From assembly GCA_008632985.1 (NCBI GenBank), contig QPGO01000150.1:1-64000 (forward strand): a DNA stretch of 64,000 nucleotides, written 5' to 3'. A model generated the notes under the pieces. The model did no database searches. It was given only the letters and a program-made list of their open reading frames with translations, and was not told the origin of the DNA. Source of the stretch: Psammoneis japonica. Its lineage: Eukaryota. The translations under genes and the position numbers were made by a program. This document shows, piece after piece, positions 1-64,000 of the stretch (positions are counted from its first letter, which is position 1; every line of letters begins with the position of its first letter).

Positions 1-1
1 T

Positions 2-313
2 GACAATCACATAGCCGAGCATCATTATTCACCCCGCTTTGTCATGGCCCATTGCCAACGTCGGGCTGGAAATGCCGTCAGCTTGGAAATGGTATTGCAA
101 GGCGCTTCCCAACAAGGACTGGCACTGGTGGGGGATCCACAAAAGGTTGCTTCGACGTTCGAGTATGGAAACGACAAGAAGAATTATGACCAAGACGACA
201 ATGACATTGTGCACTTGGTCTTTGCAAGAAGGATACACGAGAATAAGCTTCATGAGGGCAATGTTGTTGACGCGGGCGTTCTGAACGGAAAAAAGAATTT
301 CATCTGCCGGTAA
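2..313 (+). CDS. 3' end of a gene running in from outside the window; product unknown
   Basis: Frame open from position 2 to TAA at 311-313; normal dinucleotide composition; no diagnostic motif recognised. Confidence 0.35.
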   Translation, partial: DNHIAEHHYSPRFVMAHCQRRAGNAVSLEMVLQGASQQGLALVGDPQKVASTFEYGNDKKNYDQDDNDIVHLVFARRIHENKLHEGNVVDAGVLNGKKNFICR

Positions 314-579
314 TCTTGCAGCAAAACGAGACCCATATACTTAACAGTGTTCCCACTCACCAACCGTCATTTCAAAGTATGAGGATTGGACTCCGCATGA
401 ATGCGCAGCACACCATGTGCGGCTCGTCTCTCTGTGCAAAGCAGAATTTGGTCTAACGAGTTGAATCAGCCTTGGCTTCGACGCTTTTATGAGGGGTATA
501 GGATGTACTGACATGCAATTTATGTAATAATTAGATTTGCGCACGAAGAATATTTTCATACGACAGGGCCCAGTCAGAC

Positions 580-3500
580 TTATGCAATATCCAATTCAAA
601 ATCTCCAAAATTATCACCCCAGCGGCCATGAACCAATACATGGTATGTGCGTCCATCAAGAGAAGCCCAAGTGACACTGCTTCCAATTTGGGGAAAACAG
701 CCAAGGTGATTTCCAGCAATGCAGTCGAGATTGTCACAACTTTCTGAAAATACAGTCAGCTGTGTAACAAAATTAGTGACATTGTTGCAAGTGGAGGCGG
801 AAAGAACATTCCCCGTGCCCACGACGGTAAACCAAACCCCCGGGCTGCGGCCACCCACGGTATCTCTACAGTTGCCAACATTGTAGTCGATGGTGACATT
901 GCTACTAGTTGAGCCTTGCGTGGAAGAAGGAATCGCCAACGGGCCAATGGCGCCAGTGCAAAAATCATTTCCAAGGGGCGGTCCCCGATCCTCCAAATCC
1001 AACACAAAGTCTCCAGTGTTAGAATGTCCATGAACCAATATACTGTACGTGACACCCTCAAGAGATGGCCAAGAGACGCGGCTTTGGCGGCTGGAGCTCT
1101 CACAGGTGTCGTCATCATCGTTTATAGCAATGCAGTTGAGGCTGTCGCAGCTTCCAGAAAATACCGACAGTTTTGTGTCGAAAGTAGTGGCATTGCTACA
1201 AGTGGAGGCGGAAAGAATATTTCCGGTGCCAATGACGGTGAGCCACACACCCGGAGCCCGATGACTTCCGCAGTCGTCAAGGTTGTACTCGATGGTGGCA
1301 TTCATTGTGGAGCCTTGTGTGGAAGAGGGAATCTCCAATGGGCCAATTGCGCCTGCACAAAGATCGTTTGGCACGGGCGGTCCGCGATCCTCCAAATCTA
1401 ATTGGAAGTCTCCCAATGAAGAACCGAAGCGCCCATGGAGTAACACAAAATAGAACACACCGGGAACAGAAGGCCATGTGACGCGAGAGTTACCCCCGCC
1501 ACAATCAGCATTGCTGTCTCCAGCAATGCACACTAGATTGTCGCAGCTCCCAGAAAATACCGACAGCTGTATATTAAATGAAGTGGCATTGTTGCAGGTG
1601 GAGGCGGAAAGAACATTCCCCGTGCCCACGACGGTAAACCAAACCCCCGGGCTGCGGCCACCCAAGGCGCTACCACATTCACCAACATTGTCAATGCTTG
1701 CATCACTGGTTGAACTTTGTGTGAAAGAAGGAATGACCAATGGGCCAATCGCGCCAGTGCAAAGATCATTTCCTAAGGGCGGTCCACGATCCTCCAAATC
1801 CAATACAAAGTCTCCTTTTATAATAAACCGGTATCCATGAACCAAGACGAAGTACTTGACTCCATCGAGAGTTGGCCAGGTGACGCGGCTACTGAAGCTG
1901 TCACACGCATCGTTACTTCCACCAATGCATTCGAGATTGTCACAGCTTCCGACAAATATCGATAACTGAGTATCAAAAGTAGTAGCATTGTTGCAGGTAG
2001 AGGCAGAAACAACGTTGCCCGTGCCAACAACGGTAAACCATATTCCTGGGCCAGGGCCACCCAAGGTATCCCCACAAAAGTCGTAGACATTATTGTCGAT
2101 GGTTGCATTGCTGGTCGAGCCGTGTGTCGAAGAAGGGATCGCCAATGGGCCAATGGCTCCCGTGCACACATCATTTTCCAAGGGCGGTCCTCGATCCTCC
2201 ACATCAAGTTGGAAATCTCCACTGTTGTCAAATCCATGAACTAATATACTGTAAGTGACAGCATCAAGAGATGGCCAAGTGACGCGGCTTTGGAAGCTGT
2301 CACAGGCATCGTCATTGTTGTTTCCAGCAATGCAGTCGAGGCTATCGCAACGTCCAGAAAATACTGAAAGTTGTGTGTCGAAACTAGTGGCGTCATTGCA
2401 AGTGGAGGCAGAGAGTACATTCCCTGTGCCAACGACGGTAAAACCACACGCCCGGGGTTTCACGTTCAATAGCACTTCCACATCTACCAGAATTGAAGTC
2501 GATGGTGGCATTGCTGGTCGAGCCGTATGTGGAAGAAGGAATGGCCAATGGTCCCATCGCTCGATGGCAGTAATCATTGTCTAGATCGACATCCAACCGA
2601 AAGTCTCCAGTGGTATTGTCAGACCCACGGACAAGCACATAGTACTGCTCGCCAACATCTGTATCCAGTGTGACGCGGCTTTGACTACCGCAGGCATTGT
2701 CGTTGGAGTTAATACACCGCAAAGCAGTGCAACTTCCAGAGAATACAGAAATTTCTGTGTTAAATGTGGCGGTGTCGCTGTTACACGTGGACAACAACAA
2801 AGGTTCTCCAGTGCCTAAAATGGTGTACCAAACACCCGCGGCACTAGCACGACTTGCACTTCCGCAATTGGTAATGTTGTCGCCTGTTGCTGGCTTCGTC
2901 GAACCTTTCGTAGAGGACGGAATCGAGAGGGTAATCGCGCTCTCGCAAAAATCATTTTCTGGCTCGTCGAAACCTAACCGAAATTCACCTGTTGCACTCT
3001 TCCCATGCACGAGCACATAGTACTGCTCTCCTTCTTCAGAAATCCAATTGACGCGACTCTGTACGCTGCAACCATAGGCGTCATTATTGCCGTCGATGCA
3101 TTCCAAATTACTGCAGTCGCCCGAAAACACGGAGATTTCCGTATTGGAAGTGGTGTCATTGTTGCAAGTTGAGGCAGAAATGGTGTTGCCGGTACCCTTG
3201 ACAGAGTACCAAGCCCCAAACGTTGCACCCATGCTGGCACTGCCACAGGCAGGAACATTGTCGACAGAAGCACCAATGGTTGACCCCTCCACAGAGGACG
3301 GAATTGGGAGGACTTCAAACGCACTGCTGCACATGTCGTTCTCGAGCAATTCAGGACTCGTACTAGCAGGCGGTGATCCGTCTGATTGTAACATGAGGGG
3401 AATGACGACACCGATTGCAATCAGAACGACTATCAATATTGCAATCAGTCCCTGGAATTTCCGTTGGCGATACCATGGTGGTGGTGGAATCAAGGGAGCT

Positions 3501-4429
3501 GCCGATACGACATCTTGCTCGTCGACAAGCTGAGCAGAGATAAGACTTGGGTCGTCATTTGAAGAAGGAGTGGGTGCGTGTTGGTCTTGTGGTTCTGGCC
3601 AAACTGTTCCTGCATCACTATAGCTACCGTGAAAGCTACCCACTCGAAAGGCTCCTGGATGTACACTGTTGTGATCGTTAGTAGGCAGTGGATGCTCTGT
3701 GTGAACTGATGACATTGATAAAGTATCTTGATTTTGATTTGATGCATTGAAACCAGCTACCGGGAATGCACCGGGCTGCGTTGTCTGGGTTGACATGGTA
3801 GAATTGGCTTGAGATTCCACGGTAGGTGTCAATGTACCTGACGGCCGAGGTTGCTGAACATTTTCAGATTGCGCCGCAGCCGAGTTTGCTGCTGCTGCTG
3901 CGTGGACGGCTGCTTTCTTGGCAAAGCTCTTTTCTTCAACAATGTCGCCGCCGTTATCTAAATTACTCTCATTTCCCCCCACGTTGTATTTTACGTCATA
4001 TCTTGATGAACCTTTGGTCATGTGTTTCTCTTCTTTTCCCAACGGGGTCTCGCCTTTGTCAACCGCCGCGGCTTGAAATGAAGGGCGAGGCCGGTCTTGA
4101 GTGTTGCGATAGACGTGATGCATAGCACTGGACGGAGGAGGTTTCTTCATAGCTTTCTCCTTCTCCTTAGAATCATGATCCTGTTCATTATCATTGTTAG
4201 GTAATACCGAAGAACCCCTGCTACTAGCGAGATAACAGGCGGCTACTTCGGCGACCGCGTCGTTGTTAGATGGCTGTACAGTAGGCTCTGGGGGAGACGG
4301 CTGCTGAGCCGCACGCATCACTGGTGGCGTCAGAGAAGCAGGCGCTAATACAGCTGGGGCTACCGTGCTCTCCTCATCTTCGGTAGAGCCGCGAGTGGAG
4401 AGGTCACGGCGCACGTTGGAAGCCATCAA
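580..4429 (-). CDS. Single-pass (type II-like) membrane protein with 7 tandem ~125-135 aa Cys-containing extracellular repeats; one +1 frameshift at ~2440
   Basis: ORFs 2393..4429 and 580..2577 join at GVWF|TVVGTGN (A4 at 2440-2443 where sister repeats have A3). Low-complexity N-terminus with PGAF motifs, TM helix FQGLIAILIVVLIAIGVVIPLML, repeat consensus NDxCxxA...SSTxGST...CG...PGVWFTVVGTGN.LSASTC...FDTxLSVFSGSCDxLxCI...YxILVHG...GDFxL. Confidence 0.85.
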
Positions 4430-4739
4430 TGCTTGCCGCTGTTGTGATGGGGACTCGAATACAGCTATAGAAGTGGTTGGACAAAAATGCTTTTGCAGAA
4501 ACAGATCACTTGTTCAACAAAAATACACCATCGTCATAAAAGAGGGGAGCGGGGAGGGCTGAAGATGTATCACTTCCTAGCGGGAAAGTTCATTCTTTGT
4601 CAACTATGTCTTCGGACAAAGAGCCTGACGAAACGCTGAGAAACGCAGAACCGAGTCCCACAGTTGCCAACGAGCAGGGGAAAAAGAGAAAACAAAAACG
4701 CTGTGTTACATTACATGAAAAAGAGCTAACAGACCATGG

Positions 4740-7700
4740 TTGGCATGCGCGCACGCACGCAGCTGGCGGTGCAGCATGACGCACAACGCCATGCTTCCAT
4801 GTGCAAAATCACAAAACACCCATTTTTTTACCAAAAGGCATTTCCAACCGACTGATGTCATGCCAATGTGAAGTTCCCGACAACTTTTGGGGTCACAAGC
4901 AGAGAGTTGCATCAGTTGTGTGGAGCTGTCACCAAAATTCGCCCCCTCTGGTGCCCTGCCTCTGCTTTCTCCCATGCAACAAAGGTGCTGCGCAAAAAGT
5001 CAGCTCCGTTTTTAAGCGCCCAGCACCACGAACAACACACACCCACTGCGTTCTTGCAAGACATTGATTTAAAGTGCAGGAGACTGTGATGAGGATGCTT
5101 GCATCTTGGGCATTTCTGTCTCTGGCAGGGGGGCAAAATCCAGCTGAACAAGCTTGAAACAAAATTGAGTCGAGCGGGTCACACAGGATTCAAGGCTCAT
5201 GACTTGGGGCACAACAAAGGGAAATGGGCCCTTTCTCAACACCAAGATGGACAACAACATCAACAAGAAACCCACTTTTGACAACATTCCATTTTGCAAC
5301 TCATTGTTGACCTGGTGAAAACCACATTTTGCCTGCCTCTTTCATGCTGAAAGCAACTCGCACACAGTCCATGAGAAAGCCCGCTGCAAGCCACACTGTT
5401 GAGTTTTCAAATTTGACATTTTGCATCTCTGTGATCCAACTAGAGCAGATTCAAGAAAGAGGAAGAACTTCCATTCACTGAAATTTGTTGCTCCGTGGGA
5501 CAGCAGCATCAGTGTGACTTCATCAACACGGCTCAAGAGCTCTTTCCTTGAGACGTGCACCAAGAATTTGTCAACAAAATCTTTCTCCAGCAGGGCTGTT
5601 GTCAAATTGCAAATGCCATGGTGGAGCAGTCACAGCTGCTTTCTAACAGTCTCAAAAGGTTCTTTGGAGCCAAGCACTTGCTCTTTGCATGAGAGCCCTC
5701 GTTCAATGTGCTGTGCTTGGCAGCCCAGTTCAGGCTGCTCTTGAGTCTTGCTTGAGCAACCTCATTCTGAGTTGCCACCAGACCAAGCTCCTTTGAAAAA
5801 TCTTTCTTGTGATGCCACCACTTTGTCTTCACACTTTCTAGCCTTTTTGTTGCCACCAGCTTTGCTCAGTGGGTGCCAAAAATGCAGTGCATGGTCCGTG
5901 GATGTAGAATCGACTGGAGACATGGCATGGACTGAGTCGGCATCTTTTTGTCTGCAACTCAACACAAAATCAAAACCATCAAGAATGCATTCAGACACCT
6001 CTTGAACTGCCCCCAAGCAACAACATGTCTGATGCATTCTTGCAAAAGCAACGGCTTGCCAGGCACCTGTTGAAGCAACACAACTGTTGCCATCATCAGC
6101 ACAAGATTTGATCAATTTCCCCATTGGTCACCATGGTGATGGGGTGCTTTTGCACAGTGCACAAAATTTCTTCAGCACACACACACTTTTTCAATGAACC
6201 TGAGCTGGACGTGTTGTTGGCCAATTCTGTGGGATGTGCATGGTTGGTTTGGTGTGGAGGACATGGAGGGCTGGCCTGTCAATGTGCTGCGCACACAGCT
6301 CCTGTGTTGTGTCACTGACTGCCCAGCCCCGGGCTTCAGAAGAGGTCCATTGTCCTTGCCACTGCACAATGGAGGAGTGCAACCAGATGGTCAGCATGTT
6401 TGCAGTTTGTGGCTGAAGCACTCCTTGCTGTTGGACCCAAAACACAGAAAGTTGCAACACAAGCAGCAAGAAATTTGTGGATGGTGGTCAAACTTGAGAA
6501 GCTGTCTGCAAGCCAAACTGTGGACAGCTGCTGATGTGTTCCAGCTGCAAGGAACAGAAAAGTGCAAAAAATGGACATTTCAGCATGCAAGCTCTGACTT
6601 TCTGTGGCGGCCAACTTGGGGACAAACCTGCCAAGCCAGAACAATGTCTCTCTCATTTGCTCATGTTTTTGTGCACTGACAAGACCTGCTGCAGTGCACC
6701 CAAACCATTGGTTTCTTTTGATTTTCCATTTTGAGAGTGTCAAAAGCATCGTTGCAATGTTGCAGCAGCAATTTTTACAAGCAATTTTTTTCTTGTGCTC
6801 ATTCAGTTGTTTGGTTCCAAGCAAACGGGGCCATCATTTGAGTTTTTGACAATGTCCATTGCATTCATTCATGAATTTGACACTGTGCCATTGGGGATCA
6901 CACAAAGAGTGCTTTTGAACAACAGCAAATGACTTGCTGCACAGATGTTTGACTTCAGGCTGAGAAGATGATTTTCACTTGGTGCACCATTGGGCATTTT
7001 TTGTCAATTGCATCACCTGAGAGTCAATGCATGAGGGCACCAAAATGGATCTGCTGTGTGACACAGAAGCAACCACATGAGCTGAAGCAGACACGCGGCA
7101 CGCAGGATTCAAAGGAGTCATTTTCATCTTGAATGTTTTTAGAATGGGAGATCAAAATGGCACCTGAGGCTCGGTCTACAGGTGAACCGAGCCGGATCGG
7201 ATCGCCGGATCGACTCCTTCATAACCCATTAAAATATTAGTCCATCGAGTCAAAAAGTCGATCCGTGGCCTTCGTGGGACTGATCCGCCATCTCGGAATA
7301 CGAAAATCCGGATCGGATGTCGGATCAAATTTTGAAGATTCCGTGCCGTCATCACGACAATGGCGCAACATCACACGATTATGATACAGGGCGGCATAAG
7401 ATTCAGCCATAAGGGCACAGAACTTACTTAGTATTACAGCCTAAGTCTTCCCATGCTGGAAATGGAGATGAAAAAGGTCGTATGGCAATAGAATAGCTTG
7501 TCAAACTGATAATGCCGTAAAGATTTGTTGGAGAAACATTGAATAAGCAAAATAACAAGTATTTATTATGTAATTCGAAATTTCAATACGAAAACATAGC
7601 GTCAGTTTCTTAATTACAAAAGTGATAGCTTTTTCGTCCTTAGCGTTGCTGCAAACACTGAGTGACAACGATGCTCAATGATGCGGTCAAGTAAGTATGT

Positions 7701-8480
7701 AAAGCAGTAATAAGAGCATACTTCTGTCGTCATATCGTCTCGTTTTGACAAGATGTGAAGCATCATGGCCACACTTCTTGTTGTCCGCTTTTGTCAGTGC
7801 TTTGTTGTTCTTGGGAATTTGGAATCTTGAAACTTATGTTGTTTTGCGACTCATCAAAATGTCGAATCCGATCCGCGATCCGATCCGGTTCCACCTGTCG
7901 ACTAACGGAATTCTGACGCGATCCGATCCGGCGATCCGATCCGGCCGGTTCACCTGTAGACGGAGCCTGAGAAGAGGGTGCAAAAACTTTGCACTTGAAA
8001 GTTGCTGAGATCTCCATGAGTCTAGAGCCGCTGCACCAAATGAGAGAGAAATGGAACCCGTGGACTGAGTGAAATTCTGTGGCAGTTCAAACGAAGGCAT
8101 TTTTGTTGCCACACAAGGTGGAAATTGGCTCTGTTGCTTTGTGGCAGTTTGCTTCTCTTTGAGAAAACAGTTCCTTGAAGCATGCACAAAAGGAATTTGA
8201 TTTTTTCCTCACTGGAGTTCAAGAAGACAGCCACACCCGAGTGGGCTGCAAACAGCACGCAAGTCAATGAAGTTGCCATTTTGAGCATCACCTCTGGTGC
8301 TGGAACACGTCTGCCAGCAGCAACGAATGCTGGCTCTCTTAACATTTTCCATTCTAACAACACACAGCAGCCACAGTGATTTCATCCAGAATCAATCTAT
8401 GGAGAAGCAAAACATTGGTCCTCACAAGTTCGTCAGTCCACTGGTTTCACTTCCTTCCAAACCGAAAAGTCATTTCGTGC
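4740..8480. repeat. TpA-depleted degenerate block (probable decayed repeat/TE; family not recognised), interrupted by a MITE
   Basis: About 9 TA dinucleotides in 4800-7140; TG/CA excess; fragmented Cys/His-rich, nearly Tyr-free ORFs; composition resumes at 7970-8480 after the MITE. Confidence 0.6.
7168..7967. mobile_element. 800-bp non-autonomous TIR element (PIF/Harbinger- or Tourist-like MITE)
   Basis: ~45-bp imperfect TIRs GGCTC(G/C)GTCTACAGGTGAACCG(A)GCCGGATCGGATCGCCGGATC; 3-bp TSD TGA at 7165-7167 and 7968-7970; subterminal GATCC repeats; no transposase ORF. Confidence 0.85.
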
Positions 8481-8717
8481 GTTGATGTAGCTTCAGCGCC
8501 GGTACAAAAAATTGTCTTTGGAACGAAGTGCGTCACAGGGGTGTAGACAGACTTTTGGGGCTTAATAAGGCCCTGTTTTGAATTACTCGAGGGCTTAAAT
8601 ACAACAGTCATGGACTGTTTTTCATTCCTGCGAAACTCATGACAAAGTAATAGCACAAAGCGAACGATGTTGCAAAGGCAAAGACAAAGCTGTCAAATGT
8701 ATCACCAAGCGTATAGC

Positions 8718-11700
8718 ATGACACTGAGTTGTCATCGCTACCACGACTTGTGGTCAATGAGTGTTCTCTTGGTGTTTGCTTTGATGGTTGTCTCGGCAAT
8801 GGCCGTAGACAATGACGAAGGAATGGCCATTTTTGCAAACAGCGCATCAGCGCCTGGGTACTCTCTTTGGGACGGTGGCAAATTCTCAGAACGAATTTCA
8901 ATGAAATTCTCGTCTACTACGTGGCGTATGATTCAGGGCGCATATTCACCAACTCGTGACGAAGCTATTATTGTTGGATCAACCATAGATGGAAAAGTCA
9001 ATGCACAAATGTACTCGGGAGGTGCTTGGAGCACGATCCCCTTTTCGCCGCTTGATAAAGAAGTCGATAATAGCTTTCTCAAAGGATTTGACGTTGCATA
9101 TGAGTCTCGAAGTGGAAACGCATTACTGGTGTGGAATGTCGGTTGGCAAGACAACACTATTTACTATCGAACGTTCAACGGTATTTCATGGAGCCCAAAA
9201 TCAAGGATTGAATCTTTTGTACCGAGTGGCACGAGTGTTCGACTTCTCCTAGCGTCCAATCCCAAGTCAGACGAAATGATCCTTGCTGTATCTGGAAACG
9301 GATTTTCTTCATATTGTTTGGTGTGGAACGGGAGTGAGTTTGGAAATGGATTAAAGTTAAAGACCGATGGAGAAGTGGAAGAAAGTCCAATCGACATTGC
9401 TTACGAGCAACAAAGCGGAAGAGCATTAGTCGCCTATCGAGGAAGCGATTCGCCATTAGTTCCTGCAGTTAGTACATGGGACGGCAGTGGCTGGAGTGAC
9501 GCATCAGATGAAGCTCGTGCACATATGGAAGGCATGACGGGCAACATTAGGCAAGTCAATTTGGGCTCGGATCCTACAAGCAACAGAATCGCTTTAGGAG
9601 TCACAGCATACAGCCCAAATGCCTTTTGGTTGGCTATATGGGATGGGGACATTGACAAATGGGATTCGATCGAGATCGCAAGCAACGAATTAGATACCCA
9701 ACCTCTTAACGCCCTTTCCGTTCAATTTGAAGGTACAACTGGGAGGGCTCTTGCAACGTATACAACAGATGTACTCTTCGGTTTGTCACCTGACAGTGAT
9801 GCATATTGGATGACACTCTATGGAATACAATATTGGATGAAGTATAGAACTTGGTCTCCAGTAAGCGGCTGGTCAGAAGAGAACAACGGCCCGGTCGCTG
9901 GAGGCAAGCCAAAAACAATAAGCTTATCTTCGTTTCAGAATGGGAATGAAATCATGCTCTCCCTTCAAGATGTTAATAAGCACGCAAATTATTGTGTTTG
10001 GAATGGGGATACTCGTTCTTGGGGTCAGGTATATCAAATGACCAGCAACACAGGGGATACTTCTGGTAGGGCTTTGAATCATTTGTTCTTGTGGAAAGAG
10101 AGACGTGATACAAACTATCAAACGCTTTCGCCTACGATGGAGCCTACCGTTTCGGTGACAATGCATCCAACGCTAGTTCCTACTGCGGGGCCTACAATGA
10201 AACCTACCGTTCTTACTGTGCCACCAACATCAGTACCTACAACGCGTTCGACCACGACACCAACGAGTCGCCCGACTTCTCACCCAACTCGTTATCCGAC
10301 AGAACGACCAACTGAAATCTCGACAATGGCTCCAACAACTTCTCCGACAAATGGTCCCACTGCCGCTCCTACCCAGTCTCCCACACCGATACCAACTTCA
10401 TTCCCAACACCATCTCCGTCACAAAGACCATCACGCCTTCCCACTGCACGCCCAAGTGTCGCACCAACCGTCGTACCCAAGATCCAGGACCCAGCGGCCG
10501 CAAGTGAAACCGACAATGAAGCTGGAATAGATGTAGAAGCTGGTAGACCTTGTTCAGGCAACAAGCAATGTAAATCATCAACTTGTCGAAGCGGTGTTTG
10601 CATGGCATCGTCTGCGTGTTACCCAATCAAGCACAAGTTTGGTTCTCCCTTTCACAAAAACAGAATCAATATTGTGTTTGTTCCTTCGGCTTTCGACTCG
10701 GTCGGTCACGAAGTTTGGCATGACCAGCTTAACAAGACATACAGTGTCATGCAGAACTACACAATGTTTGCAAAGAAGATTGATGTGCTCAATGTCTTCA
10801 TGGTGGATCCGTTTGAGTTGGACTCGTCATTTTGTAATTCGCATTGCAAAGGAATCGATCGATTGCTTTGGTAAGTCTTGTTTTGTTTTGAAGACAATCG
10901 GCAGCAACATCGATTGCTTTTCTGACTAAACCTTTCGCGCTCATTCACTATAGCTGCGACATTCGACGAACCCACGCGTTGGCCAGCAAATGCTTCCCAG
11001 TTGGTCCCAATCTTCAAACGGTCGTAATTCATAACTCAGAGCATTATGCGGGTGCTGGCTACACCGCCGACAATGTTGCTACTGTGACTACGAATCCTGA
11101 AGCGCCTTTGATAGCAGTGCATGAGCTTGGACACTCACTATTTGAACTAGCCGATGAGTATCCATATGGGCGCGGTCATGCATCGTCACCAAATTGTGCT
11201 TCAAGCAGCTCGTGCGACAAATGGGTCGACCTCCTGGGGAGAGAGAACAAACCAAGAGGATACAATAGGGTCAAATGCATCCCTGGTTGCGGAAATATGG
11301 CATATTTCGTCTCGGGAAAAACCTTCATGGACGACCTGAGTGCTCCCGTTGGAGCGGTCAATGAAAGGTTTAGTTGCTGCACGTATTTGGCATTGACAAA
11401 ACAACTCCCGTCGTACTGCAAGGTGTTTGATCCTTCCCCAAATTATTTGCTCAGCTACTGCCAGACCAATGATTACCAGAAATATGGAAGCTCAAGTTAT
11501 GGAAGCGAGGAGGTTCTTGCCATTCCGGGATATGCAAACAATGACGAACACGAAGCAAAGTACATGCACGTTTCAGACCCGGTGCTGGTGACAATAATAT
11601 CAAAACGACGTCGATCCGGCTCCTCAGTATATCGAGCGAAAAGTTCTCCCTTGAAAGAGTCTGGAATGTTTCTCAAGTCTCAGGTTAAGGGCGACTTTGT

Positions 11701-11944
11701 TAGTCCAAAGGCCGCAGCGAAGCATGGTGTAGATTCACTGTTAAAAGTCATGGTGATTTATCGGACTGGCAAAGAGACGATGTTTCTTTCAAAAAACAAA
11801 ACTATTGAAGTGCCTCCGCCTCCTCCCAATAATACGACGTCTGAAGAAGTCCCTTCCAGTGTTTCAGACGAGTCCAATGTTTTCGAGTTGGTGTTGGACA
11901 CAAGAGGACGAATCGTAAAAAAGATTCGTGTAAAGGCGGTTTAA
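8718..11944 (+). CDS. Secreted M64 (IgA peptidase)-like zinc metalloprotease: signal peptide, W-D/N-G repeat (propeller-like) domain, Pro/Thr linker, Cys-rich motif, HELGH protease domain; intron 10871-10953
   Basis: ORFs 8667..10874 and 10979..11944 splice (GTAAGT...CTATAG) to give LLCCDIRRTHALASKC, matching the paralog; RINIVFVPS, YAGAGY, AVHELGHSLFELADEY; start codon uncertain (8667/8718/8757). Confidence 0.8.
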
Positions 11945-12199
11945 GCCTTACACCATACAACAATAATCTGGAACATTCAGCAGCAAATGTTGCAGATTTC
12001 GTGCCGGCAACGTTGTTGTCAGTGTTCCGAATTTTCTCCTGCCAGCACAACGAAGAACTCTCATTTTCAGACAGTTAGAGAGGCGATCACACGTACCAGG
12101 TGCTACCGGTAGCTGTTAACATATCTAAAAACTTCGGCATGAATTCCAGCCCCACCCAGTGCCTCTTTCTCGCACCAAACCTCCATCAACACTGTTGAC

Positions 12200-14350
12200 T
12201 GGTCTAACGGTTTGTTTAATGCTGAGGTTGTGGGACAAACTTGTGCAAGTGTGCTAGAGGCATGGCTTTGGTCATGCGACAGGTGTTGCAGATCCATTCT
12301 GTTTCAGTTCTCCCTTCACTCCAAGAGTTTCTCTCTTTCTGTTGCTCTCACCATTCCAAATTCTTGGTTTAAATGTTCCCTGGGCCATCACATGTTGAGG
12401 GAAGGCACTTGGTCAAGGAGGGCAAGGGCAACCAATCATTGAAATGAAGGTTTGTGCAGTGCATCTCCCCTCAACGCATCACCACACATCCAGTGTGCAG
12501 TGGAGGCATCAATGTGTCACAAGCCCTTGTTCTTAACAGCAACAAACTTTGTCCACCATCTTTTAAGTCACTCTTCTGTGGCTGTCATGATGACCTCTCC
12601 ACCCTGTGCTTCTGTGACCTCAAATCATCTTGTTCCACACAAACAGCACTGGCTCTTAAAGCAGGGGTGAAATGTCAGCATTTCACTCCTGGAACATCTT
12701 CAAGATCAAGAGAAACTCACTTTTTGCTGACCCTGAGCAACAAGAAACCAGCAGCACCCAAACAAGATTCTCTGAAGGCCATGTGATGACCAGCCAGAGC
12801 AGCAGCTGCTGCTGCAAAAATGTGACAAGCTGCAAGAATGTACCAACAAGCAGGAAGGGTGGACAAAATGCATGTGATGCAGCGGCACAAACTCTGACAA
12901 GAGCCAAGGAGTGTGGAAGACAAAATGCCTTTCTGGCTGGTGCCAATGAAAACCAGTTGCACTTTTCTGTTGAGCCATCTGGGTCAAGTGCACACCACAG
13001 ATCAGCCACAGAGCTTGCCAAGCTCCTGTTGCCCCAGCAGCAAACTCTCACTCATCAGTGCACTGGCAGAACCCAGTGCACCAAAGATGTTGCAACTCAG
13101 CAGGCACATCCAGATCTCTCCTCGCTCATTTGCTGGCTCACTCAACTTGATTGCGGCCAACTCTGAAGAGCCAGAGGGTGCAAGAAGCCACGCTGCTGAA
13201 GAAAGTGCACTGCCACCATGCATCAGTTTTTGCTGAAAAGTTGAAGTCAGAAATTCAAACACCTGGAACACCCCAGTTTGTTGAGCAAATTCCACTGGTC
13301 TCACCTTGTCCCAGGACAAATGGAGCCCACAATGAAACAAAGAACAAACAATTTGTGCCTTCTCTTCTTGTCATGGTGCCAATGACACTTTGCAAATTTT
13401 TGGCACAAACAAAGAACAAACAATTCGTGCCTTTTCTTCTTGTCATGGTGCCAATGACACTTGGCAAATTTTTGTGGACAAATGTGGACAGACTGTCTCT
13501 GAAAACTTGAATTTGAAATTGTCCGTCCTTGTTCCACTTGCAGTGGGGTTGGATGCAAAAGGTGTCAAAGCAAGTTTGGTCCAATCCAAGAAGTTGCTTT
13601 TCACATCAGGATCAGGGCGGACATGAGCTGTCATGATGGTTGTGACAACTCTGACACATCCACACGATGCAAACTTTGTGATTGCCCTCTGAAGGCTTGC
13701 GGATGTGAGGCATGTTTCACCCAGTTCAGATGGGTTTGAGACCTTGAGGGCAGCTCTGTTGATGATGTCTTGAACTGCCTCCTGCTCATTTGTCAGGTCT
13801 TGGGCAAAGGGTGTGATGCTCTTCTGAATGATGTGCTCTCAAAAGACATCAAGAAAATCAGACTTGGGGACAGCGCAGCTTCTCACATGTTCAAAGACAC
13901 AGTCTGACTCAGAGCCATCCAGGTCAAATGCACCTCACAGATCAGCTGCAGAGCTTGACATGCTCCTGTTGCCAGCAGCAAACTCTCACTCAGCACACTG
14001 GCAGAACCCAGTGCACCAAAGATGCTGCGACTGAGCAGGCACATCCAGATCTGTCATTTGTTTGCTGGCTCACTCAACTTGGTTGCCACCAACCGAGGAG
14101 CCAGAGGGTGCAACAAGAAGCCACGCTGCTGAAGAAAGTGCACTGCCACCATGCATCAGTTTTTGCTCAAAAGTTGAAGTCAGAAATTCAAACACCTGGA
14201 ACACCCCCGTTTGTCGAGCAAATTCCACTGGTCTCACCTTGTCCCAGGACAAATGGAGCCCACAATGAAACGAAGAACAAATGTTTTATGCCTTCTCTTC
14301 TTGTTGTCACCAACACTTGGCAAATGTTCGTGGACAAACGGACAGACTGT
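12200..14350. repeat. TpA-depleted degenerate block with internal direct duplications
   Basis: ~12970-13530 repeated at ~13910-14380; a ~65-bp unit repeated at ~13337 and ~13408; about 9 TAs in 2.1 kb, mostly TTAA/CTAA/CTAG. Confidence 0.7.
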
Positions 14351-14444
14351 CCTGAAAACTTGAATTTGAAACTATCCGTTCTATTATATTCCACTCTGAT
14401 CGATTCCGAATTACGATTGTATTAACCAAACGACAGCGTTCACC

Positions 14445-15851
14445 ATGTTCTCTTTGCTTTTCGGCGCCAAGAATTCCTCCAAAGGCGTTGGATATGGCGG
14501 AAATAAGGCTCGAGATTTAGCGAAACGAAAAGAAGGACGAGAAAAAGCCGCGGCCCAACAATCGACACGCGAAGCGACCAAACTTGCCTTTCTGATTCGA
14601 ACCGCCTCGCTGCTGCGTCACGGAAGCCTCGACACTGACCAAAAGAATGATCTTGTGGCTACGCTGAAGGACATTTTTCGAAACCAAGTCCCGTCGGAAT
14701 GGAGTGTTCGCAAGAAGACTCTGGTGGTTGCCTTGACGTGTTTTGGATTGATGCTCAAGAATAACTGTTCGGAGCTCGTTGGTGGTCTCCAGGACAGCGA
14801 GTCTCTCGCCTTTGCCTTTGACAACCTTGCACAACACGCCCACTTTCTTAGCCAGCACAGTTGTGGGAAAGAGCATGCCCGTTTGGTCGAGCGAATTCTC
14901 GCTTTGCGGTCGACCTTGGAAGGAGGATCGTATCACGAAAGCAAGACGGCCTGCGACACTGTGGACCTCACAATGGAGGATTCTAGCCATGTTCACTATT
15001 ATCGCAAGACTCTATTGCCGTTGTGTTTTGACTTTTGCTCCAATTTCCACGACCACGCGTTTTCCAAACAATCCCAATCCAACCAGCTTGATACCCGAAA
15101 GCTCTTTCAAGAGCTATCAGCCTTTCGAACGTCTCTTCCCGTCGAGAACGGCTCGAGTATTTTTGTACGCGCTCAGGAAGGTCGAATGGATCTTTTGCGT
15201 GCACTCATTGTCGGTCCAACAGACACACCCTATGCGAATGGGTGCTTTCTATTCGACATTTGGCTCGACGATTATCCCAACAAGCCCCCAAAAGTCAGGT
15301 TTCGAACGACTGGAGGTGGCAAAGTCGTCTTTAATCCCAACCTTTATGCCGACGGAAAGGTGTGTCTGAGTTTACTGGGAACGTGGCATGGACCCGGGTG
15401 GGTCAAGGGCGAAAGCACCCTATTGCAAGTGCTAGTGAGCATTCAGTCGCTCGTTTTGGTGGCGGAACCAATCTACAACGAACCAGGCGTAGAGCCTCTA
15501 ATCAGAGTGCTGGGACGGGAATCCAAGAGTGCCATCACCTACAATGCCAATGTTCGACGAAAGACGCTCCTTCACGCCGTGTTGCCCTTTATCCATGGAT
15601 CCGCTGCTCTCTATCCCGAGTTCCTACTCGTCATGCAACAGCACTTTTGTCTCAAAAAGCAGCAGCTTCAACGACAACTAGTTCGGTGGACAAATGACGA
15701 CTCTTCTCTTGCCAGCATTGCAGAGGAAGTATCCACCAAGCTATCACGAAGATCCAAACGGACCAAGGAGTGGGAATTGACTGAAGACGACGACCATTGC
15801 GTGGACGTTTCGCGCAAGAGATTCAAATTTCTGGAGGAGCGACCAGTATGA
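14445..15851 (+). CDS. Ubiquitin-conjugating enzyme E2, BIRC6/UBE2O/UBE2Z-like UBC domain
   Basis: 468-aa ORF with RMDLLRALIVGPTDTPYANGCFLFD...YPNKPPKV...FNPNLYADGKVCLSLLGTW (catalytic Cys) ...STLLQVLVSIQSL. Confidence 0.9.
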   Translation: MFSLLFGAKNSSKGVGYGGNKARDLAKRKEGREKAAAQQSTREATKLAFLIRTASLLRHGSLDTDQKNDLVATLKDIFRNQVPSEWSVRKKTLVVALTCFGLMLKNNCSELVGGLQDSESLAFAFDNLAQHAHFLSQHSCGKEHARLVERILALRSTLEGGSYHESKTACDTVDLTMEDSSHVHYYRKTLLPLCFDFCSNFHDHAFSKQSQSNQLDTRKLFQELSAFRTSLPVENGSSIFVRAQEGRMDLLRALIVGPTDTPYANGCFLFDIWLDDYPNKPPKVRFRTTGGGKVVFNPNLYADGKVCLSLLGTWHGPGWVKGESTLLQVLVSIQSLVLVAEPIYNEPGVEPLIRVLGRESKSAITYNANVRRKTLLHAVLPFIHGSAALYPEFLLVMQQHFCLKKQQLQRQLVRWTNDDSSLASIAEEVSTKLSRRSKRTKEWELTEDDDHCVDVSRKRFKFLEERPV

Positions 15852-16074
15852 AGGCGATATTGCTGTGAGGCCCTGGCAGACGGGTCAGATCAACAGAATT
15901 CATTCATTCGGTGTAGTAGTCGTAACAGTAGCCATGAACATCTTTCTAACCCATACAGCTCACAGCAAGGACAAAATTGCTCACAGTCCCGCTGTTGTCG
16001 AGGCGAAGTCAAACAGTAGCTTTCTATTAAGACAGATCCTCTGCACCGATTAATGTGTGCAGTTAAGTAATCTA

Positions 16075-18127
16075 TTACACCTGAGGTCCGTAATGAGCGT
16101 AATCGACATTTCCCTTTCCGGCATACTTTTCAAAATTTTTCACATACTTTACCGCCAATTTCTTGGCGGCCTCATCATACTCGTTGGAATCAGGCCAGGT
16201 GTTCCTGGGGTTCAGAAGGTGAGCATCGACTCCGTCCAACTCCTTGGGAATCTCAAACCCAAAGTATGGGTCCATCTCCGTTTCTGCATCATGAATCGTT
16301 CCATTCAAAATTGAATCAATACAAGCCCGAGTCGTCGTGACAGACATGCGTTCTCCCACCCCGTACGGACCACCGGACCACCCGGAATTGACCAAGTACG
16401 CGCTAGAATTGTGTTGCTCCATCTTTTCTCGGAGCAAATTGGCATAACGGGTAGGATGTAAAGTCAAGAATGCTGCACCAAAGCAAGCTGAAAAGGTGGG
16501 AATCGGTTCAGTAATGCCATGCTCTGTGCCAGCCACCTTGGCAGTGTATCCCGAGATGAAGTGGTACATGGCTTGTCCCGACGACAACTTGGCCACAGGA
16601 GGCAAGACACCGAAAGCATCGCACGATAGGAAAATGATATTCTTGGGGTGACCCGCCGTTTGTGGCTTGTGCTACAGAAGGATGAGCAGGTGAGTTAAGT
16701 CTCGTGAAACGTCAGCCCCCATCAATCCTGCTTAATCGTACATGTTTGACTCACATGATTCGGAACGTGGAAAATGGGATACGACACACGTCCATTCTCC
16801 GTTTTCGATACGTCAAAGTAGTCGGGAACAAGCTTGTCTCCTCCCTCCTCCACAAGAGACACGTTTTCCAACAATGCGTCCGTCTTTATGGCACGATAGA
16901 TATCTGGTTTGTTCTTTTCCATGAGATTGATAGTCTTGGCATAATTTCCGCCTTCAAAATTAAAAATCCCATCGTCATCCCATCCGATTTCGTCGTCACC
17001 AATCAAAGCACGGTTAGGATCAGCACTAAGAGTTGTTCTACCTGTTCCAGACAAGCCAAAAAAGAGTGCTGCATCCCCGTCCTTGCCGACATTGGCAGAG
17101 CAGCGCATGGGAAAGTCGCCATCCATGGGCAACCAATAATTCATCAAGGAAAATATACCCCTTCTGGTTTCATCGCCACACCACGTTCCAAAAATGACGG
17201 CACATTTCTTTTCAATGTTAAAGACCACCGCCGTGTCGCTGTGGAGTCTGTGTCGTTCAAAGTCATTGTCAACTTGGGAACAGCAATTAAAGACGGTAAA
17301 GTCAGGTTCAAAGTCTTTTAGTTCCGACGCATCTTGTGGACGAACAAACATGTTGGTGACAAAGTGTTGTTGCCACGCCATTTCGTGAACAAACCGAATC
17401 TTTCGCTGGGACTTGGCACCGCAATACCCATCAAATACATAGGCCGAATCACGTGTATTGAAATGAGCAACAGCCTTGTCGTATAATTCACCAAACACCT
17501 CTGGGCTTGTCGGCTGATTGACTTTGCCCCAATCCAAATTGAAATCAGACTCGAACCCTCGTTCTTTACAATCCACTTGTCCTTGGGAGATCGTTCCGTA
17601 AATTTGCCAGTATCAATACAAAAGGTATCGCCATATTCTGCAGCAGCCACAACACCCTCTTGATTGGCCTGTTCGTGCTCAAAGAGCTCTTGAAACGTCA
17701 AGTTGCGATAAATAGTGGACGGACCCGTAATCCCCAAGGAATCCAGACCCACCCGGAGACAGGCGTCCGTGCTTGGATCGTTTGAGCAACCTTGTAGTCG
17801 TCACGGGGATTGTCGCTTGAAGAACCAGACGAGACGTTGCTCTCAAAAAAGCGGCATTGCAAAGAGAGGCTGCTTCCAAAGTTACGAGGGGAGGCACGCC
17901 TAGAGCGCAAGTTCTGAGAAAAAAGGCAGAGCGCGATTGGAGTATAATTTGCTAAGTGAGAACACTTGCGAAATGACCTGCAGAATCTAGCGAGCACCTC
18001 TAAGTTTCTTTCTTACCTCACGATTTGAAAAGCACGTGCTTTGAGCACGAGCCACAAGAGCTCGAGTCGCCAGTTGAGTGCACCTGGTTGTAGTGGTACG
18101 AAGCACAATCCGAGAAGAAGTCGACAT
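16075..18127 (-). CDS. PEPCK: PEP carboxykinase (ATP)-like paralog A with mitochondrial-type transit peptide; catalytic residues substituted (possible pseudoenzyme)
   Basis: Exon 1 [31 protein letters not shown] (ATG 18127, donor at 18016); intron 16672-16754 at the same position as in paralog B; PEPCK sequence throughout ([30 protein letters not shown]); two 1-bp indels near 17560 and 17770. Confidence 0.85.
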
Positions 18128-18838
18128 CTTGTAGTTTTCTCCTATAGTAGAAGCATTCGAATCATCAAAAGCAAGTATTAATATCTACGTACAGCAGAAC
18201 GTCGCCTGCACTAAAACAAGAATAGAGAGAGTTAGTCATGCAACAACCAACACACAGCATTCTTAGAGGAACACGGGAAAGGCGTCATGTTTTTCCCAGC
18301 ATGACTAGTACCTCGGTAGGTCTTCGTTTCAGTCTGCAGTTGAATCGTAGCGAACTCTGTATCTTGTTTTTCTTCTGACAAATCAGGAACAGCAGCAGGG
18401 AGAGGAGGCAGAAACGGACATTGCCATGTCGCTGTTGGCAACGTTAGAAAGAGGAACGTCGTCGTGTTGTGATGATGTGATGGGATGATGGGTGATGTTG
18501 GAATGTGTGCTTTATGTCAACTGCTTCAGTGATCTTGTAGGAACGGTGAAAGGAACCCGGAACGAAGATACTGCGCAAGTTGGCCGGATATGATAGAGAA
18601 GACAGCACCCCCGGCAGCGGGGCCCCGCAGTATCTCAGTACGTGAAATGTACGCACATGAAGCAAGCGGGGCACCCCCCCCTCTCCCAGCATATGTAAAG
18701 CCCTGTTGGCGGATCTTTGAAATGCGAACACTTTTTTCCCTCACTTTTTCTTTGCTGTTCCAATAGCAAAGGCCGAACTTCATCATCGCTTCGCTCTTCT
18801 CATTGACAAAACAAAGAATTAGAAAAATAAAACAAAGT

Positions 18839-19762
18839 ATGAGCACGGTTACAGTGGTTGGACTAGGCTTGATGGGAAGCGCCATTGCGCAATGTTACTT
18901 GGAACACGGTTATGAGGTCCATGCCTGGAATCGAGGAAAAAGCAAGCGTGATGCGGCAAAAGGCAAAATGACTACTGGCAAAAAATTACACGTGTACGAA
19001 ACTCTCCAAGAAGCGATATCCAAGTCGGACCTTGTCATCATGGCGGTGGTTGGTGACTGCATGTTGTCGAGTGCATCGAGTTTATTCAATCGATTCCGGC
19101 AACGAGTGGAAAGGCAAGACGTTGGTGCAGTTTTCATCGCACGAGCCTACCGCCATCAAGGCACAGGAACGACTCGTCCATTCTCTTGGTGCCGCGTTGA
19201 TTGGTGGTGCCATGATGGCTGTTCCTGAAACTGTCGGTACGGACGAGGGGGGCTTTTTGGTGAGTGCAAGTGATCCTTTAGTTGTTCAGAACTCCTTGTC
19301 TCATTTACAAGCACTTGGCAAAGTGGTTGTGTTTGATGGAAACGACGTGGGTCTAGCCTCCTTGGCCGACATTGGCTTTTTGCAGTCGGTTCAATTCGGC
19401 TTGGCTGGTAATGAGTTGTCGTGTTTGATGTTTGAACGTTACAGGGTCAATGACAATTTTCGAAAACTATACATGGAATTGGTCCCTTTGGTCGTACCCC
19501 CCATTTATCTACAATGTGCCAGCTTTGCGTCCAAGGCCGTCTTTACCGACGAGTACCACGAAATGGCAAAGATATTCTTGCGAGCATCCTCGCATTTGGC
19601 AGTTTGGAGACGCATCAATTCTTTTTTGAACAAATGGGACTCAAAGAAGAAACCTACCTTTCTCTCTACCTCAAGCAGTTTCGAAAGGTTCCCGACTCGC
19701 ACAATGTCGGTCCTGCCGCCATTGTGAAGGAGTACAACTTTTCTAAAGACAATCAAGAATAA
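18839..19762 (+). CDS. NAD(P)-dependent oxidoreductase, beta-hydroxyacid dehydrogenase / imine reductase (IRED)-like; two frameshifts
   Basis: MSTVTVVGLGLMGSAIA...HAWNR Rossmann motif; GGAMMAVPETVG and DVGLASLADIGFL; ORFs 18803..19228, 19032..19727 and 19514..19762 join near 19085 and 19600. Confidence 0.75.
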
Positions 19763-20205
19763 GAATTCGATTTTGAGGCTTGAAAAGAACCTAAACATAT
19801 GTGTTGTTTCCAAACTATGTCTTTGCATTTCGCCGACCGTAACATTATTGTTGAATAGAACATGGGGTGATTGACAGAGAACAGCACGCGCATTTGGTCT
19901 TCGAAGCATCTTCTTTCTTCTTGCGACACTTATCAGCACTGATAGATCCGCAGAGAGCACGAAGAGAAGTGCACCGGACTTTACTCTCGTTGTGATGCCC
20001 ACTATCTCGCTATGTCTCTATTTTTAGTGGCGGCCCTTCTCGTCTGCTGAAAAACTCTCTCCTCAATTCTACTAGAGTTATACTGTATTGCAGATAGACT
20101 GAACGGCACAAGTGCTAAAAAATGAATTCCTAAATGTAAAATACAAATACTATCGCCTGTATTCCAATGCAGCCATGCCGAAAAGCTTGCGTATGGCATC
20201 ACCTC

Positions 20206-22587
20206 TTACAATTGAGGTCCAAATTGCGTGTAATCTTCACTTCCCACTCCCTCGTACTTTTTAAAGTTCTCGACATACATGGCTGCCAACTTTTTCTCGG
20301 CTTCATCGTATGCCTTTTGGTCAGACCACGTGGAGCGGGGGTTGAGAAGCTTGGTATCGACTCCGGGAAGTTCGAGTGGCACTTCAAATCCAAAAATGGG
20401 ATCCGTCTTGAATTCGACATCGTTAATGCTACCATCCAAAATGGCATCGACACATGTGCGTGTCGTCTTGATGGACATGCGATCACCGACACCGTAGGGT
20501 CCACCGGACCATCCCGAATTGACCAAGAAGACCTTGCAACCGTGCTTTTGCATCTTGTCCTTGAGGAGATCGGCATAACGCGTCGGGTGCATCGTCATGA
20601 ATGCCGCACCAAAGCAAGCGGAAAAGTTGGGAATGGGTTCCTTGATTCCGCGCTCGGTACCCGCCACCTTGGCCGTGTATCCCGACATGAAGTGGTACAT
20701 GGCTTGATCGGGGCTCAAACGAGCGACAGGTGGCAAGACACCAAAGGCGTCGCAGGACAAAAACAAAATGTTGCTTGGGTGTCCGGCAATTTGGGGTTTG
20801 TGCTGAAAAAAAGAAAGAATAGAGTGGAAGAGCGTGAGCAGTCATTCATTAGAAACAAAAAATACCTTATACACATTTTCACTCACATAACCATCAATAT
20901 GATGAATAGGATACGACACACGGCCATTTTCCGTAATGGACACATCAAAGTAATCCGGCGTCCCGTCGGGTTTGAGCATGACATTTTCAAAGAGCGCATC
21001 CTTACGAATGGCACGGTAAATGTCGGGCTCGGACTCTTCCTTCAAGTTGATCGTCTTGGCGTAGCATCCACCTTCAAAATTAAAAATACCATCGTCATCC
21101 CATCCGTGTTCATCGTCACCAATGAGAGCACGGTGTGGATCGGCACTCAGCGTCGTCTTGCCCGTTCCGGACAAACCGAAAAAGAGCGCAACGTCACCGT
21201 CCTTGCCCACGTTGGCCGAGCAGTGCATGGGAAGCTTGTTTTCCATGGGCAACCAGTAATTCATGAGTCCAAAGATTCCCTTCTTCATTTCTCCACCATA
21301 GTAACTTCCAAAGATGAGGCCAAGCTTTTTATCAGGATTAAAGACAACCGCCGTTTCCGAATTCAATCCGTGTCGTTCCCAATCGTCATCAATTTGGGAA
21401 CACACATTGAGTTCGGTAAAGTCCGGATCATCAAATCCCTCCAATTCTTCGGCCGTCGTGGGACGGATAAACATGTTGGTAACAAAGTGTTGATGCCACG
21501 CATACTCCGTCACGAATCGGACCTTGCGGCGGCTACCGGGTGACGCACCGCAATAGGCGTCCAACACATAAATCGTGTCCTTGGTGTTGAGGTAATCCAC
21601 CGCCTTTTGGTTGAGCTCATCAAAGACTTCAGGCTTGGCCGGCATGTTAATGTCGTTCCAATCGATATTTTGATCCGTTTCGGATCCCTCATATTGCACG
21701 AGGAATCGATCCTTGGGAGAACGGCCCGTGTACTTGCCGGTACGGATGGAAATGACATCACCGTATTCGGCGTGTGCCACTTCACCGTCCTTGTTTTTGA
21801 CTTCGTGTTGAAACAATTCCTCAAAGGTCAAATTGCGGTAAATCGTGGTGGGACCCGTAATGCCCAACTTGTCGAGACCGAGCTTTTTGCACGCGTCCGT
21901 GCCTTCAATGGTCTGAGAGACATTGTACTCGTCGCGGGGATTGTCTCCGGAACTAGACGACGAGACGGTCGATTGAGAACGGCGTTGAGGCTGAGTCGTA
22001 GCAGTAGCGTAGCTTGATAGTTTCTGAATTTGATAGAGAGAGAGAAGAGCATACTGTAAGTTGAGTACTCGTAGGATCAGAAGAAAATCTACAGCAAACA
22101 CATCATGTTCTTTTAACGTCCACAGCAAACAAAACAAAGAACCTCTGCAGCACATTTCTCATACTACAATGCATGTTGTTGCTTTACAACTATAATACAT
22201 GCACACAACACATCCTGCAAAGAACACGTTCTTTCACGAAAAGATACCAATCAAAAACACGTCATTCAGAAGCGAGTCTCTCATGTTCTTCTCTTACCGT
22301 GGAGTTGTTCGTAAAGCGAGGAGGAGGAGTATGACTGGTAGACGTTAGATTCTGTAATGGAGAAAACAACAAAGTGTTGTGTGTAAGTTCGTGTCAGACG
22401 TGTTTTCCATGCAAATACAGTCGATACAGAAACAAAGATTTTCTTTTTTCAAGAAAAACAACAGTCGCATTCTTACCGCTGGAACCGGAAACGATGTAGA
22501 AAAGGCACGTGCCACAAGCGCTCGAGTTGCCATGCGACCACCCATGGCGGTGGCCGTACGAATCATGATGCGAGAAGAGGTCATCAT
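20206..22587 (-). CDS. PEPCK: PEP carboxykinase (ATP), paralog B, canonical active site, mitochondrial-type transit peptide; 4 exons
   Basis: [31 protein letters not shown]; introns approx 22352-22476, 22024-22297 and 20803-20886; motifs GKYTGRSPKD, YYGGEMKKGIF, MHCSAN, GLSGTGKTTLSAD, IGDDEHGW, EGGCYAK. Confidence 0.95.
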
Positions 22588-23572
22588 CTTGTTATTGTTT
22601 TGAGTGTTTTGTTGAAAATATAATGACAACAGAGGAGGAACAGCTGGTGGTTGGGAAGGATTTGTGCGATCTTTTTCTCATTGGCAATCCGTGTAGAATT
22701 GGTACGAAACTCTACGTGCCGGTTCGAAATTCTCCTCCGGTTCGGGTTTGACACCCCAGGGTTCTCATCGTGACGTCACGAAAAATACTTATACATATCT
22801 GAAAATAGGCATTTGATGGACCGTGTCGTCGTGTCGTCTCAAATTCCATCTCGTCATTCGGTTTTCGTGTCAAAATGACCATACCGGTACACAGAATGAC
22901 GACATTGGGTGTCACACGTTGCAGGGAATAAAAATACCGTAGCTACATACAACGAGCAAAAATAATGTTCTGACGCCATTCTGACAACCAAAGCATCTTC
23001 TCTAGCTAGAGAGTACTCCGCATTGTTATGACGAAAGAGTTTCAGTTCCCAAAAAGCTCTCGTCACTCATCTCTGGACAGTGTCGCTGTGGTGGGTGCAG
23101 CAGATCACATTTGCTCTGCCACAATCTCTGCACAGCTTTTTTGTGTCACATCTCAAGAACGACTTGACTCGAAGCATCGCACAAAGCACGATGGTTGTCG
23201 CTTGCAGTGAGGCGTTGTTCCTCTCTCTTTCGCACCTTGTGAGAGAGCATGACTGCTTGGACCGCCATGGGCCGTACGGTACACTGGCGACGGACGGACG
23301 CATTGTCCACACTTACTCGTCTGCCATTCGCTCGTTCATGCATCATTCCCGATCCCGAGCACGAATGGTTGGATCTTCCAATCGGTTCGTCGTAGAAAAA
23401 CTACAGAACTTTTGTACCAGTGACGAATCTTTCGGAAAATCTCTTCTACACGAAATGCAGTACAAATTCTACGCGATTTTTGGCGGGAAAATAATGGCCT
23501 CGGTGGCGTTGTCTCACAACATATTTCATAACAACAGCAACAACTCTCTGTCACAAGATAAAAACACACATC

Positions 23573-25236
23573 ATGACATCGTATGACTATGATTATGTCG
23601 TAATTGGTGGGGGTAGTGGTGGAATTGCCTCTGGAAAGCGAGCGGCTCAACTCTATGGCAAAAAGGTGAGGGAATCTAATGTTTTGTTGTTTCGTTGAAT
23701 GAATTCATGTGCCAGTAGGGGGTTTATCCGAGTCAACATACATTGGCTTTCATATTACTAACCAATCTAATAATACTCACCAATCCAATCCATCTCTCTC
23801 TATCTCTCTCTATCTCTCTCTTTCTTTTATTCTAGGTCGCAGTCATTGAACGCGGTCGGTTGGGAGGAACCTGTGTCAATGTCGGTTGCGTTCCGAAAAA
23901 GGTCACTTATCTCGCCGCCGACATGGCTCACATGCTCCAACACGATGCTCAGCAGTACGGCTTTGATGTCCCAAGCAATGCCTCTCAAATTGATTATCCA
24001 ATGCTCAAAACGAAACGTGATGCCTACGTGAAGCGTTTGAATGGGATCTATGCCAATGGATTCAAATCAGCTGGTGTGACGGAATTGACGGGGGATGCGT
24101 CCTTTGTGGACAATCATACCATTGCAATCAAGAGTGATAGTGGCAATGAGTCTACAACAGTCACAGCCGAACACATTTTAATTGCCACGGGTGGTCGTCC
24201 CATGTGGCCACCGGGAGAGGGCATTGCCGAACATGCCATGGACAGTGATGGCTTTTTTGAAATGCCCGACTTGCCCGACAAGGTTGTCGTGGTGGGTGCG
24301 GGATACATTGCCGTGGAATTGGCGGGTGTCATGAATGCCTTGGGAAAAAGTGACGTACACTTGGTGGTGCGCAAGGCCAAGGCTCTGCGAGAATTTGATC
24401 CCGATGTCAGTGACTTTTTGGATGAGGCCATGCGCAAATCGGGAATTACCATTCATCGCAACACCATGGGTGTCAAGAAAATTACCAACGACCCCGATAC
24501 CAACATCAAGACGGTAACGTTGCACAATGATGAAGTCATTGAAGGCGTCAATGCCGTTCTCATTGCTCCGGGGCGTATTCCAAACGTGGAAACACTCAAT
24601 TTGGAAGCGGTCGGCGTCAAGGTTGGTCCCAAGAATTACATCGAGGTGGATGAGTATTCCAACACTTCTGCTGAAAATATTTATGCTTTGGGCGACGTTT
24701 GTGGTCGAGTCGAGCTGACACCCATGGCGATTGCGGCCGGTCGTCGTTTGGCCGATCGTGTCTTTGGAAACAAGTCGGATGCCAATAAGGTTTCGTATGA
24801 AAACGTACCAACCGTTGTCTTTTCTCATCCACCCATTGGAACGGTTGGATTGACGGAACCACAAGCCATTGCCAAGTACGGTCAAGACAATATTCGAGTG
24901 TACAAGTCCAAATTTGCCAATTTGTTTTATGGCATTTTCGACGTGGCCGATCCGGCCGACAAGCCAAAGACCTACATGAAGGTCATTTGTGCCGGCGCGG
25001 ATGAATTGGTGGTGGGTATTCACGTGGTGGGCATGGGTGCCGACGAAATGATGCAAGGATTTGGTGTTGCCGTCAAAATGGGTGCCACCAAGGCCGATTT
25101 GGATTCGTGTGTTGCCATTCATCCCACGGCAGCCGAAGAACTTGTCACAATGGGAACGTGGGGACTTCGGCCCAGCATAGCGGAGCCAAGGTGCCGCCAC
25201 TCAACGGAGCCAAAGGGCCAGAGCCAAAGTGACTAG
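23573..25236 (+). CDS. GSR: Glutathione reductase (FAD-dependent disulfide oxidoreductase); intron 23666-23835
   Basis: [29 protein letters not shown] redox dithiol; [45 protein letters not shown]; probable indel near the 3' end. Confidence 0.93.
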
Positions 25237-25298
25237 TAGTCCGTAGTAGGAGTAAATTGTAAATGTTTTACACGTGAACAAAAATCTTTAAAACTTGT

Positions 25299-26810
25299 TT
25301 ATTCCTTACTACCGTCTCTGCTATTTTTTGCTAAGGCCAACATGGTTGCGTCGACAAGTTCTTGGATTTCATCATTGTCGTTCCAGCTTGATTGCACACC
25401 CTGTAGAATTCTCTTTACTTCCTTGGTATTCCACGTTGATTTGCAGTACGGTGTAAGATCTTGAATCGCAACCAAGGCGGCCGTGTGCAATTGCTCCACG
25501 TGTCGACTGTTACCGTCGTCGGTTTGCTCCAACACGCTGAGAATACCATCACACCATTGACTTGTAGTGAAGGATTCGACAATGGCCTTGTCCATTTCGT
25601 CTGTCGCCGCCGTGGGAGTCTCGTGTGGATGAAGCAAAACGTCCGAAACGACATCGTGTGCCAGCAACATGATTCGCTTGGTGAGCTTGAGGCAGGATGA
25701 TTCATCACACTCTTGTTGCATTATTTCCTCAAATGCGGATGAAAGAATTTGAGGACCATGCAGTGTCGTGACAAAGTATTCTTGAGCCATGCGATTCCCA
25801 CGCAGCAAGGCACCCAAGGCATACAAGACTTTTTGATACAGAGCTTCTCGTGAAATAACGTTGAGATGATCCTTGTCAAAGTGCTTTACGAGAAGCGACA
25901 ATACCGTGTCTCCGCTCGTAGACACCTTTTCAATAGCATACGGATAAAATTCGGGAGTATTCTTCACCATGGTACCAATAGCCCACGCGGCGTGTGCTTG
26001 AATGGCTTGAATTTTGTTTTTGTAATTTGTTTCATCTTGTTGTTGTTGTTGCGTTGTATTCTTGTAGTGCACGGTGTCATCCAACAAGGAAACCAGAAAC
26101 GGCCAACCACCCAAGGTATGAAAATCACGAGCCATGTCAATGTCGGATAAGTGGTATTCCAAATCTAAAAGAACCGAAACGACATTATCATTATGCAATT
26201 CTTCGATATTGTCCAGCTGTAGCGATTCCAAATGATTTGTTGGATTCTCGAGATAGGAGGAAAGACTGGCAATTCGATCCTTGAGCACCTGTGGCAAGTT
26301 GGCAAGTCCATCTTCGGCATCATGGAGTGCCTGTAGTTCTTGTTGTCGCTGAGTCCAAATTTCTTTTAATCGATCCGTATCCTCTACAGGAGGAAGACCG
26401 CCGATGCGTTCCAACTCTTCACGAGGCAATTTCGAAAGCGTCCGATGCATCATTTCAAAGTCATAGTTTGGTTCCCTCTTATTCTTTTCTTCTTTGGGTG
26501 TTTCTTGTACCATCAACGACGTTGATGACGATTCGTCCTGTACATTGCCTTGTGCATCCATCGATACGGCTGACGGTTCGTCGTCGTCGTCATCAATTAA
26601 CTTTACAAATTTCTCTCCCGTGGTCATGTCCATTCGAACATGAACTCCCGCAGGAATGGTATCGTTTTCTCCCACAACGGTCCATTCTTTCCCTACTTCA
26701 ATTTCCTTACTTGTTGTTATGGGTGAAAAGCATGCCAAGCAGAGGAATGCACAACACGCTGCGGTTGATGTCGTCCAGCGCCACATGTTGTTGTTGTTGT
26801 TGAACGTCAT
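25299..26810 (-). CDS. SIL1: SIL1/Fes1-family ER Hsp70 (BiP) nucleotide exchange factor
   Basis: Signal peptide; EWTVVGENDTIPAGVHVRMDMTTGEKFVKL N-terminal motif; LEYHLSDIDMARDFHTLGG and AAWAIGTMVKNTP ARM-like repeats. Confidence 0.8.
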   Translation of the reverse strand: MTFNNNNNMWRWTTSTAACCAFLCLACFSPITTSKEIEVGKEWTVVGENDTIPAGVHVRMDMTTGEKFVKLIDDDDDEPSAVSMDAQGNVQDESSSTSLMVQETPKEEKNKREPNYDFEMMHRTLSKLPREELERIGGLPPVEDTDRLKEIWTQRQQELQALHDAEDGLANLPQVLKDRIASLSSYLENPTNHLESLQLDNIEELHNDNVVSVLLDLEYHLSDIDMARDFHTLGGWPFLVSLLDDTVHYKNTTQQQQQDETNYKNKIQAIQAHAAWAIGTMVKNTPEFYPYAIEKVSTSGDTVLSLLVKHFDKDHLNVISREALYQKVLYALGALLRGNRMAQEYFVTTLHGPQILSSAFEEIMQQECDESSCLKLTKRIMLLAHDVVSDVLLHPHETPTAATDEMDKAIVESFTTSQWCDGILSVLEQTDDGNSRHVEQLHTAALVAIQDLTPYCKSTWNTKEVKRILQGVQSSWNDNDEIQELVDATMLALAKNSRDGSKE

Positions 26811-27405
26811 GGGTTCTTTTGTATTTTTGTGCCCCAGACTTCCAACTTCCCTCCAACAAAATGAAGTGGTCTGGAGGCACACGACTCAACCCTCTGTAGA
26901 TTGCTACGCATCAAGTACAAAGATTGACACGTGGAAGAGAAATTGGTGGCGGGAATGGTTCATGAGTACGAGCTCGACAGCGCCGTTCACGAGGTCCAAG
27001 TCAAACTCTCGACGGGACTGATGGTCATTGTTCACTGCAAAATCTGTCATTGACATTTATGTGGTCATTGTCAACATTTAGGCTGTAGTCTTTACTCGTA
27101 TTGTTCCAAACATAATGTCTTCTTCGGTCATGGGCATAGGACAAGTCTTTGTCTACATTTACAGTCCTGTACACGTAAGAGGCATATTATAGTATGCGCT
27201 ACTATTGGTCGGACGAATACTGTACTGTAGGCTTAAGTATTTCGTTCACAAATTCGCTCACAAACACTATTGTTGTGACCCCCGCAATTCGGGAAGCGAA
27301 GCATAGCCGCTACTCTAATAGAGTGTATTGTGTAGGCCAACCCGAAGGCAACAACAGCCTTTTTGCCAATCAAAAACGAAAAGAGTAGGACTCTATCGTG
27401 CATAA

Positions 27406-30400
27406 ATGACAACCATAATGACGACAATGATGAAGCGGTGGACCATTGAATGTGTTGCAATTCTTGCGCTTTCCTCTCTTTTCGTGCTTGTCAATGGGGT
27501 CAACGATGGAATCGCCATTTTTTCCGACGGTTCCAGAAATCCTCCAGGATACGCTCTTTGGAATGGATATGACTTTGAAGGGTCTCAGGAAATGATTGAC
27601 ATTAGTGGATATTGGCGAATTATACAGGGCGCTTACTCTCCGAAAGAAGACCAAGCCATTGTAATTGGAGTCACAGACGACGAAGTGGTCACGGGGCAAA
27701 TATATGAAAACGGACGTTGGAGTGATCTACCCTTTACGCCACTGGATGATCGAGCAAGCAATTCTTATTGGTGGGGATTTGATGTACGATACGAATCTCA
27801 AAGTGGGCATCCATTAGTTGTATATCATGAAGGCAGCAGAGACACGATACGATACGCATCGTGGACGGGGTCACGGTGGAGCATGGGAACGATCAACACT
27901 CCTGTTCGTGGTGGAGAGCACGATGAACTCAATTTGGAGGCGAGTCCTAAAACAGACGAAATTGTTCTGATTGTGGCCGTCAGATCTGGAAACGACTATG
28001 CAATCGTGTGGGATGGAGACAGTTGGGGAGACGGCGTCGACTTGAGAAACGGAGACAATGACGATCTTACCAATGTCAACGTGGCATATGAACAAAAAGT
28101 GGCCGAGCAATGGTTATTTATGCTGCCAGATCAACTTCGTTAAAATACCGAATATGGAATGGTACTCTTGGAGTGTAGAGCATTCTGTGTCAGCACCCAG
28201 CGGCATTCGAAACCGTATCCGGCGTGTCGCGATTGGTGCGGATCCGTCTACCAATCGCATTGTCGTGGGCGTGACATCGTATTCCGACAATGCCTTCTGG
28301 GTGCTGTATGGGGTGGGCATGGCATTGGGAATCAAAGATTCGAGTTGCATCAGGGTCGTCTGCAAGCATTTTCCATGGAATCGCTGTAGCGTTCGAGGGA
28401 ACTTCCCAGCGGGCGTTGGCCACCTATACGCAGAGCAGTGATGAAGTCCAATATATTACTTGGTCGCCAAGCTCGGGCTGGTCTGGTGAACTACGGGCCC
28501 CAATCTTGGAGCTCGACCCAACTCAATGATGCTATATACAGATCATGGAAGTAACGACATTATGTTGGCTGTTCAGGATAATGATCAGGATGCCAACTTT
28601 TGTAAATGGGATGGCTCTGACGGTAGTGGGGGGCGTCACAAGACTGACCTCAAACACTGGCGAAAGTCTGAACAAGAACCAGCCCTATTTTTTCATGTGG
28701 AAGCCAGTGACATCTACCTTCCTCCAACACCCTTGCCAACACGTCAGCCGACTCCCCCACCTACTTCAATGCAGCCTACCGCATCGCCGACGTCCTCTCC
28801 AACTGAAAAACCAACGCTTTGTGTCGACGACCCACCAGGTTGGCATGATAGGGATGGAGAACAGTACAACTGCGATTGGTACAGAGAGGACGACAACTGC
28901 CAACAATATGGAAACTTCTTCGAAAACTTCGGCGCCGTCGCCAATGTGGCTTGTTGTGGATGCGGTGGTGGAAACCGCCTGGCAGTCGATGAGATTACTC
29001 CAACCCCAACACCTCAACCAACACGTTCACCTACCGCCAACCCGACGGAGACGCCAACTAATTTTCCGACGGCGTATCCGACGTGGGAGCCGACAGAATT
29101 CCCAACAGATTTTCCAACGTGGGAGCCATCAGCAGCACCAACAGACAAACCATCAAACAAACCATCGCCTATTCCCACAAGATCTACGACAGCTTCTCCT
29201 TCAGATGCCCCTACAAAGAAACCGACACAACTTCCAACACGCACACCAACACCACCGCCATCTCGCCTGCCAACTCCACAGCCTTCGCCACTACCGACGA
29301 TTAGCCCCACCCGTCTCCCATTACAGCTACTCCGTCAGCCAATCCGACTGACCTCCTACCAGGAACCGTCAGCCAAGCCGACACAAGGACCAACAAGGTT
29401 TCCAACAAAGGCGCCATCATCAAATCCGACTGGATTCCCAACCCCGGAGCCATCAGCCAAACCGACACAAGGACCAACACAAGTTCCAACCCCCGAGCCT
29501 ACATTGCACCAACTCAAAGTCCCACTTCTTTTCCACCACTCCCTAACACCGTCTCCGACTCAACGAACAACTGAAACACCGACAAGCGGTCCAACTAGAA
29601 CCCCGACCGTTGCCCCAACCACGTCACCAACAATCGCGCCAACGACAAAGCCGACCGAGACAAACACCCCAACCTTCTCCATCGCCGACAACTTTATCGC
29701 CATCTCCGCTACCGACGGTTAAGCCAACGGGTACTCCTACTCCAGTTCCGACAAAGGCTCGTGGTGCTGGAGTGTTTGATCCTTCTCCATCACCAACCAA
29801 AACTAGTTCACATACAACGGCAAGATGAAGCAAAATCAGTTAAAGCTGGAAGACCGTGCAACAGTAACAACGAATGCATATCAAATACATGCCGGAGTGG
29901 AGTTTGTATGTACTCGTCAGCTTGCTATCCACTGAAGCACAAGTTTGGGACCCAGTTTCACAAACACAGAGTCAACATTGTGTTTGTCGCCTCTGGATTC
30001 AATACCGCGACCAAAGACGAGTGGAAAGATCGGGTCGACCATACCTCAAGTCGTTTGAGAACTACACCTTTTTCGGAAACAACATTGAACAACTCAACAT
30101 GTTTCGAGTTGATCCATGGAAGCTGGACTCATCGTTCTGCTCACCCGATTGTGCAGGAATAGCTCGACTTCTCTGCTGTGACCAGCTGCGAGCTATGGCT
30201 CTGGCAACCAAGTGCTTCCCTGTTGGCTCAAATCTTCAGACGGTTGTTATACACAACTCAGAACTATACGGCGGAGCAGGATATCGATTTGACAATATCG
30301 CCACCGTCACTGTGCATCCGCGAGCGCCCTTGATTGCAGCGCACGAGCTTGGCCACTCGCTGTTTGACTTGACGGATGAATACAGCTACGGACCTGGAAC

Positions 30401-31154
30401 GGATAGCGAGGCGAACTGCGCCTCAACCAGCAAATGCGACAAGTGGTCCGATCTTATCGACAACACTCCCGCACGGTATGATCCCGTCCAGTGCTTGCCT
30501 GGTTGTCGAAACAACAACTTTTATGTCGCATCACGATCCTTCATGAACGATCTGAACAGTCCCATGGGAGCTGTCAATGAAGATTCACTTGCTGCACCTA
30601 TCAAGCCTTGACGAAATCCTTCCCGGCCTATTGCAATGTCTTTGACCCGTCCCCAAACTATCTCTTGAACTACTGCCGCGACAAGGACTACCAACAGTAC
30701 GGAAGAGCCAGCTACGATGTGGAACCGCTCTTGTCTATAACCGACGGCCACTCGTCAAGATCCCAACACCAGATTCGTGCAACTGGACAAGCCCGTGTTT
30801 GTGTCCATTGTACCAAGGACAACAGTCGGGCGAACAAAGTATCGAGCGAAAAAGCAAACGCCGCTCGATCCCGGAATGTTTCTTCGTCGCGTGTCCAAGG
30901 TGACTTCCCAGCCCCAAAAAGGCGAGAAAAGCTGGTTTAGATTCGCTGCTCAAGGTGCTGGTATCTATCGCACAGGAAGAGAGACGTTGTATTTTGCCTT
31001 GAATGCAACAGTCGAAGTGCCGCTGGCTGAAGATACAGAAATTGATGAGGAGGAGCCACTTGTCGCCTCTGTAAAGGCAGATAGCATCAACATTATTTTG
31101 GATACCAAAAGTCGAACGATAAAGAGAATAGGAGTCAAGGCTATTGATCTGTGA
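27406..31154 (+). CDS. Second M64-like secreted metalloprotease, paralog of 8718-11944, with longer Pro/Thr stalk and an extra Cys-rich module; multiple frameshifts
   Basis: Colinear similarity: NDGIAIFS, WRIIQGAYSP, WWGFDVRYESQSG, ADPSTNRIVVGVT, AGRPCNSNNECISNTCRSGVCM, AAHELGHSLFDLTDEY, VFDPSPNYLL; split over about 8 ORFs by 1-bp indels. Confidence 0.8.
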
Positions 31155-31560
31155 TAAACTAAACCTGGTATTTTTGAACCACTCAACATTGCTGCACAGC
31201 TCATCAATGCATCTGCATAAAACTTTTATTGCGACAGTCTTTAGGAGTGTGACGAATCATCTACATAAGCAACTGATTGCGACAATCTTTGGAGCGCAAC
31301 ATAGCAAACATCGGCACGGTCGGCATGCACATTCATTGCTCGCATTCGAACTTGCGAAATCAAAGATACTCGTGACTCAACAGGACCTTCAGTCGCGTCG
31401 GCGTCGCAAAGGAGTCGTCAGTACGTCGGCCGTAGTCGTTAAAATACAAAATTACTGTACATTGTACATACATGATTTTACGTAGATCGTCGTAGAATAG
31501 AATCCTGCATGTTGGATGTTCTGCGGCGCATTGGAATTCTTTTGCTCACTTCAGTCGGCC

Positions 31561-33735
31561 ATGGCGACGGAGCCCAAGGACGACGCTGACGATTTGTATG
31601 CCAATCTCGGGTTGGAGACACCGGCTCCCGATACTTTAATTGACGACAGAAACAAGAAGAAGGAAATACCATGTCGAGCTCAGGAGAAACAGGTACATCT
31701 GGTGCCGAAGCTACGGCAGAAGAGACAAAAAATGAGGCAGAAATTCAAATTTCTGACGAAGAAAAAGCTGAGAAAACTACGGAGCAAGAAAACGAGGAGG
31801 AATGGGAAAACGTTTCTGCTCCAGAGTCCCCGGAGGCAAAGAAGCCATCGTCTCTCAAGGACGAGATAAGCGTGATTAACGAGCTTATGCCAATTCAACC
31901 CGAGGATGTTCTCCCGAGCAGAAAAATCCGGTTCAGCATGTTATGGACGGTATCGGGAAGAACGCCAAGAACGTGGTGAAGAACGTCAAGGGCTGTATGG
32001 ATGATCACGTGGTTCCTCATGTTACCAACTTTCATAAACAAACCTCTGAAAAAGTCAAGGCTCTTTCGCAAAACACAAAGTCTGCCATGAATGAGCACGT
32101 GACTCCCAAAGTACAAGGCATCACCAAGCGCACCTCCGAGACCTTTTCGAAAATGGAGAAAACACCTCTCGTACCTTTACCGATCTGGGTACCAATACGG
32201 CACAGGGCTTTTCGGCAATGACAGCCAGCACACGTGGCGCTCTGGATGAGCATGTGGCTCCTCATGTAGAAAAGTTCAAGAGCGAAACCAGCATGCGCAT
32301 GGCTCAAGTGGGCGAGTCGACCAAAAAGGCAGTAGACGAGCACGTTGTGCCCCACGTCAATACCGTGTCTCGAATTCCAAGGCTGCCTATCAGCGTGTCG
32401 CTTCCAAAGCAGTCGAGTATGCTCCCTATTACATGGGTACGGCGCCGGGTATTTCAGAGTATGCGTCAAGACCCGATGGTAGCATTCCTCCTCGTTTGCT
32501 ATTTTTGGTGGAAGGGACCATGCGCAGCTTTGGTCAAGTGGTGTTCTCGAATAATCCAGTGACGGGAGTATTCATTTGGGTTGGGCTCCTGGTGGCGTCG
32601 CCTCTAGCTGCTTTGTGTTCGCTGGCATGCTCTACAACGGTAGGTACTCTACATGTCTATGATTTTCTGCTTATTTATGTATTCTTATGGTGTCCTTATG
32701 CTCACGTAAGTCCTTCTTATTCATTCATAGATTAATCTCACGGCCCTTGGCTTGGGTATGGACATGACCATGATGCGAAAGGGTCTATTTGGATACAACG
32801 GGGTATTGGTGGGATGCGGAATCGCCACCACGATTGTCTTTGAAGAAGACGCGTGGTTATGGGCCAAGATTCTGTCGGTTGTCGCGGGACCCATGACTCT
32901 CATGGCATACATGTACTCGACCCGTGTCCTTTCCAAGCCTCTACAGTTTCCTTTCTGTGGTGTCATGTTGTTCCTCTTGCTTGGTGCCAAAGTGTTGTGG
33001 CAAGAAAATGACATTGTGGTGGTACAACAAGACGTGTCGCTGAATCTCTTTGACGCCTTGTTCCACGGTATTTCGAAGATCTTTTTCGTCGAGTCCGTCT
33101 GGAGTGGTATTTTGATGGTTGTCGGCATTACGCTCTGCAGTCGCATCATGGTTCTTTCCCTACTCGTGGGTTCGTTGATGGGTGGTATTGTCGGAGGTTT
33201 GGCAACAGGCAGTGCGGCACTCACGAGCGGGCATGGCGGGTTTCAATGCCGCTCTCACAGTGGGAGCGCTGAATTTCTTTCTTGTACCAGCCAACAAGTG
33301 GTTCTCGTTGGTTCTGGGCATTTTCGGCATCCTCTTTACGTTGGTGGCTCAGACGGCTGTCATGCAAGTCTTGTCGTTATTGTAAGTGGCGTTCTACAGC
33401 ATTGTAGAGTTGCTTTGAAACCTTTGATCTGACTTGCTCGCCTCGTTCTCTTTAGGTCGCTCCCGTTCTTGACACTGCCATACTGTATTGTCATGCTCTC
33501 TATTTTATCTTTGGAGACTGAGACGTGGTTTGGAGAGAATGCATTAATGTCTTTTGTTGAAGAGTTGAGTACACCTGAAGAGCACTTAAAACGTTCCGTC
33601 AAGGTGGACAATGCGGCTTACGATACCATTGTCGAAGAAGAAGACATGACAAACGTGAAGAACGCGGACGTGGAAGCCACCTTGTCAGACGACACGACAC
33701 CCAGTGAAGACACGCCTCTTTTGGCCAGCACGTGA
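31561..33735 (+). CDS. Urea transporter (UT/SLC14 family) with a long hydrophilic N-terminal extension; introns ~32640-32730 and ~33382-33455; frameshifts
   Basis: EGTMRSFGQVVFSNNPVTG, GLFGYNGVLVG, GISKIFFVESVWSG, GFNAAL and PFLTLPYC match the duplicated UT motifs. Confidence 0.8.
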
Positions 33736-34409
33736 TGCGCATGGAGTGAAGTAGTATTTGCAATGACTCTCTACAGTAGGTGTGGGTTTCTGAAATTAAA
33801 AGCGGTTCGACGGTAGTGCAGTTTAGTAAAAGTTGGGTTTGTTGTGGGGATGATTACGTTGTTGCTTCATGGCGACTTTTTTACATAATGTTCTGCATGA
33901 GTTATCAGACTACTCTTGCCATAGCGACCGTGCTCCGGCCCATACCGCAAAGCATTCCTTCTCCCTATCGCGCACCCATACAGTCATTCGCATGATGGGG
34001 CATCGTCGGGACTAGCGGTGGAAATCCAGCGAATGTTGACTTTTCCTCACTTTTCGTCGTCGGACTCGCAATAAGTAGAGAGATTTTTTGCTTCCATGAA
34101 ACTACGTTGTTCATGAGGCGTCTGCGAAGCCCCCCGACCTTCCCCAAAAACCGAGAGTTGCTTTGAACTTTTCGAACGACAGGTGAGGCTGTAGTTACTA
34201 AAGGGCTCTACTGTAGGTATGATAGCATAGATCATGATGCTGAAGTAAAAATGTTTAACGTAGCAAACACGATTTGAACCTGTGGCGTTAAATCTTTTTG
34301 GAAAATCTGTTTGATACAGCATGCGATTGGAGATGTTTATCTCATGCTTCGGACCGCAACACTTTGTGCGGCTTACCGATAGTTCGTGATAAGTTCTATC
34401 GTGTACACT

Positions 34410-37400
34410 TCAAAAGGAGCACGTACAAATGTTATCAGTTGCTCCTTTGCTGCATGACTTCGATCGTTTTGTGCAAGTCACTCCGCTACCGTTTGCGTCT
34501 GCAGAAATGCAACGACCCCCCTGGAACATACAGAAATCATCGCAGCTGTCGCCGTCCAACTCAACATAGGCTACACACTGCGTTTCGGTCTGGTCGCACA
34601 GAAGGAAGTCTTTGCCATTGTGGCTCCTACAGGATGACTTATTCACCGAGCATGTGCAAATATTGTCTCCAACCTTGTTACTGCAGGACTGTTGATGATA
34701 GCAAGTATTTCCATCCCCAGTCGATTCTACAAAAGTACATGTACCCCCCTGACTCTTACAGTAGTCATCGCAGCTGTCACCCTTTAGCTCAACATATGCT
34801 CTACACTCTGCTTCAGTCTCCTCACACAAACGGAAGCCTTTGCCATTGTAGCTTCTACAGGATGGCCATTTGGTCGGTGACGACGGCGCCGGAGGTGGAG
34901 GTGGGCGCTCACGAGAATCTCCAACGGAGCAAGAACAGATATTGTCTTTCAGTTCATCGCTGCACTTTGTTGGCCCTTTGCTCGAACAAGAATCACCTGC
35001 ACTTTCTCTTGCCGAGATACAATATCCGCCTTGCTTCGTGCAAAAGTCATCGCAGCTGTCACCATTTAATTTGACAAAAACGATACATTCATTTTTGCTT
35101 TCATCTTCTTCACATAGGAGTATGCCGTTCTCATATCCGGTGTTACACAGTGTCGACGGTGGGAACGACGTGGCTGGGCAAGTATTGCAAGCGACCGGAC
35201 AAGCCTCGTAGCCAGACAGAGTGAAGCCTTCCGCGTTCTTGCCTGTTACCCCGCAAGAGGACGGTTCTGCCTCCAAGGATTTGCAATCCATACGAATGAA
35301 GAAAAAATACCCTACCCAATCTTTGTCATCTTGACATTCAATACTATCCGTTGCTGTGAGAGATTTTGACGGAACAGGCGTGGGTGACAATGTTGGGGGG
35401 AGCGTTGGTGGAGCTGTTGGTGCAAGCGTTGGAGACTTTGTGGGTATCGTTGTAGGCTGGTTTGTCGGATATGACGTAGGATGAATCGTTGGAGGTGGAG
35501 TCAAAGCGGATGGTGCCGCCGTTTGTTCTGAGACCCTTGTGAAACTGCATTTTCCACATGAGAGGGGACATCCGTCGAAGGCCGATACAGAGTTGCTCTT
35601 CTCATCTTGCCCAACAAGCTTGCACCGCGCGGGATTCTTTGCAACGAACTTGCACTTTTTTGTAGAACCATTCTTCGTGAAGACCCAGTTACCATCGTCA
35701 CGGCATTCGGAAGGTACCTTTTCTGTGCTGTGAGCCTTGTTTGCACCGGTGATGGTCGGGGTGTCAGTAGCAGATATTGTTGGGCGTGACGTCGGCACTC
35801 GGGATGATGGAGAGAGGGTCGGGTACGTAGTTGGGACCGACGTTGCTGTTCTGGTTGGTGCCGATGTTTCAATCACATCACTTATCGAGCAAGTCCCACA
35901 TGTTCGTGGACACGCCTCGTAGCCAGATGCATCATTTCCTAACGCATCTGTTCCGATTAGTTGACACCGCGACTCAGATTTGGATTTTAAGTACCTGCAT
36001 GGCTTGCTCACCCCGGCTTTCGTCGTGAAGCTCCAGAACTTATCATCAATACACTCGTCTTCAGGCCCGGGGCGAACCTGTGTTGTTGTTTCTTCGTCCG
36101 AAACCGTAGATAGTGTCGCGGACGAGAGTGTTGGCGACATGGACGGAACGAAAGTCGCGGGTTCTCCCGAAGGTGCCAGCGAAGGAGAGGACAATTCTTC
36201 CGTTTTCAAACCAAACCTGACTTTGTCTATGGGCCCAAAATTCCCACCATCTTTCTCCAGTTGGCCGTCAAAGTAAACCGAGTAACGTCCTTCGCCATAG
36301 TTGCAACAGATTCCGTCGTTCTCGCGGTCTCGAATGGTAAAGGTGTAGCTGTCGACAGGCAAGCAGAGTCTCGTGATGATGGTCTTCTCACTTCGAAGCC
36401 CATAAGCAGATTCAATGACGTCGTTTTTGGAATTAGTTAGAACCCAAGACGTTTCCTCACCCCACTTATCGGTCGTCAGATTGAGCATAAAGACCTTATC
36501 TTCGCAAAGGAACTCTGTCGGTGAAGGTGTTGGAGGTTGGGTATAAAGAGGATCTTGCTTGCAACCACCAATTGCTCCATTTGAGAGTGGCTGCGGGGAT
36601 TCGCCGCCGGCTGAACATCCATCGAGCTTCAACCGATCATAGGCTTCCTTTGCTTGGACCATCCCAAATCCGGACTCGGTGTCACAACCGGATTCTGATA
36701 TATCTCTGGCAGTTCGTATCAGAACGTTTCTGATTTGGTGGTTCGAACATTCTTCAAAGTGAGACCACAACAAGGCAGCAATGCCTGCTACAAAGGGCGT
36801 TGCCATAGAAGTGCCTTTTTAAAAGAGAAATCACGGAGAAATCAATGAGGCCTAGTCATACAATGTTGAAAATGACTGGATTTATCCGCAGACTTACCAC
36901 TCCAGCCATCGTAGCCATACTCTGATCTACCAAACTTTGGAACTGTAGAAACAATGTCGACCCCGGGAGCAGCAAGCTCCACTTGATCGTTGTACTGAGA
37001 GAAAGGTGCAACTGCTTCATCCTGTCCAGTTGCAGCTACCGACATTACGGAAGGGAAAGATGCCGGAAAGGCGTAAGATGTGTCGCCTGCATTCCCAGAA
37101 GCAGCAACCAATAAAACACCTTCGTCGTATGCGGCTTGGAATGCATTGCGAGCTATGTCACTTTTTTCGTCTCCTCCAATACTCATACTTATTACCTTGG
37201 AACCGGCTGCGATGCAACCTTCGAGTGCCTTCAAGACAAGGAATTCAGATCCTTCACCTTTCGCATCCAAAGCTTTAGCTACGTGGAAATTGAAGCCTGA
37301 CATGTTTCGTAGAATGCCCGCAACACCAATGTCGTTGTTTCCTAGCGCCCCAATTGTTCCCAGGCAGTGTGTGCCGTGGCCATAATCATCCACCCTCCAA

Positions 37401-38038
37401 TCACCAATCCCGGTGTTTGTTCCCGTCACGCCTTCCATGGGAAGATCCGGATGTCCCAGAGCCATGCCACTGTCAATGATGCAAATCGTCATATTTCCCG
37501 TTTGCGAAACGTTCCTCGGAATGTCCCATAATTGATCCGCTTGCACCATTTTCATGCCATATCCGACATTTTCATTCACGCGACGGCGTTGCTCTTCCGG
37601 TGCGAGTGGTTTCTTGGGGCGCTCCCGCGGTTGTAGTGCATGTACTTTGTGATTGAGCTCGACGAAATCAATATTAGGATTGTCCAACAACTCTCGAATT
37701 GCTTCTCTGTCGATCGTCTCGATCGACATAATGGGATGGTGCGGTAGTCTCTTGGATTTGACTCTCGACACCTTTCTCGCCAAAGACTTTCCTCTCCCAT
37801 TTTTGTACTTTACGAACAAAGATATTGCCTCGGTCAGTTCGTTGTCATCATCCGCGGCGATTCGAAGGATCTCAGCGCTTCCCGCGGACTCTTTTGTCCA
37901 CTTCTCTTTGCTCCTTTTTCTTAGCATCGACACGGGAGGAGATGTCTCGTTCGAAGGCAATTGGCAATCTGCGACTTGCAACATCACGGCACACAGCGCC
38001 GCTCCGATCCATGGTGTGCGAAGAAAGGAGAAAGTCAT
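34410..38038 (-). CDS. Secreted subtilisin-like serine protease (S8) with C-terminal beta-sandwich, ShK-like Cys modules, Pro/Thr linkers and three Cys-rich repeats; intron 36815-36897
   Basis: Signal peptide and propeptide; triad ICIIDSG, GHGTHCLG, W-S-G|TSMATP across the intron; AASGNAG oxyanion Asn. Confidence 0.92.
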
Positions 38039-38222
38039 GACTGAACCAAAGCAGAAGCTTCTTTTTTCTTCATCGCACTGTCAAGCCAACACATGCACTA
38101 ATCGAATTGTGATGGCTGAAAAAGTTTACTGTCACACCAAAACACACGAAGTCATTGCAGGAACGTGGGGCATAATTGGAATCATGTGTCGCTCTTTTGC
38201 TTTTCATTGCAGTGTGGCGCAC

Positions 38223-38428
38223 ATGACCGCGATGATTTTGGCGGTTGTGTAGAAGCCACGTGGGAATGAACTTGGTCCACGGGTGGGAACCTACCTATCA
38301 GTTATCGGACTGACATTGTTTTTCGTAGCGCTGTGTAGACTGTGTATAGAAACTCGAGTCATTATGACCGCGATGATTTTGGCGGTTGTGTAGAAGCTAC
38401 GTGGGAACTTGGTACACGGGTGGGAACC
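38223..38428 (+). repeat. ~65-bp direct repeat (two copies) upstream of the subtilisin gene
   Basis: ATGACCGCGATGATTTTGGCGGTTGTGTAGAAG...GGGTGGGAACC at 38223-38291 and 38364-38428. Confidence 0.8.
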
Positions 38429-38699
38429 AATATTTGAATTTTGTCTCATTCCAACCGTCGGAACCAGCGCAGGCGATTGCTCGCCATGTGTATCTACACT
38501 TTGGTAATTCGTGTGTATCTACGGGCCGTTATAACATTTATGTAAATTTAACGTAAATGACCAAATGACACCCCAACGGAAACATTCAAAAATTGGATTC
38601 AACAAAACCAGACATGAGGGTTAGTACAATCGTCGGCTTTTTTTCGGCACAAAGTCAACAAAACGCCATCTCGTCGTACCTCAATCGATCGTGCAGAAC

Positions 38700-41600
38700 A
38701 GCGACATTGGATCTTATCATGTGACGTTCCACCCCCTCTGCCTTTCCCAGAACATTTGAGGAAGGGTCGTGTGGCGTTGCAGCGGATCCCTCTGGTTGAC
38801 CCACCATTCGCTCAACCCGATCCTGGGGCTCTTCCTTCAGCTGCCTCAGCTGCCGGCGGCTCGGCGGTGCATGAGCCGCCCCTCCCTCCAACAATCTCAC
38901 TCATCGAGCTTTGCTTTTGATCTTCAGCATCACATCACAGATGTCTCAGCATCATCGACATCCTCGGGTGCTGCCTCAGGCGGAAAATGTGCTCATTGCG
39001 AGAGGCACTCTTCGGAGGAGAAGATCCTCTTCTCTTGGGTCTGTGGAACAAAAGACGGGACAATGGAGGATGAGCTCTTCTTTGTGTTGGTCAATCAATG
39101 CCGGCGCTTCCCTGCTGCTCACCTGTTCTGCCATGCATTTCCTCTTGCACTCGTCATTGTCTGGACGACTTGGCTGTTCTCGCAGCTGAGCTGGGGAAAG
39201 TGAGCTGCTCGCCCCCTGTTTTTGAAATTGGTCGAGTCAACCCGCCCCCAATTTTGCCACTCCTTCCACAGCATTGGCAACCTTTGTTTAACAAACTTTT
39301 GCCAAATTTTCCTCAACTTGTTCATGAACGGAAATGAGGCCCATCATTGGCAGCATTGGCGGGACCCACAGCTCTTGTGGGACTCAGTTTTTGGCGGGGA
39401 ACTTTTTTCACACGACTGAGATCAGAGACCCCACATGACTGAGATCAGAGACCCCAGGGTCATCATCTGTTGAATGACAACCTGTCAACAAAGATTCTAT
39501 CACTCACAGGAGAGAAACCATCCCACCCGAGTTGTGTTGCACAGACAAATCCAACTGACAGCCTCGCCGACGCCAAGCCACTGCACGAATCATTGACATG
39601 ATCATTTTAGATCTAACAATGTAGATCTGCTCAGCAGTCGTTCGTGTCAAAAACATGCCATCCAATCAACCATGGGTGTCTCTTGCCACTTCCAAATGAC
39701 AAAGCACCTGTCCATTGTTCTCAGACAAGCATCTGTGCCGCGGCCACAACCACTGCCTCCAAAACCACCATCAGTGGCATCGGCATTGCGACCACCAGCA
39801 TCAAGCATGACACCGCCAATGAGGCCTGCTCAGCCTCCCACACCACCAGCACCAAGCATGTCACCGCCAATGCCACCCAATCGGCCTCCCACACCACCAG
39901 CGCCAAGCATGTCACCGCCAACATGGCCTGCTTGGTCTCACACCACCGGTCCGGCCTCCCACACCACCAGCATTGTCACCAATGCGGCCTGCCAGCGCGT
40001 CTTCCCCTGCCACCAATGCGGCCTGCTTGGCCTGCCACAGCACCATCACCCCTGCTGCTGTCATCCGAATGACCACCATGACACACATCGGGAGGCTGAT
40101 CACGGGACGGCTGTCGGTTGCAAGGCTGTCGCCACCAACACCATCAGTGCCGCCACCATCACTGCCATCGGACGATGTTCCACCATGGGACACAAAAGGA
40201 AGGCCACCACCACAGCCACATCCACACCCACTGCTGTCGGGGTGGCTGTTGGTTGCAATTCCTCCACCACAGCCACATCCGTGCTCACTGCTGTCATCCG
40301 AATGTCCACCACGACATCCATCATGGGAGGGCCAATCACGGGACGGCTGTCGGTTGCAAGGCTGTTGCCGCCAACACTGGTGCCACCACCATCACTGCTG
40401 TCAGACAATGTTCCACCATGGGGTGCAAAAGGAGGGCCACCACCAAGGCCACGTCCACGCTCACCACCCCTGACACCGCCACAGCCTGGACTGCCACCAG
40501 TGAATGTGCTGCCACCACCAATGCCAGCAAGACCAGAACCACTGTGACAACGAGCGAACCCTGCATGGCCGCGATGACCTCCATGTGGTGCACCACGTCT
40601 GCTGCTGCGGCGGGGTTGGTTAAATCCACTGCAGTGATTGCATGTGATGAAAAAGAATCCTGTCCTTCATCTCCAAGAACAAAAAGAGTGACAGCAATGA
40701 TGGGGTGAGATTGTTCAGTGACAAAAAAGGGCGTGTTGTGCTGGGCATGTCATCATGGTCTGATTCGGTGCATGCCTTGCATTCGACAAAGAGCATTGTG
40801 AGAAGAAGAGCATGCACCCAAAAAAGGCATTGGATTGGTTGCACCGGTGTGTGTTGGGATGCAGACAAAAAACAACATGCGCGTCATTCTGGCATTGGGC
40901 AGAAGGTTCTGGGTGTGGTGTTGCACATGTCGCAAGAGGGAAAATGTCATTCAGGTGTTGCAGGGAATGAAAGGGTGATGGATTTGATCTTGTGTCGTGG
41001 TTTGTGTGGTCGTGGATTCATGTGGTGCAGATTTGCAGTCATGAAAGACATTTTTATCATGTCATTGTCAACGTGTGTTGGTTCTTGTGAGGGGCAGTTA
41101 ACAGGATTGAGTGAGTCCCGCAGGAACGAATTGGGCAGAAAAATTGATCAGAAATCCCACGTGAAAAGGACGCAGAACAATGCATGGGGTGTCCACTTGA
41201 GGAGATCATGTGAAAAACATTTGGCAACTTTAACATGTGCAAAAAAAACAGAAAGAACAATGTCCGGAATGAAAAAAATTATGATGAATGAGTGTCTGCA
41301 CCGGTCATGGGGAGCAAAGATGACCTTGCATGCAAAAGTTCAAATGGATGAAGCTTTTTTGTCCAATCTGTGTAACTGCACAATGCGCAGATGCACAGAG
41401 CTGATGGCAATTTTGACAAATTCAGCCGATTCCTGATGCACCGGCAGAGCCATGCAGGCACATGCCAGTGTTTTGGGAACCGGCCGTCACGTTCCCGGAG
41501 TGAGCGACACACATGACATGACGCTGGAGGGTCATTTCTGGCTCGTAGAAATCTGCATGTTGTCTGGCATTGAAATTCAAAAAGTGCTCTCGACCCAACG

Positions 41601-44526
41601 GTGGTTCCTGCACATGCTGGCTGTGACAATGTTGTGCAGGTCAACAGCACATGACGTTGCAGAGTTCAATTGTGTTTGACTTGCACAAACTGACACTGAA
41701 TGGCAAAATGTGTGCATTGAATGAACAAACACACAAACGGAACTGCCCAACTAAAACAAACACACATCTGTGTGCACTGATGACATGGATGTAATGAAGC
41801 AAACCCATGAAACGACACCACCATCATTGGAGGCCGTCACCATCGACAATGGCATCTTCCAGCGGTCCTGCAACAAGAACACACCACCAGGATCACTCAA
41901 TGGAGAGCCACATCAATGCACTCCATTGATCTCTGTTGCATCAGTCCTCCAACTGACAGGTTCCTGTGGAAACCGGTCAGTCACGTGGACGCGTCCTCAC
42001 CTTTGGGTGCACCTTGGCCTTTGCCTCGGCGCACCCTCAGGTTCAGCTGCTCCGGCCTCCGTGGAATTTGCATGGGAGAACCGGTGCTCAGTCTGTCGGC
42101 TTCGTGACCGGTTCCGATGACCTCAGCTGATGCTTTGGTCATTCCCGCGCAAATTCCGCATCGGCCGGCCAGTGACTGAATGGTTTCCATGCAGAGCTGT
42201 TGCAATGGGCTTCGCTGAAAGACAGACCCAGTTTCACCTTGGTCTCTCTCTCACAACTTTGTCATCACTCAAGGGTGGTTGGTTGCTGCTTTGCATGATT
42301 TTTCCTGAATTTCACCGTGCTTCACCGTGGTGAAAACAACAAGCCACAAGTCTGTGACGGAGGTGGTCCATCTCCCAACTCTCATTTATTTTGTGTTTGT
42401 CATGTGTCAAAGATTGCATGCACATGAAAAGTTGGCAGACGGCAAACTGCATTTTTGAGAAATGTCAATGATTGTCATCATCATCGTGCTTCGATCGCGG
42501 TGTTGATGGCTCTCGTTTTTGTGCGTGATCAGGTGTGACCATGAATGATTCTTGCATTCAAAAATGAACACTGCAAAAAACCTCATTCAAATGCAACGGC
42601 AATTTTGGGACAAACGCGGGGATGACCCCCCTTGAGGATGGATCTGCGTGCTGCGGTCTGTTTTTTGGGAGCTCACAATTTTTGTAAAAATGACCCGGAG
42701 ATGCACCGCAGCAAATGCACGCGCGTCAGCAAAAAAAATTTCAGTGATGGGTCAAACTTTGTCCGTTCGCCAGACACCCTAGAATGCTTGAACGACAGGT
42801 GTGACCATGTGCGACTTTGACCTCAACAACTGCAGACATCATGTCCACAGCCAGTCAAATGCCACTCATCGGCATTTCCCGGAAAGTTGCCACTTGTCTC
42901 CCATGAGAAGCCCGATTTGAGCAAAAATTGGCGGTTTTTCCAACCTGACAACAGGGCACAGGTCGATGAGTGGCATTTGAAGCGCCAAATGTGCAGCTCT
43001 CACAGCCATCTGACAGCCCCTGTGTGAGGGTTTGACGAGCACACAAGTGTTCGGGGGTGTTCCGAGGCAGGTCAAAATGACATGGTGAAGTGCAGGAAAT
43101 GTGAGCCATTTTAAATTAGACCACAGCACGCAGATCCATCCTCAAGTCTTTGTCTCGTTAGACCTTCCACTGATTGACTGAACGTGAGAAAAGAGAGCTG
43201 CGAGCAAGAGCAGCACTTGGGTGATTGACCACCAGAAACAAGTGCAGCAACGCAAACGACACAAACAGAATTTGGCAAGCCGAGTGCATCATTTGGAATC
43301 AAAGGCATGGTCCTTGGAGAGGACTGTTTCACAATTGCACTCCACATTGCATGATGAGTGACTTGTTGACTCTTTACCACAGCGACACGCGCGCGTTTTT
43401 TTTTTCGTGCTGCGCAACGCAGAGCACCAACAAAAAAGACAACCAACATGGCACGTCGCCGTTCCGAGTCATTGCAACAGACAGCACCCCCATGCCATGC
43501 GGGGTGATCGTTGACACGGTAAAGTGCATTGTCATGGCTTGGTTTGGTTTGTTGTTGCGTTGGCGTTGTTTTTTCACGTCTTCACTTGCCGGCTGTCGTA
43601 TCGGCATTTCTTGCATTGTGTCATGCGCGACCGACCGAAACCAACAGAATCGGTGTTGTCGTTTCATCGTCTGCAGGACGGAATCTGGTGGAATGTCAAA
43701 CAAACAGGTGAGCACACATCACAGCACCATTGTTCTGTAGTGTCAGATTGTCCTTTTTAGCATTTCACATTCCCTCAGCTAACCCTTGCTTTTTGTGCCA
43801 CTGTTTCTTGCTTTTCACAAAGACAACAGAAAGGCACGTCGACGTTCGGAGTCATTACAATCAACTGCACCCCGACACCATGCTGGGTGATTGTCAACAT
43901 GGCAAGGTGTGTTGTGACAGCTTGGATTGGGTTGTTGTTGTGTTTTTGATGCGTTTTCAATTCGTGGTTTCTCACCGGCTCTTATCGGCATTTCTTGCAT
44001 CGCGACAGGTGTGACCGACCGAGGCTGACAGAATCGGCATTGTTGTTTTCGGCATCCTGCTGACAAAATCTGGTGGAATGTCAACAAATGGGCAAGCCTG
44101 CAACACAACACTGTTGTTCTGTTGATTGTGAAACCCAACAAGGAAACACTGGCTTGTTGCAGTTGAGGATTCGAAAGCAATCCGTCGCCCAGAGTGCCCC
44201 ATCTTTGACTTTGGAGACTCGAGTCCTGGAGCCAGCTTGAAAGAAGAAAGCTCGTACATGACTGTGAAATGACAACTCCATGTAGCTAAAAATTAAAGAC
44301 CTGTCACTGTGTGCCATTTGTTGTTGTTGACAAACATGCATCAGTGCGCAGTGCCGAGAAACAAAGAACATGCTTTAGCGCGTGATGCCGAGGTGTGACA
44401 TGAAATGCATTGAGCAATGAACAACAACGGAAGAGACGACAACATAAACTCACTTTAAAAAAAAGCAAACAAAAGCTTGCCTGCATCCATCGCTTTTGCC
44501 CCCCCCATCCACATTTCAAATCCAAC
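38700..44526. repeat. TpA-depleted degenerate repeat region, including a Pro/Gly-rich low-complexity tract (39700-40550) and ~380-bp degenerate tandem units (43450-44120)
   Basis: TA scarcity and TG/CA excess; repeated segments at 40098/40335 and 43450/43833; 20-bp tandem GACTGAGATCAGAGACCCCA at 39414 and 39437. Confidence 0.6.
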
Positions 44527-44728
44527 TGTGATTTGATTGCAGCTGTTCTGCTGTTGTGACAATCAAAGGGCTAAGAAAATTGTGTGTTAAAATAGAATGT
44601 GAACTTTTAAAGTGCGTGGTTGGTCTCTTGTCGGAAGCAAGTGCGTCAGCAAAGAATCTGGCTCTTGAATCAAGTTCAAGGACTAGGACAGTTTGCCTGT
44701 CTGTCCGTTTGACCCTAGATTCATCACA
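44527..44728 (-). repeat. Copia 3' LTR
   Basis: Differs from 50341-50542 at 7 nt in 5 dinucleotide sites; abuts the PPT. Confidence 0.95.
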
Positions 44729-47700
44729 CTCCCTCTCAAGAGCCAATGCAGCGTTGTTTCCTCACCAACCAAGCATGAACTTTCGATGCCGAACGAGCAA
44801 CTCTAGTGACAAAGGCTTGGTCAAGCAATCTGCAGGCTGAGCCTCGGTGTCAATTTTCACTGTCTCAATCTGTCCGCTCTGGACATGTGACCGGAAGTGG
44901 TGCAACTTGACATTGAGATGCTTTGTGCGAGGTCGGTGCTTGTGGACTCGCGCCATCTCTAGCGCACCGCTGTTGTCCTCGAACACTCTGCAATGGATCT
45001 TGGGTTCCGCTCGATCGATCGGAAAACCCTCTGCTTTCAATTCTTTCAGCATCTCCATCAAAGGGATCGCCTCTCGCAGGCACAGCTCAGTCCCGTGTGT
45101 TCGCTCTCAGTTGAAGAGAGACATGTTTCTCCCTGTAATTGGGATTTCCACGTGACCGGACATCCACCGTACATGATGACATGTCCATGTCTGGACCTTG
45201 CAGTGTCTGGATTCGAAGTGTCACTCTTGTCGAAGTTCCCCGCAAAATCCGCATCCACATAAACCTCGAGTTCCTTGGACTTGGTTGGCCGCATGACAAT
45301 TCCTTTGTCCCTCGTTCCCATGAGATGCCTGCCAACCACCTGATTGCCTCACCGTGCTCGACTTTTGGAGCTGCTGTGAACCTCGCGCACTGGTGAATTG
45401 TGCACGAACAGTCGCTTTGGGTGCCACGCTCCAAGCAATTCAATTTTCCAATCATGCTCCGGTGGTCGAAGCTGTTGTCAAAGTCTTCTGAGTCTTGGTG
45501 TCGACCCAAAATCACGGATGATGCAGCTGGAGTGTCTTTCGTCTTGGTGTTCTTCTGGAAGTTCAGTTGCTCCAGAATTTGATCGACAAGGTGAGGTTGC
45601 GTCAGATGCATCGTCCCGTCCGCTTTCCTGTCGACATTCACCCCAAGAAAATCTTGAATGTCGCCTTCCTCCATTGTGTTTAGGTCTGCGCTTCGCACAT
45701 CTTTCACGACTTGATCAAGCTCCTTTTTGTCTGGACCAGCAAGCAAAGAATCATCCGTGTGGAGGACGTGTGTGCACTTTCCTCGGAAGAAGACGCACTC
45801 ATCATATTTCGACTGCTTGAAGCCAAGCTTGTTGACAAGTTTGTCCACGAGACAGTCGTTCCACACTCGGCCAGCTTGTTTCTGACCGTGTGCATTTCGA
45901 TGGAGTTCGAGTGCACAGTCCTCCGAGTTGCCATCTTCTACCTTGAATCCCTTGGGAATTTTCATGTGGATCTCTCGCTCGACTGGGGCCTGCGGAAACG
46001 CCAGCACGCAATCGAGTTGCTTGGTGTGCCAATTGTTCATGGCTGAGAGAATTGGCAGCATTCGGATCGAGCTCCACGAGGCTGCAGGTGCGCATGTCCT
46101 GTCCGGATCGTAGTGAATTGACTTTTTCATCCTTGACCCGTCGATGTTGAGCCTCACCTTGTACTTTTTGACTTTTCTCGTCTTGATGTCGCGTTTCCGC
46201 TTCATTTGCCACACTGCAGGCAATGCTGTGGCATCCTTGGGGATCTCGGAAATGTGTCTCACCGAGAAGTTTCGGCCCCCGATCTGATCTTGGAATTCTT
46301 TTTCCATCGCCTTGACGAACTCCTTCGCATCTTTTTCCTTCATCGCTTCGTGGTGGTGCATGGCATCTGGGTCCGCCGTCGACTTGCAGGCATGCAAGGG
46401 ATCTTCTTCGGACAACTCTTGTTGAGGACAGAGAGATTCGAATCCGAAGATCTCTCCCTCCATCTCTCCAATGCATTCTTCAGCTCTCGCTGGCGACTCG
46501 GCGGCACATCTTGGGTTCGGTCCACTGACACGTCCCGATCTGGTCGTCACCAGAGGTGCGTCGCGTTGCGCTGCGTCTTGTTGTTGTGCTGGAGCTTCCA
46601 CGTTAGTAGCGCGCTGTGGGTCTGCCTCCTGAGCACTGGTTGGGAGGTTGCCATCCTCCCTCTGAGTTGGCGATTGTTCTCGCCTTGTGTTCCATTCAAG
46701 CTCGACCCATCAGGCTCTTGGTCTGTTGGTCGGCTGTCGTCGGCACTCAACCACATGGGTTGTTCCCCAGAGGATTTTCGTTTTCTCCTCTTCTTGTGGC
46801 TCTTCTTGTTCGTGAGCCTCACGCTGTTTTCGCGTTTTCTGTTGTTGGGGGTCTCGGATGCTCCGTCAGCCAGGCCATCGGCTGGTGGATCTTCAAAGCC
46901 TGCTTTGGCCTTCCATCCGATCTTCCAGCGCTCTTGTTGCGCCATGTGAAAACTCGGGTCGAATCTTACATGGAATTGTGGGCTCACTCGTCCTGTTTCG
47001 ATGTCGAGGACAAGCGCCACGTTTCGGCAGTGCACTGGCGATTGGCCAAGGTAAATTCCCACGTTGGACCTTTGCTTCCACTTGTTGAAAATGTTTCCCG
47101 TCTGAAGTGCTTCTTCTAGCACTGCCACAGGACACCCAAAAGGGTGACAGTGTTTTGAGTTTACATCCACTGCGGATGAAGTGAACAGCTGGCATGCACT
47201 TCGGCTCGCTGGATCTTTCAGCAGCGGCGTCTGTTCAGCGCTTGATTTGCCATTCGCAATGCGCACGGCCAGAGGTGAGGCGAGATGGCTTGTGGCCACC
47301 TCTTGTTCGCGTGAATCAACTGCGTTCTCGCCAGGTCTTGCAGATCTCGTATTTTCTTCTCTGCAATTCCATTTTGATGATGCGCATTCACTCCGGCAAA
47401 GGCAAGTCCCTGCCTTTGTTCTCGAACTGCGTTCACCCATGCCTTCGCCTTGAAAATGCCGTTGTCAGCATGACAGTGTCGGATTTTGATTCCACTTTCT
47501 TCTGCACGCTGCTCAAATGCTCTCTTCCCTCTCAACGTCTCTTCAGCAGAGCTCGTTTGCTGGAGGCACACGCATCCGTAGCCTGTGGCTTGGTCAACGT
47601 GCACAGTCGCACAATTGCAGCGGTTTTTGGCAAGTGTCCCCGTGTTCTGTGCTGCTGGTCCAGGTGTGCTCGAGACCAGCATGTCGACTGACACGACTTG

Positions 47701-50340
47701 TCCCGGTCTCGTAGGTGCAATTTTGTCCCACTCTTTTCGGTCCTTGGTCTCCATGGGCGCTTTGTTTGCTTCCCACAAAGGCATGCCGAGCAGACTGGGA
47801 CTGGGCACTTGGCCAGCGTGGGATCGATGAGCCTCATTTTCGCCATCTGTTGCAGGCGCTTGAATGATGTGTGACTGAATTTGTGATGCAGCTTCAGCAG
47901 TTTGGTGGTTTTTGTTTCTTCACCTCCATCTTGTCTGTCTTCCTTGTCTGGAACAACTGCCGCCGGACTGTCTTCATCCTTCTCCCCTTGCAGATCAAAT
48001 TCGGTCTGCCGTGGGGCGGCCCAGTCGATGGGTTGGGCCGCGGTGTCCAATGAGTGTAGACCTGCTTTTTGAAGGTGGGATTCTGAGAGCGTTTCGTCGT
48101 CAGCCTCGTCATCGCTAACAAGGTGAGCTTCAGAATCGTGTGCGATCATAGGATCGTCCTCGTCGTTCGCTGAAATTTTTGCCTCTTGACAGAAAGCATC
48201 ATATTTGGAGCAGCCGGGAGCCAGGGCGAACGTGGCGACGTTTGATTTCGTTTTGTCGATCGGTGTGGTTAGCTTGTGCGAATGTTGGCTCCAATGCAAA
48301 ACCGTTGCGCAATGGTTGGTGGTCTCCCCTGTCCCGCCAACGCGTCTTTTTGAGATTGCGCCCAGTGTTGTGGACTGAGCAGTCGCGCATCCTCGTCCGT
48401 GGGCACGTAGAACGAGTTGGGGATGCAAAACTTGTGTCGTTTTCCAGTGTCGTCTAACCAGCTCCATACGATTGTGCCAATCATAACTCCTTTCGTTCGT
48501 GTTCCTCCGAAACCCTTGATGTGGCGATTCGATTGTCGCAGTGGGCCTTCGAAATCTTCGATGAACGAAGAAATGCATCCGGAACAGCGATTGTCAACGC
48601 CGACCGGGCCTCCATCAGTGTCGAAAACGACGTTGTTCGTGCGTGCTGGGCAGGTCTGAGCTTTGAATGCCAAAGCCGTGCATGCGGTCCATGCATTGCG
48701 AATGCCTCGTGCCAAGTTCCATCGAGTGCACTTGCGGCGTCGACACTTCACGATTGCTCCCTCTAGGGAGCGAATCCGTGCTCGCATGGCTTGTGCCTCT
48801 TTCCCGTTCGGGCTGCTCTCCCCCGTCCACACAGGATTAACGAGTTTTCGGCGCTGTCGGGATCGATCTCGGCGTTCATGACGACTCTTGTTCCTAGATT
48901 TTTGTCGGTTCATCGGATTGGGCCGGATTGGTGAAAGGCAGGCTAGAATGTGCAGCAATGGCGACCAGATCGTCTTGTGGGACTCATGGGCTGCTCCCGT
49001 CAATCGCCTCCTCCATGTGGGTGACGTTGATGGTCATTCCGCATCCGAAGATGAATCGTCTCCGCCGTTCTTGATCGCTTCCATAGCTTGTGAAATGCGG
49101 ACGGCATTCTTCGTCGCACCGCGCTGCTCGTTGTCTTCTTCATCCCTCTTGGGAATGAATCCGAGTCCTTTGCAATCCTTGGGATGGTGAATTCGCCACT
49201 TTCCACCACATTTTCCTCCAGTGATCTTGTCACACCAATGGCACGGCTTGCCTTTCCACACGACGGGGATCTTTTCTTTACCCTTCGCCGGTGGTTTGGT
49301 GGGACCCTTCTCCCTGCGATGCCTTTTCGAGGGCTCGCGTCGTTTCTTCTTGTGAGCCTTTTTCTTTTTCTCAAGGCTCGCAATCTTGGCTGACAGAGCA
49401 ATGATCTGCTCCTCTTGAGGATCGGGAGCATTCCATTCTCCACTTTAATTCATCATCTTGAAGCGCTCGTTTGCCACATTCATGATGTCTTCAGGAGTCA
49501 TGTCTTGTCCCTCATCACACTGCTCCTTCTTCCTGCCAATGCAGTCAACGAACTTCTTGTCCGATGCGTTGGCACATCCCTTGAAGAGGTTTGCCAACAA
49601 GTCTTCTGCAGTCTCCCCTCGCGCGGCAAGCGCCTTCGTCATCATGAGCACACACTGATTGAATTTTGTGATGTCCGAGTTGATCGTATGAACACACTTG
49701 TCCAGTGATGACAACTTGGATCTGATGCTGGACGTTTTCGCATTCGAATCGAGATGGCTCTCGCGAATGATGACCTTGAGGAGCAGACACGCAGATGGAC
49801 GTTTCTGTTGGATGGGATCTCCTTCCCTTGGCTGGAGCATGCACTCCTTCTTGTGCATCAAGATCTTGTTCAGTGCCTGGGTGTCAAGACTCGCCATCAG
49901 ACACGAATGGAACACATGATTGTCCTGTGTCGCACGTCCTTCTTCGAAGAGGTGAGCTCTCTCGTGTTGCTCAATTTGTTCCACAGTGAGCTGTCCGCAG
50001 TTGTCCACCAGACAAACACGATCACTGTCTTGCTCTTCGGGGTTCAAGTCGACCAGCAGAATGGACAATTCACACTCGTCGTTGTTCCATCCGCAATCGC
50101 CCGCACGTTTGTCAATTGCCTCCAGAAACGAGAACAAACTATCTGGCGTGCAGTCGAACAACTCTTCACTGAGTTTGTACGTCGCTCTTTCGTAGAGCTT
50201 CCTTCCAGATGTTCTCCGACAGTCGATTGCGCCGGTCATGGCGCCCGCTGGCGTGAATGCAAATGGGACATCCTCTCCAGCAGCTGATGCGCTGCTGTCA
50301 GAATCCGCCATGGTGCAATCAGCTCAGCGCAGAGGAAGCG

Positions 50341-50542
50341 TGTGATTTGATTGTAGCCATTCTGCTGTTGTGACAATCAAAGGGCTAAGAAAATTGTGTG
50401 TTAAAATAGAATGTGAACTTTTAAAGTGCGCAGTTGGTCTCTTGTCGGAAGCAAGTGCGTCAGCAAAGAATCTGGCTCTTGAATCAAGTTCAAGGACTGG
50501 GACAGTTCGCCTGTCTGTCCGTTTGACCCTAGATTCATCACA
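50341..50542 (-). repeat. Copia 5' LTR
   Basis: Direct repeat of 44527-44728; abuts the PBS and gag ATG (50311). Confidence 0.95.
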
Positions 50543-51149
50543 TCCAACAGCATCAACACGACAACCGTTTCCAAAAATGTTCTTTCCAAAGGAAGAGCGA
50601 CTTCTTAAAAAGTGCCAGGTGTCCTTGCCATTCCTGCAGCATCTGCACTGACACCTGCATCCAAGCGACAGGCATTGCTGTGACAGTCTGCTGCCACGCC
50701 ATCAACAGCACTGCACTCTCTATTTTAATTCTGATGCAACAAATGAGCGCAGCCAGAAACACGCGTTGGTGTGTGATGCCAAGACATTGCATGAAATGTG
50801 TCGAGTGACAAATGACAACAACGCAAGAGACAGCAATGTAACTTGCTTTGGTGTTGAAACAAAAGATTGCCTGCATCTCTTTCGCCCCCCTTCTATGATT
50901 CAAAGCACAATTCACAGTTGTGATGTCTCAAACAGCGGAACAACAGTGACGCTTTGAATGCAGTCAAATTGCTGCAGCAGAAGAAGCGGCAACAACAGGA
51001 AGCATGTCATCAAACATCAAAAATGCAATTGGACGATAGAAGACATCACCCACTGTGGTGATTCTGTCACAACGGCGAAGACAATCACATCATGAAGGCT
51101 GTTTGCGTCGATGTGGTGTGAAAAAAATGTGCGTCCGCACGACCGCGCA

Positions 51150-54100
51150 AAAAATCCGCAGTGATCCGCAGTGGCAAACAAAGAGTTAAAAGAACCGTGC
51201 ATTGGCTGTGAGGCAAAATTTGAGCACTCTGATTTGGAGGACGTGAAATTGAGTCAGTCGCATGATGATGGAAGTGCTCGGAAGTGTCCACATTTTGATG
51301 GCACTCATGGCATTGAAGCTTTGTTGTTTGCTGAGGATTGTTTTCACAAAATCGTCATGAAGTTGGAGTTCACTTCAGGCGAAGAATTGTTTTGTGACTT
51401 TGAAGAAGTGCTGGCTGACACTGCTGAGGACAAATGGGCGAATTTGACCAATGCTGTCACTGATGCTGAATGCTGACAAAACTGTTGCATGCTTTGATCA
51501 AGAGATGAGCCATTTTCATCTGTCTTGCTGCAACAATGAAGTGCATGACACTGTGATTGAATGCTTGCCAACCTTGAAAAAACCATTTAAATCTGAAGCA
51601 CAGGTGCGTGCTGATCGCATGGAGACCCCAATCCGCTGTTCCAATGAGTTGCCAGGAAATGCTCCTCAAGTTGACAATGCTCAGAAGAAGAAGATGATCT
51701 TTGACAGCTTTCCTCATCTGTGGCGTGAGATGTGCATTGAGCAGGATGATCAACAGCTGATGACAGTCTCGCCCAGATCATCAGCCAGGTGAACAATGAG
51801 AAGTCCTTTGTCGACAAGAGCAACAACAAGAAGCAGGACAAGAAGTGAAAAAGCAATTCTTCATCCTCTCAAGCTTCAAGGCAAAGTCGAGGTGACAATG
51901 CTCAAGCTGATCCAGAGTCCAGATGCCCAGCACATGCCAACCGTCATGGTGGAGGTTCAGGTGGAGGCCGTGGAAACTTCCAAGGTGGAGGTTCACAAGG
52001 CCGAGGAGGTGGACGTGGCAGCTGCAGCAACCAAAGCAGTTGTGGTGGCCGAGGTCACAGCAACTGTCAAGGCTCTCAGAATCCCCAAGGCGGAGGATCT
52101 CTTTGTCAAAATCAAAATGGCACCCAAGCCAACAGCGATGCCCAAGGCTGTGGAAATCCAGCTGGAACAGCTCCTCCTGGTGGCTGGCAAATGGAGTTGC
52201 ACCATTTTGATCAAAGAGGGCCTCGTGAGGCGCGAGGTGGAAATGGGTGCAACCAAGGCGGTCGTTTTCCTCAAGGCCAATGCAGTTGGTGTAACAACAG
52301 GAACATTTTGAAAATGACCCGTGATGTAAAAAGCACAAAATGAGTGTGAACGCCTGCAGAAACTGCACGTTTTTGTGCTGAAACTGACATGTTCACACAA
52401 TTTGTGCAAAAATGGACTTGACTGTCATCAGGTCAGGCATGTTCTTGCAAATGTGTTGAAGAAAAATGTGCCTGATCAGAAAACAGTCAAGTCCATTTTT
52501 TGCACAGTTGAGCAAATTCACCAAGGACAGACAGACAGACTTTTCAATGATTGTCTTGGTGCTGTTCTGCACATTTCTGCGCAAATGACTCTGCAGCGCG
52601 AAAGATTGCTGTTGATTGACAAGGGATGGAAGTGCCCAAGTCAGAGTGTGTTGCTCAATCTTTTCATGTTTTTTGTGATTGTGATGAGTGCATTTGTTTT
52701 AATGTTGATGAAAGTGTGGGGGACCTGATGGAATCCCATGCTGTGAATGATCAAGAAACGGGTGGCGCCCTGGAGCACGCTGCACCAACCCCAAAAATTG
52801 CAACTCCCAAAGCATTGAATGTGGTGCCTGCAACATCAATGGCAGCACATGTGCAACTCAAAATCAAGAGAGCAAGCAAGTGTTGCGTGCATTGTCAGAT
52901 TCAGGAGGTGATGCTGACACATTTGTGCATTCTTGAGTTTTGCCAAAGGGAGCCAACCCGACTGTGAACGATGAGGGACAACTGAGTTTTCAGACAGCAG
53001 CCAGATGACATGAGTCCTCCCGATGTGCCATCATGAAGGATTTGGTGCTTCCTGAATTTGACAAGTCCAAACAAGTTGATGGAATCATGGCTCAAGTGTT
53101 TGACTCACCATGCAAATGTGACATGACATTGGGCCAAGATTTCCTTGCCAAAGCCGGCACAGTGTTAGATTTTTGGTTTGGAGTTGTGAAGTGGTTGGAT
53201 GCCACGATCCCAATGAAGCAATCCAATGATTGGAGCCAGGTTCAGAATTGGTTGGATGTGCTGGGCAATCACGAGGAGGATGAAAATGACAAGGAATTGC
53301 CAGGTCAATCCCACATGTTAGATGCGAAGTGTGAAAAGGTGTTGACCATGGAAGTGGCGCAATCACAGACTCATTCAACACAGGAACAATGAAATGAACT
53401 TCAAACCATGCTTGAAAAATGTGAAACTCTTTTTGATGGAACCCTCAGCAAACATCCACATGAGACTGCACACTTGGAAGTTGATCCCAACGCTGCTCCC
53501 TTTCATTCCAAAGCTTGTGAAGTGTCCAAACAAGCGAGGTGGTTTTTAAGAAGGAACTGCAACACCTCTGTGATGTTGGAGCACTGGAACCAGTGGGGCC
53601 AATGGAATGGGTGGCAGGAACCTTTGTGACACCCAAGAAGGAGATGGACGAGTGAGGTGGGTGTCTGACTTTCGAGAGTTGAGCAAGGTCCTCAAGCAGA
53701 AAGTTTGCCCTCTGCCAATTGTCCAAGATGTTGTGCACTGCCAATCAGGGTGCAAATTTTTCACCAAGTTGGACCTCACCATGTTTTGTTGTCAAGTGTT
53801 GAGTCCACTGAGGAAGTTTATGATGCATGTCCCATGAGGACTTGAATGCCCCACAAAAAACCATTTAAATGTTCATGCTCTAGATGCCTGTAAAAGTCAA
53901 TCCATCTAAGTGTTTTGTGTGAAAATGCCACACACACTGAAGACACACAATTCACACTCAAAATCAATTGTTGTTTTGTGCATCACCTGGGACTGGAACA
54001 CGTCTCCAGACTGGAGGAAAATGGCCTCAAAGTCAATCCACTCAAATGTGAGTGGTGCATCCAAGAGACAGATTTTCTGGGCCATTGGCTCACACCCACA

Positions 54101-56350
54101 GGAGTTCGACCATGGAAGAAGAAGGTTGATGCAGCACTGCGAATGCAGCCTTCTCAGAACATGATGCAACTACGATCGTTCATCAGCGCAGCAACCTGCC
54201 ATCAAAACATGTGGCCCCGTTGCTCTCATGCACTTGCTCCACCAACCAAGTTGATTGGCAGAAGCAAATTGGGTTGGACCCCAGAGTGTCAGAAAGCATT
54301 TCAAGATGTGAAGACTTTGATGATGGATGGCACCCTTTGGGTCTGCCTGAATCACAACAAACCCTTCCACATCTGCGCTGATTCCTCCGACCATCAAATG
54401 GGCGCAGTGATCATGCAAGATGGAAAGCCGGCAGCGCATTGGTTGTGGAAGCTCAGCACCGTGCAGCAAAATTGTTCAACCATCAAGAAGGAACTTCTCG
54501 TGGTGGCAATGTGTTTCAAAGAATTTTGTTCCATGTTGCTTGGAGATGATTGCACTGTTTTTGCTGATCATAAAAATCTCACCTTTTGCACACTCAATTC
54601 TCAACGAGTGCTCAGGTGGAGACTCTTTTTGGAGGACTTTGCCCCAACTTTTGAGCATGTTGATGGCAAGGACAACCTGTTGGCAGACTGTTTTTTGCAA
54701 TTGCCACATGTGGATCCACCGTCGGAAGGAAAGTGTGCTCCAAATGAAGGCAAGCTGATGGATTTCAAGGTGATCGACACTGCCATGCTGCCTCATGGAG
54801 AGGAGTGAGACAACACGGATCGTGTGTTTGTTTCACTTGCTGCCGGGAAGAGCCATCTCAGTTCTGTTCCTCCTTTGTTGATGATCCTGAGCCATGTGAA
54901 TCATTCTTGAACTGTCCCTCACTTGATGAAATGCAAAACCCAACAACTGTGCAATGGATTCAGGAGCACCAATTTGTTGATGTGGAGCTGAATGACACGC
55001 AACAACAATGCCCAATGACCCATTGTTGAACATGTGAACCAGTGTCCTGTGATTTGTTGTCATGCTCATCCCAATGCTCCTCCAACAGAGTGGAAAATTT
55101 GCATCCCTGCTGCTTTGTTGCATGATGTGATTCAATGGCATCACAGGACATTGGGGCATGCTGGAATGCGCCGCATGCACGCAACCATTGGAGTGCATTT
55201 TTGTCATCCTGTCCTTCATCAGACTTGTGAAGAATTTTGTTGTGCTGATTGTCAACGCGCTTGAAAACTTTGGGTCCTGGATGTGGGGAACTGCCTGAAT
55301 GCAAAGCATCTTTGCTGCCATGGAATGAAGTTGCAGTCAACCTCATTGGTCCCTGGAGGATTGACACTCAGGGCCAGGAAATTGCACTCAATGCTTTGAC
55401 TTGTGTCGGTGCTGTTTTGAATGTCACTGAACTCATTCGCATTGACAACAAAACCTCTGAGCATGTTTCCCAGCAATTTGAAAATTGTTGGTTATCTTGT
55501 TGTCCTTGTTCTGACTGTTGTGTGTTCATGACAATGGCGGAGAGTTCATTGGAGAAGACTTTCAGCTGTTGTTGCAACAGGCAGGAGTGGAGGATGCACC
55601 CACTGTGTCCAAGAATCCACAAGCCAATGCGGCATGTGAACACATGCATCAAACTGTTGGTGACATCTTGTGCACTTTGCTTCACCTTTGCTCTCTGCAG
55701 AACATCAGGCAAGCTGACCAACCAGTGGGTGACACTTTGGTGACGGCGATGCACGCAATGTGGTGCACCATGTCCCGAGCTCTCAAAGTTTCATTTGGTG
55801 CTGTGGCACTTCATCGTGACATGACATCAGACCTGCCAGTGCCAGCGGATCTTGCCACTGTTCAAGAACACCAACAAGGAATTGTCAGTGCAAATCTCCG
55901 CAGAGCAAATGCCAAATGATGATCCTGCAATTTTCAAGTTGGCAGTGCTTGTCAAGACCATTGATCCCACCAAGCTTGCACCTTGAGCACATGGTCCTCA
56001 CCCCATTGTTCAAGTGCATGCCGGTGGTGCCATTGTGGTTCAACAAGCACCTCACGTGGTGGAACGACTTAATGTTTGGCATGTTGCACCATGTCGAGTT
56101 GAGGTCAAGGGTTTTTTCCCCAACTCTTGGGTTTCCCTTGTTTCCTCTCATGGAATTTGAGTTGAAATTTTAAAATTTGGGAGTCCCGGAAGATTCATGG
56201 AAGGGAAGAGTGCAGTGTCAAGCACCCCATTTTTCTGACACATGGTGTCAATGATCCCATTGGACACAAGAGGAGCCATTGCAATGGGCTTTGCTGAAAG
56301 CAACCTTGTCACCTTGGTCTCTCTCTCACAACTTTGTTGTCACTCAAGTC
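51150..56350 (+). mobile_element. Degenerate Ty3/Gypsy LTR retrotransposon (gag-PR-RT-RH-IN, PPT, probable 3' LTR start)
   Basis: gag with RGG/Gly-rich tract (51940-52280); PR end CDMTLGQDFL; RT GRVRWVSDFRELSK, FTKLDL, LKVNPLKCEW; RH ADSSDHQMGAV, DHKNL, RWRLFLEDF; IN HRTLGHAG..CADCQ, PWNEVAVNLIGPW, HDNGGEF, NPQANAACE; PPT GGAAGGGAAGAG 56199-56210 followed by TG. Confidence 0.9.
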
Positions 56351-58626
56351 TTTGTCTTGCTGGACCTTGCATTTGTGATGCAAAATGTCCTGCCATGGCC
56401 AATGACCTGCCACACGTGTGCAAACATTTCGAGTGTGCTGCAGAACCCCCGGCGCACTGTCCCTGTGGTGTCTCATGGCATCATCCAAGATTTGGTTGTC
56501 TTGAGGCTCAGCTTTGATGCTTGCACTGCCCAGCATCCGTGTGTGGTGGCAGCAGCTCTCACCCTCTTCCTTTTGCAGCCTTTTGTCAGTGGCCAGTTGC
56601 TTGGGGGCACTGTTGTTTGCAGCCACATTCTTTCCTTTGACTGGCTTTGTGGTCTGCTGCTCAAAAGTGCTTTAAGAGCCAGCAAATTGTGCCAAATTCT
56701 GGCACTCTTGTTTGCACAAACCAGCTTGTCAATTTTTTTTTAAGTCAGCCATCTGATGTCCTCTGGTCTGTGCTCCCCTCTCAAATGCCGGGGCACAACA
56801 GCCACTCAAGCATTGCTGCTCTTGCCCAGTTTGTCCTTTGGGTTTGCTGTGCTCTGGCATTTTGACGCTCATCTTTTGCACAAAAAAACCTCAATCTGCA
56901 AAAAAAAAAGGACAGCAGCAACAACACCCTGAGTTGAAAAGCTCATCACACATGTGCGCTGAAAGTCAAGCACAACTGATGCTCACCACAACCTCAACCA
57001 AGGCAACAACTGCCCCACACACACCCACACATGCACGCACATCTGCAGAAACAAAATGATGCCCAAAACAGCACGCAACAAGCAGCCAAGATGATGCAGA
57101 CCCCAGCTGTGCTGCAATCTGACAAACCCAGATTTTCAAGAAATCTCTGCAGCTGTGAGTGCCAAAAAGCTCTTCTTGCGGTGGGCCAAGAAGCTCGTGT
57201 GAAAAGGTTGTTTTCAACAAAAAATTAAATTTTGCAGAGACTCAAGAACACATCACACAGCTTCTCTTTCCATGTGAGGATGTGAGTGTGCCTGACCAAG
57301 ACAGATGGCACATCATGAGATGCGGGAAATTTTTTAAAACAGTGGCTGAGGGTGCATCTTAAGAGAATTTCCAGCTGAGCATCAGCCAATGAACAGCCAA
57401 CTCAGCTTGTTCAGCCACTCACCTCTGGAGCTTTTAAGGCTGATGGAGCTGGGACAAACAATGCACAGTGGCTCCCCATCTCTCAACTTTGCTGAGCAGC
57501 CAATGCACATGGTTGCCTGTGCCACACTCATCATCAAAAATCAACCGCTGTTGTTTTCCAACAAATTGCATGGGGGGGGGGGGCAAGCAGTCCAAAAAAT
57601 GCAGCAGTGTGTCCAGCGGCTTCTTTGTTGCAGTGCCAACCAAGTTAAAATTAACCCCGCCTGTTGGCAAGTTGATGCTTTGGAGTCTGAGAAATGCTTG
57701 TCATTTGAATGGCTCAAGAAGACAGCAGGGCTGTGTTGGCTGCACACCAGCTTTTTTGGCAAAATGTCACACGCTCTGACATTGCACGATCCAGTGCTCC
57801 TCGAGCTGAAGGTGCAGCAGCAAAATGGCAAAGCAATTGCACAAGGTGATTGCTCCCCTTCTTGTCTGTCGGGAACACAGAAAGGCTCAAGTCAATGGTG
57901 ACATCCAGCACATCAGAGTGCACAATGTCGCAATGTCTGCACACATGACAAAAATGTGTTGCCACATCATAAAATCCACTTGTCTGCACATGACGGTTTT
58001 TGTCATTTGGTCAATTGTTGATCTCCTGCTGTTCTTCATGTTTGAACACAGATGTTTTTTAATTTTTGTGCTCTGCCTTTTTCACAACAACTGACGATCT
58101 TCAATGACAAGCCAAACACTGCAATTGCATGCAATGAAATTTTCATCATGCAAAGTGTGCACTGATCATTTAATCAACAACTGTGCTCCAATTTGCCTGG
58201 TCGTCCCATCGTCCTCTTCATTCCACATGTCTTGTCCGCTCTCTTGCAAGAATTTCAAATGTGCCGCTGCCGCGTTGGATGTTTCCTCGTCGCCGTTCCA
58301 AAAAAGCCACACTGCATTTCTTGCATTTGGGCGAACATCATCAAGAGGAAGAGGTCCCTCGAAACGCTGAATCGCATCGCTGCTCCCCTCTTGACGTCGT
58401 GTCGTCGGCTTCTTTTTCTCTTTCTTCATTTTGCCCGTCCTGTTTTTCTCTTCCTTCCTCATCTTGGTGCCGCCTGTTTTCACCGTCTCCGGCATCTTTC
58501 CATCCGAATCCTTCTTTTTCATTGACCCCGTTGCTGTCGCCTTCATCTCTTGTTGTTGTTGTTTTTTTTCTGTTGTGTGTCACTTTGTTTTGGATCCATG
58601 TTTCTGACTTCTCTCTGTGCTGTCTC

Positions 58627-59016
58627 GACGCGTTCCAGGTCTAGGTGGGACCTCGCACTGCTGAACTGTGACATCGATAGTTTTTTGAGTCTCGTCGTAT
58701 GTCGCGCACGTAGATTTCTACGTGATTTTTTCGATATTTTGTGTCATTTTACGGTACACTTATTGAGCGATCCGTCCAACAACTTTTGACATTTTTTGTT
58801 ACAGCGCGATTCTACAATGTCTTAAGAATCGCGTAGGGCAGGCGAAGTTGCAAAAACGTCGAGTGGTAAGAGGCATAATTGTACCACAAACTTGGCCGTT
58901 TATTTGATGTTGAAGATAAATATATCCATTAATTAAATTCTCGTACTACGGAGCTCGCACGTAGAATTCTACGGGCCCAATGTCACAAGGAGTCCCACCT
59001 AGGGCTGGAACGCGTC
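58627..59016. mobile_element. 390-bp inverted-repeat-bounded element (MITE-like or protected regulatory island) with normal TA content
   Basis: 25-bp IRs GACGCGTTCCAGGTCTAGGTGGGAC / GTCCCACCTAGGGCTGGAACGCGTC (23/25 match); TCTC on both flanks; internal repeat CGCACGTAGA(T/A)TTCTACG twice. Confidence 0.6.
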
Positions 59017-59738
59017 TCTCCATTTCCGAATGTTTCTTTATGATTTGCGTCACTTGAAGGCACCCACGTGTTTTTCACGCACCTTAAAGCGCACGCAGAA
59101 ATCCATGTTGTTTTCCTGTGCATGCACCCTTTCTCCTGATGCTGTTCTGCACAACATTTTCTTCCATCAACTCTGCACTCCGCACTGCCCTTTCCCGGCA
59201 TGATCTCATGCAGGATTTCCCTGGGAGAAGTTGCACACGCGTCTGGCAGGTTTTTGTGTTTAAAACTCCAAATCGTGCCAGGCGCGTGTGTGACTTCTCC
59301 CACACACCACTCTGGCACATTTCTGCAGAAACCAGATTTTTTGGTGTTGGAACAGCAACCATGGCGCCACGTGACCTGTCAGCTGCCTCTCTGTCACAAG
59401 ACAACAATGATTCCTGCCTCGAGGAGGCCGCATTTGAATCTCTCTTTGCCAACGATTTTGGAGTGATCGATGGCAACGAGCGGAGCCACGTCAAAGTGAC
59501 AATCGAGACGGTGAAATCCAAGGTTCAGTTTCACCATGATTCCACTTGTGATCCCTCTCCGAATTGGATCGCGCTTGCCTGTGTGTGGCAAAAGTCAAAG
59601 GGCAGACCTCATTTTTTTGCAGAGCCAATGGCTGTGAATCGCACTGTTGCAAAGGAACTTGGGCACAAGAGCTTGCTGCACTTTCTTTCCGCAAAAGGAT
59701 GGAGTTGTTCCAGTTGAGGTGCCAAACATCCTCATGCG

Positions 59739-62700
59739 TTGGAGCATTGTCGTGCTCCCAAAGCAGAGGACATGAAAGTCATCGGCAACAAGGCAAAATC
59801 AACAGACATTGCAACCAACATGATGGCAAAGATTTCCATGTTGTGCAAGCTTCTCCATGATCCCAGATTGTGTGACCCAAAGGGAGAGCCACTTGTCAAG
59901 CACATCAAGCTGAGAAGTTTTGAAGGGAAGGTTTTGCGTTGCGCGCAATGCCTTCACATTGGTTTTTTGATTCTTTGTGACAAGATTCTGCCATGCACAC
60001 CTGAAAGGAATGGTGATTGCAGTTGTTGGCTGCACTCCCTGTTCGGCGAATGTGACAAGACATCGACTTGCATCAACTTTTTGGAGAATTTCCTGGCTCT
60101 TGGTCACTGTGAGACGACCAAAGACGAGTGCCCCATGTCCTTCCCTGAATTCGTAAAGTCGTTGTTCCGCCAACACAAAAATTCTTGGGAAAAGCCCGCG
60201 CGACCAGCGATGCTCGATGTCGAGCGAGAACAAATGCGCGCAACACATGTCAATGAGACTCTTTTAAGATGTGTGAAAATTGATCGTGCAGTTTCTGCCG
60301 CTGACGATTCCAGCAAAAGCAAGGCTGCAAGGGATCGTTTGGAGGCCATGTGGAAAGCCAGGCTTTGTGACTTTGCCACTCAGCACAAGAAGAAAGAAAT
60401 CGGCAATGCAATTCCATCTGTTACGAAAAATGCTCGGAAACGAAAAAATCCAAATGGTGTGAATCCACCACATTGTTTGATTGATTGTTTGTGCTCCTCT
60501 TCTTGTCTCCAATTCTTCCACTCTTCTTGCCAACTCTTTAGCTGCCTCCCTTTGCTCCTCAAGCCCCAGTCTCAAAAACCCCAAAGATGGTGAACCTTCT
60601 GATGTTTCTCAGAACGAATCGCTGATTCTCCAAGATGTGCCGACTCTCAAGGAACAATTTGAATGTTCCCGAACAAAGTGGCCAACCCTCGGTGCGACTC
60701 ATCAGTCACCTCCTCCTCTGCCAGACAATTTCACAAAAGAAGAGCTTGTGAAAGTGTTTCCTGAACCATCTCCGTTTGCGATTCCGGGTGAGGTGAAGTC
60801 ACAACATTCTCGCCTTGTCGTCTTTGAGGAAACCCCCATTTCCGGTTCCTTCAAGGGGAGCTGTGTCAAGCACCAGTTGTTCCACAGCATCTCCGATTTC
60901 CACTTGGTGAATCACCTCCACAAGTTTGTGCATGGATTTGAAAACAGCACAGCTCCCAATGATCCGACGCAAGAATCAATGGTTGCGATTGCTTGCCTGA
61001 CCCAGTCAACCTCTCATTTTTCGACGTGGTCACTCATTTGTGACACACGGACAAGATGTGTCAGAAACACTTTTTTGGATTGCGATTCAGAGTGTCGTCG
61101 ATGCTCCGTGCAGTGTTGGAACATGGCGAGCCAAACGAAAAAAGGGATGGACCAGAATGCAAGTTGCGCTGTCGGATCTGTTTTGGTTGTTGTGGCCAGA
61201 ATTGCGAAGTCGTGGATGGCGAGTTAGCTGAAGTGGGACCTGCTCACAAGCCTGGTGCTGTCTTTGGCAGGGACAAGTGGGAGAAGCTTCCAAAGGATGT
61301 GCAGGTGATGATGGCCTCAATCTTGGACGCCACGCAACTCTGCAAGGATGAAATTAATCTTGTTGCTTTGAAAGAAATGCGCTCCTTCCATGACCCGCAC
61401 CGTGACAGTCTTTTCGCGGCTGAGCTCCGCAAGATGGTTGGAGCCAAGCATGTTAGAAGGACAGGCGTGGAAATTCAAGTGAAGTGCATCTCATCATCCG
61501 GCAAAAAATCCGTCAATTCGAAAACCGAGCTGCACATTGACAAAGAGGATTGTGACATGGATGGGTGCACCAAGACTGGTGCTCTTTGCTTGTCACCATG
61601 AGACGCTGTTGGTTGCTCTTGGTCGTTGAAGGTCATCACTGCATCCAAAGGCAATGCTGGAAACTGTGTCAGTTTGGCACATGGGTGTGCCGAGTTCCGA
61701 TCGCGTGTGCATGGTCATTTCACAAAACTTGATCTGTCACATGCTGCAGAAATGATGAAACACCGTGGCCCTTGTCGTCCTCCGTCGGGCAAGCCAACCC
61801 ACAGAAACATCAAAGATTTTTTCCTTGACCCTCACTCTGTGTGGGTGGAAGAGGAAATTGGCAAGCCAAATCTTCCGTCCGACACAGTTGAGTGTCCCGT
61901 CATTGTCATGCTGAGGAAACGTCTTCCGTTTGCCATCGTGGAGGACTTTAATTTTTTGTGCAGTTGTTCGGCAATCATCGACAACCTCGATGAGGTTGGT
62001 GCATGTGATTGCTTTCGTTGCGCCGTTGTGGCTGGGTGTCAAACCGGATTCTCCCGTTTTCACTGCTTGTTGTGCAACACAGATGCTGTGAAGCGTCCTT
62101 TCGTGGCTGGCGATCATGTCCTTCATTGCTTCAGAGAAGCTGCATGGCCATTCAGCAGCATTGCGGGGGATCGCAACAACCGACGCATGCAGAGCCCGGG
62201 ACTCGATTTCGAGGAGGTTCATGTGGCAGAGTGCGGGACGAAACTCAATGGTTTGATGGACTTGCTTGTTGGCGGACTGGTTGTTGTCATTGACTGGATC
62301 AATGACAATGTTGGCAAGCCAACATTTAACCACAAGGCGATCGAGGACATGTTTGAAACCATGGTCCAAACATGGGATCATGCAGGTGCTGATCATGGAG
62401 AGCTCAGATGCATGAACTCCACACAGATGTTGATGCTGTGTGGCACAGGGATCCATCCTCACCCTGACCTTCGTAATCTTGTCTGTCCGGCTGCCAAGTT
62501 GGGAGCGGCGAAGCAAATGGAGGAAATGAAGGTCCCCGATTTACTCTTGGAACGGATGGAGGGTGATTTTGATTTGGAAGACCATGGAAAGAATGGCCCA
62601 GAGTCTTTGCCATGTGACCTGAGTGCAGCTCGTGAAAAGATGGGAATCTGCGATGTCTTTTGTCATGGACAGCATCTGTTGCTCTTGTTCTCTGATGGGC

Positions 62701-62771
62701 AGTCAATGATCAAGCGGTTTGGAAGGTGTGAATGGGAGCCAGTCCCATTCGTGTCAATTGATGAAGTTTGA
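59739..62771 (+). pseudogene. Decayed long coding region of unknown family inside the TA-depleted block
   Basis: Consecutive + strand ORFs 59739..60593, 60481..61227, 61056..61601 and 61626..62771; protein-like composition but no Tyr and excess Cys/His. Confidence 0.5.
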
Positions 62772-62835
62772 GTCAAACTGGAACGGCAAAGAGAGGTCAC
62801 TTTTTCATGGCAATCACATTTGTTTTTTGTCTGAT

Positions 62836-64000
62836 CATGCCAACATTGTCACATTGAATTCTCGTTCTAACAGGAAGAAGGCCGCCGGTGATTTGTTGTC
62901 ATTCGCAATGAACAAAAGTGACGATTGCAAGGAGGAGTCAATTGACGAGAAAACAAGCGAACTTCCAACCACTTGCATGGGTGAAGAGGACAAAAGCAAA
63001 GAGCCCATTGACGATGAGCACAACCAAGTTGCACATTGCTCCGAGGGTGAAGAGGACCACAGCGACTTGGGAGATTGTTTCGCAGGTGACGAAACCAGCG
63101 GGGAAACACACAATGTGCTGTGGTTGGGGATGACCCATCCGCTCAATGCAAGGCATCTATCTTCTCAAGAATTGTGCTCTGAGAGGGGTGGCCTCAGTGT
63201 CGTCCGACCAACACAGGCGAGATGAGGCCCGCGCAATGGCATTTGAGGAAACTGACAAAACAACCACAAACGTCGTTCCAACAGTTTCTCTCCAAGATGG
63301 CCATCCTGATCTGCGTTTAAATTGCAGTGTGAGAGCAAGAGATTTTGTCAAGAGAGTCAAGCAGCAGTTTGAGAAACTTGTTGATTTCGACAATCATGGG
63401 TTCGACCAAATCATGTTGGACCACTGCTGGATGCCAGATGGAGAGTGGCGTGACAGTCGTTTTGGGACGACTCAATTTTTCCAGAGTCCAATTGATCTTT
63501 GGGCCTTGCTCTCCAAAAACGAAGAAGGGGGGGACATGGTGATTCCCTTTGCTCTTGCAACCTTCTTCCAGGTTGTCAAACACATGCCAACATTGTCACA
63601 TTGAATTCTCGTTCTAACAGGAAGAAGGCCGCCGGTGATTTGTTGTCATTCGCAATGAACAAAAGTGACGATTGCAAGGAGGAGTCAATTGACGAGAAAA
63701 CAAGCGAACTTCCAACCACTTGCATGGGTGAAGAGGACAAAAGCGAAGAGCCCATTGACGATGAGCACAACCAAGTTGCACATTGCTCTGAGGGTGAAGA
63801 GGACCACAGCGACTTGGGAGATTGTTTCGCAAGTGACGAAACCAACGGGGAAACACACAATGTGCTGTGGTTGGGGATGACCCGTCCGCTCAATGCAAGG
63901 CATCTATCTTCTCAAGAATTGTGCTCTGAGAAGGGGGTGGCCTCAGTGTCGTCCGACCAACACAGGCGAGACGAGGCCCGCGCAATGGCATTTGAGGAAA
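62836..64000 (+). repeat. Recent direct duplication, period 747 bp (62836-63253 matches 63583-64000; runs off the window)
   Basis: Near-identical copies; 4 of about 7 differences are CG vs TG/CA. Confidence 0.9.

Follow-up and report, generated by a model that had tools for sequence, protein, structure and literature searches.

Repeat-induced point mutation (RIP) has been described in Neurospora and other fungi (PMC2621366, PMC12543289). The repeats considered here lie in a 64-kb stretch of DNA from the diatom Psammoneis japonica, analysed over its whole length (hereafter the window), and they resemble RIP-affected DNA in that hypermutation is confined to repeat or transposon DNA, involves transitions only, and follows a dinucleotide context. 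As in RIP, both strands are affected and copies are mutated independently (as seen in an LTR pair, in discordances at 22/116 versus 6/645 events, and in 1:1 products), and mutation is near saturation, which permanently inactivates the elements. RIP is triggered by duplication above a length threshold; in the window a short element, a 390-base TIR element, is unmutated. However, RIP turns CpA into TpA, while in the window TpA is lost and CpA/TpG are gained. The mutated pair is A:T and not C:G, which excludes a cytosine deaminase or methyltransferase-like route, and the host is a diatom and not a fungus. The direction of fungal RIP (CpA to TpA, with TpA rising) was rejected as an explanation on a TpA observed/expected ratio (O/E) of 0.09 against 0.56 in genic DNA, raised CpA/TpG, and a polarity from TA to TG/CA. 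RIP acts before meiosis and depends on methyltransferases of the RID/DIM-2 type. A diatom DNMT4 is reported to be related to RID, with its function given as unknown, and diatom transposons are reported to be methylated (both PMC9998398). Deamination of 5mC at CpG in methylated transposons also produces TG and CA, but it cannot remove TA, which is what is lost here; the preliminary description of this DNA was right that neither RIP nor 5mC deamination explains the TA loss.

APOBEC3 edits retroviruses and LTR retrotransposons (PMC4866542), an enzymatic hypermutation that inactivates retroelements and marks the genome with a context-specific footprint, as would the process proposed here. Unlike APOBEC3, which makes C>U changes on minus-strand cDNA and so one-stranded G>A, the changes in the window are A:T>G:C, strand-symmetric, and independent in two LTRs. 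ADAR and the A-to-I editing of mRNA in the fungal sexual stage likewise give A>G with U/T preferred 5' of the A, but they act on one strand of RNA, whereas here genomic DNA is changed on both strands; ADAR also accepts a 5' A as well as U and favours a 3' G, whereas the window shows no loss of AA and a preference for a pyrimidine on the 3' side. In nature TadA acts on the anticodon loop, at the A of U-A-C-G, so that T/U precedes the target A as it does here, and the 5'-T-A-Y-3' preference in the window matches U-A-C. Evolved TadA, in laboratory adenine base editors, deaminates adenine in DNA, and we know of no deaminase in nature that is directed at adenine in repeat DNA. To our knowledge, fungi are the one group in which a genome defence by hypermutation of repeats, of the C>T kind, is established, and we found no description in the literature of a repeat hypermutation that erases TA. 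Here we argue that a DNA-level hypermutation of A:T to G:C at TpA has probably acted on transposon-derived DNA of this genome, as seen in one window.

Extent and boundaries of TA depletion

The repeat blocks hold 170 TA in 29.3 kb (O/E 0.09) and genic DNA 1201 TA in 32 kb (O/E 0.56); at the genic ratio, 1059 would be expected in the pooled repeat DNA (Poisson z = -27). Per 500 bases, TpA O/E is 0.4-0.8 in genic DNA and 0.00-0.25 in the depleted blocks, whose boundaries are abrupt and resolved to <100 bases. CpA/TpG O/E rises to 1.61 in repeats, and a mass balance of the repeats against genic O/E gives TA -889 and CG -703, TG +781 and CA +641, with the remaining 12 dinucleotides shifting by at most 265 each. 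The sliding ratios and pooled counts bear out the earlier claim of TpA-poor, TG/CA-rich repeats beside genes with normal TA, and the depletion is confirmed as real and far beyond chance. It had been placed at 38700-64000, where it is indeed present, but it is not limited to that part and covers 38716-64000 (minus 58627-59016), ~4606-7139, 8024-8339, and ~12127-14286 (Table 1). The view that these repeats are transposable elements stands for the two that Pfam identifies as copia and gypsy, but Pfam and homologue searches found no recognisable protein in the other blocks, and ~15 kb of TA-free DNA is without retroelement features.

Table 1. Features of the window, and proteins from other contigs that carry the same signature
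Feature	Positions	Strand	Evidence
TA- and CpG-depleted block	~4606..7139	.	TA O/E 0.07, CG O/E 0.30 (4600-7100)
Short TA-free fragment, upstream of ORF 8667-10874	8024..8339	.	0 TA in 316 bases
TA- and CpG-depleted block	~12127..14286	.	TA O/E 0.06, CG O/E 0.17
TA-depleted block, repeat class not recognised	38716..44526	.	TA O/E 0.10 over 39000-44526
Copia LTR, one of pair	44527..44728	-	202 bases, 96.5% identical to 50341-50542
Copia internal region (gag, integrase, RT), hypermutated	44729..50340	-	RVT_2 E = 3e-37
Copia LTR, second of pair	50341..50542	-	LTR alignment
TA- and CpG-depleted block holding gypsy pol remnant	50543..58626	+	TA O/E 0.06, CG O/E 0.37
Gypsy RNase H ORF	53894-54805	+	RT_RNaseH_2 E = 4e-19
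Unmutated 390-base TIR element inserted in TA-free DNA	58627..59016	.	TA O/E 0.90 (27 TA), CG O/E 1.52
TA-depleted block with long Tyr-free ORFs	59017..64000	+	TA O/E 0.06
Protein P0050			Y 1, H 7, C 11 of 22 conserved Tyr columns
Protein P0067			Y 3, H 8, C 6 of 20 conserved Tyr columns
Protein P0167			Y 3, H 4, C 9 of 18 conserved Tyr columns

At the left edge of the 38716 block, the final normal TA lies at 38715 and the following ones at 39289 and 39498. This block has no Pfam match and its ORF 39597-40544 no homologue, and at ~42.2-44.1 kb it includes a high-copy family with a summed contig depth of 959-9614 versus 235-459 in genic bins. There is likewise no Pfam match in 59017..64000 and no homologue of its ORF 61602-62768; a duplication within it (62836-63251 and 63583-64000, spacing 747 bases, 98% identical) shows four CpG-type and two other differences, and none of TA type. 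Pfam also found nothing in 4606..7139, and the short fragment 8024..8339 has CG O/E 0.39, TG 1.65, and CA 1.55. Direct repeats of 440 bases at 12972-13410 and 13912-14339 are 87% identical and carry five TG/CA double discordances. The TIR element is bounded by 25-base arms (58627-58651 and 58992-59016, 92% complementary), and successive TA at its two ends lie at 58171 and 58642 on one side and at 59000 and 59039 on the other.

The copia element and the gypsy remnant

The element at 44527-50542 is assigned to Ty1/copia from RVT_2, integrase and gag parts, an LTR pair, and a target-site duplication, read from the LTR alignment as identical 5-6 bases on either side; its gag_pre-integrs and SH3_retrovirus matches are below the curated Pfam cut-offs. 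It has 472 homologues, the sole named one being from Fragilaria crotonensis. Because its CG O/E is 0.92 and yet its TA O/E is 0.13, the loss of TA is not CpG decay. The motifs are as first read, with HTDD for YxDD at 45750-45761, HGQKQAG at 45870-45890, and HHHEAM at 46341-46358. Compared with homologues, its 16 conserved Tyr columns hold Y 2, H 6, C 6, F 1, and I 1, while 202/255 conserved non-Tyr columns are retained (Fisher p = 8e-8). Across 219 conserved columns there are 39 mismatches, 20 of which are single TA>TG/CA changes, three CpG-type, and three other transitions; transitions classed as other GC>AT number two among the 39. The LTR pair differs at seven positions, which represent five events, all of the TA/CG versus TG/CA type and two of them TG-versus-CA double hits, with no other substitution.

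Homologues of the gypsy ORF are complete gypsy pol proteins, those with a species name coming from Nitzschia inconspicua and Pseudictyota dubia. Pfam found no RT, integrase, or LTR pair for gypsy in the window. All eight conserved Tyr columns are changed (H 4, C 4, Y 0), against 114/165 non-Tyr columns retained (p = 1.3e-4), and five of 11 conserved Arg have become Gln, Cys, or Trp, a CpG type of change. FLGHW (54074-54088), ICADSSDHQ (54371-54397), and AAHW (54431-54442) are present as previously read, and ORFs 53915-54808 and 61626-62771 do contain no Tyr, compared with 2.0-4.8% in five genic ORFs.

Authenticity of the bases

Bases that are not real could arise if long-read base-calling misreads a repeat-specific modified base at TpA, or if polishing introduces errors, and the window has apparent 1-base deletions relative to contigs of a public run (X1) at 45078, 46675, 47232, 47725, and 48341, as is typical of long-read assemblies. 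No library type is recorded for X1, which also leaves room for such an artefact; the run probably comes from the sample from which the window was assembled, and short-read data are suggested by its contigs (mean ~214 bases), its word depths (100-450), and its 1-base insertions against the window. Against an artefact, a 372-letter X1 contig is identical to the TA-free sequence at 40353-40724 (no difference), and X1 contains 63% of the 31-mers of 36001-46000, a range only ~27% genic, including most of those in its repeat part. Within this one run, a single family has TA in some copies and TG/CA in others, and a modification that pairs as a different base would in any case turn into a permanent mutation as soon as the DNA was replicated. 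This Tyr>His/Cys signature also recurs in JGI/IMG and ENA proteins from other contigs (Table 1), which indicate that it is not confined to this assembly. We therefore regard unreal bases as very improbable.

One of these proteins, P0050, was compared with the DNA of an intact relative, L001, and shows 136 differences, including 29 TA>CA and 26 TA>TG, with one of 26 Tyr codons retained. It also has 23 other A:T>G:C transitions versus seven G:C>A:T, given which the process in P0050 may not be strictly TA-specific.

Polarity of the change

Among 77 related environmental (metagenome) copia loci totalling 371 kb, none has a TA O/E <0.34, and they contain no 600-base window with TA O/E <0.15. At 42393-42584, 13/13 of the G>A/C>T differences shown have TG/CA in the window and TA in other X1 copies, and the TA-bearing variants make up 31-80% of X1 depth at these sites; this high-copy family is thus represented by both mutated and unmutated copies among the X1 contigs. 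That TA was lost by mutation of formerly normal elements, as proposed earlier, agrees with the normal TA and Tyr of their intact relatives.

It could be argued that these elements have always been poor in TA, inherently or through selection (UpA avoidance, transposon codon usage), and were never mutated, given that TpA is under-represented throughout the window and is below expectation even in genic DNA (O/E 0.56). However, the relatives have normal TA in 77/77 loci and normal Tyr, catalytic motifs are destroyed, and the LTR pair diverges at precisely the TA/CG versus TG/CA sites. Given the relatives' TA, the Tyr columns, and the differences between repeat pairs, we regard this explanation as already refuted and give it almost no weight.

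None of the 77 metagenome loci carries the signature, and because of this absence it may be uncommon or occur in certain lineages only.

Strand symmetry and sequence context

TG and CA products are about 1:1 in three elements. In copia, TA>CA changes number 10 and TA>TG changes 9-10; Tyr>His (T>C in the sense strand) and Tyr>Cys (A>G) stand at 6 versus 6 in copia, 4 versus 4 in gypsy, and 11 versus 13 in P0050. These counts, together with 29 versus 26 TA changes in P0050, support the earlier statement that both products are made and that unrelated elements are affected. Equal products rule out an edit confined to a single RNA or a single cDNA strand. RNA hyper-editing of the ADAR type, made permanent by retrotransposition, was accordingly rejected, since it predicts one-strand A>G and T>C is equally frequent in the sense strand; APOBEC-type cDNA editing (G>A) was rejected because the dominant change is A:T>G:C at TA. 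Copies were also hit independently: TG/CA double discordances account for 22/116 events in five repeat pairs versus 6/645 in two genic paralogue controls (the Fisher test took 22/110, omitting the six events of the 62836 pair).

The context of the change is an addition to what was first read. Relative to intact copia DNA, TA persists at 0.026 in RTAY, 0.098 in one-strand TAY, and 0.36 in YTAR, and this order is identical in all six blocks. By simple arithmetic, these ratios fit a multiplicative survival per strand of ~0.16 for TAY and 0.61 for TAR, while TTAA is at 0.67-1.0 of baseline. The target is thus 5'-TAY-3', on each strand independently, with TAR largely spared and TTAA barely altered. 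The residual TA are distributed alike: YTAR accounts for 23 and RTAY for none of 35 in 50543..58626, for 5/6 in the LTR 44527..44728, and for 7/7 at 12205-12657, and 4606..7139 retains six one-strand and six YTAR sites and no RTAY. In P0050, three of five Tyr codons with a preceding T became His, against a simple context rule, the preceding base being taken from L001, which is only 80% identical. CpG is also lost in a subset of blocks (CG O/E 0.17-0.37), by what is a distinct and slower process.

Error-prone repair synthesis repeatedly recruited to silenced repeats could leave a related mark, since Pol eta has an A>G bias at WA motifs and its error hotspot includes TA>TG. Such repair should also cause A>G at AA, yet among NA dinucleotides only TA is lost and AA/TT O/E is 1.24 in repeats versus 1.16 in genes; dependence on the 3' base and near-saturation would be unexpected as well. 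A Pol-eta-like origin is therefore, in our judgement, highly improbable.

Possible mechanisms

The process would act on the two strands independently, with the A of 5'-T-A-Y-3' (the T of 5'-R-T-A-3' opposite) as the preferred target and TG or CA as the product. TAG is less affected and TAA scarcely so, with TTAA surviving as a result. The process would be near-saturating within sharply bounded elements, outpacing CpG decay and, by a wide margin, background substitution, and would destroy coding capacity through changes of Tyr to His or Cys, as when YxDD becomes HTDD. We infer that it is driven by an enzyme aimed at transposon copies as duplex DNA. The enzyme is not evident in the window, in agreement with the preliminary description, as none of 17 genic ORFs has a deaminase domain.

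With respect to timing, we favour, with about even confidence, action after integration, in a manner that would be RIP-like or coupled to silencing. On the other hand, retroelement DNA could be edited during or just after reverse transcription, before integration, in an APOBEC-like process with A:T>G:C chemistry that would make copies dead on arrival. Such a retroelement-specific process also fits, because the mutated elements that can be classified are all LTR elements (copia and gypsy only) and the 390-base TIR element inside a block is spared; the copia element is heavily mutated though its LTRs lack background substitution, and the high-copy family has TA-bearing as well as TG/CA-bearing copies. 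However, the ~1:1 strand symmetry in three elements is unexpected for editing of single-stranded minus-strand cDNA, and the two LTRs were hit independently, including TG versus CA at one site, so that an edit before integration must act on the finished duplex. The ~15 kb of TA-free DNA without a retroelement feature also speaks against it, and we consider it unlikely.

The chemistry may be adenine deamination, in which a TadA/ADAT-like enzyme acting on DNA would yield hypoxanthine; we hold this tentatively as the likeliest of the possible routes. As the main alternative, and with the same targeting, a TET/JBP-like or other enzyme could modify or oxidise the T of 5'-RTA-3' (for example to 5-hydroxymethyl- or 5-formyl-uracil), which would mispair with G and give T>C. 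A and T cannot be told apart as the target by sequence, because TA>CA on one strand is TA>TG on the other, and the 5hmU of dinoflagellates is reported to favour TpA and TpC, in keeping with a thymine target. Nevertheless, our literature search found no evidence of such a modified thymine in diatoms, and the ~84% saturation per strand would demand very efficient mispairing; a thymine-directed enzyme is thus rather unlikely. The most far-reaching reading, in which some diatoms have a natural DNA adenine deaminase (or another mutator with an A:T>G:C outcome) that is directed to transposons, rewrites 5'-TAY-3' on both strands of the duplex, and constitutes a defence that arose apart from fungal RIP and has the opposite chemistry, is a possibility that we advance with less than even confidence.

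Implications

The rule that TAY is hit and TTAA spared is a concrete fingerprint with which to screen other genomes and test candidate enzymes. The erasure of TA also affects annotation: TA-free DNA is without TAA or TAG stops and is therefore filled by long spurious ORFs, and profile searches miss mutated elements (in gypsy, Pfam found RNase H alone), so that repeat and gene annotation of genomes of this kind will be biased. A natural A:T>G:C mutator of DNA would be of interest to base-editing work and, if true, would be the first natural enzyme to do what laboratory adenine base editors were engineered for. If confirmed, this would be a second and chemically opposite form of repeat-directed hypermutation, in algae that are unrelated to fungi and dominant in their ecosystems, and would represent a new force on the transposon dynamics and base composition of diatoms.

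Extent of the TpA depletion

The observed/expected ratio of TpA (TA O/E) is 0.4–0.8 across the gene-bearing part of the window and falls to 0.00–0.25 from ~38.7 kb to the window end, as seen in both 2-kb and 500-base profiles. The preliminary description had located this depletion at 38700–64000, where it is indeed found, but the same depletion recurs in further blocks at ~4.6–7.1 kb, 8.02–8.34 kb, and 12.1–14.3 kb. Pooled, the depleted DNA (29.3 kb) holds 170 TA (TA O/E 0.09) and genic DNA (32 kb) holds 1201 (0.56), whereas at the genic ratio the depleted blocks should hold 1059 (Poisson z = −27). Relative to genic ratios, the dinucleotide balance is −889 for TA, −703 for CG, +781 for TG, and +641 for CA, with all others at 265 or less. 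The blocks have sharp edges: following the TA at 38715, none occurs until 39289 and then 39498, and an apparent gradient at 12205–12657 consists of seven TA, every one in the spared YTAR context (Y, pyrimidine; R, purine). A general AT>GC bias and GC-biased gene conversion were both rejected, since repeats have an A+T content of 51.0% vs 51.8% for genes, with no shift in AA, AT, or TT.

With TAA and TAG nearly missing, long ORFs crowd many frames of either strand in 39000–64000, and over-prediction by gene callers is to be expected there. Stop-to-stop ORFs of at least 90 aa number 114 in the depleted blocks, the majority without a homologue, and a Pfam search of these returned gypsy RNase H as its sole match. 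The ORF at 61602–62768 had no homologue among proteins of 213–681 residues, and that at 39597–40544 had zero matches among 1.84 billion representatives.

Main features of the window
Feature	Position	Strand	Description
Copia LTR pair	44527–44728 and 50341–50542		
Copia pol ORF	45087–46601	minus	RVT_2, E = 3e-37
Gypsy RNase H ORF	53894–54805		
Unmutated element	58627–59016		390 bases, 25-base terminal inverted repeats, inside TA-free DNA
PEPCK_ATP paralogues	16072–17836 and 20203–21967	minus	tandem, ~68% DNA identity
Two repeat-built ORFs (665 and 678 aa)	580–4429	minus	~400-base tandem units, 65–84% identical
Duplicated gene pair	8667–11944 and 28526–30611		PT-repeat protein, then Peptidase_M64-like ORF

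Comparison with relatives

The copia pol ORF has 472 homologues, the single organism-named one from a diatom, and the gypsy RNase H ORF has 286 among longer proteins, the named ones being from diatoms. At columns with at least 70% conservation among homologues, copia keeps two of 16 Tyr (the others are six His, six Cys, one Phe, and one Ile) and 202 of 255 other residues (Tyr vs other, p = 8e-8), and gypsy keeps none of eight Tyr, with His and Cys at four columns each, and 114 of the 165 remaining residues (p = 1.3e-4). All the peptide motifs quoted in the preliminary description were found where it had placed them, and the ORFs at 53915–54808 and 61626–62771 do lack Tyr as it reported. Read codon by codon, copia has 39 mismatches at 219 conserved columns, 20 of which are reverted by one TG>TA or CA>TA step (10 CA, 9 TG, and 1 ambiguous); the remainder comprises 3 CpG-type, 3 other transitions, 4 transversions, and 9 multi-step changes.

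It had also been considered that the whole family might be equally TA-poor and Tyr-free. This is contradicted by 77 related copia loci (metagenome contigs, 371 kb, the source contigs of the mutated proteins P0050 and P0067 not being among them), which are TA-normal, with a TA O/E of 0.34–0.90 and not one 600-base window below 0.15. Because none of the 77 is TA-poor, the TA-free state is not a family trait. Related copia loci were also looked for in viral contigs, and none were found. In the high-copy family at ~42.2–44.1 kb, the window has TG or CA at 42393–42584 where contigs of the sequencing run X1 have TA, at 13 of 13 G>A/C>T positions among the differences listed (41 of 944), and the TA alternatives account for 31–80% of local X1 depth. 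Judged from these sequence comparisons, the loss of TA is due to mutation and not composition.

Authenticity of the bases

One reading of the depletion is that it is an artefact and the bases are not real, which we consider highly improbable because X1 reproduces the TA-free sequence and database proteins carry the footprint independently. X1 contains 63% of sampled 31-mers from 36001–46000, a stretch that is only ~27% genic, and a 372-letter X1 contig matches 40353–40724 with zero differences, where bins hold 0 and 1 TA per 500 bases. With its single-base insertions, ~214-base mean contig, and word depths of 100–450, X1 is read as short-read data and the window as a long-read assembly; the library type of X1 is not recorded, and it may come from the source sample of the window. 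X1 contigs carry one extra base each, at full depth, at 45078, 46675, 47232, 47725, and 48341, all in copia. These are probably single-base deletion errors in the window, and some frame breaks of copia pol may be assembly errors rather than real.

The same Tyr-to-His/Cys footprint is found in JGI/IMG and ENA proteins encoded on contigs of 3–8 kb. Against the DNA of L001, an intact relative at 80% amino-acid identity, P0050 shows 136 differences, among them 29 TA>CA and 26 TA>TG, with 23 other A:T>G:C and 7 other G:C>A:T, and it keeps one of 26 Tyr codons.

Residues at conserved Tyr columns in the database proteins
Protein	Source	Tyr	His	Cys	Columns
P0050	JGI/IMG	1	7	11	22
P0067	JGI/IMG	3	8	6	20
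P0167	JGI/IMG	3	4	9	18
P0019	ENA	14	4	4	22
P0185	ENA	6	2	1	12

Sequence context of the lost TA

Survival of TA is set by both neighbouring bases, and the order of the classes is reproduced in all six blocks. YTAR makes up 52% of the residual TA (89/170) vs 13% in genes (156/1201; p = 9e-29). The class ratios fit two independently struck strands, with a per-A survival of ~0.16 in 5'-TAY-3' and ~0.61 in TAR, and arithmetically 0.16 × 0.61 = 0.098, equal to the one-strand TAY ratio. Since AA, AT, and TT show no depletion in repeats, a 5' T is required. The altered base may be the A in TAY or the T in RTA; these two readings are indistinguishable by sequence because both depend on the same flanking base. 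A counter-example to a strict rule comes from P0050, in which three of five Tyr codons with a preceding T in the intact relative are now His. The TAY-targeted, flank-dependent rule is new in this analysis.

Survival of TA by context, as a ratio to intact copia DNA
Context	Ratio
ATAC/GTAT	0.017
ATAT	0.029
GTAC	0.044
One-favourable-side contexts	0.07–0.15
CTAA/TTAG	0.23
CTAG	0.27
TTAA	0.67 (1.0 vs genic DNA)
Class RTAY	0.026
Class one-strand TAY	0.098
Class YTAR	0.36

Strands, copies, and speed

The process works at the DNA level and strikes individual copies separately. Its products are split evenly by strand, 10 vs 9–10 in copia and 4 vs 4 in gypsy, which rules out that just one strand, as RNA or as cDNA, was edited; the earlier argument that A-to-G change on both strands speaks against a single RNA intermediate is thereby borne out. 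Identical 5–6 bases on either flank in the alignment mark copia as a bona fide insertion. Between its two LTRs there are seven differing positions, representing five events (TA vs CA, TA vs TG, CG vs TG, and two TG vs CA sites), with no further substitution. A TG-vs-CA double discordance needs two independent strikes on opposite strands. Of the 116 events that separate five repeat pairs in depleted DNA, 22 are such discordances, vs 6 of 645 for the two pairs of genic paralogues (Fisher test on 22/110, omitting six events of the 62836 pair, p = 1e-14). As they are derivable from TA or CG, their class is ambiguous alone; it fits the loss of TA. The copies at 62836 and 63583 are 98% identical, with four CpG-type differences and none of TA type, and were therefore duplicated after TA loss. 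This duplication (62836–64000) has a 747-base spacing and reaches the window end, and may be part of a longer tandem array.

In copia, TA O/E is 0.13 and CpG O/E is 0.92 (vs 0.97 in genes). With most of its sensitive TA lost, CpG intact, and the LTRs free of background substitution, the TA process outpaces methyl-CpG decay and, by a wide margin, ordinary substitution. Strong CpG depletion is confined to some blocks (gypsy, 0.37; 4.6–7.1 kb, 0.30; 12.1–14.3 kb, 0.17), and five of 11 conserved Arg in gypsy are replaced by Gln, Cys, or Trp. CpG loss is a second, familiar process; methylation of transposons is documented in diatoms (PMC9998398).

Which DNA is affected

The element at 58627–59016 has a TA O/E of 0.90 and normal to high CpG, its terminal inverted repeat arms are 92% complementary, and it contains an internal 19-base inverted-repeat pair; no second copy exists within the 64-kb window. 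Lying unmutated amid TA-free DNA, it indicates that the process is not simply regional and continuous. It may have escaped by being very recent, or by being a non-retroelement that the mutator never encountered. RIP has a length threshold, and by analogy the element could also be too short.

The main rival holds that finished retroelement DNA is edited before integration. From this the escape of a non-retroelement would follow, and it fits two observations: copia and gypsy are the only classifiable mutated elements, and copia appears young. However, such editing could yield strand symmetry and independent LTR events only if it worked on duplex DNA, and ~15 kb of TA-free DNA has no retroelement feature, though mutation may hide such features.

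Other features of the window

A 1607-letter contig of a second run, X2, covers 36509–36813 and 36897–38198, omitting the 83 bases of 36814–36896, which start with GTAAGT on the minus strand. The omitted stretch looks like an intron uniting the Peptidase_S8 ORFs at 34410–36806 and 36842–38038 in one gene, and suggests that X2, though listed as 'DNA?', is RNA. No contig of a third run, X3, aligned to the window. Other copies of the high-copy family extend beyond 42290 into sequence absent from the window, and an X2 loose end at 42290 retains CG and TA at sites that are CA/TG in the X1 consensus, a hint that expression comes from an unmutated copy. The repeat-built ORFs matched no Pfam family, and the duplicated gene pair shares one 145–158-base stretch with a 72–74% match.

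Mechanism and relation to known systems

What is established is A:T>G:C change at TA, with a TAY preference, strand independence, and near-saturation, limited to particular elements. As for the presumed enzyme behind it, a TadA/ADAT-like adenine deaminase working on DNA would be the best match in specificity: hypoxanthine formed from A would pair with C, and A>G would be fixed upon replication. The natural site of TadA is U-A-C-G. We regard a natural DNA adenine deaminase as a tentative candidate, on the unlikely side. A thymine modification that mispairs with G is also possible, and the sequence does not discriminate it from adenine deamination. Other candidates were rejected: Pol-eta-like WA mutagenesis because AA is untouched, ADAR-type editing because both strands are affected and a 3' pyrimidine is preferred, and APOBEC and RIP because base and direction are wrong.

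Many diatoms carry DNMT4, a relative of the RIP factor RID, whose function is reported as unknown (PMC9998398); DNMT4 is a lead, not evidence. Full-text searches, which covered few subscription journals, turned up no account of repeats hypermutated from TA to TG/CA, and a prior description is possible. The signature goes without mention in passages of PMC4504042, PMC2806351, PMC9998398, and PMC12344493, and in the preprint 10.1101/2025.10.24.684338 (zero term occurrences). Functionally, fungal RIP is the nearest system, while the chemistry here is inverted. We rate the erasure of TA as belonging to repeat-directed hypermutation, a known kind of process, in a form that is apparently new.

Follow-up and report, generated by a model that had tools for sequence, protein, structure and literature searches.

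Flank-dependent loss of TpA dinucleotides from transposon remnants in the diatom Psammoneis japonica

Repeat blocks and genes of the window

The window analysed here is a 64-kb stretch of Psammoneis japonica, and is diatom nuclear DNA. All of our evidence is drawn from this one stretch. It contains 26.5 kb of repeat remnants in which the observed/expected ratio (O/E) of TA is 0.03-0.13 and those of CA and TG are raised to 1.5-2.1. The genes of the window escape the depletion, with a TA O/E of about 0.5-0.6, and the sharp edges of the depleted blocks coincide with element boundaries. The features discussed below are as follows.

4850..7050, no strand assigned: sharp-edged repeat island depleted of TA and CG (TA O/E 0.05, CG O/E 0.21; no Pfam match)
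12400..14150, no strand assigned: TA- and CG-depleted repeat island (TA O/E 0.03, CG O/E 0.14)
38850..44200, no strand assigned: TA-depleted repeat block, family unnamed (TA O/E 0.09, CG O/E 0.62)
44527..50545, minus strand: Ty1/copia LTR retrotransposon (Pfam RVT_2, gag_pre-integrs and SH3_retrovirus; TA O/E 0.13, CG O/E 0.92)
44527..44732, minus strand: copia LTR, one of a pair (96% identity to 50341-50545)
50341..50545, minus strand: copia LTR, the other of the pair (with 44527..44732)
50700..58000, no strand assigned: TA-depleted repeat block carrying the main finding (TA O/E 0.06, CG O/E 0.33)
52704..56106, plus strand: degenerate Ty3/gypsy polyprotein region (PR-RT-RNaseH-IN), interrupted by frameshifts and stops (tblastn and an HMM of 70 homologs)
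58183..58626, no strand assigned: segment with 0 TA and 25 CG (CG O/E 1.01)
58627..59016, no strand assigned: MITE-like insert of 390 bp with 25-nt terminal inverted repeats, unmutated (TA O/E 0.90, CG O/E 1.53)
59200..64000, no strand assigned: TA-depleted repeat block, family unnamed (TA O/E 0.05, CG O/E 0.67)

Pfam gave no match for 16 of the 20 open reading frames of the depleted blocks, and a search for LTRs of the gypsy element found none. The island at 12400..14150 contains an internal 400-bp duplication of 90% identity; repeat pairs inside the window number only 19, too few for a mutation spectrum. A moderate shortage of TA extends throughout the window, genes included.

CpG decay is also present, as seen from the CG O/E of 0.14-0.67 in most of the depleted blocks. 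The loss of TA is separable from it: the copia element has lost TA at nearly normal CG, and the segment at 58183..58626 has lost every TA and kept its CpG. This segment adjoins the MITE-like insert, which breaks up the depleted block. An Rfam scan of 57800-59400 returned two sub-threshold chance matches only.

Sequencing run X1 provided other copies; among RNA data sets, none was listed as containing the stretch. Its contigs contain 0.85 of the sampled 31-letter words of the window at a word depth of about 125, and 7867 of them are related to the affected transposon-remnant blocks, the block at 59200..64000 having numerous such relatives. The highest summed depth in the run, a quantity not equal to copy number, belongs to the 390-bp MITE-like element, yet this element is spared. 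A very abundant unmutated MITE does not fit a simple copy-number trigger.

Surviving TA sites and their flanking bases

The first-pass annotation had estimated that about 20 of 29 TAs surviving at 51.0-58.3 kb are YTAR, that a similar bias holds at 4.8-7.1 kb (about 6 of 9) and 12.2-14.3 kb (about 7 of 9), and that RTAY is nearly absent. Exact counts confirm the bias. Between 51000 and 58300 there are 30 TAs, comprising 21 YTAR (TTAA 17, TTAG 2, CTAA 1, CTAG 1), nine one-sided contexts and no RTAY. YTAR accounts for five of the eight TAs at 4800-7100 (RTAY 0), seven of nine at 12200-14300 (RTAY 1) and 13 of 20 at 59000-64000 (RTAY 0); the bias is weaker at 39000-50000, where 35 of 77 are YTAR and nine are RTAY. 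Among TAs, a YTAR share of 0.13 would be expected from the genes of the window, 0.20 from 80 related metagenome elements and 0.25 from the local Y-R skeleton. Against these three baselines, the probability of at least 21 YTAR among the 30 sites is 1.7e-12, 4.9e-9 and 2.7e-7, respectively, and that of finding no RTAY is 5e-6 to 2e-4. TTAA carries most of the bias, and junctions between T-runs and A-runs carry part of it.

Across the 26.5 kb, survival of TA varies about 40-fold with the flank: 0.78 for TTAA, 0.32 for other YTAR, 0.07-0.15 for the one-sided contexts and 0.02-0.03 for RTAY. The 122 surviving sites span a range from 0.78 (TTAA) to 0.02 (ATAT) with the gene baseline and from 0.43 to 0.012 with the 80 related elements, both baselines being proxies for the ancestral TA frequencies (genes, or elements of other species) and not reconstructed ancestors. 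Some of the surviving TAs may be newly arisen rather than old. A model of uniform survival is rejected with either baseline (2dLL 130 and 94, df 3, p 5e-28 and 4e-20), and the flank order is identical in all eight depleted segments examined. With the T-run/A-run junctions set aside (gene baseline), survival is 0.35 for VTTAAB, 0.32 for other YTAR, 0.10 for YTAY/RTAR and 0.025 for RTAY. The order thus persists under control for composition and runs, and the uniform NTAN survival named beforehand as grounds for rejecting the flank bias did not appear. The base at +2 also influences survival, and TTTAAA is not depleted (0.96-3.9).

The share of A among purines shows which adenines are lost. It is 0.577 vs 0.590 after A, 0.561 vs 0.561 after G, and 0.043 vs 0.328 after T. 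By trinucleotide, the ratio is 0.05x for TRT, 0.07x for TRC, 0.17x for TRG and 0.28x for TRA. A four-parameter multiplicative model acting per strand fits the survival data (p 0.65 and 0.29, not rejected), with doses by 3' base of 2.0-2.2 for T, 1.8 for C, 0.7-1.1 for G and 0.2-0.5 for A. These values show that an adenine is hit only with T on its 5' side, and at a rate governed by the 3' base (T~C > G > A, in a ratio of about 10 : 9 : 4-5 : 1-2.5); protection increases further with A at +2 and at T-run/A-run junctions. Because TpA is self-complementary, each TA offers two targets, which accounts for the survival order RTAY < YTAY/RTAR < YTAR. RTAY, with two good targets, is erased (2-3% left), YTAY and RTAR, with one, are reduced to 7-15%, and YTAR, with none, retains about 15-35%, TTTAAA being undepleted.

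The earlier proposal of a 5'-TAY-3' target therefore holds in part. Both the per-strand model and the codon outcomes described below have the A:T pair hit when its A lies in 5'-TAY-3' (equivalently, when its T lies in 5'-RTA-3'), with YTAR spared; the preference is graded and not a pyrimidine/purine switch, TAG being intermediate and TAA nearly immune. The asymmetry between TG and CA products depends on the baseline. In all depleted DNA it has the predicted sign in six of six contexts with the related elements and in just three of six with the genes; in the gypsy element alone the sign is as predicted in three of six (relatives) and two of six (genes), so that the gene baseline and the gypsy element alone are uninformative on this point.

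Substitutions in the gypsy and copia elements

Comparison with conserved protein positions gives the direction of change. For the gypsy element an HMM emission of >=0.5 left 75 positions only, and 0.2-0.4 was used instead. Of 343 positions compared, 104 differ and 78 of these are resolvable. They include 22 A>G changes, 16 of them after T and all 16 then followed by a pyrimidine; 20 T>C, 16 of them before A; 12 C>T, ten before G; 15 G>A, 14 after C; and nine transversions. The base 5' to the T>C changes before A is a pyrimidine in seven of 16 cases, which counts against the flank rule. In the copia element, where 92 of 519 positions differ, 19 of 22 A>G changes follow T and all of these precede a pyrimidine; 22 of 23 T>C changes precede A, with a 5' base of A in nine, G in eight, C in five and T in none. 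That A>G after T always precedes a pyrimidine is partly imposed by the genetic code, in which Tyr is TAY.

Tyrosine has suffered accordingly. None of the consensus Tyr positions of the gypsy element is still Tyr (0/22 at an emission of >=0.3, 0/24 at >=0.2), and six of 35 remain in copia. Conserved Tyr, Ile and Thr codons of the two elements display TAY>TGY and RTA>RCA directly. Tyr codons preceded by T became Cys in seven cases and His in one, and those preceded by a purine became Cys in nine and His in 13 (Fisher p 0.039); the comparison of all 5' pyrimidines with 5' purines is not significant (p 0.13). After T, Ile/Met/Thr codons show none kept and 13 A>G, and Lys/Asn codons two kept and no A>G (p 0.0095, with just two scorable Lys/Asn codons). 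The data are symmetric between strands, and attack on A at TAY is indistinguishable from attack on T at RTA.

The copia LTRs date the changes relative to insertion. The pair differs at seven positions, all seven within YR dinucleotides (two TG/CA doublets, TA/CA, TA/TG and CG/TG) and none outside them; the change must therefore have taken place after integration and on DNA. Copies in run X1 differ from the window by 1783 transitions and 402 transversions, counted by place. Nearly all of the 40 differing places examined by context, out of 2187, lie in YR dinucleotides, and different copies can read TG or CA at one and the same position.

TA depletion is not a trait of the gypsy family. The 80 related gypsy loci from metagenomes have a TA O/E of 0.42-1.08, without YTAR-biased survivors, and none of them provided a second instance of comparable depletion or YTAR bias.

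Possible agents and known mutators

The data show a repeat-confined mutator that strikes DNA already integrated, changing TpA to TpG or CpA by transitions on either strand and hitting each A:T pair according to the flanks of its adenine; a slower CpG decay proceeds in parallel with it and separately. We consider it probable that the agent is an enzyme directed at transposon chromatin or repeated DNA, most likely a base-flipping adenine deaminase. Such a deaminase would turn A into inosine, which is read as G, and would have a strict pocket for T at -1. Strict -1 preferences are known in cytosine deaminases and in tRNA-adenine deaminases.

The strongest competing explanation, which we regard as unlikely, is a by-product of DNA modification. 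A base marked at TpA in transposon DNA (for example a thymine oxidised within RTA, or an adenine carrying a modification) would mispair, as 5-methylcytosine decays at CpG; there would be no dedicated mutator enzyme, and the flank preference would belong to the enzyme that places the mark. Oxidised thymines do mispair with G, TpA is palindromic like CpG, and the same elements lose both. The data are described equally well by T>C at RTA and by A>G at TAY, and the sharp edges at element boundaries are as expected of a chromatin-targeted mark. However, the loss of TA far outpaces that of CpG in copia and 58183-58626, and its near completeness, together with LTRs that lack differences outside YR, resembles a burst more than slow decay. 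A literature search for such a mark gave none for diatoms, only a dinoflagellate review. Editing of double-stranded transposon RNA by an ADAR-like deaminase, fixed by reverse transcription and re-integration, is very improbable. Both identified elements are retrotransposons, and the balance of A>G and T>C in the TA context (gypsy 16/16, copia 19/22) is expected if both RNA strands were edited. Such edits would be shared by both LTRs, whereas the copia pair differs at TA-derived sites, necessarily after integration, and depletion is just as strong in blocks that lack any retroelement domain. ADAR edits after U or A and prefers a 3' G; here adenines that follow A are intact, the preferred 3' base is a pyrimidine, and conversion is nearly complete.

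A sequencing artefact, in which a modified TpA base is misread so that the assembly shows TG or CA for a real TA, has hardly any likelihood. Some long-read platforms do make systematic miscalls at modified motifs, and the only run that contains the window may be the source of its assembly and hence not independent. Nevertheless, contigs of that run match the window at high depth, the same site reads TG or CA in different copies, the flank rule is strand-specific as predicted for a mutation process, and CGA>TGA stops and frameshifts indicate real decay. We give the least credence of all to an untargeted origin, whether by GC-biased gene conversion, a general drift in the composition of heterochromatin, or selection on transposon RNA to avoid UpA. 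The under-representation of TA everywhere, genes included, is in its favor. GC-biased conversion is excluded because adenines after A or G are untouched (ratios 0.93-1.05); moreover, GC content is 0.493 vs 0.480, CG>TG moves composition in the opposite direction, and related elements are not depleted. The destruction of conserved Tyr in the gypsy element rules out selection for function. The first-pass annotation had argued from the context preference to an enzyme rather than GC-biased conversion; its rejection of conversion stands, but context preference alone is no proof of an enzyme.

Returning to the proposed repeat-directed enzyme, known repeat-directed hypermutation is C-to-T, as in RIP, APOBEC editing and 5-methylcytosine decay. 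The diatom process is RIP-like with opposite chemistry. Like RIP in Neurospora and other fungi, it consists of dense transitions on both strands, confined to repeats with sharp element edges, obeying a dinucleotide rule and killing coding capacity. RIP changes C:G to T:A mainly at CpA and creates TpA; the diatom process changes A:T to G:C at TpA and removes it, the dominant changes in both elements being A>G where T precedes and T>C where A follows. Also unlike RIP, it makes no stop codons and its host is a diatom. RIP strikes only duplications that exceed a certain length; the diatom blocks have many related contigs and the genes are spared, but so is the abundant 390-bp repeat. RIP is also premeiotic and depends on RID/DIM-2. 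Diatom DNMT4 is described in a passage of PMC9998398 as related to RID and of unknown function.

Decay of 5-methylcytosine at CpG resembles the loss of TpA in turning a palindromic dinucleotide into TG/CA in repeats only. It cannot remove TA, whose loss is complete where CpG is intact, and the C>T changes at CpG account for the CG component alone, the TA component being independent. ADAR hyper-editing and APOBEC likewise inactivate retroelements by clustered transitions, but their substrates are RNA or pre-integration cDNA, and their neighbor rules differ. A TadA/ADAT-like DNA deaminase was a candidate agent in the first-pass annotation. The TadA/ADAT deaminases and TadA-derived editors share the conversion of A to a G-like base, a 5' pyrimidine and acceptance of a 3' C, and loss in the window is seen only after T. 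The native site of TadA is U-A-C-G. Compared with TadA at that loop or the YAC editors, the diatom process hits TAC strongly but TAT at least as strongly, and it acts on both strands of chromosomal repeat DNA. We know of no natural member of TadA/ADAT that acts on DNA, and to our knowledge activity on duplex DNA has been obtained so far only through directed evolution of TadA. A TadA-8e A48E editor is described as favoring YAC in passages of a review (PMC13109818).

A wider reading, to which we give somewhat less than an even chance, is that this diatom possesses a natural genome defence that targets transposons and edits A:T to G:C at TpA in chromosomal DNA, with T obligatory at -1 and Y > G > A at +1, as a mirror image of fungal RIP. 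The enzyme would be either a natural adenine deaminase of DNA, the first in eukaryotes, or a thymine-modifying one directed at TpA. No account of TpA-specific mutation of repeats, in diatoms or in other organisms, emerged from the literature searched, and a search of preprint 10.1101/2025.10.24.684338 returned nothing on dinucleotides, hypermutation or deamination. Repeat-confined removal of TpA by A:T-to-G:C transitions would be a new chemistry of genome defence, and would point to an enzyme in nature whose action on duplex chromosomal DNA, be it adenine editing or thymine modification, is highly context-specific. The flank rule (obligatory 5' T; 3' preference T~C > G > A; A at +2 protective) could serve as a fingerprint for candidate enzymes, in-vitro assays and other genomes.

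As TAA and TAG disappear and no stop codons are newly created, long open reading frames persist in the depleted repeats. These repeats also lose Tyr and drift from their families, which affects both gene calling and repeat annotation.

Extent and content of the TA-poor blocks

The window is diatom nuclear DNA. The best named relatives of the PEPCK open reading frame at 20842-22155 (minus strand) come from the diatoms Fistulifera, Seminavis, Discostella and Thalassiosira, at 63-68% identity, and long, intron-poor ORFs elsewhere in the window have domains of the PT-repeat, subtilase and M64 peptidase types. Two PEPCK_ATP-coding stretches, 16072-17378 and 20203-21501, both on the minus strand and 72-74% identical in DNA, are probably diverged tandem genes or gene fragments. 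Proteases that look secreted (M64 peptidase, subtilase), with linkers of PT repeats and with Cys-rich modules, occur in several copies around the PEPCK genes, at 8667-11944, 28526-30611 and 34410-38038. At 710-2562, repeat units of roughly 400 bp that are 71-77% identical lie within a 665-codon ORF without a Pfam match, read here as a repetitive protein-coding gene.

The gene regions have TA observed/expected (O/E) ratios of 0.4-0.7 per kb and CG ratios near 1. In the blocks at 4.85-7.05, 12.4-14.15, 38.85-58.0 and 59.2-64 kb, TA falls to 0.03-0.13, TG and CA reach 1.5-2.1, and CG lies between 0.14 and 0.92. Block edges are abrupt; for example, a TA at 38715 is followed by none until 39289. 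The following elements were identified within depleted blocks.

44527-50545, minus strand: Ty1/copia element with 206-bp LTRs
52704-56106, plus strand: degenerate Ty3/gypsy polyprotein
58627-59016: MITE-like insert of 390 bp, with 25-nt terminal inverted repeats of 92% complementarity

A Pfam search of the remaining depleted blocks gave no match, and these blocks have many related contigs in X1, the one public sequencing run found to contain this stretch. The loss of TA is separable from CpG decay, because both the copia element (TA O/E 0.13, CG 0.92) and the segment 58183-58626 (no TA, 25 CG) are poor in TA and yet retain CG.

Dependence of TA survival on flanking bases

The first-pass annotation had proposed, from a dominance of YTAR among the TAs left in the repeats, that the mutator targets TAY (RTA on the other strand). 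The dominance of YTAR is confirmed, and its figures were close to our counts. The 30 TAs in 51000-58300 comprise 21 YTAR (17 TTAA, 2 TTAG, 1 CTAA and 1 CTAG), nine one-sided sites (YTAY or RTAR) and no RTAY; YTAR accounts for 7 of 9 TAs in 12200-14300, as it had noted, and for 5 of 8 in 4800-7100, where it had noted about 6 of 9. The corresponding counts are 13 of 20 in 59000-64000 and 35 of 77 in 39000-50000, the latter with nine RTAY. The expected YTAR share is 0.13 from gene TAs, 0.20 from 80 related elements and 0.25 from the local Y-R skeleton, under which the probability of at least 21 in 30 is 1.7e-12, 4.9e-9 and 2.7e-7, respectively.

Since transitions preserve the purine/pyrimidine skeleton, survival for each flank pair W,X was taken as the TA share of W-[TA,TG,CA,CG]-X, and 26.5 kb of depleted DNA was set against two baselines, 33.4 kb of genes and 80 related gypsy loci drawn from metagenomes.

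Survival of TA by flank class, gene baseline
TTAA: 0.78
CTAG: 0.32
CTAA/TTAG: 0.32
GTAA/TTAC: 0.15
ATAG/CTAT: 0.09
ATAA/TTAT: 0.09
CTAC/GTAG: 0.07
GTAC: 0.03
ATAC/GTAT: 0.02
ATAT: 0.02

The related-gypsy baseline gave the identical order, with survival descending from 0.43 to 0.012, and the ranking YTAR above one-sided above RTAY held in each of the eight depleted segments taken alone. A per-strand model, in which the fate of each adenine depends on its own 3' base and not on the other strand, fitted the ten flank classes (p 0.65 for genes, 0.29 for relatives), and uniform survival was rejected (2dLL 130 and 94, df 3, for the gene and relatives baselines). The fitted dose was 2.0-2.2 for a 3' T, 1.8 for C, 0.7-1.1 for G and 0.2-0.5 for A, so that the proposed TAY/RTA target is supported but is better described as graded by the 3' base.

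Runs of T and A, the control by which the annotation had proposed to challenge its own reading, were stratified on both baselines (genes and relatives, in that order). TTTAAA showed no depletion (survival 3.9 and 0.96), TTAA with a one-sided extension survived at 0.88 and 0.61, and TTAA extended on neither side, at 0.35 and 0.18, was similar to other YTAR (0.32 and 0.15). YTAY/RTAR fell to 0.10 and 0.07 and RTAY to 0.025 and 0.020. Such runs thus give extra protection, yet the flank gradient persists. An A at +2 was also protective (TAAA 0.48 and TAAC 0.42, versus TAAG 0.16 and TAAT 0.14).

Specificity, direction and candidate chemistry

The A share of purines is nearly constant after A (0.577 in depleted DNA versus 0.590 in the baseline) and after G (0.561 versus 0.561), falls after T (0.043 versus 0.328), and goes up after C because CG becomes CA. 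With GC content at 0.493 versus 0.480, the constancy after A and G excludes both general A>G drift and GC-biased gene conversion, the latter as the annotation had argued from context.

Direction was read from profile HMMs built from 70 full-length homologs per element, by comparing columns with emission of at least 0.3 with the codons of the window. The gypsy element has 104 differences at 343 conserved positions: 22 A>G (16 after T, all 16 with a pyrimidine next), 20 T>C (16 before A), 12 C>T (10 before G), 15 G>A (14 after C) and 9 transversions. None of its 22 consensus tyrosines is retained, the replacements being Cys (10), His (8), Phe (3) and Trp (1). Among 92 differences at 519 conserved positions in copia, 19 of 22 A>G follow T, all 19 with a pyrimidine next, and 22 of 23 T>C precede A, with 5' base A in 9, G in 8, C in 5 and T in none; its 35 consensus tyrosines include 6 retained, 14 Cys and 12 His.

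Tyrosine codons can be treated as a competition between the two strands, in which a 5' T places the other strand's A in TAA. The Cys to His ratio was 7:1 after T and 9:13 after a purine (Fisher p 0.039); the comparison of 5' pyrimidine with 5' purine gave p 0.13. In one codon phase after T, Ile/Met/Thr positions had none kept and 13 A>G, and Lys/Asn positions two kept and no A>G (p 0.0095, with small n). The bulk TG-versus-CA asymmetry, uninformative within gypsy alone, went in the predicted direction in all six contexts against related elements and in only three of the six against genes, and is supportive under the transposon baseline only.

The TpA transition signature is both per-strand and flank-dependent. 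Nucleic-acid deaminases usually demand one particular base at -1 and grade the base at +1, and on this ground adenine deamination is the favoured chemistry. A further ground is a variant of the tRNA adenine deaminase TadA, for which a review (PMC13109818) describes a YAC preference; that variant and the TAY target share a pyrimidine-A context. A thymine modification directed at TpA accounts for the data just as well. Whether it deaminates adenine or modifies thymine, the agent would probably be an enzyme aimed at transposons. Our literature search turned up fungal repeat-induced point mutation (RIP) and unrelated work, and no account of repeat mutation specific to TpA. According to PMC9998398, DNMT4 of diatoms is a relative of RID whose function is unknown. 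The signature is a new form of repeat-directed hypermutation, possibly with a new chemistry.

Targets and timing

LTRs are identical at integration through the mechanism of reverse transcription. The copia pair now differs at seven positions, comprising two TG/CA doublets and a single case each of TA/CA, TA/TG and CG/TG, with no difference outside YR dinucleotides, and TG/CA doublets also separate other internal duplicates of the window. Run X1 contigs aligned at 80% likeness or more differ from the window by 1783 transitions and 402 transversions; nearly all of the 40 places listed, out of 2187 that differ, are in YR dinucleotides, with at least seven TG/CA doublets. The process thus works on integrated DNA, copy by copy independently and far faster than background change.

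The 80 related gypsy loci have TA O/E of 0.42-1.08, and YTAR-biased survivors were found in none of them, and the depletion is therefore not a family trait. The sole related locus to hint at the same bias is L059, with TA O/E 0.42, a YTAR share of 0.24 and an RTAY share of 0.12. The MITE-like insert, although inside a depleted block, is unmutated (TA O/E 0.90, CG 1.53); it is missing from other copies of the repeat that hosts it, where joints skip 395 bases. Its summed contig depth in run X1, a measure that is not copy number, is by far the greatest. The effect is thus tied to the element and not to the region, and copy number by itself is probably no trigger. The sparing of the insert would predict either a length or duplication threshold like that of RIP or a recent arrival.

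Because TA to TG or CA creates no stops and deletes TAA and TAG, ORFs of up to 504 codons persist in dead elements (288-504 codons in copia, with most conserved tyrosines substituted), which consequently appear open to gene callers. Tyrosine makes up 0-0.8% of these ORFs versus 2.5-4.8% in genes.

A 418-bp direct repeat (62836-63251 and 63583-64000, 98% identity) lies inside a depleted block. Its six differences are four CG/CA or CG/TG and two G/A after A; none is TA-derived, which suggests duplication later than the loss of TA.
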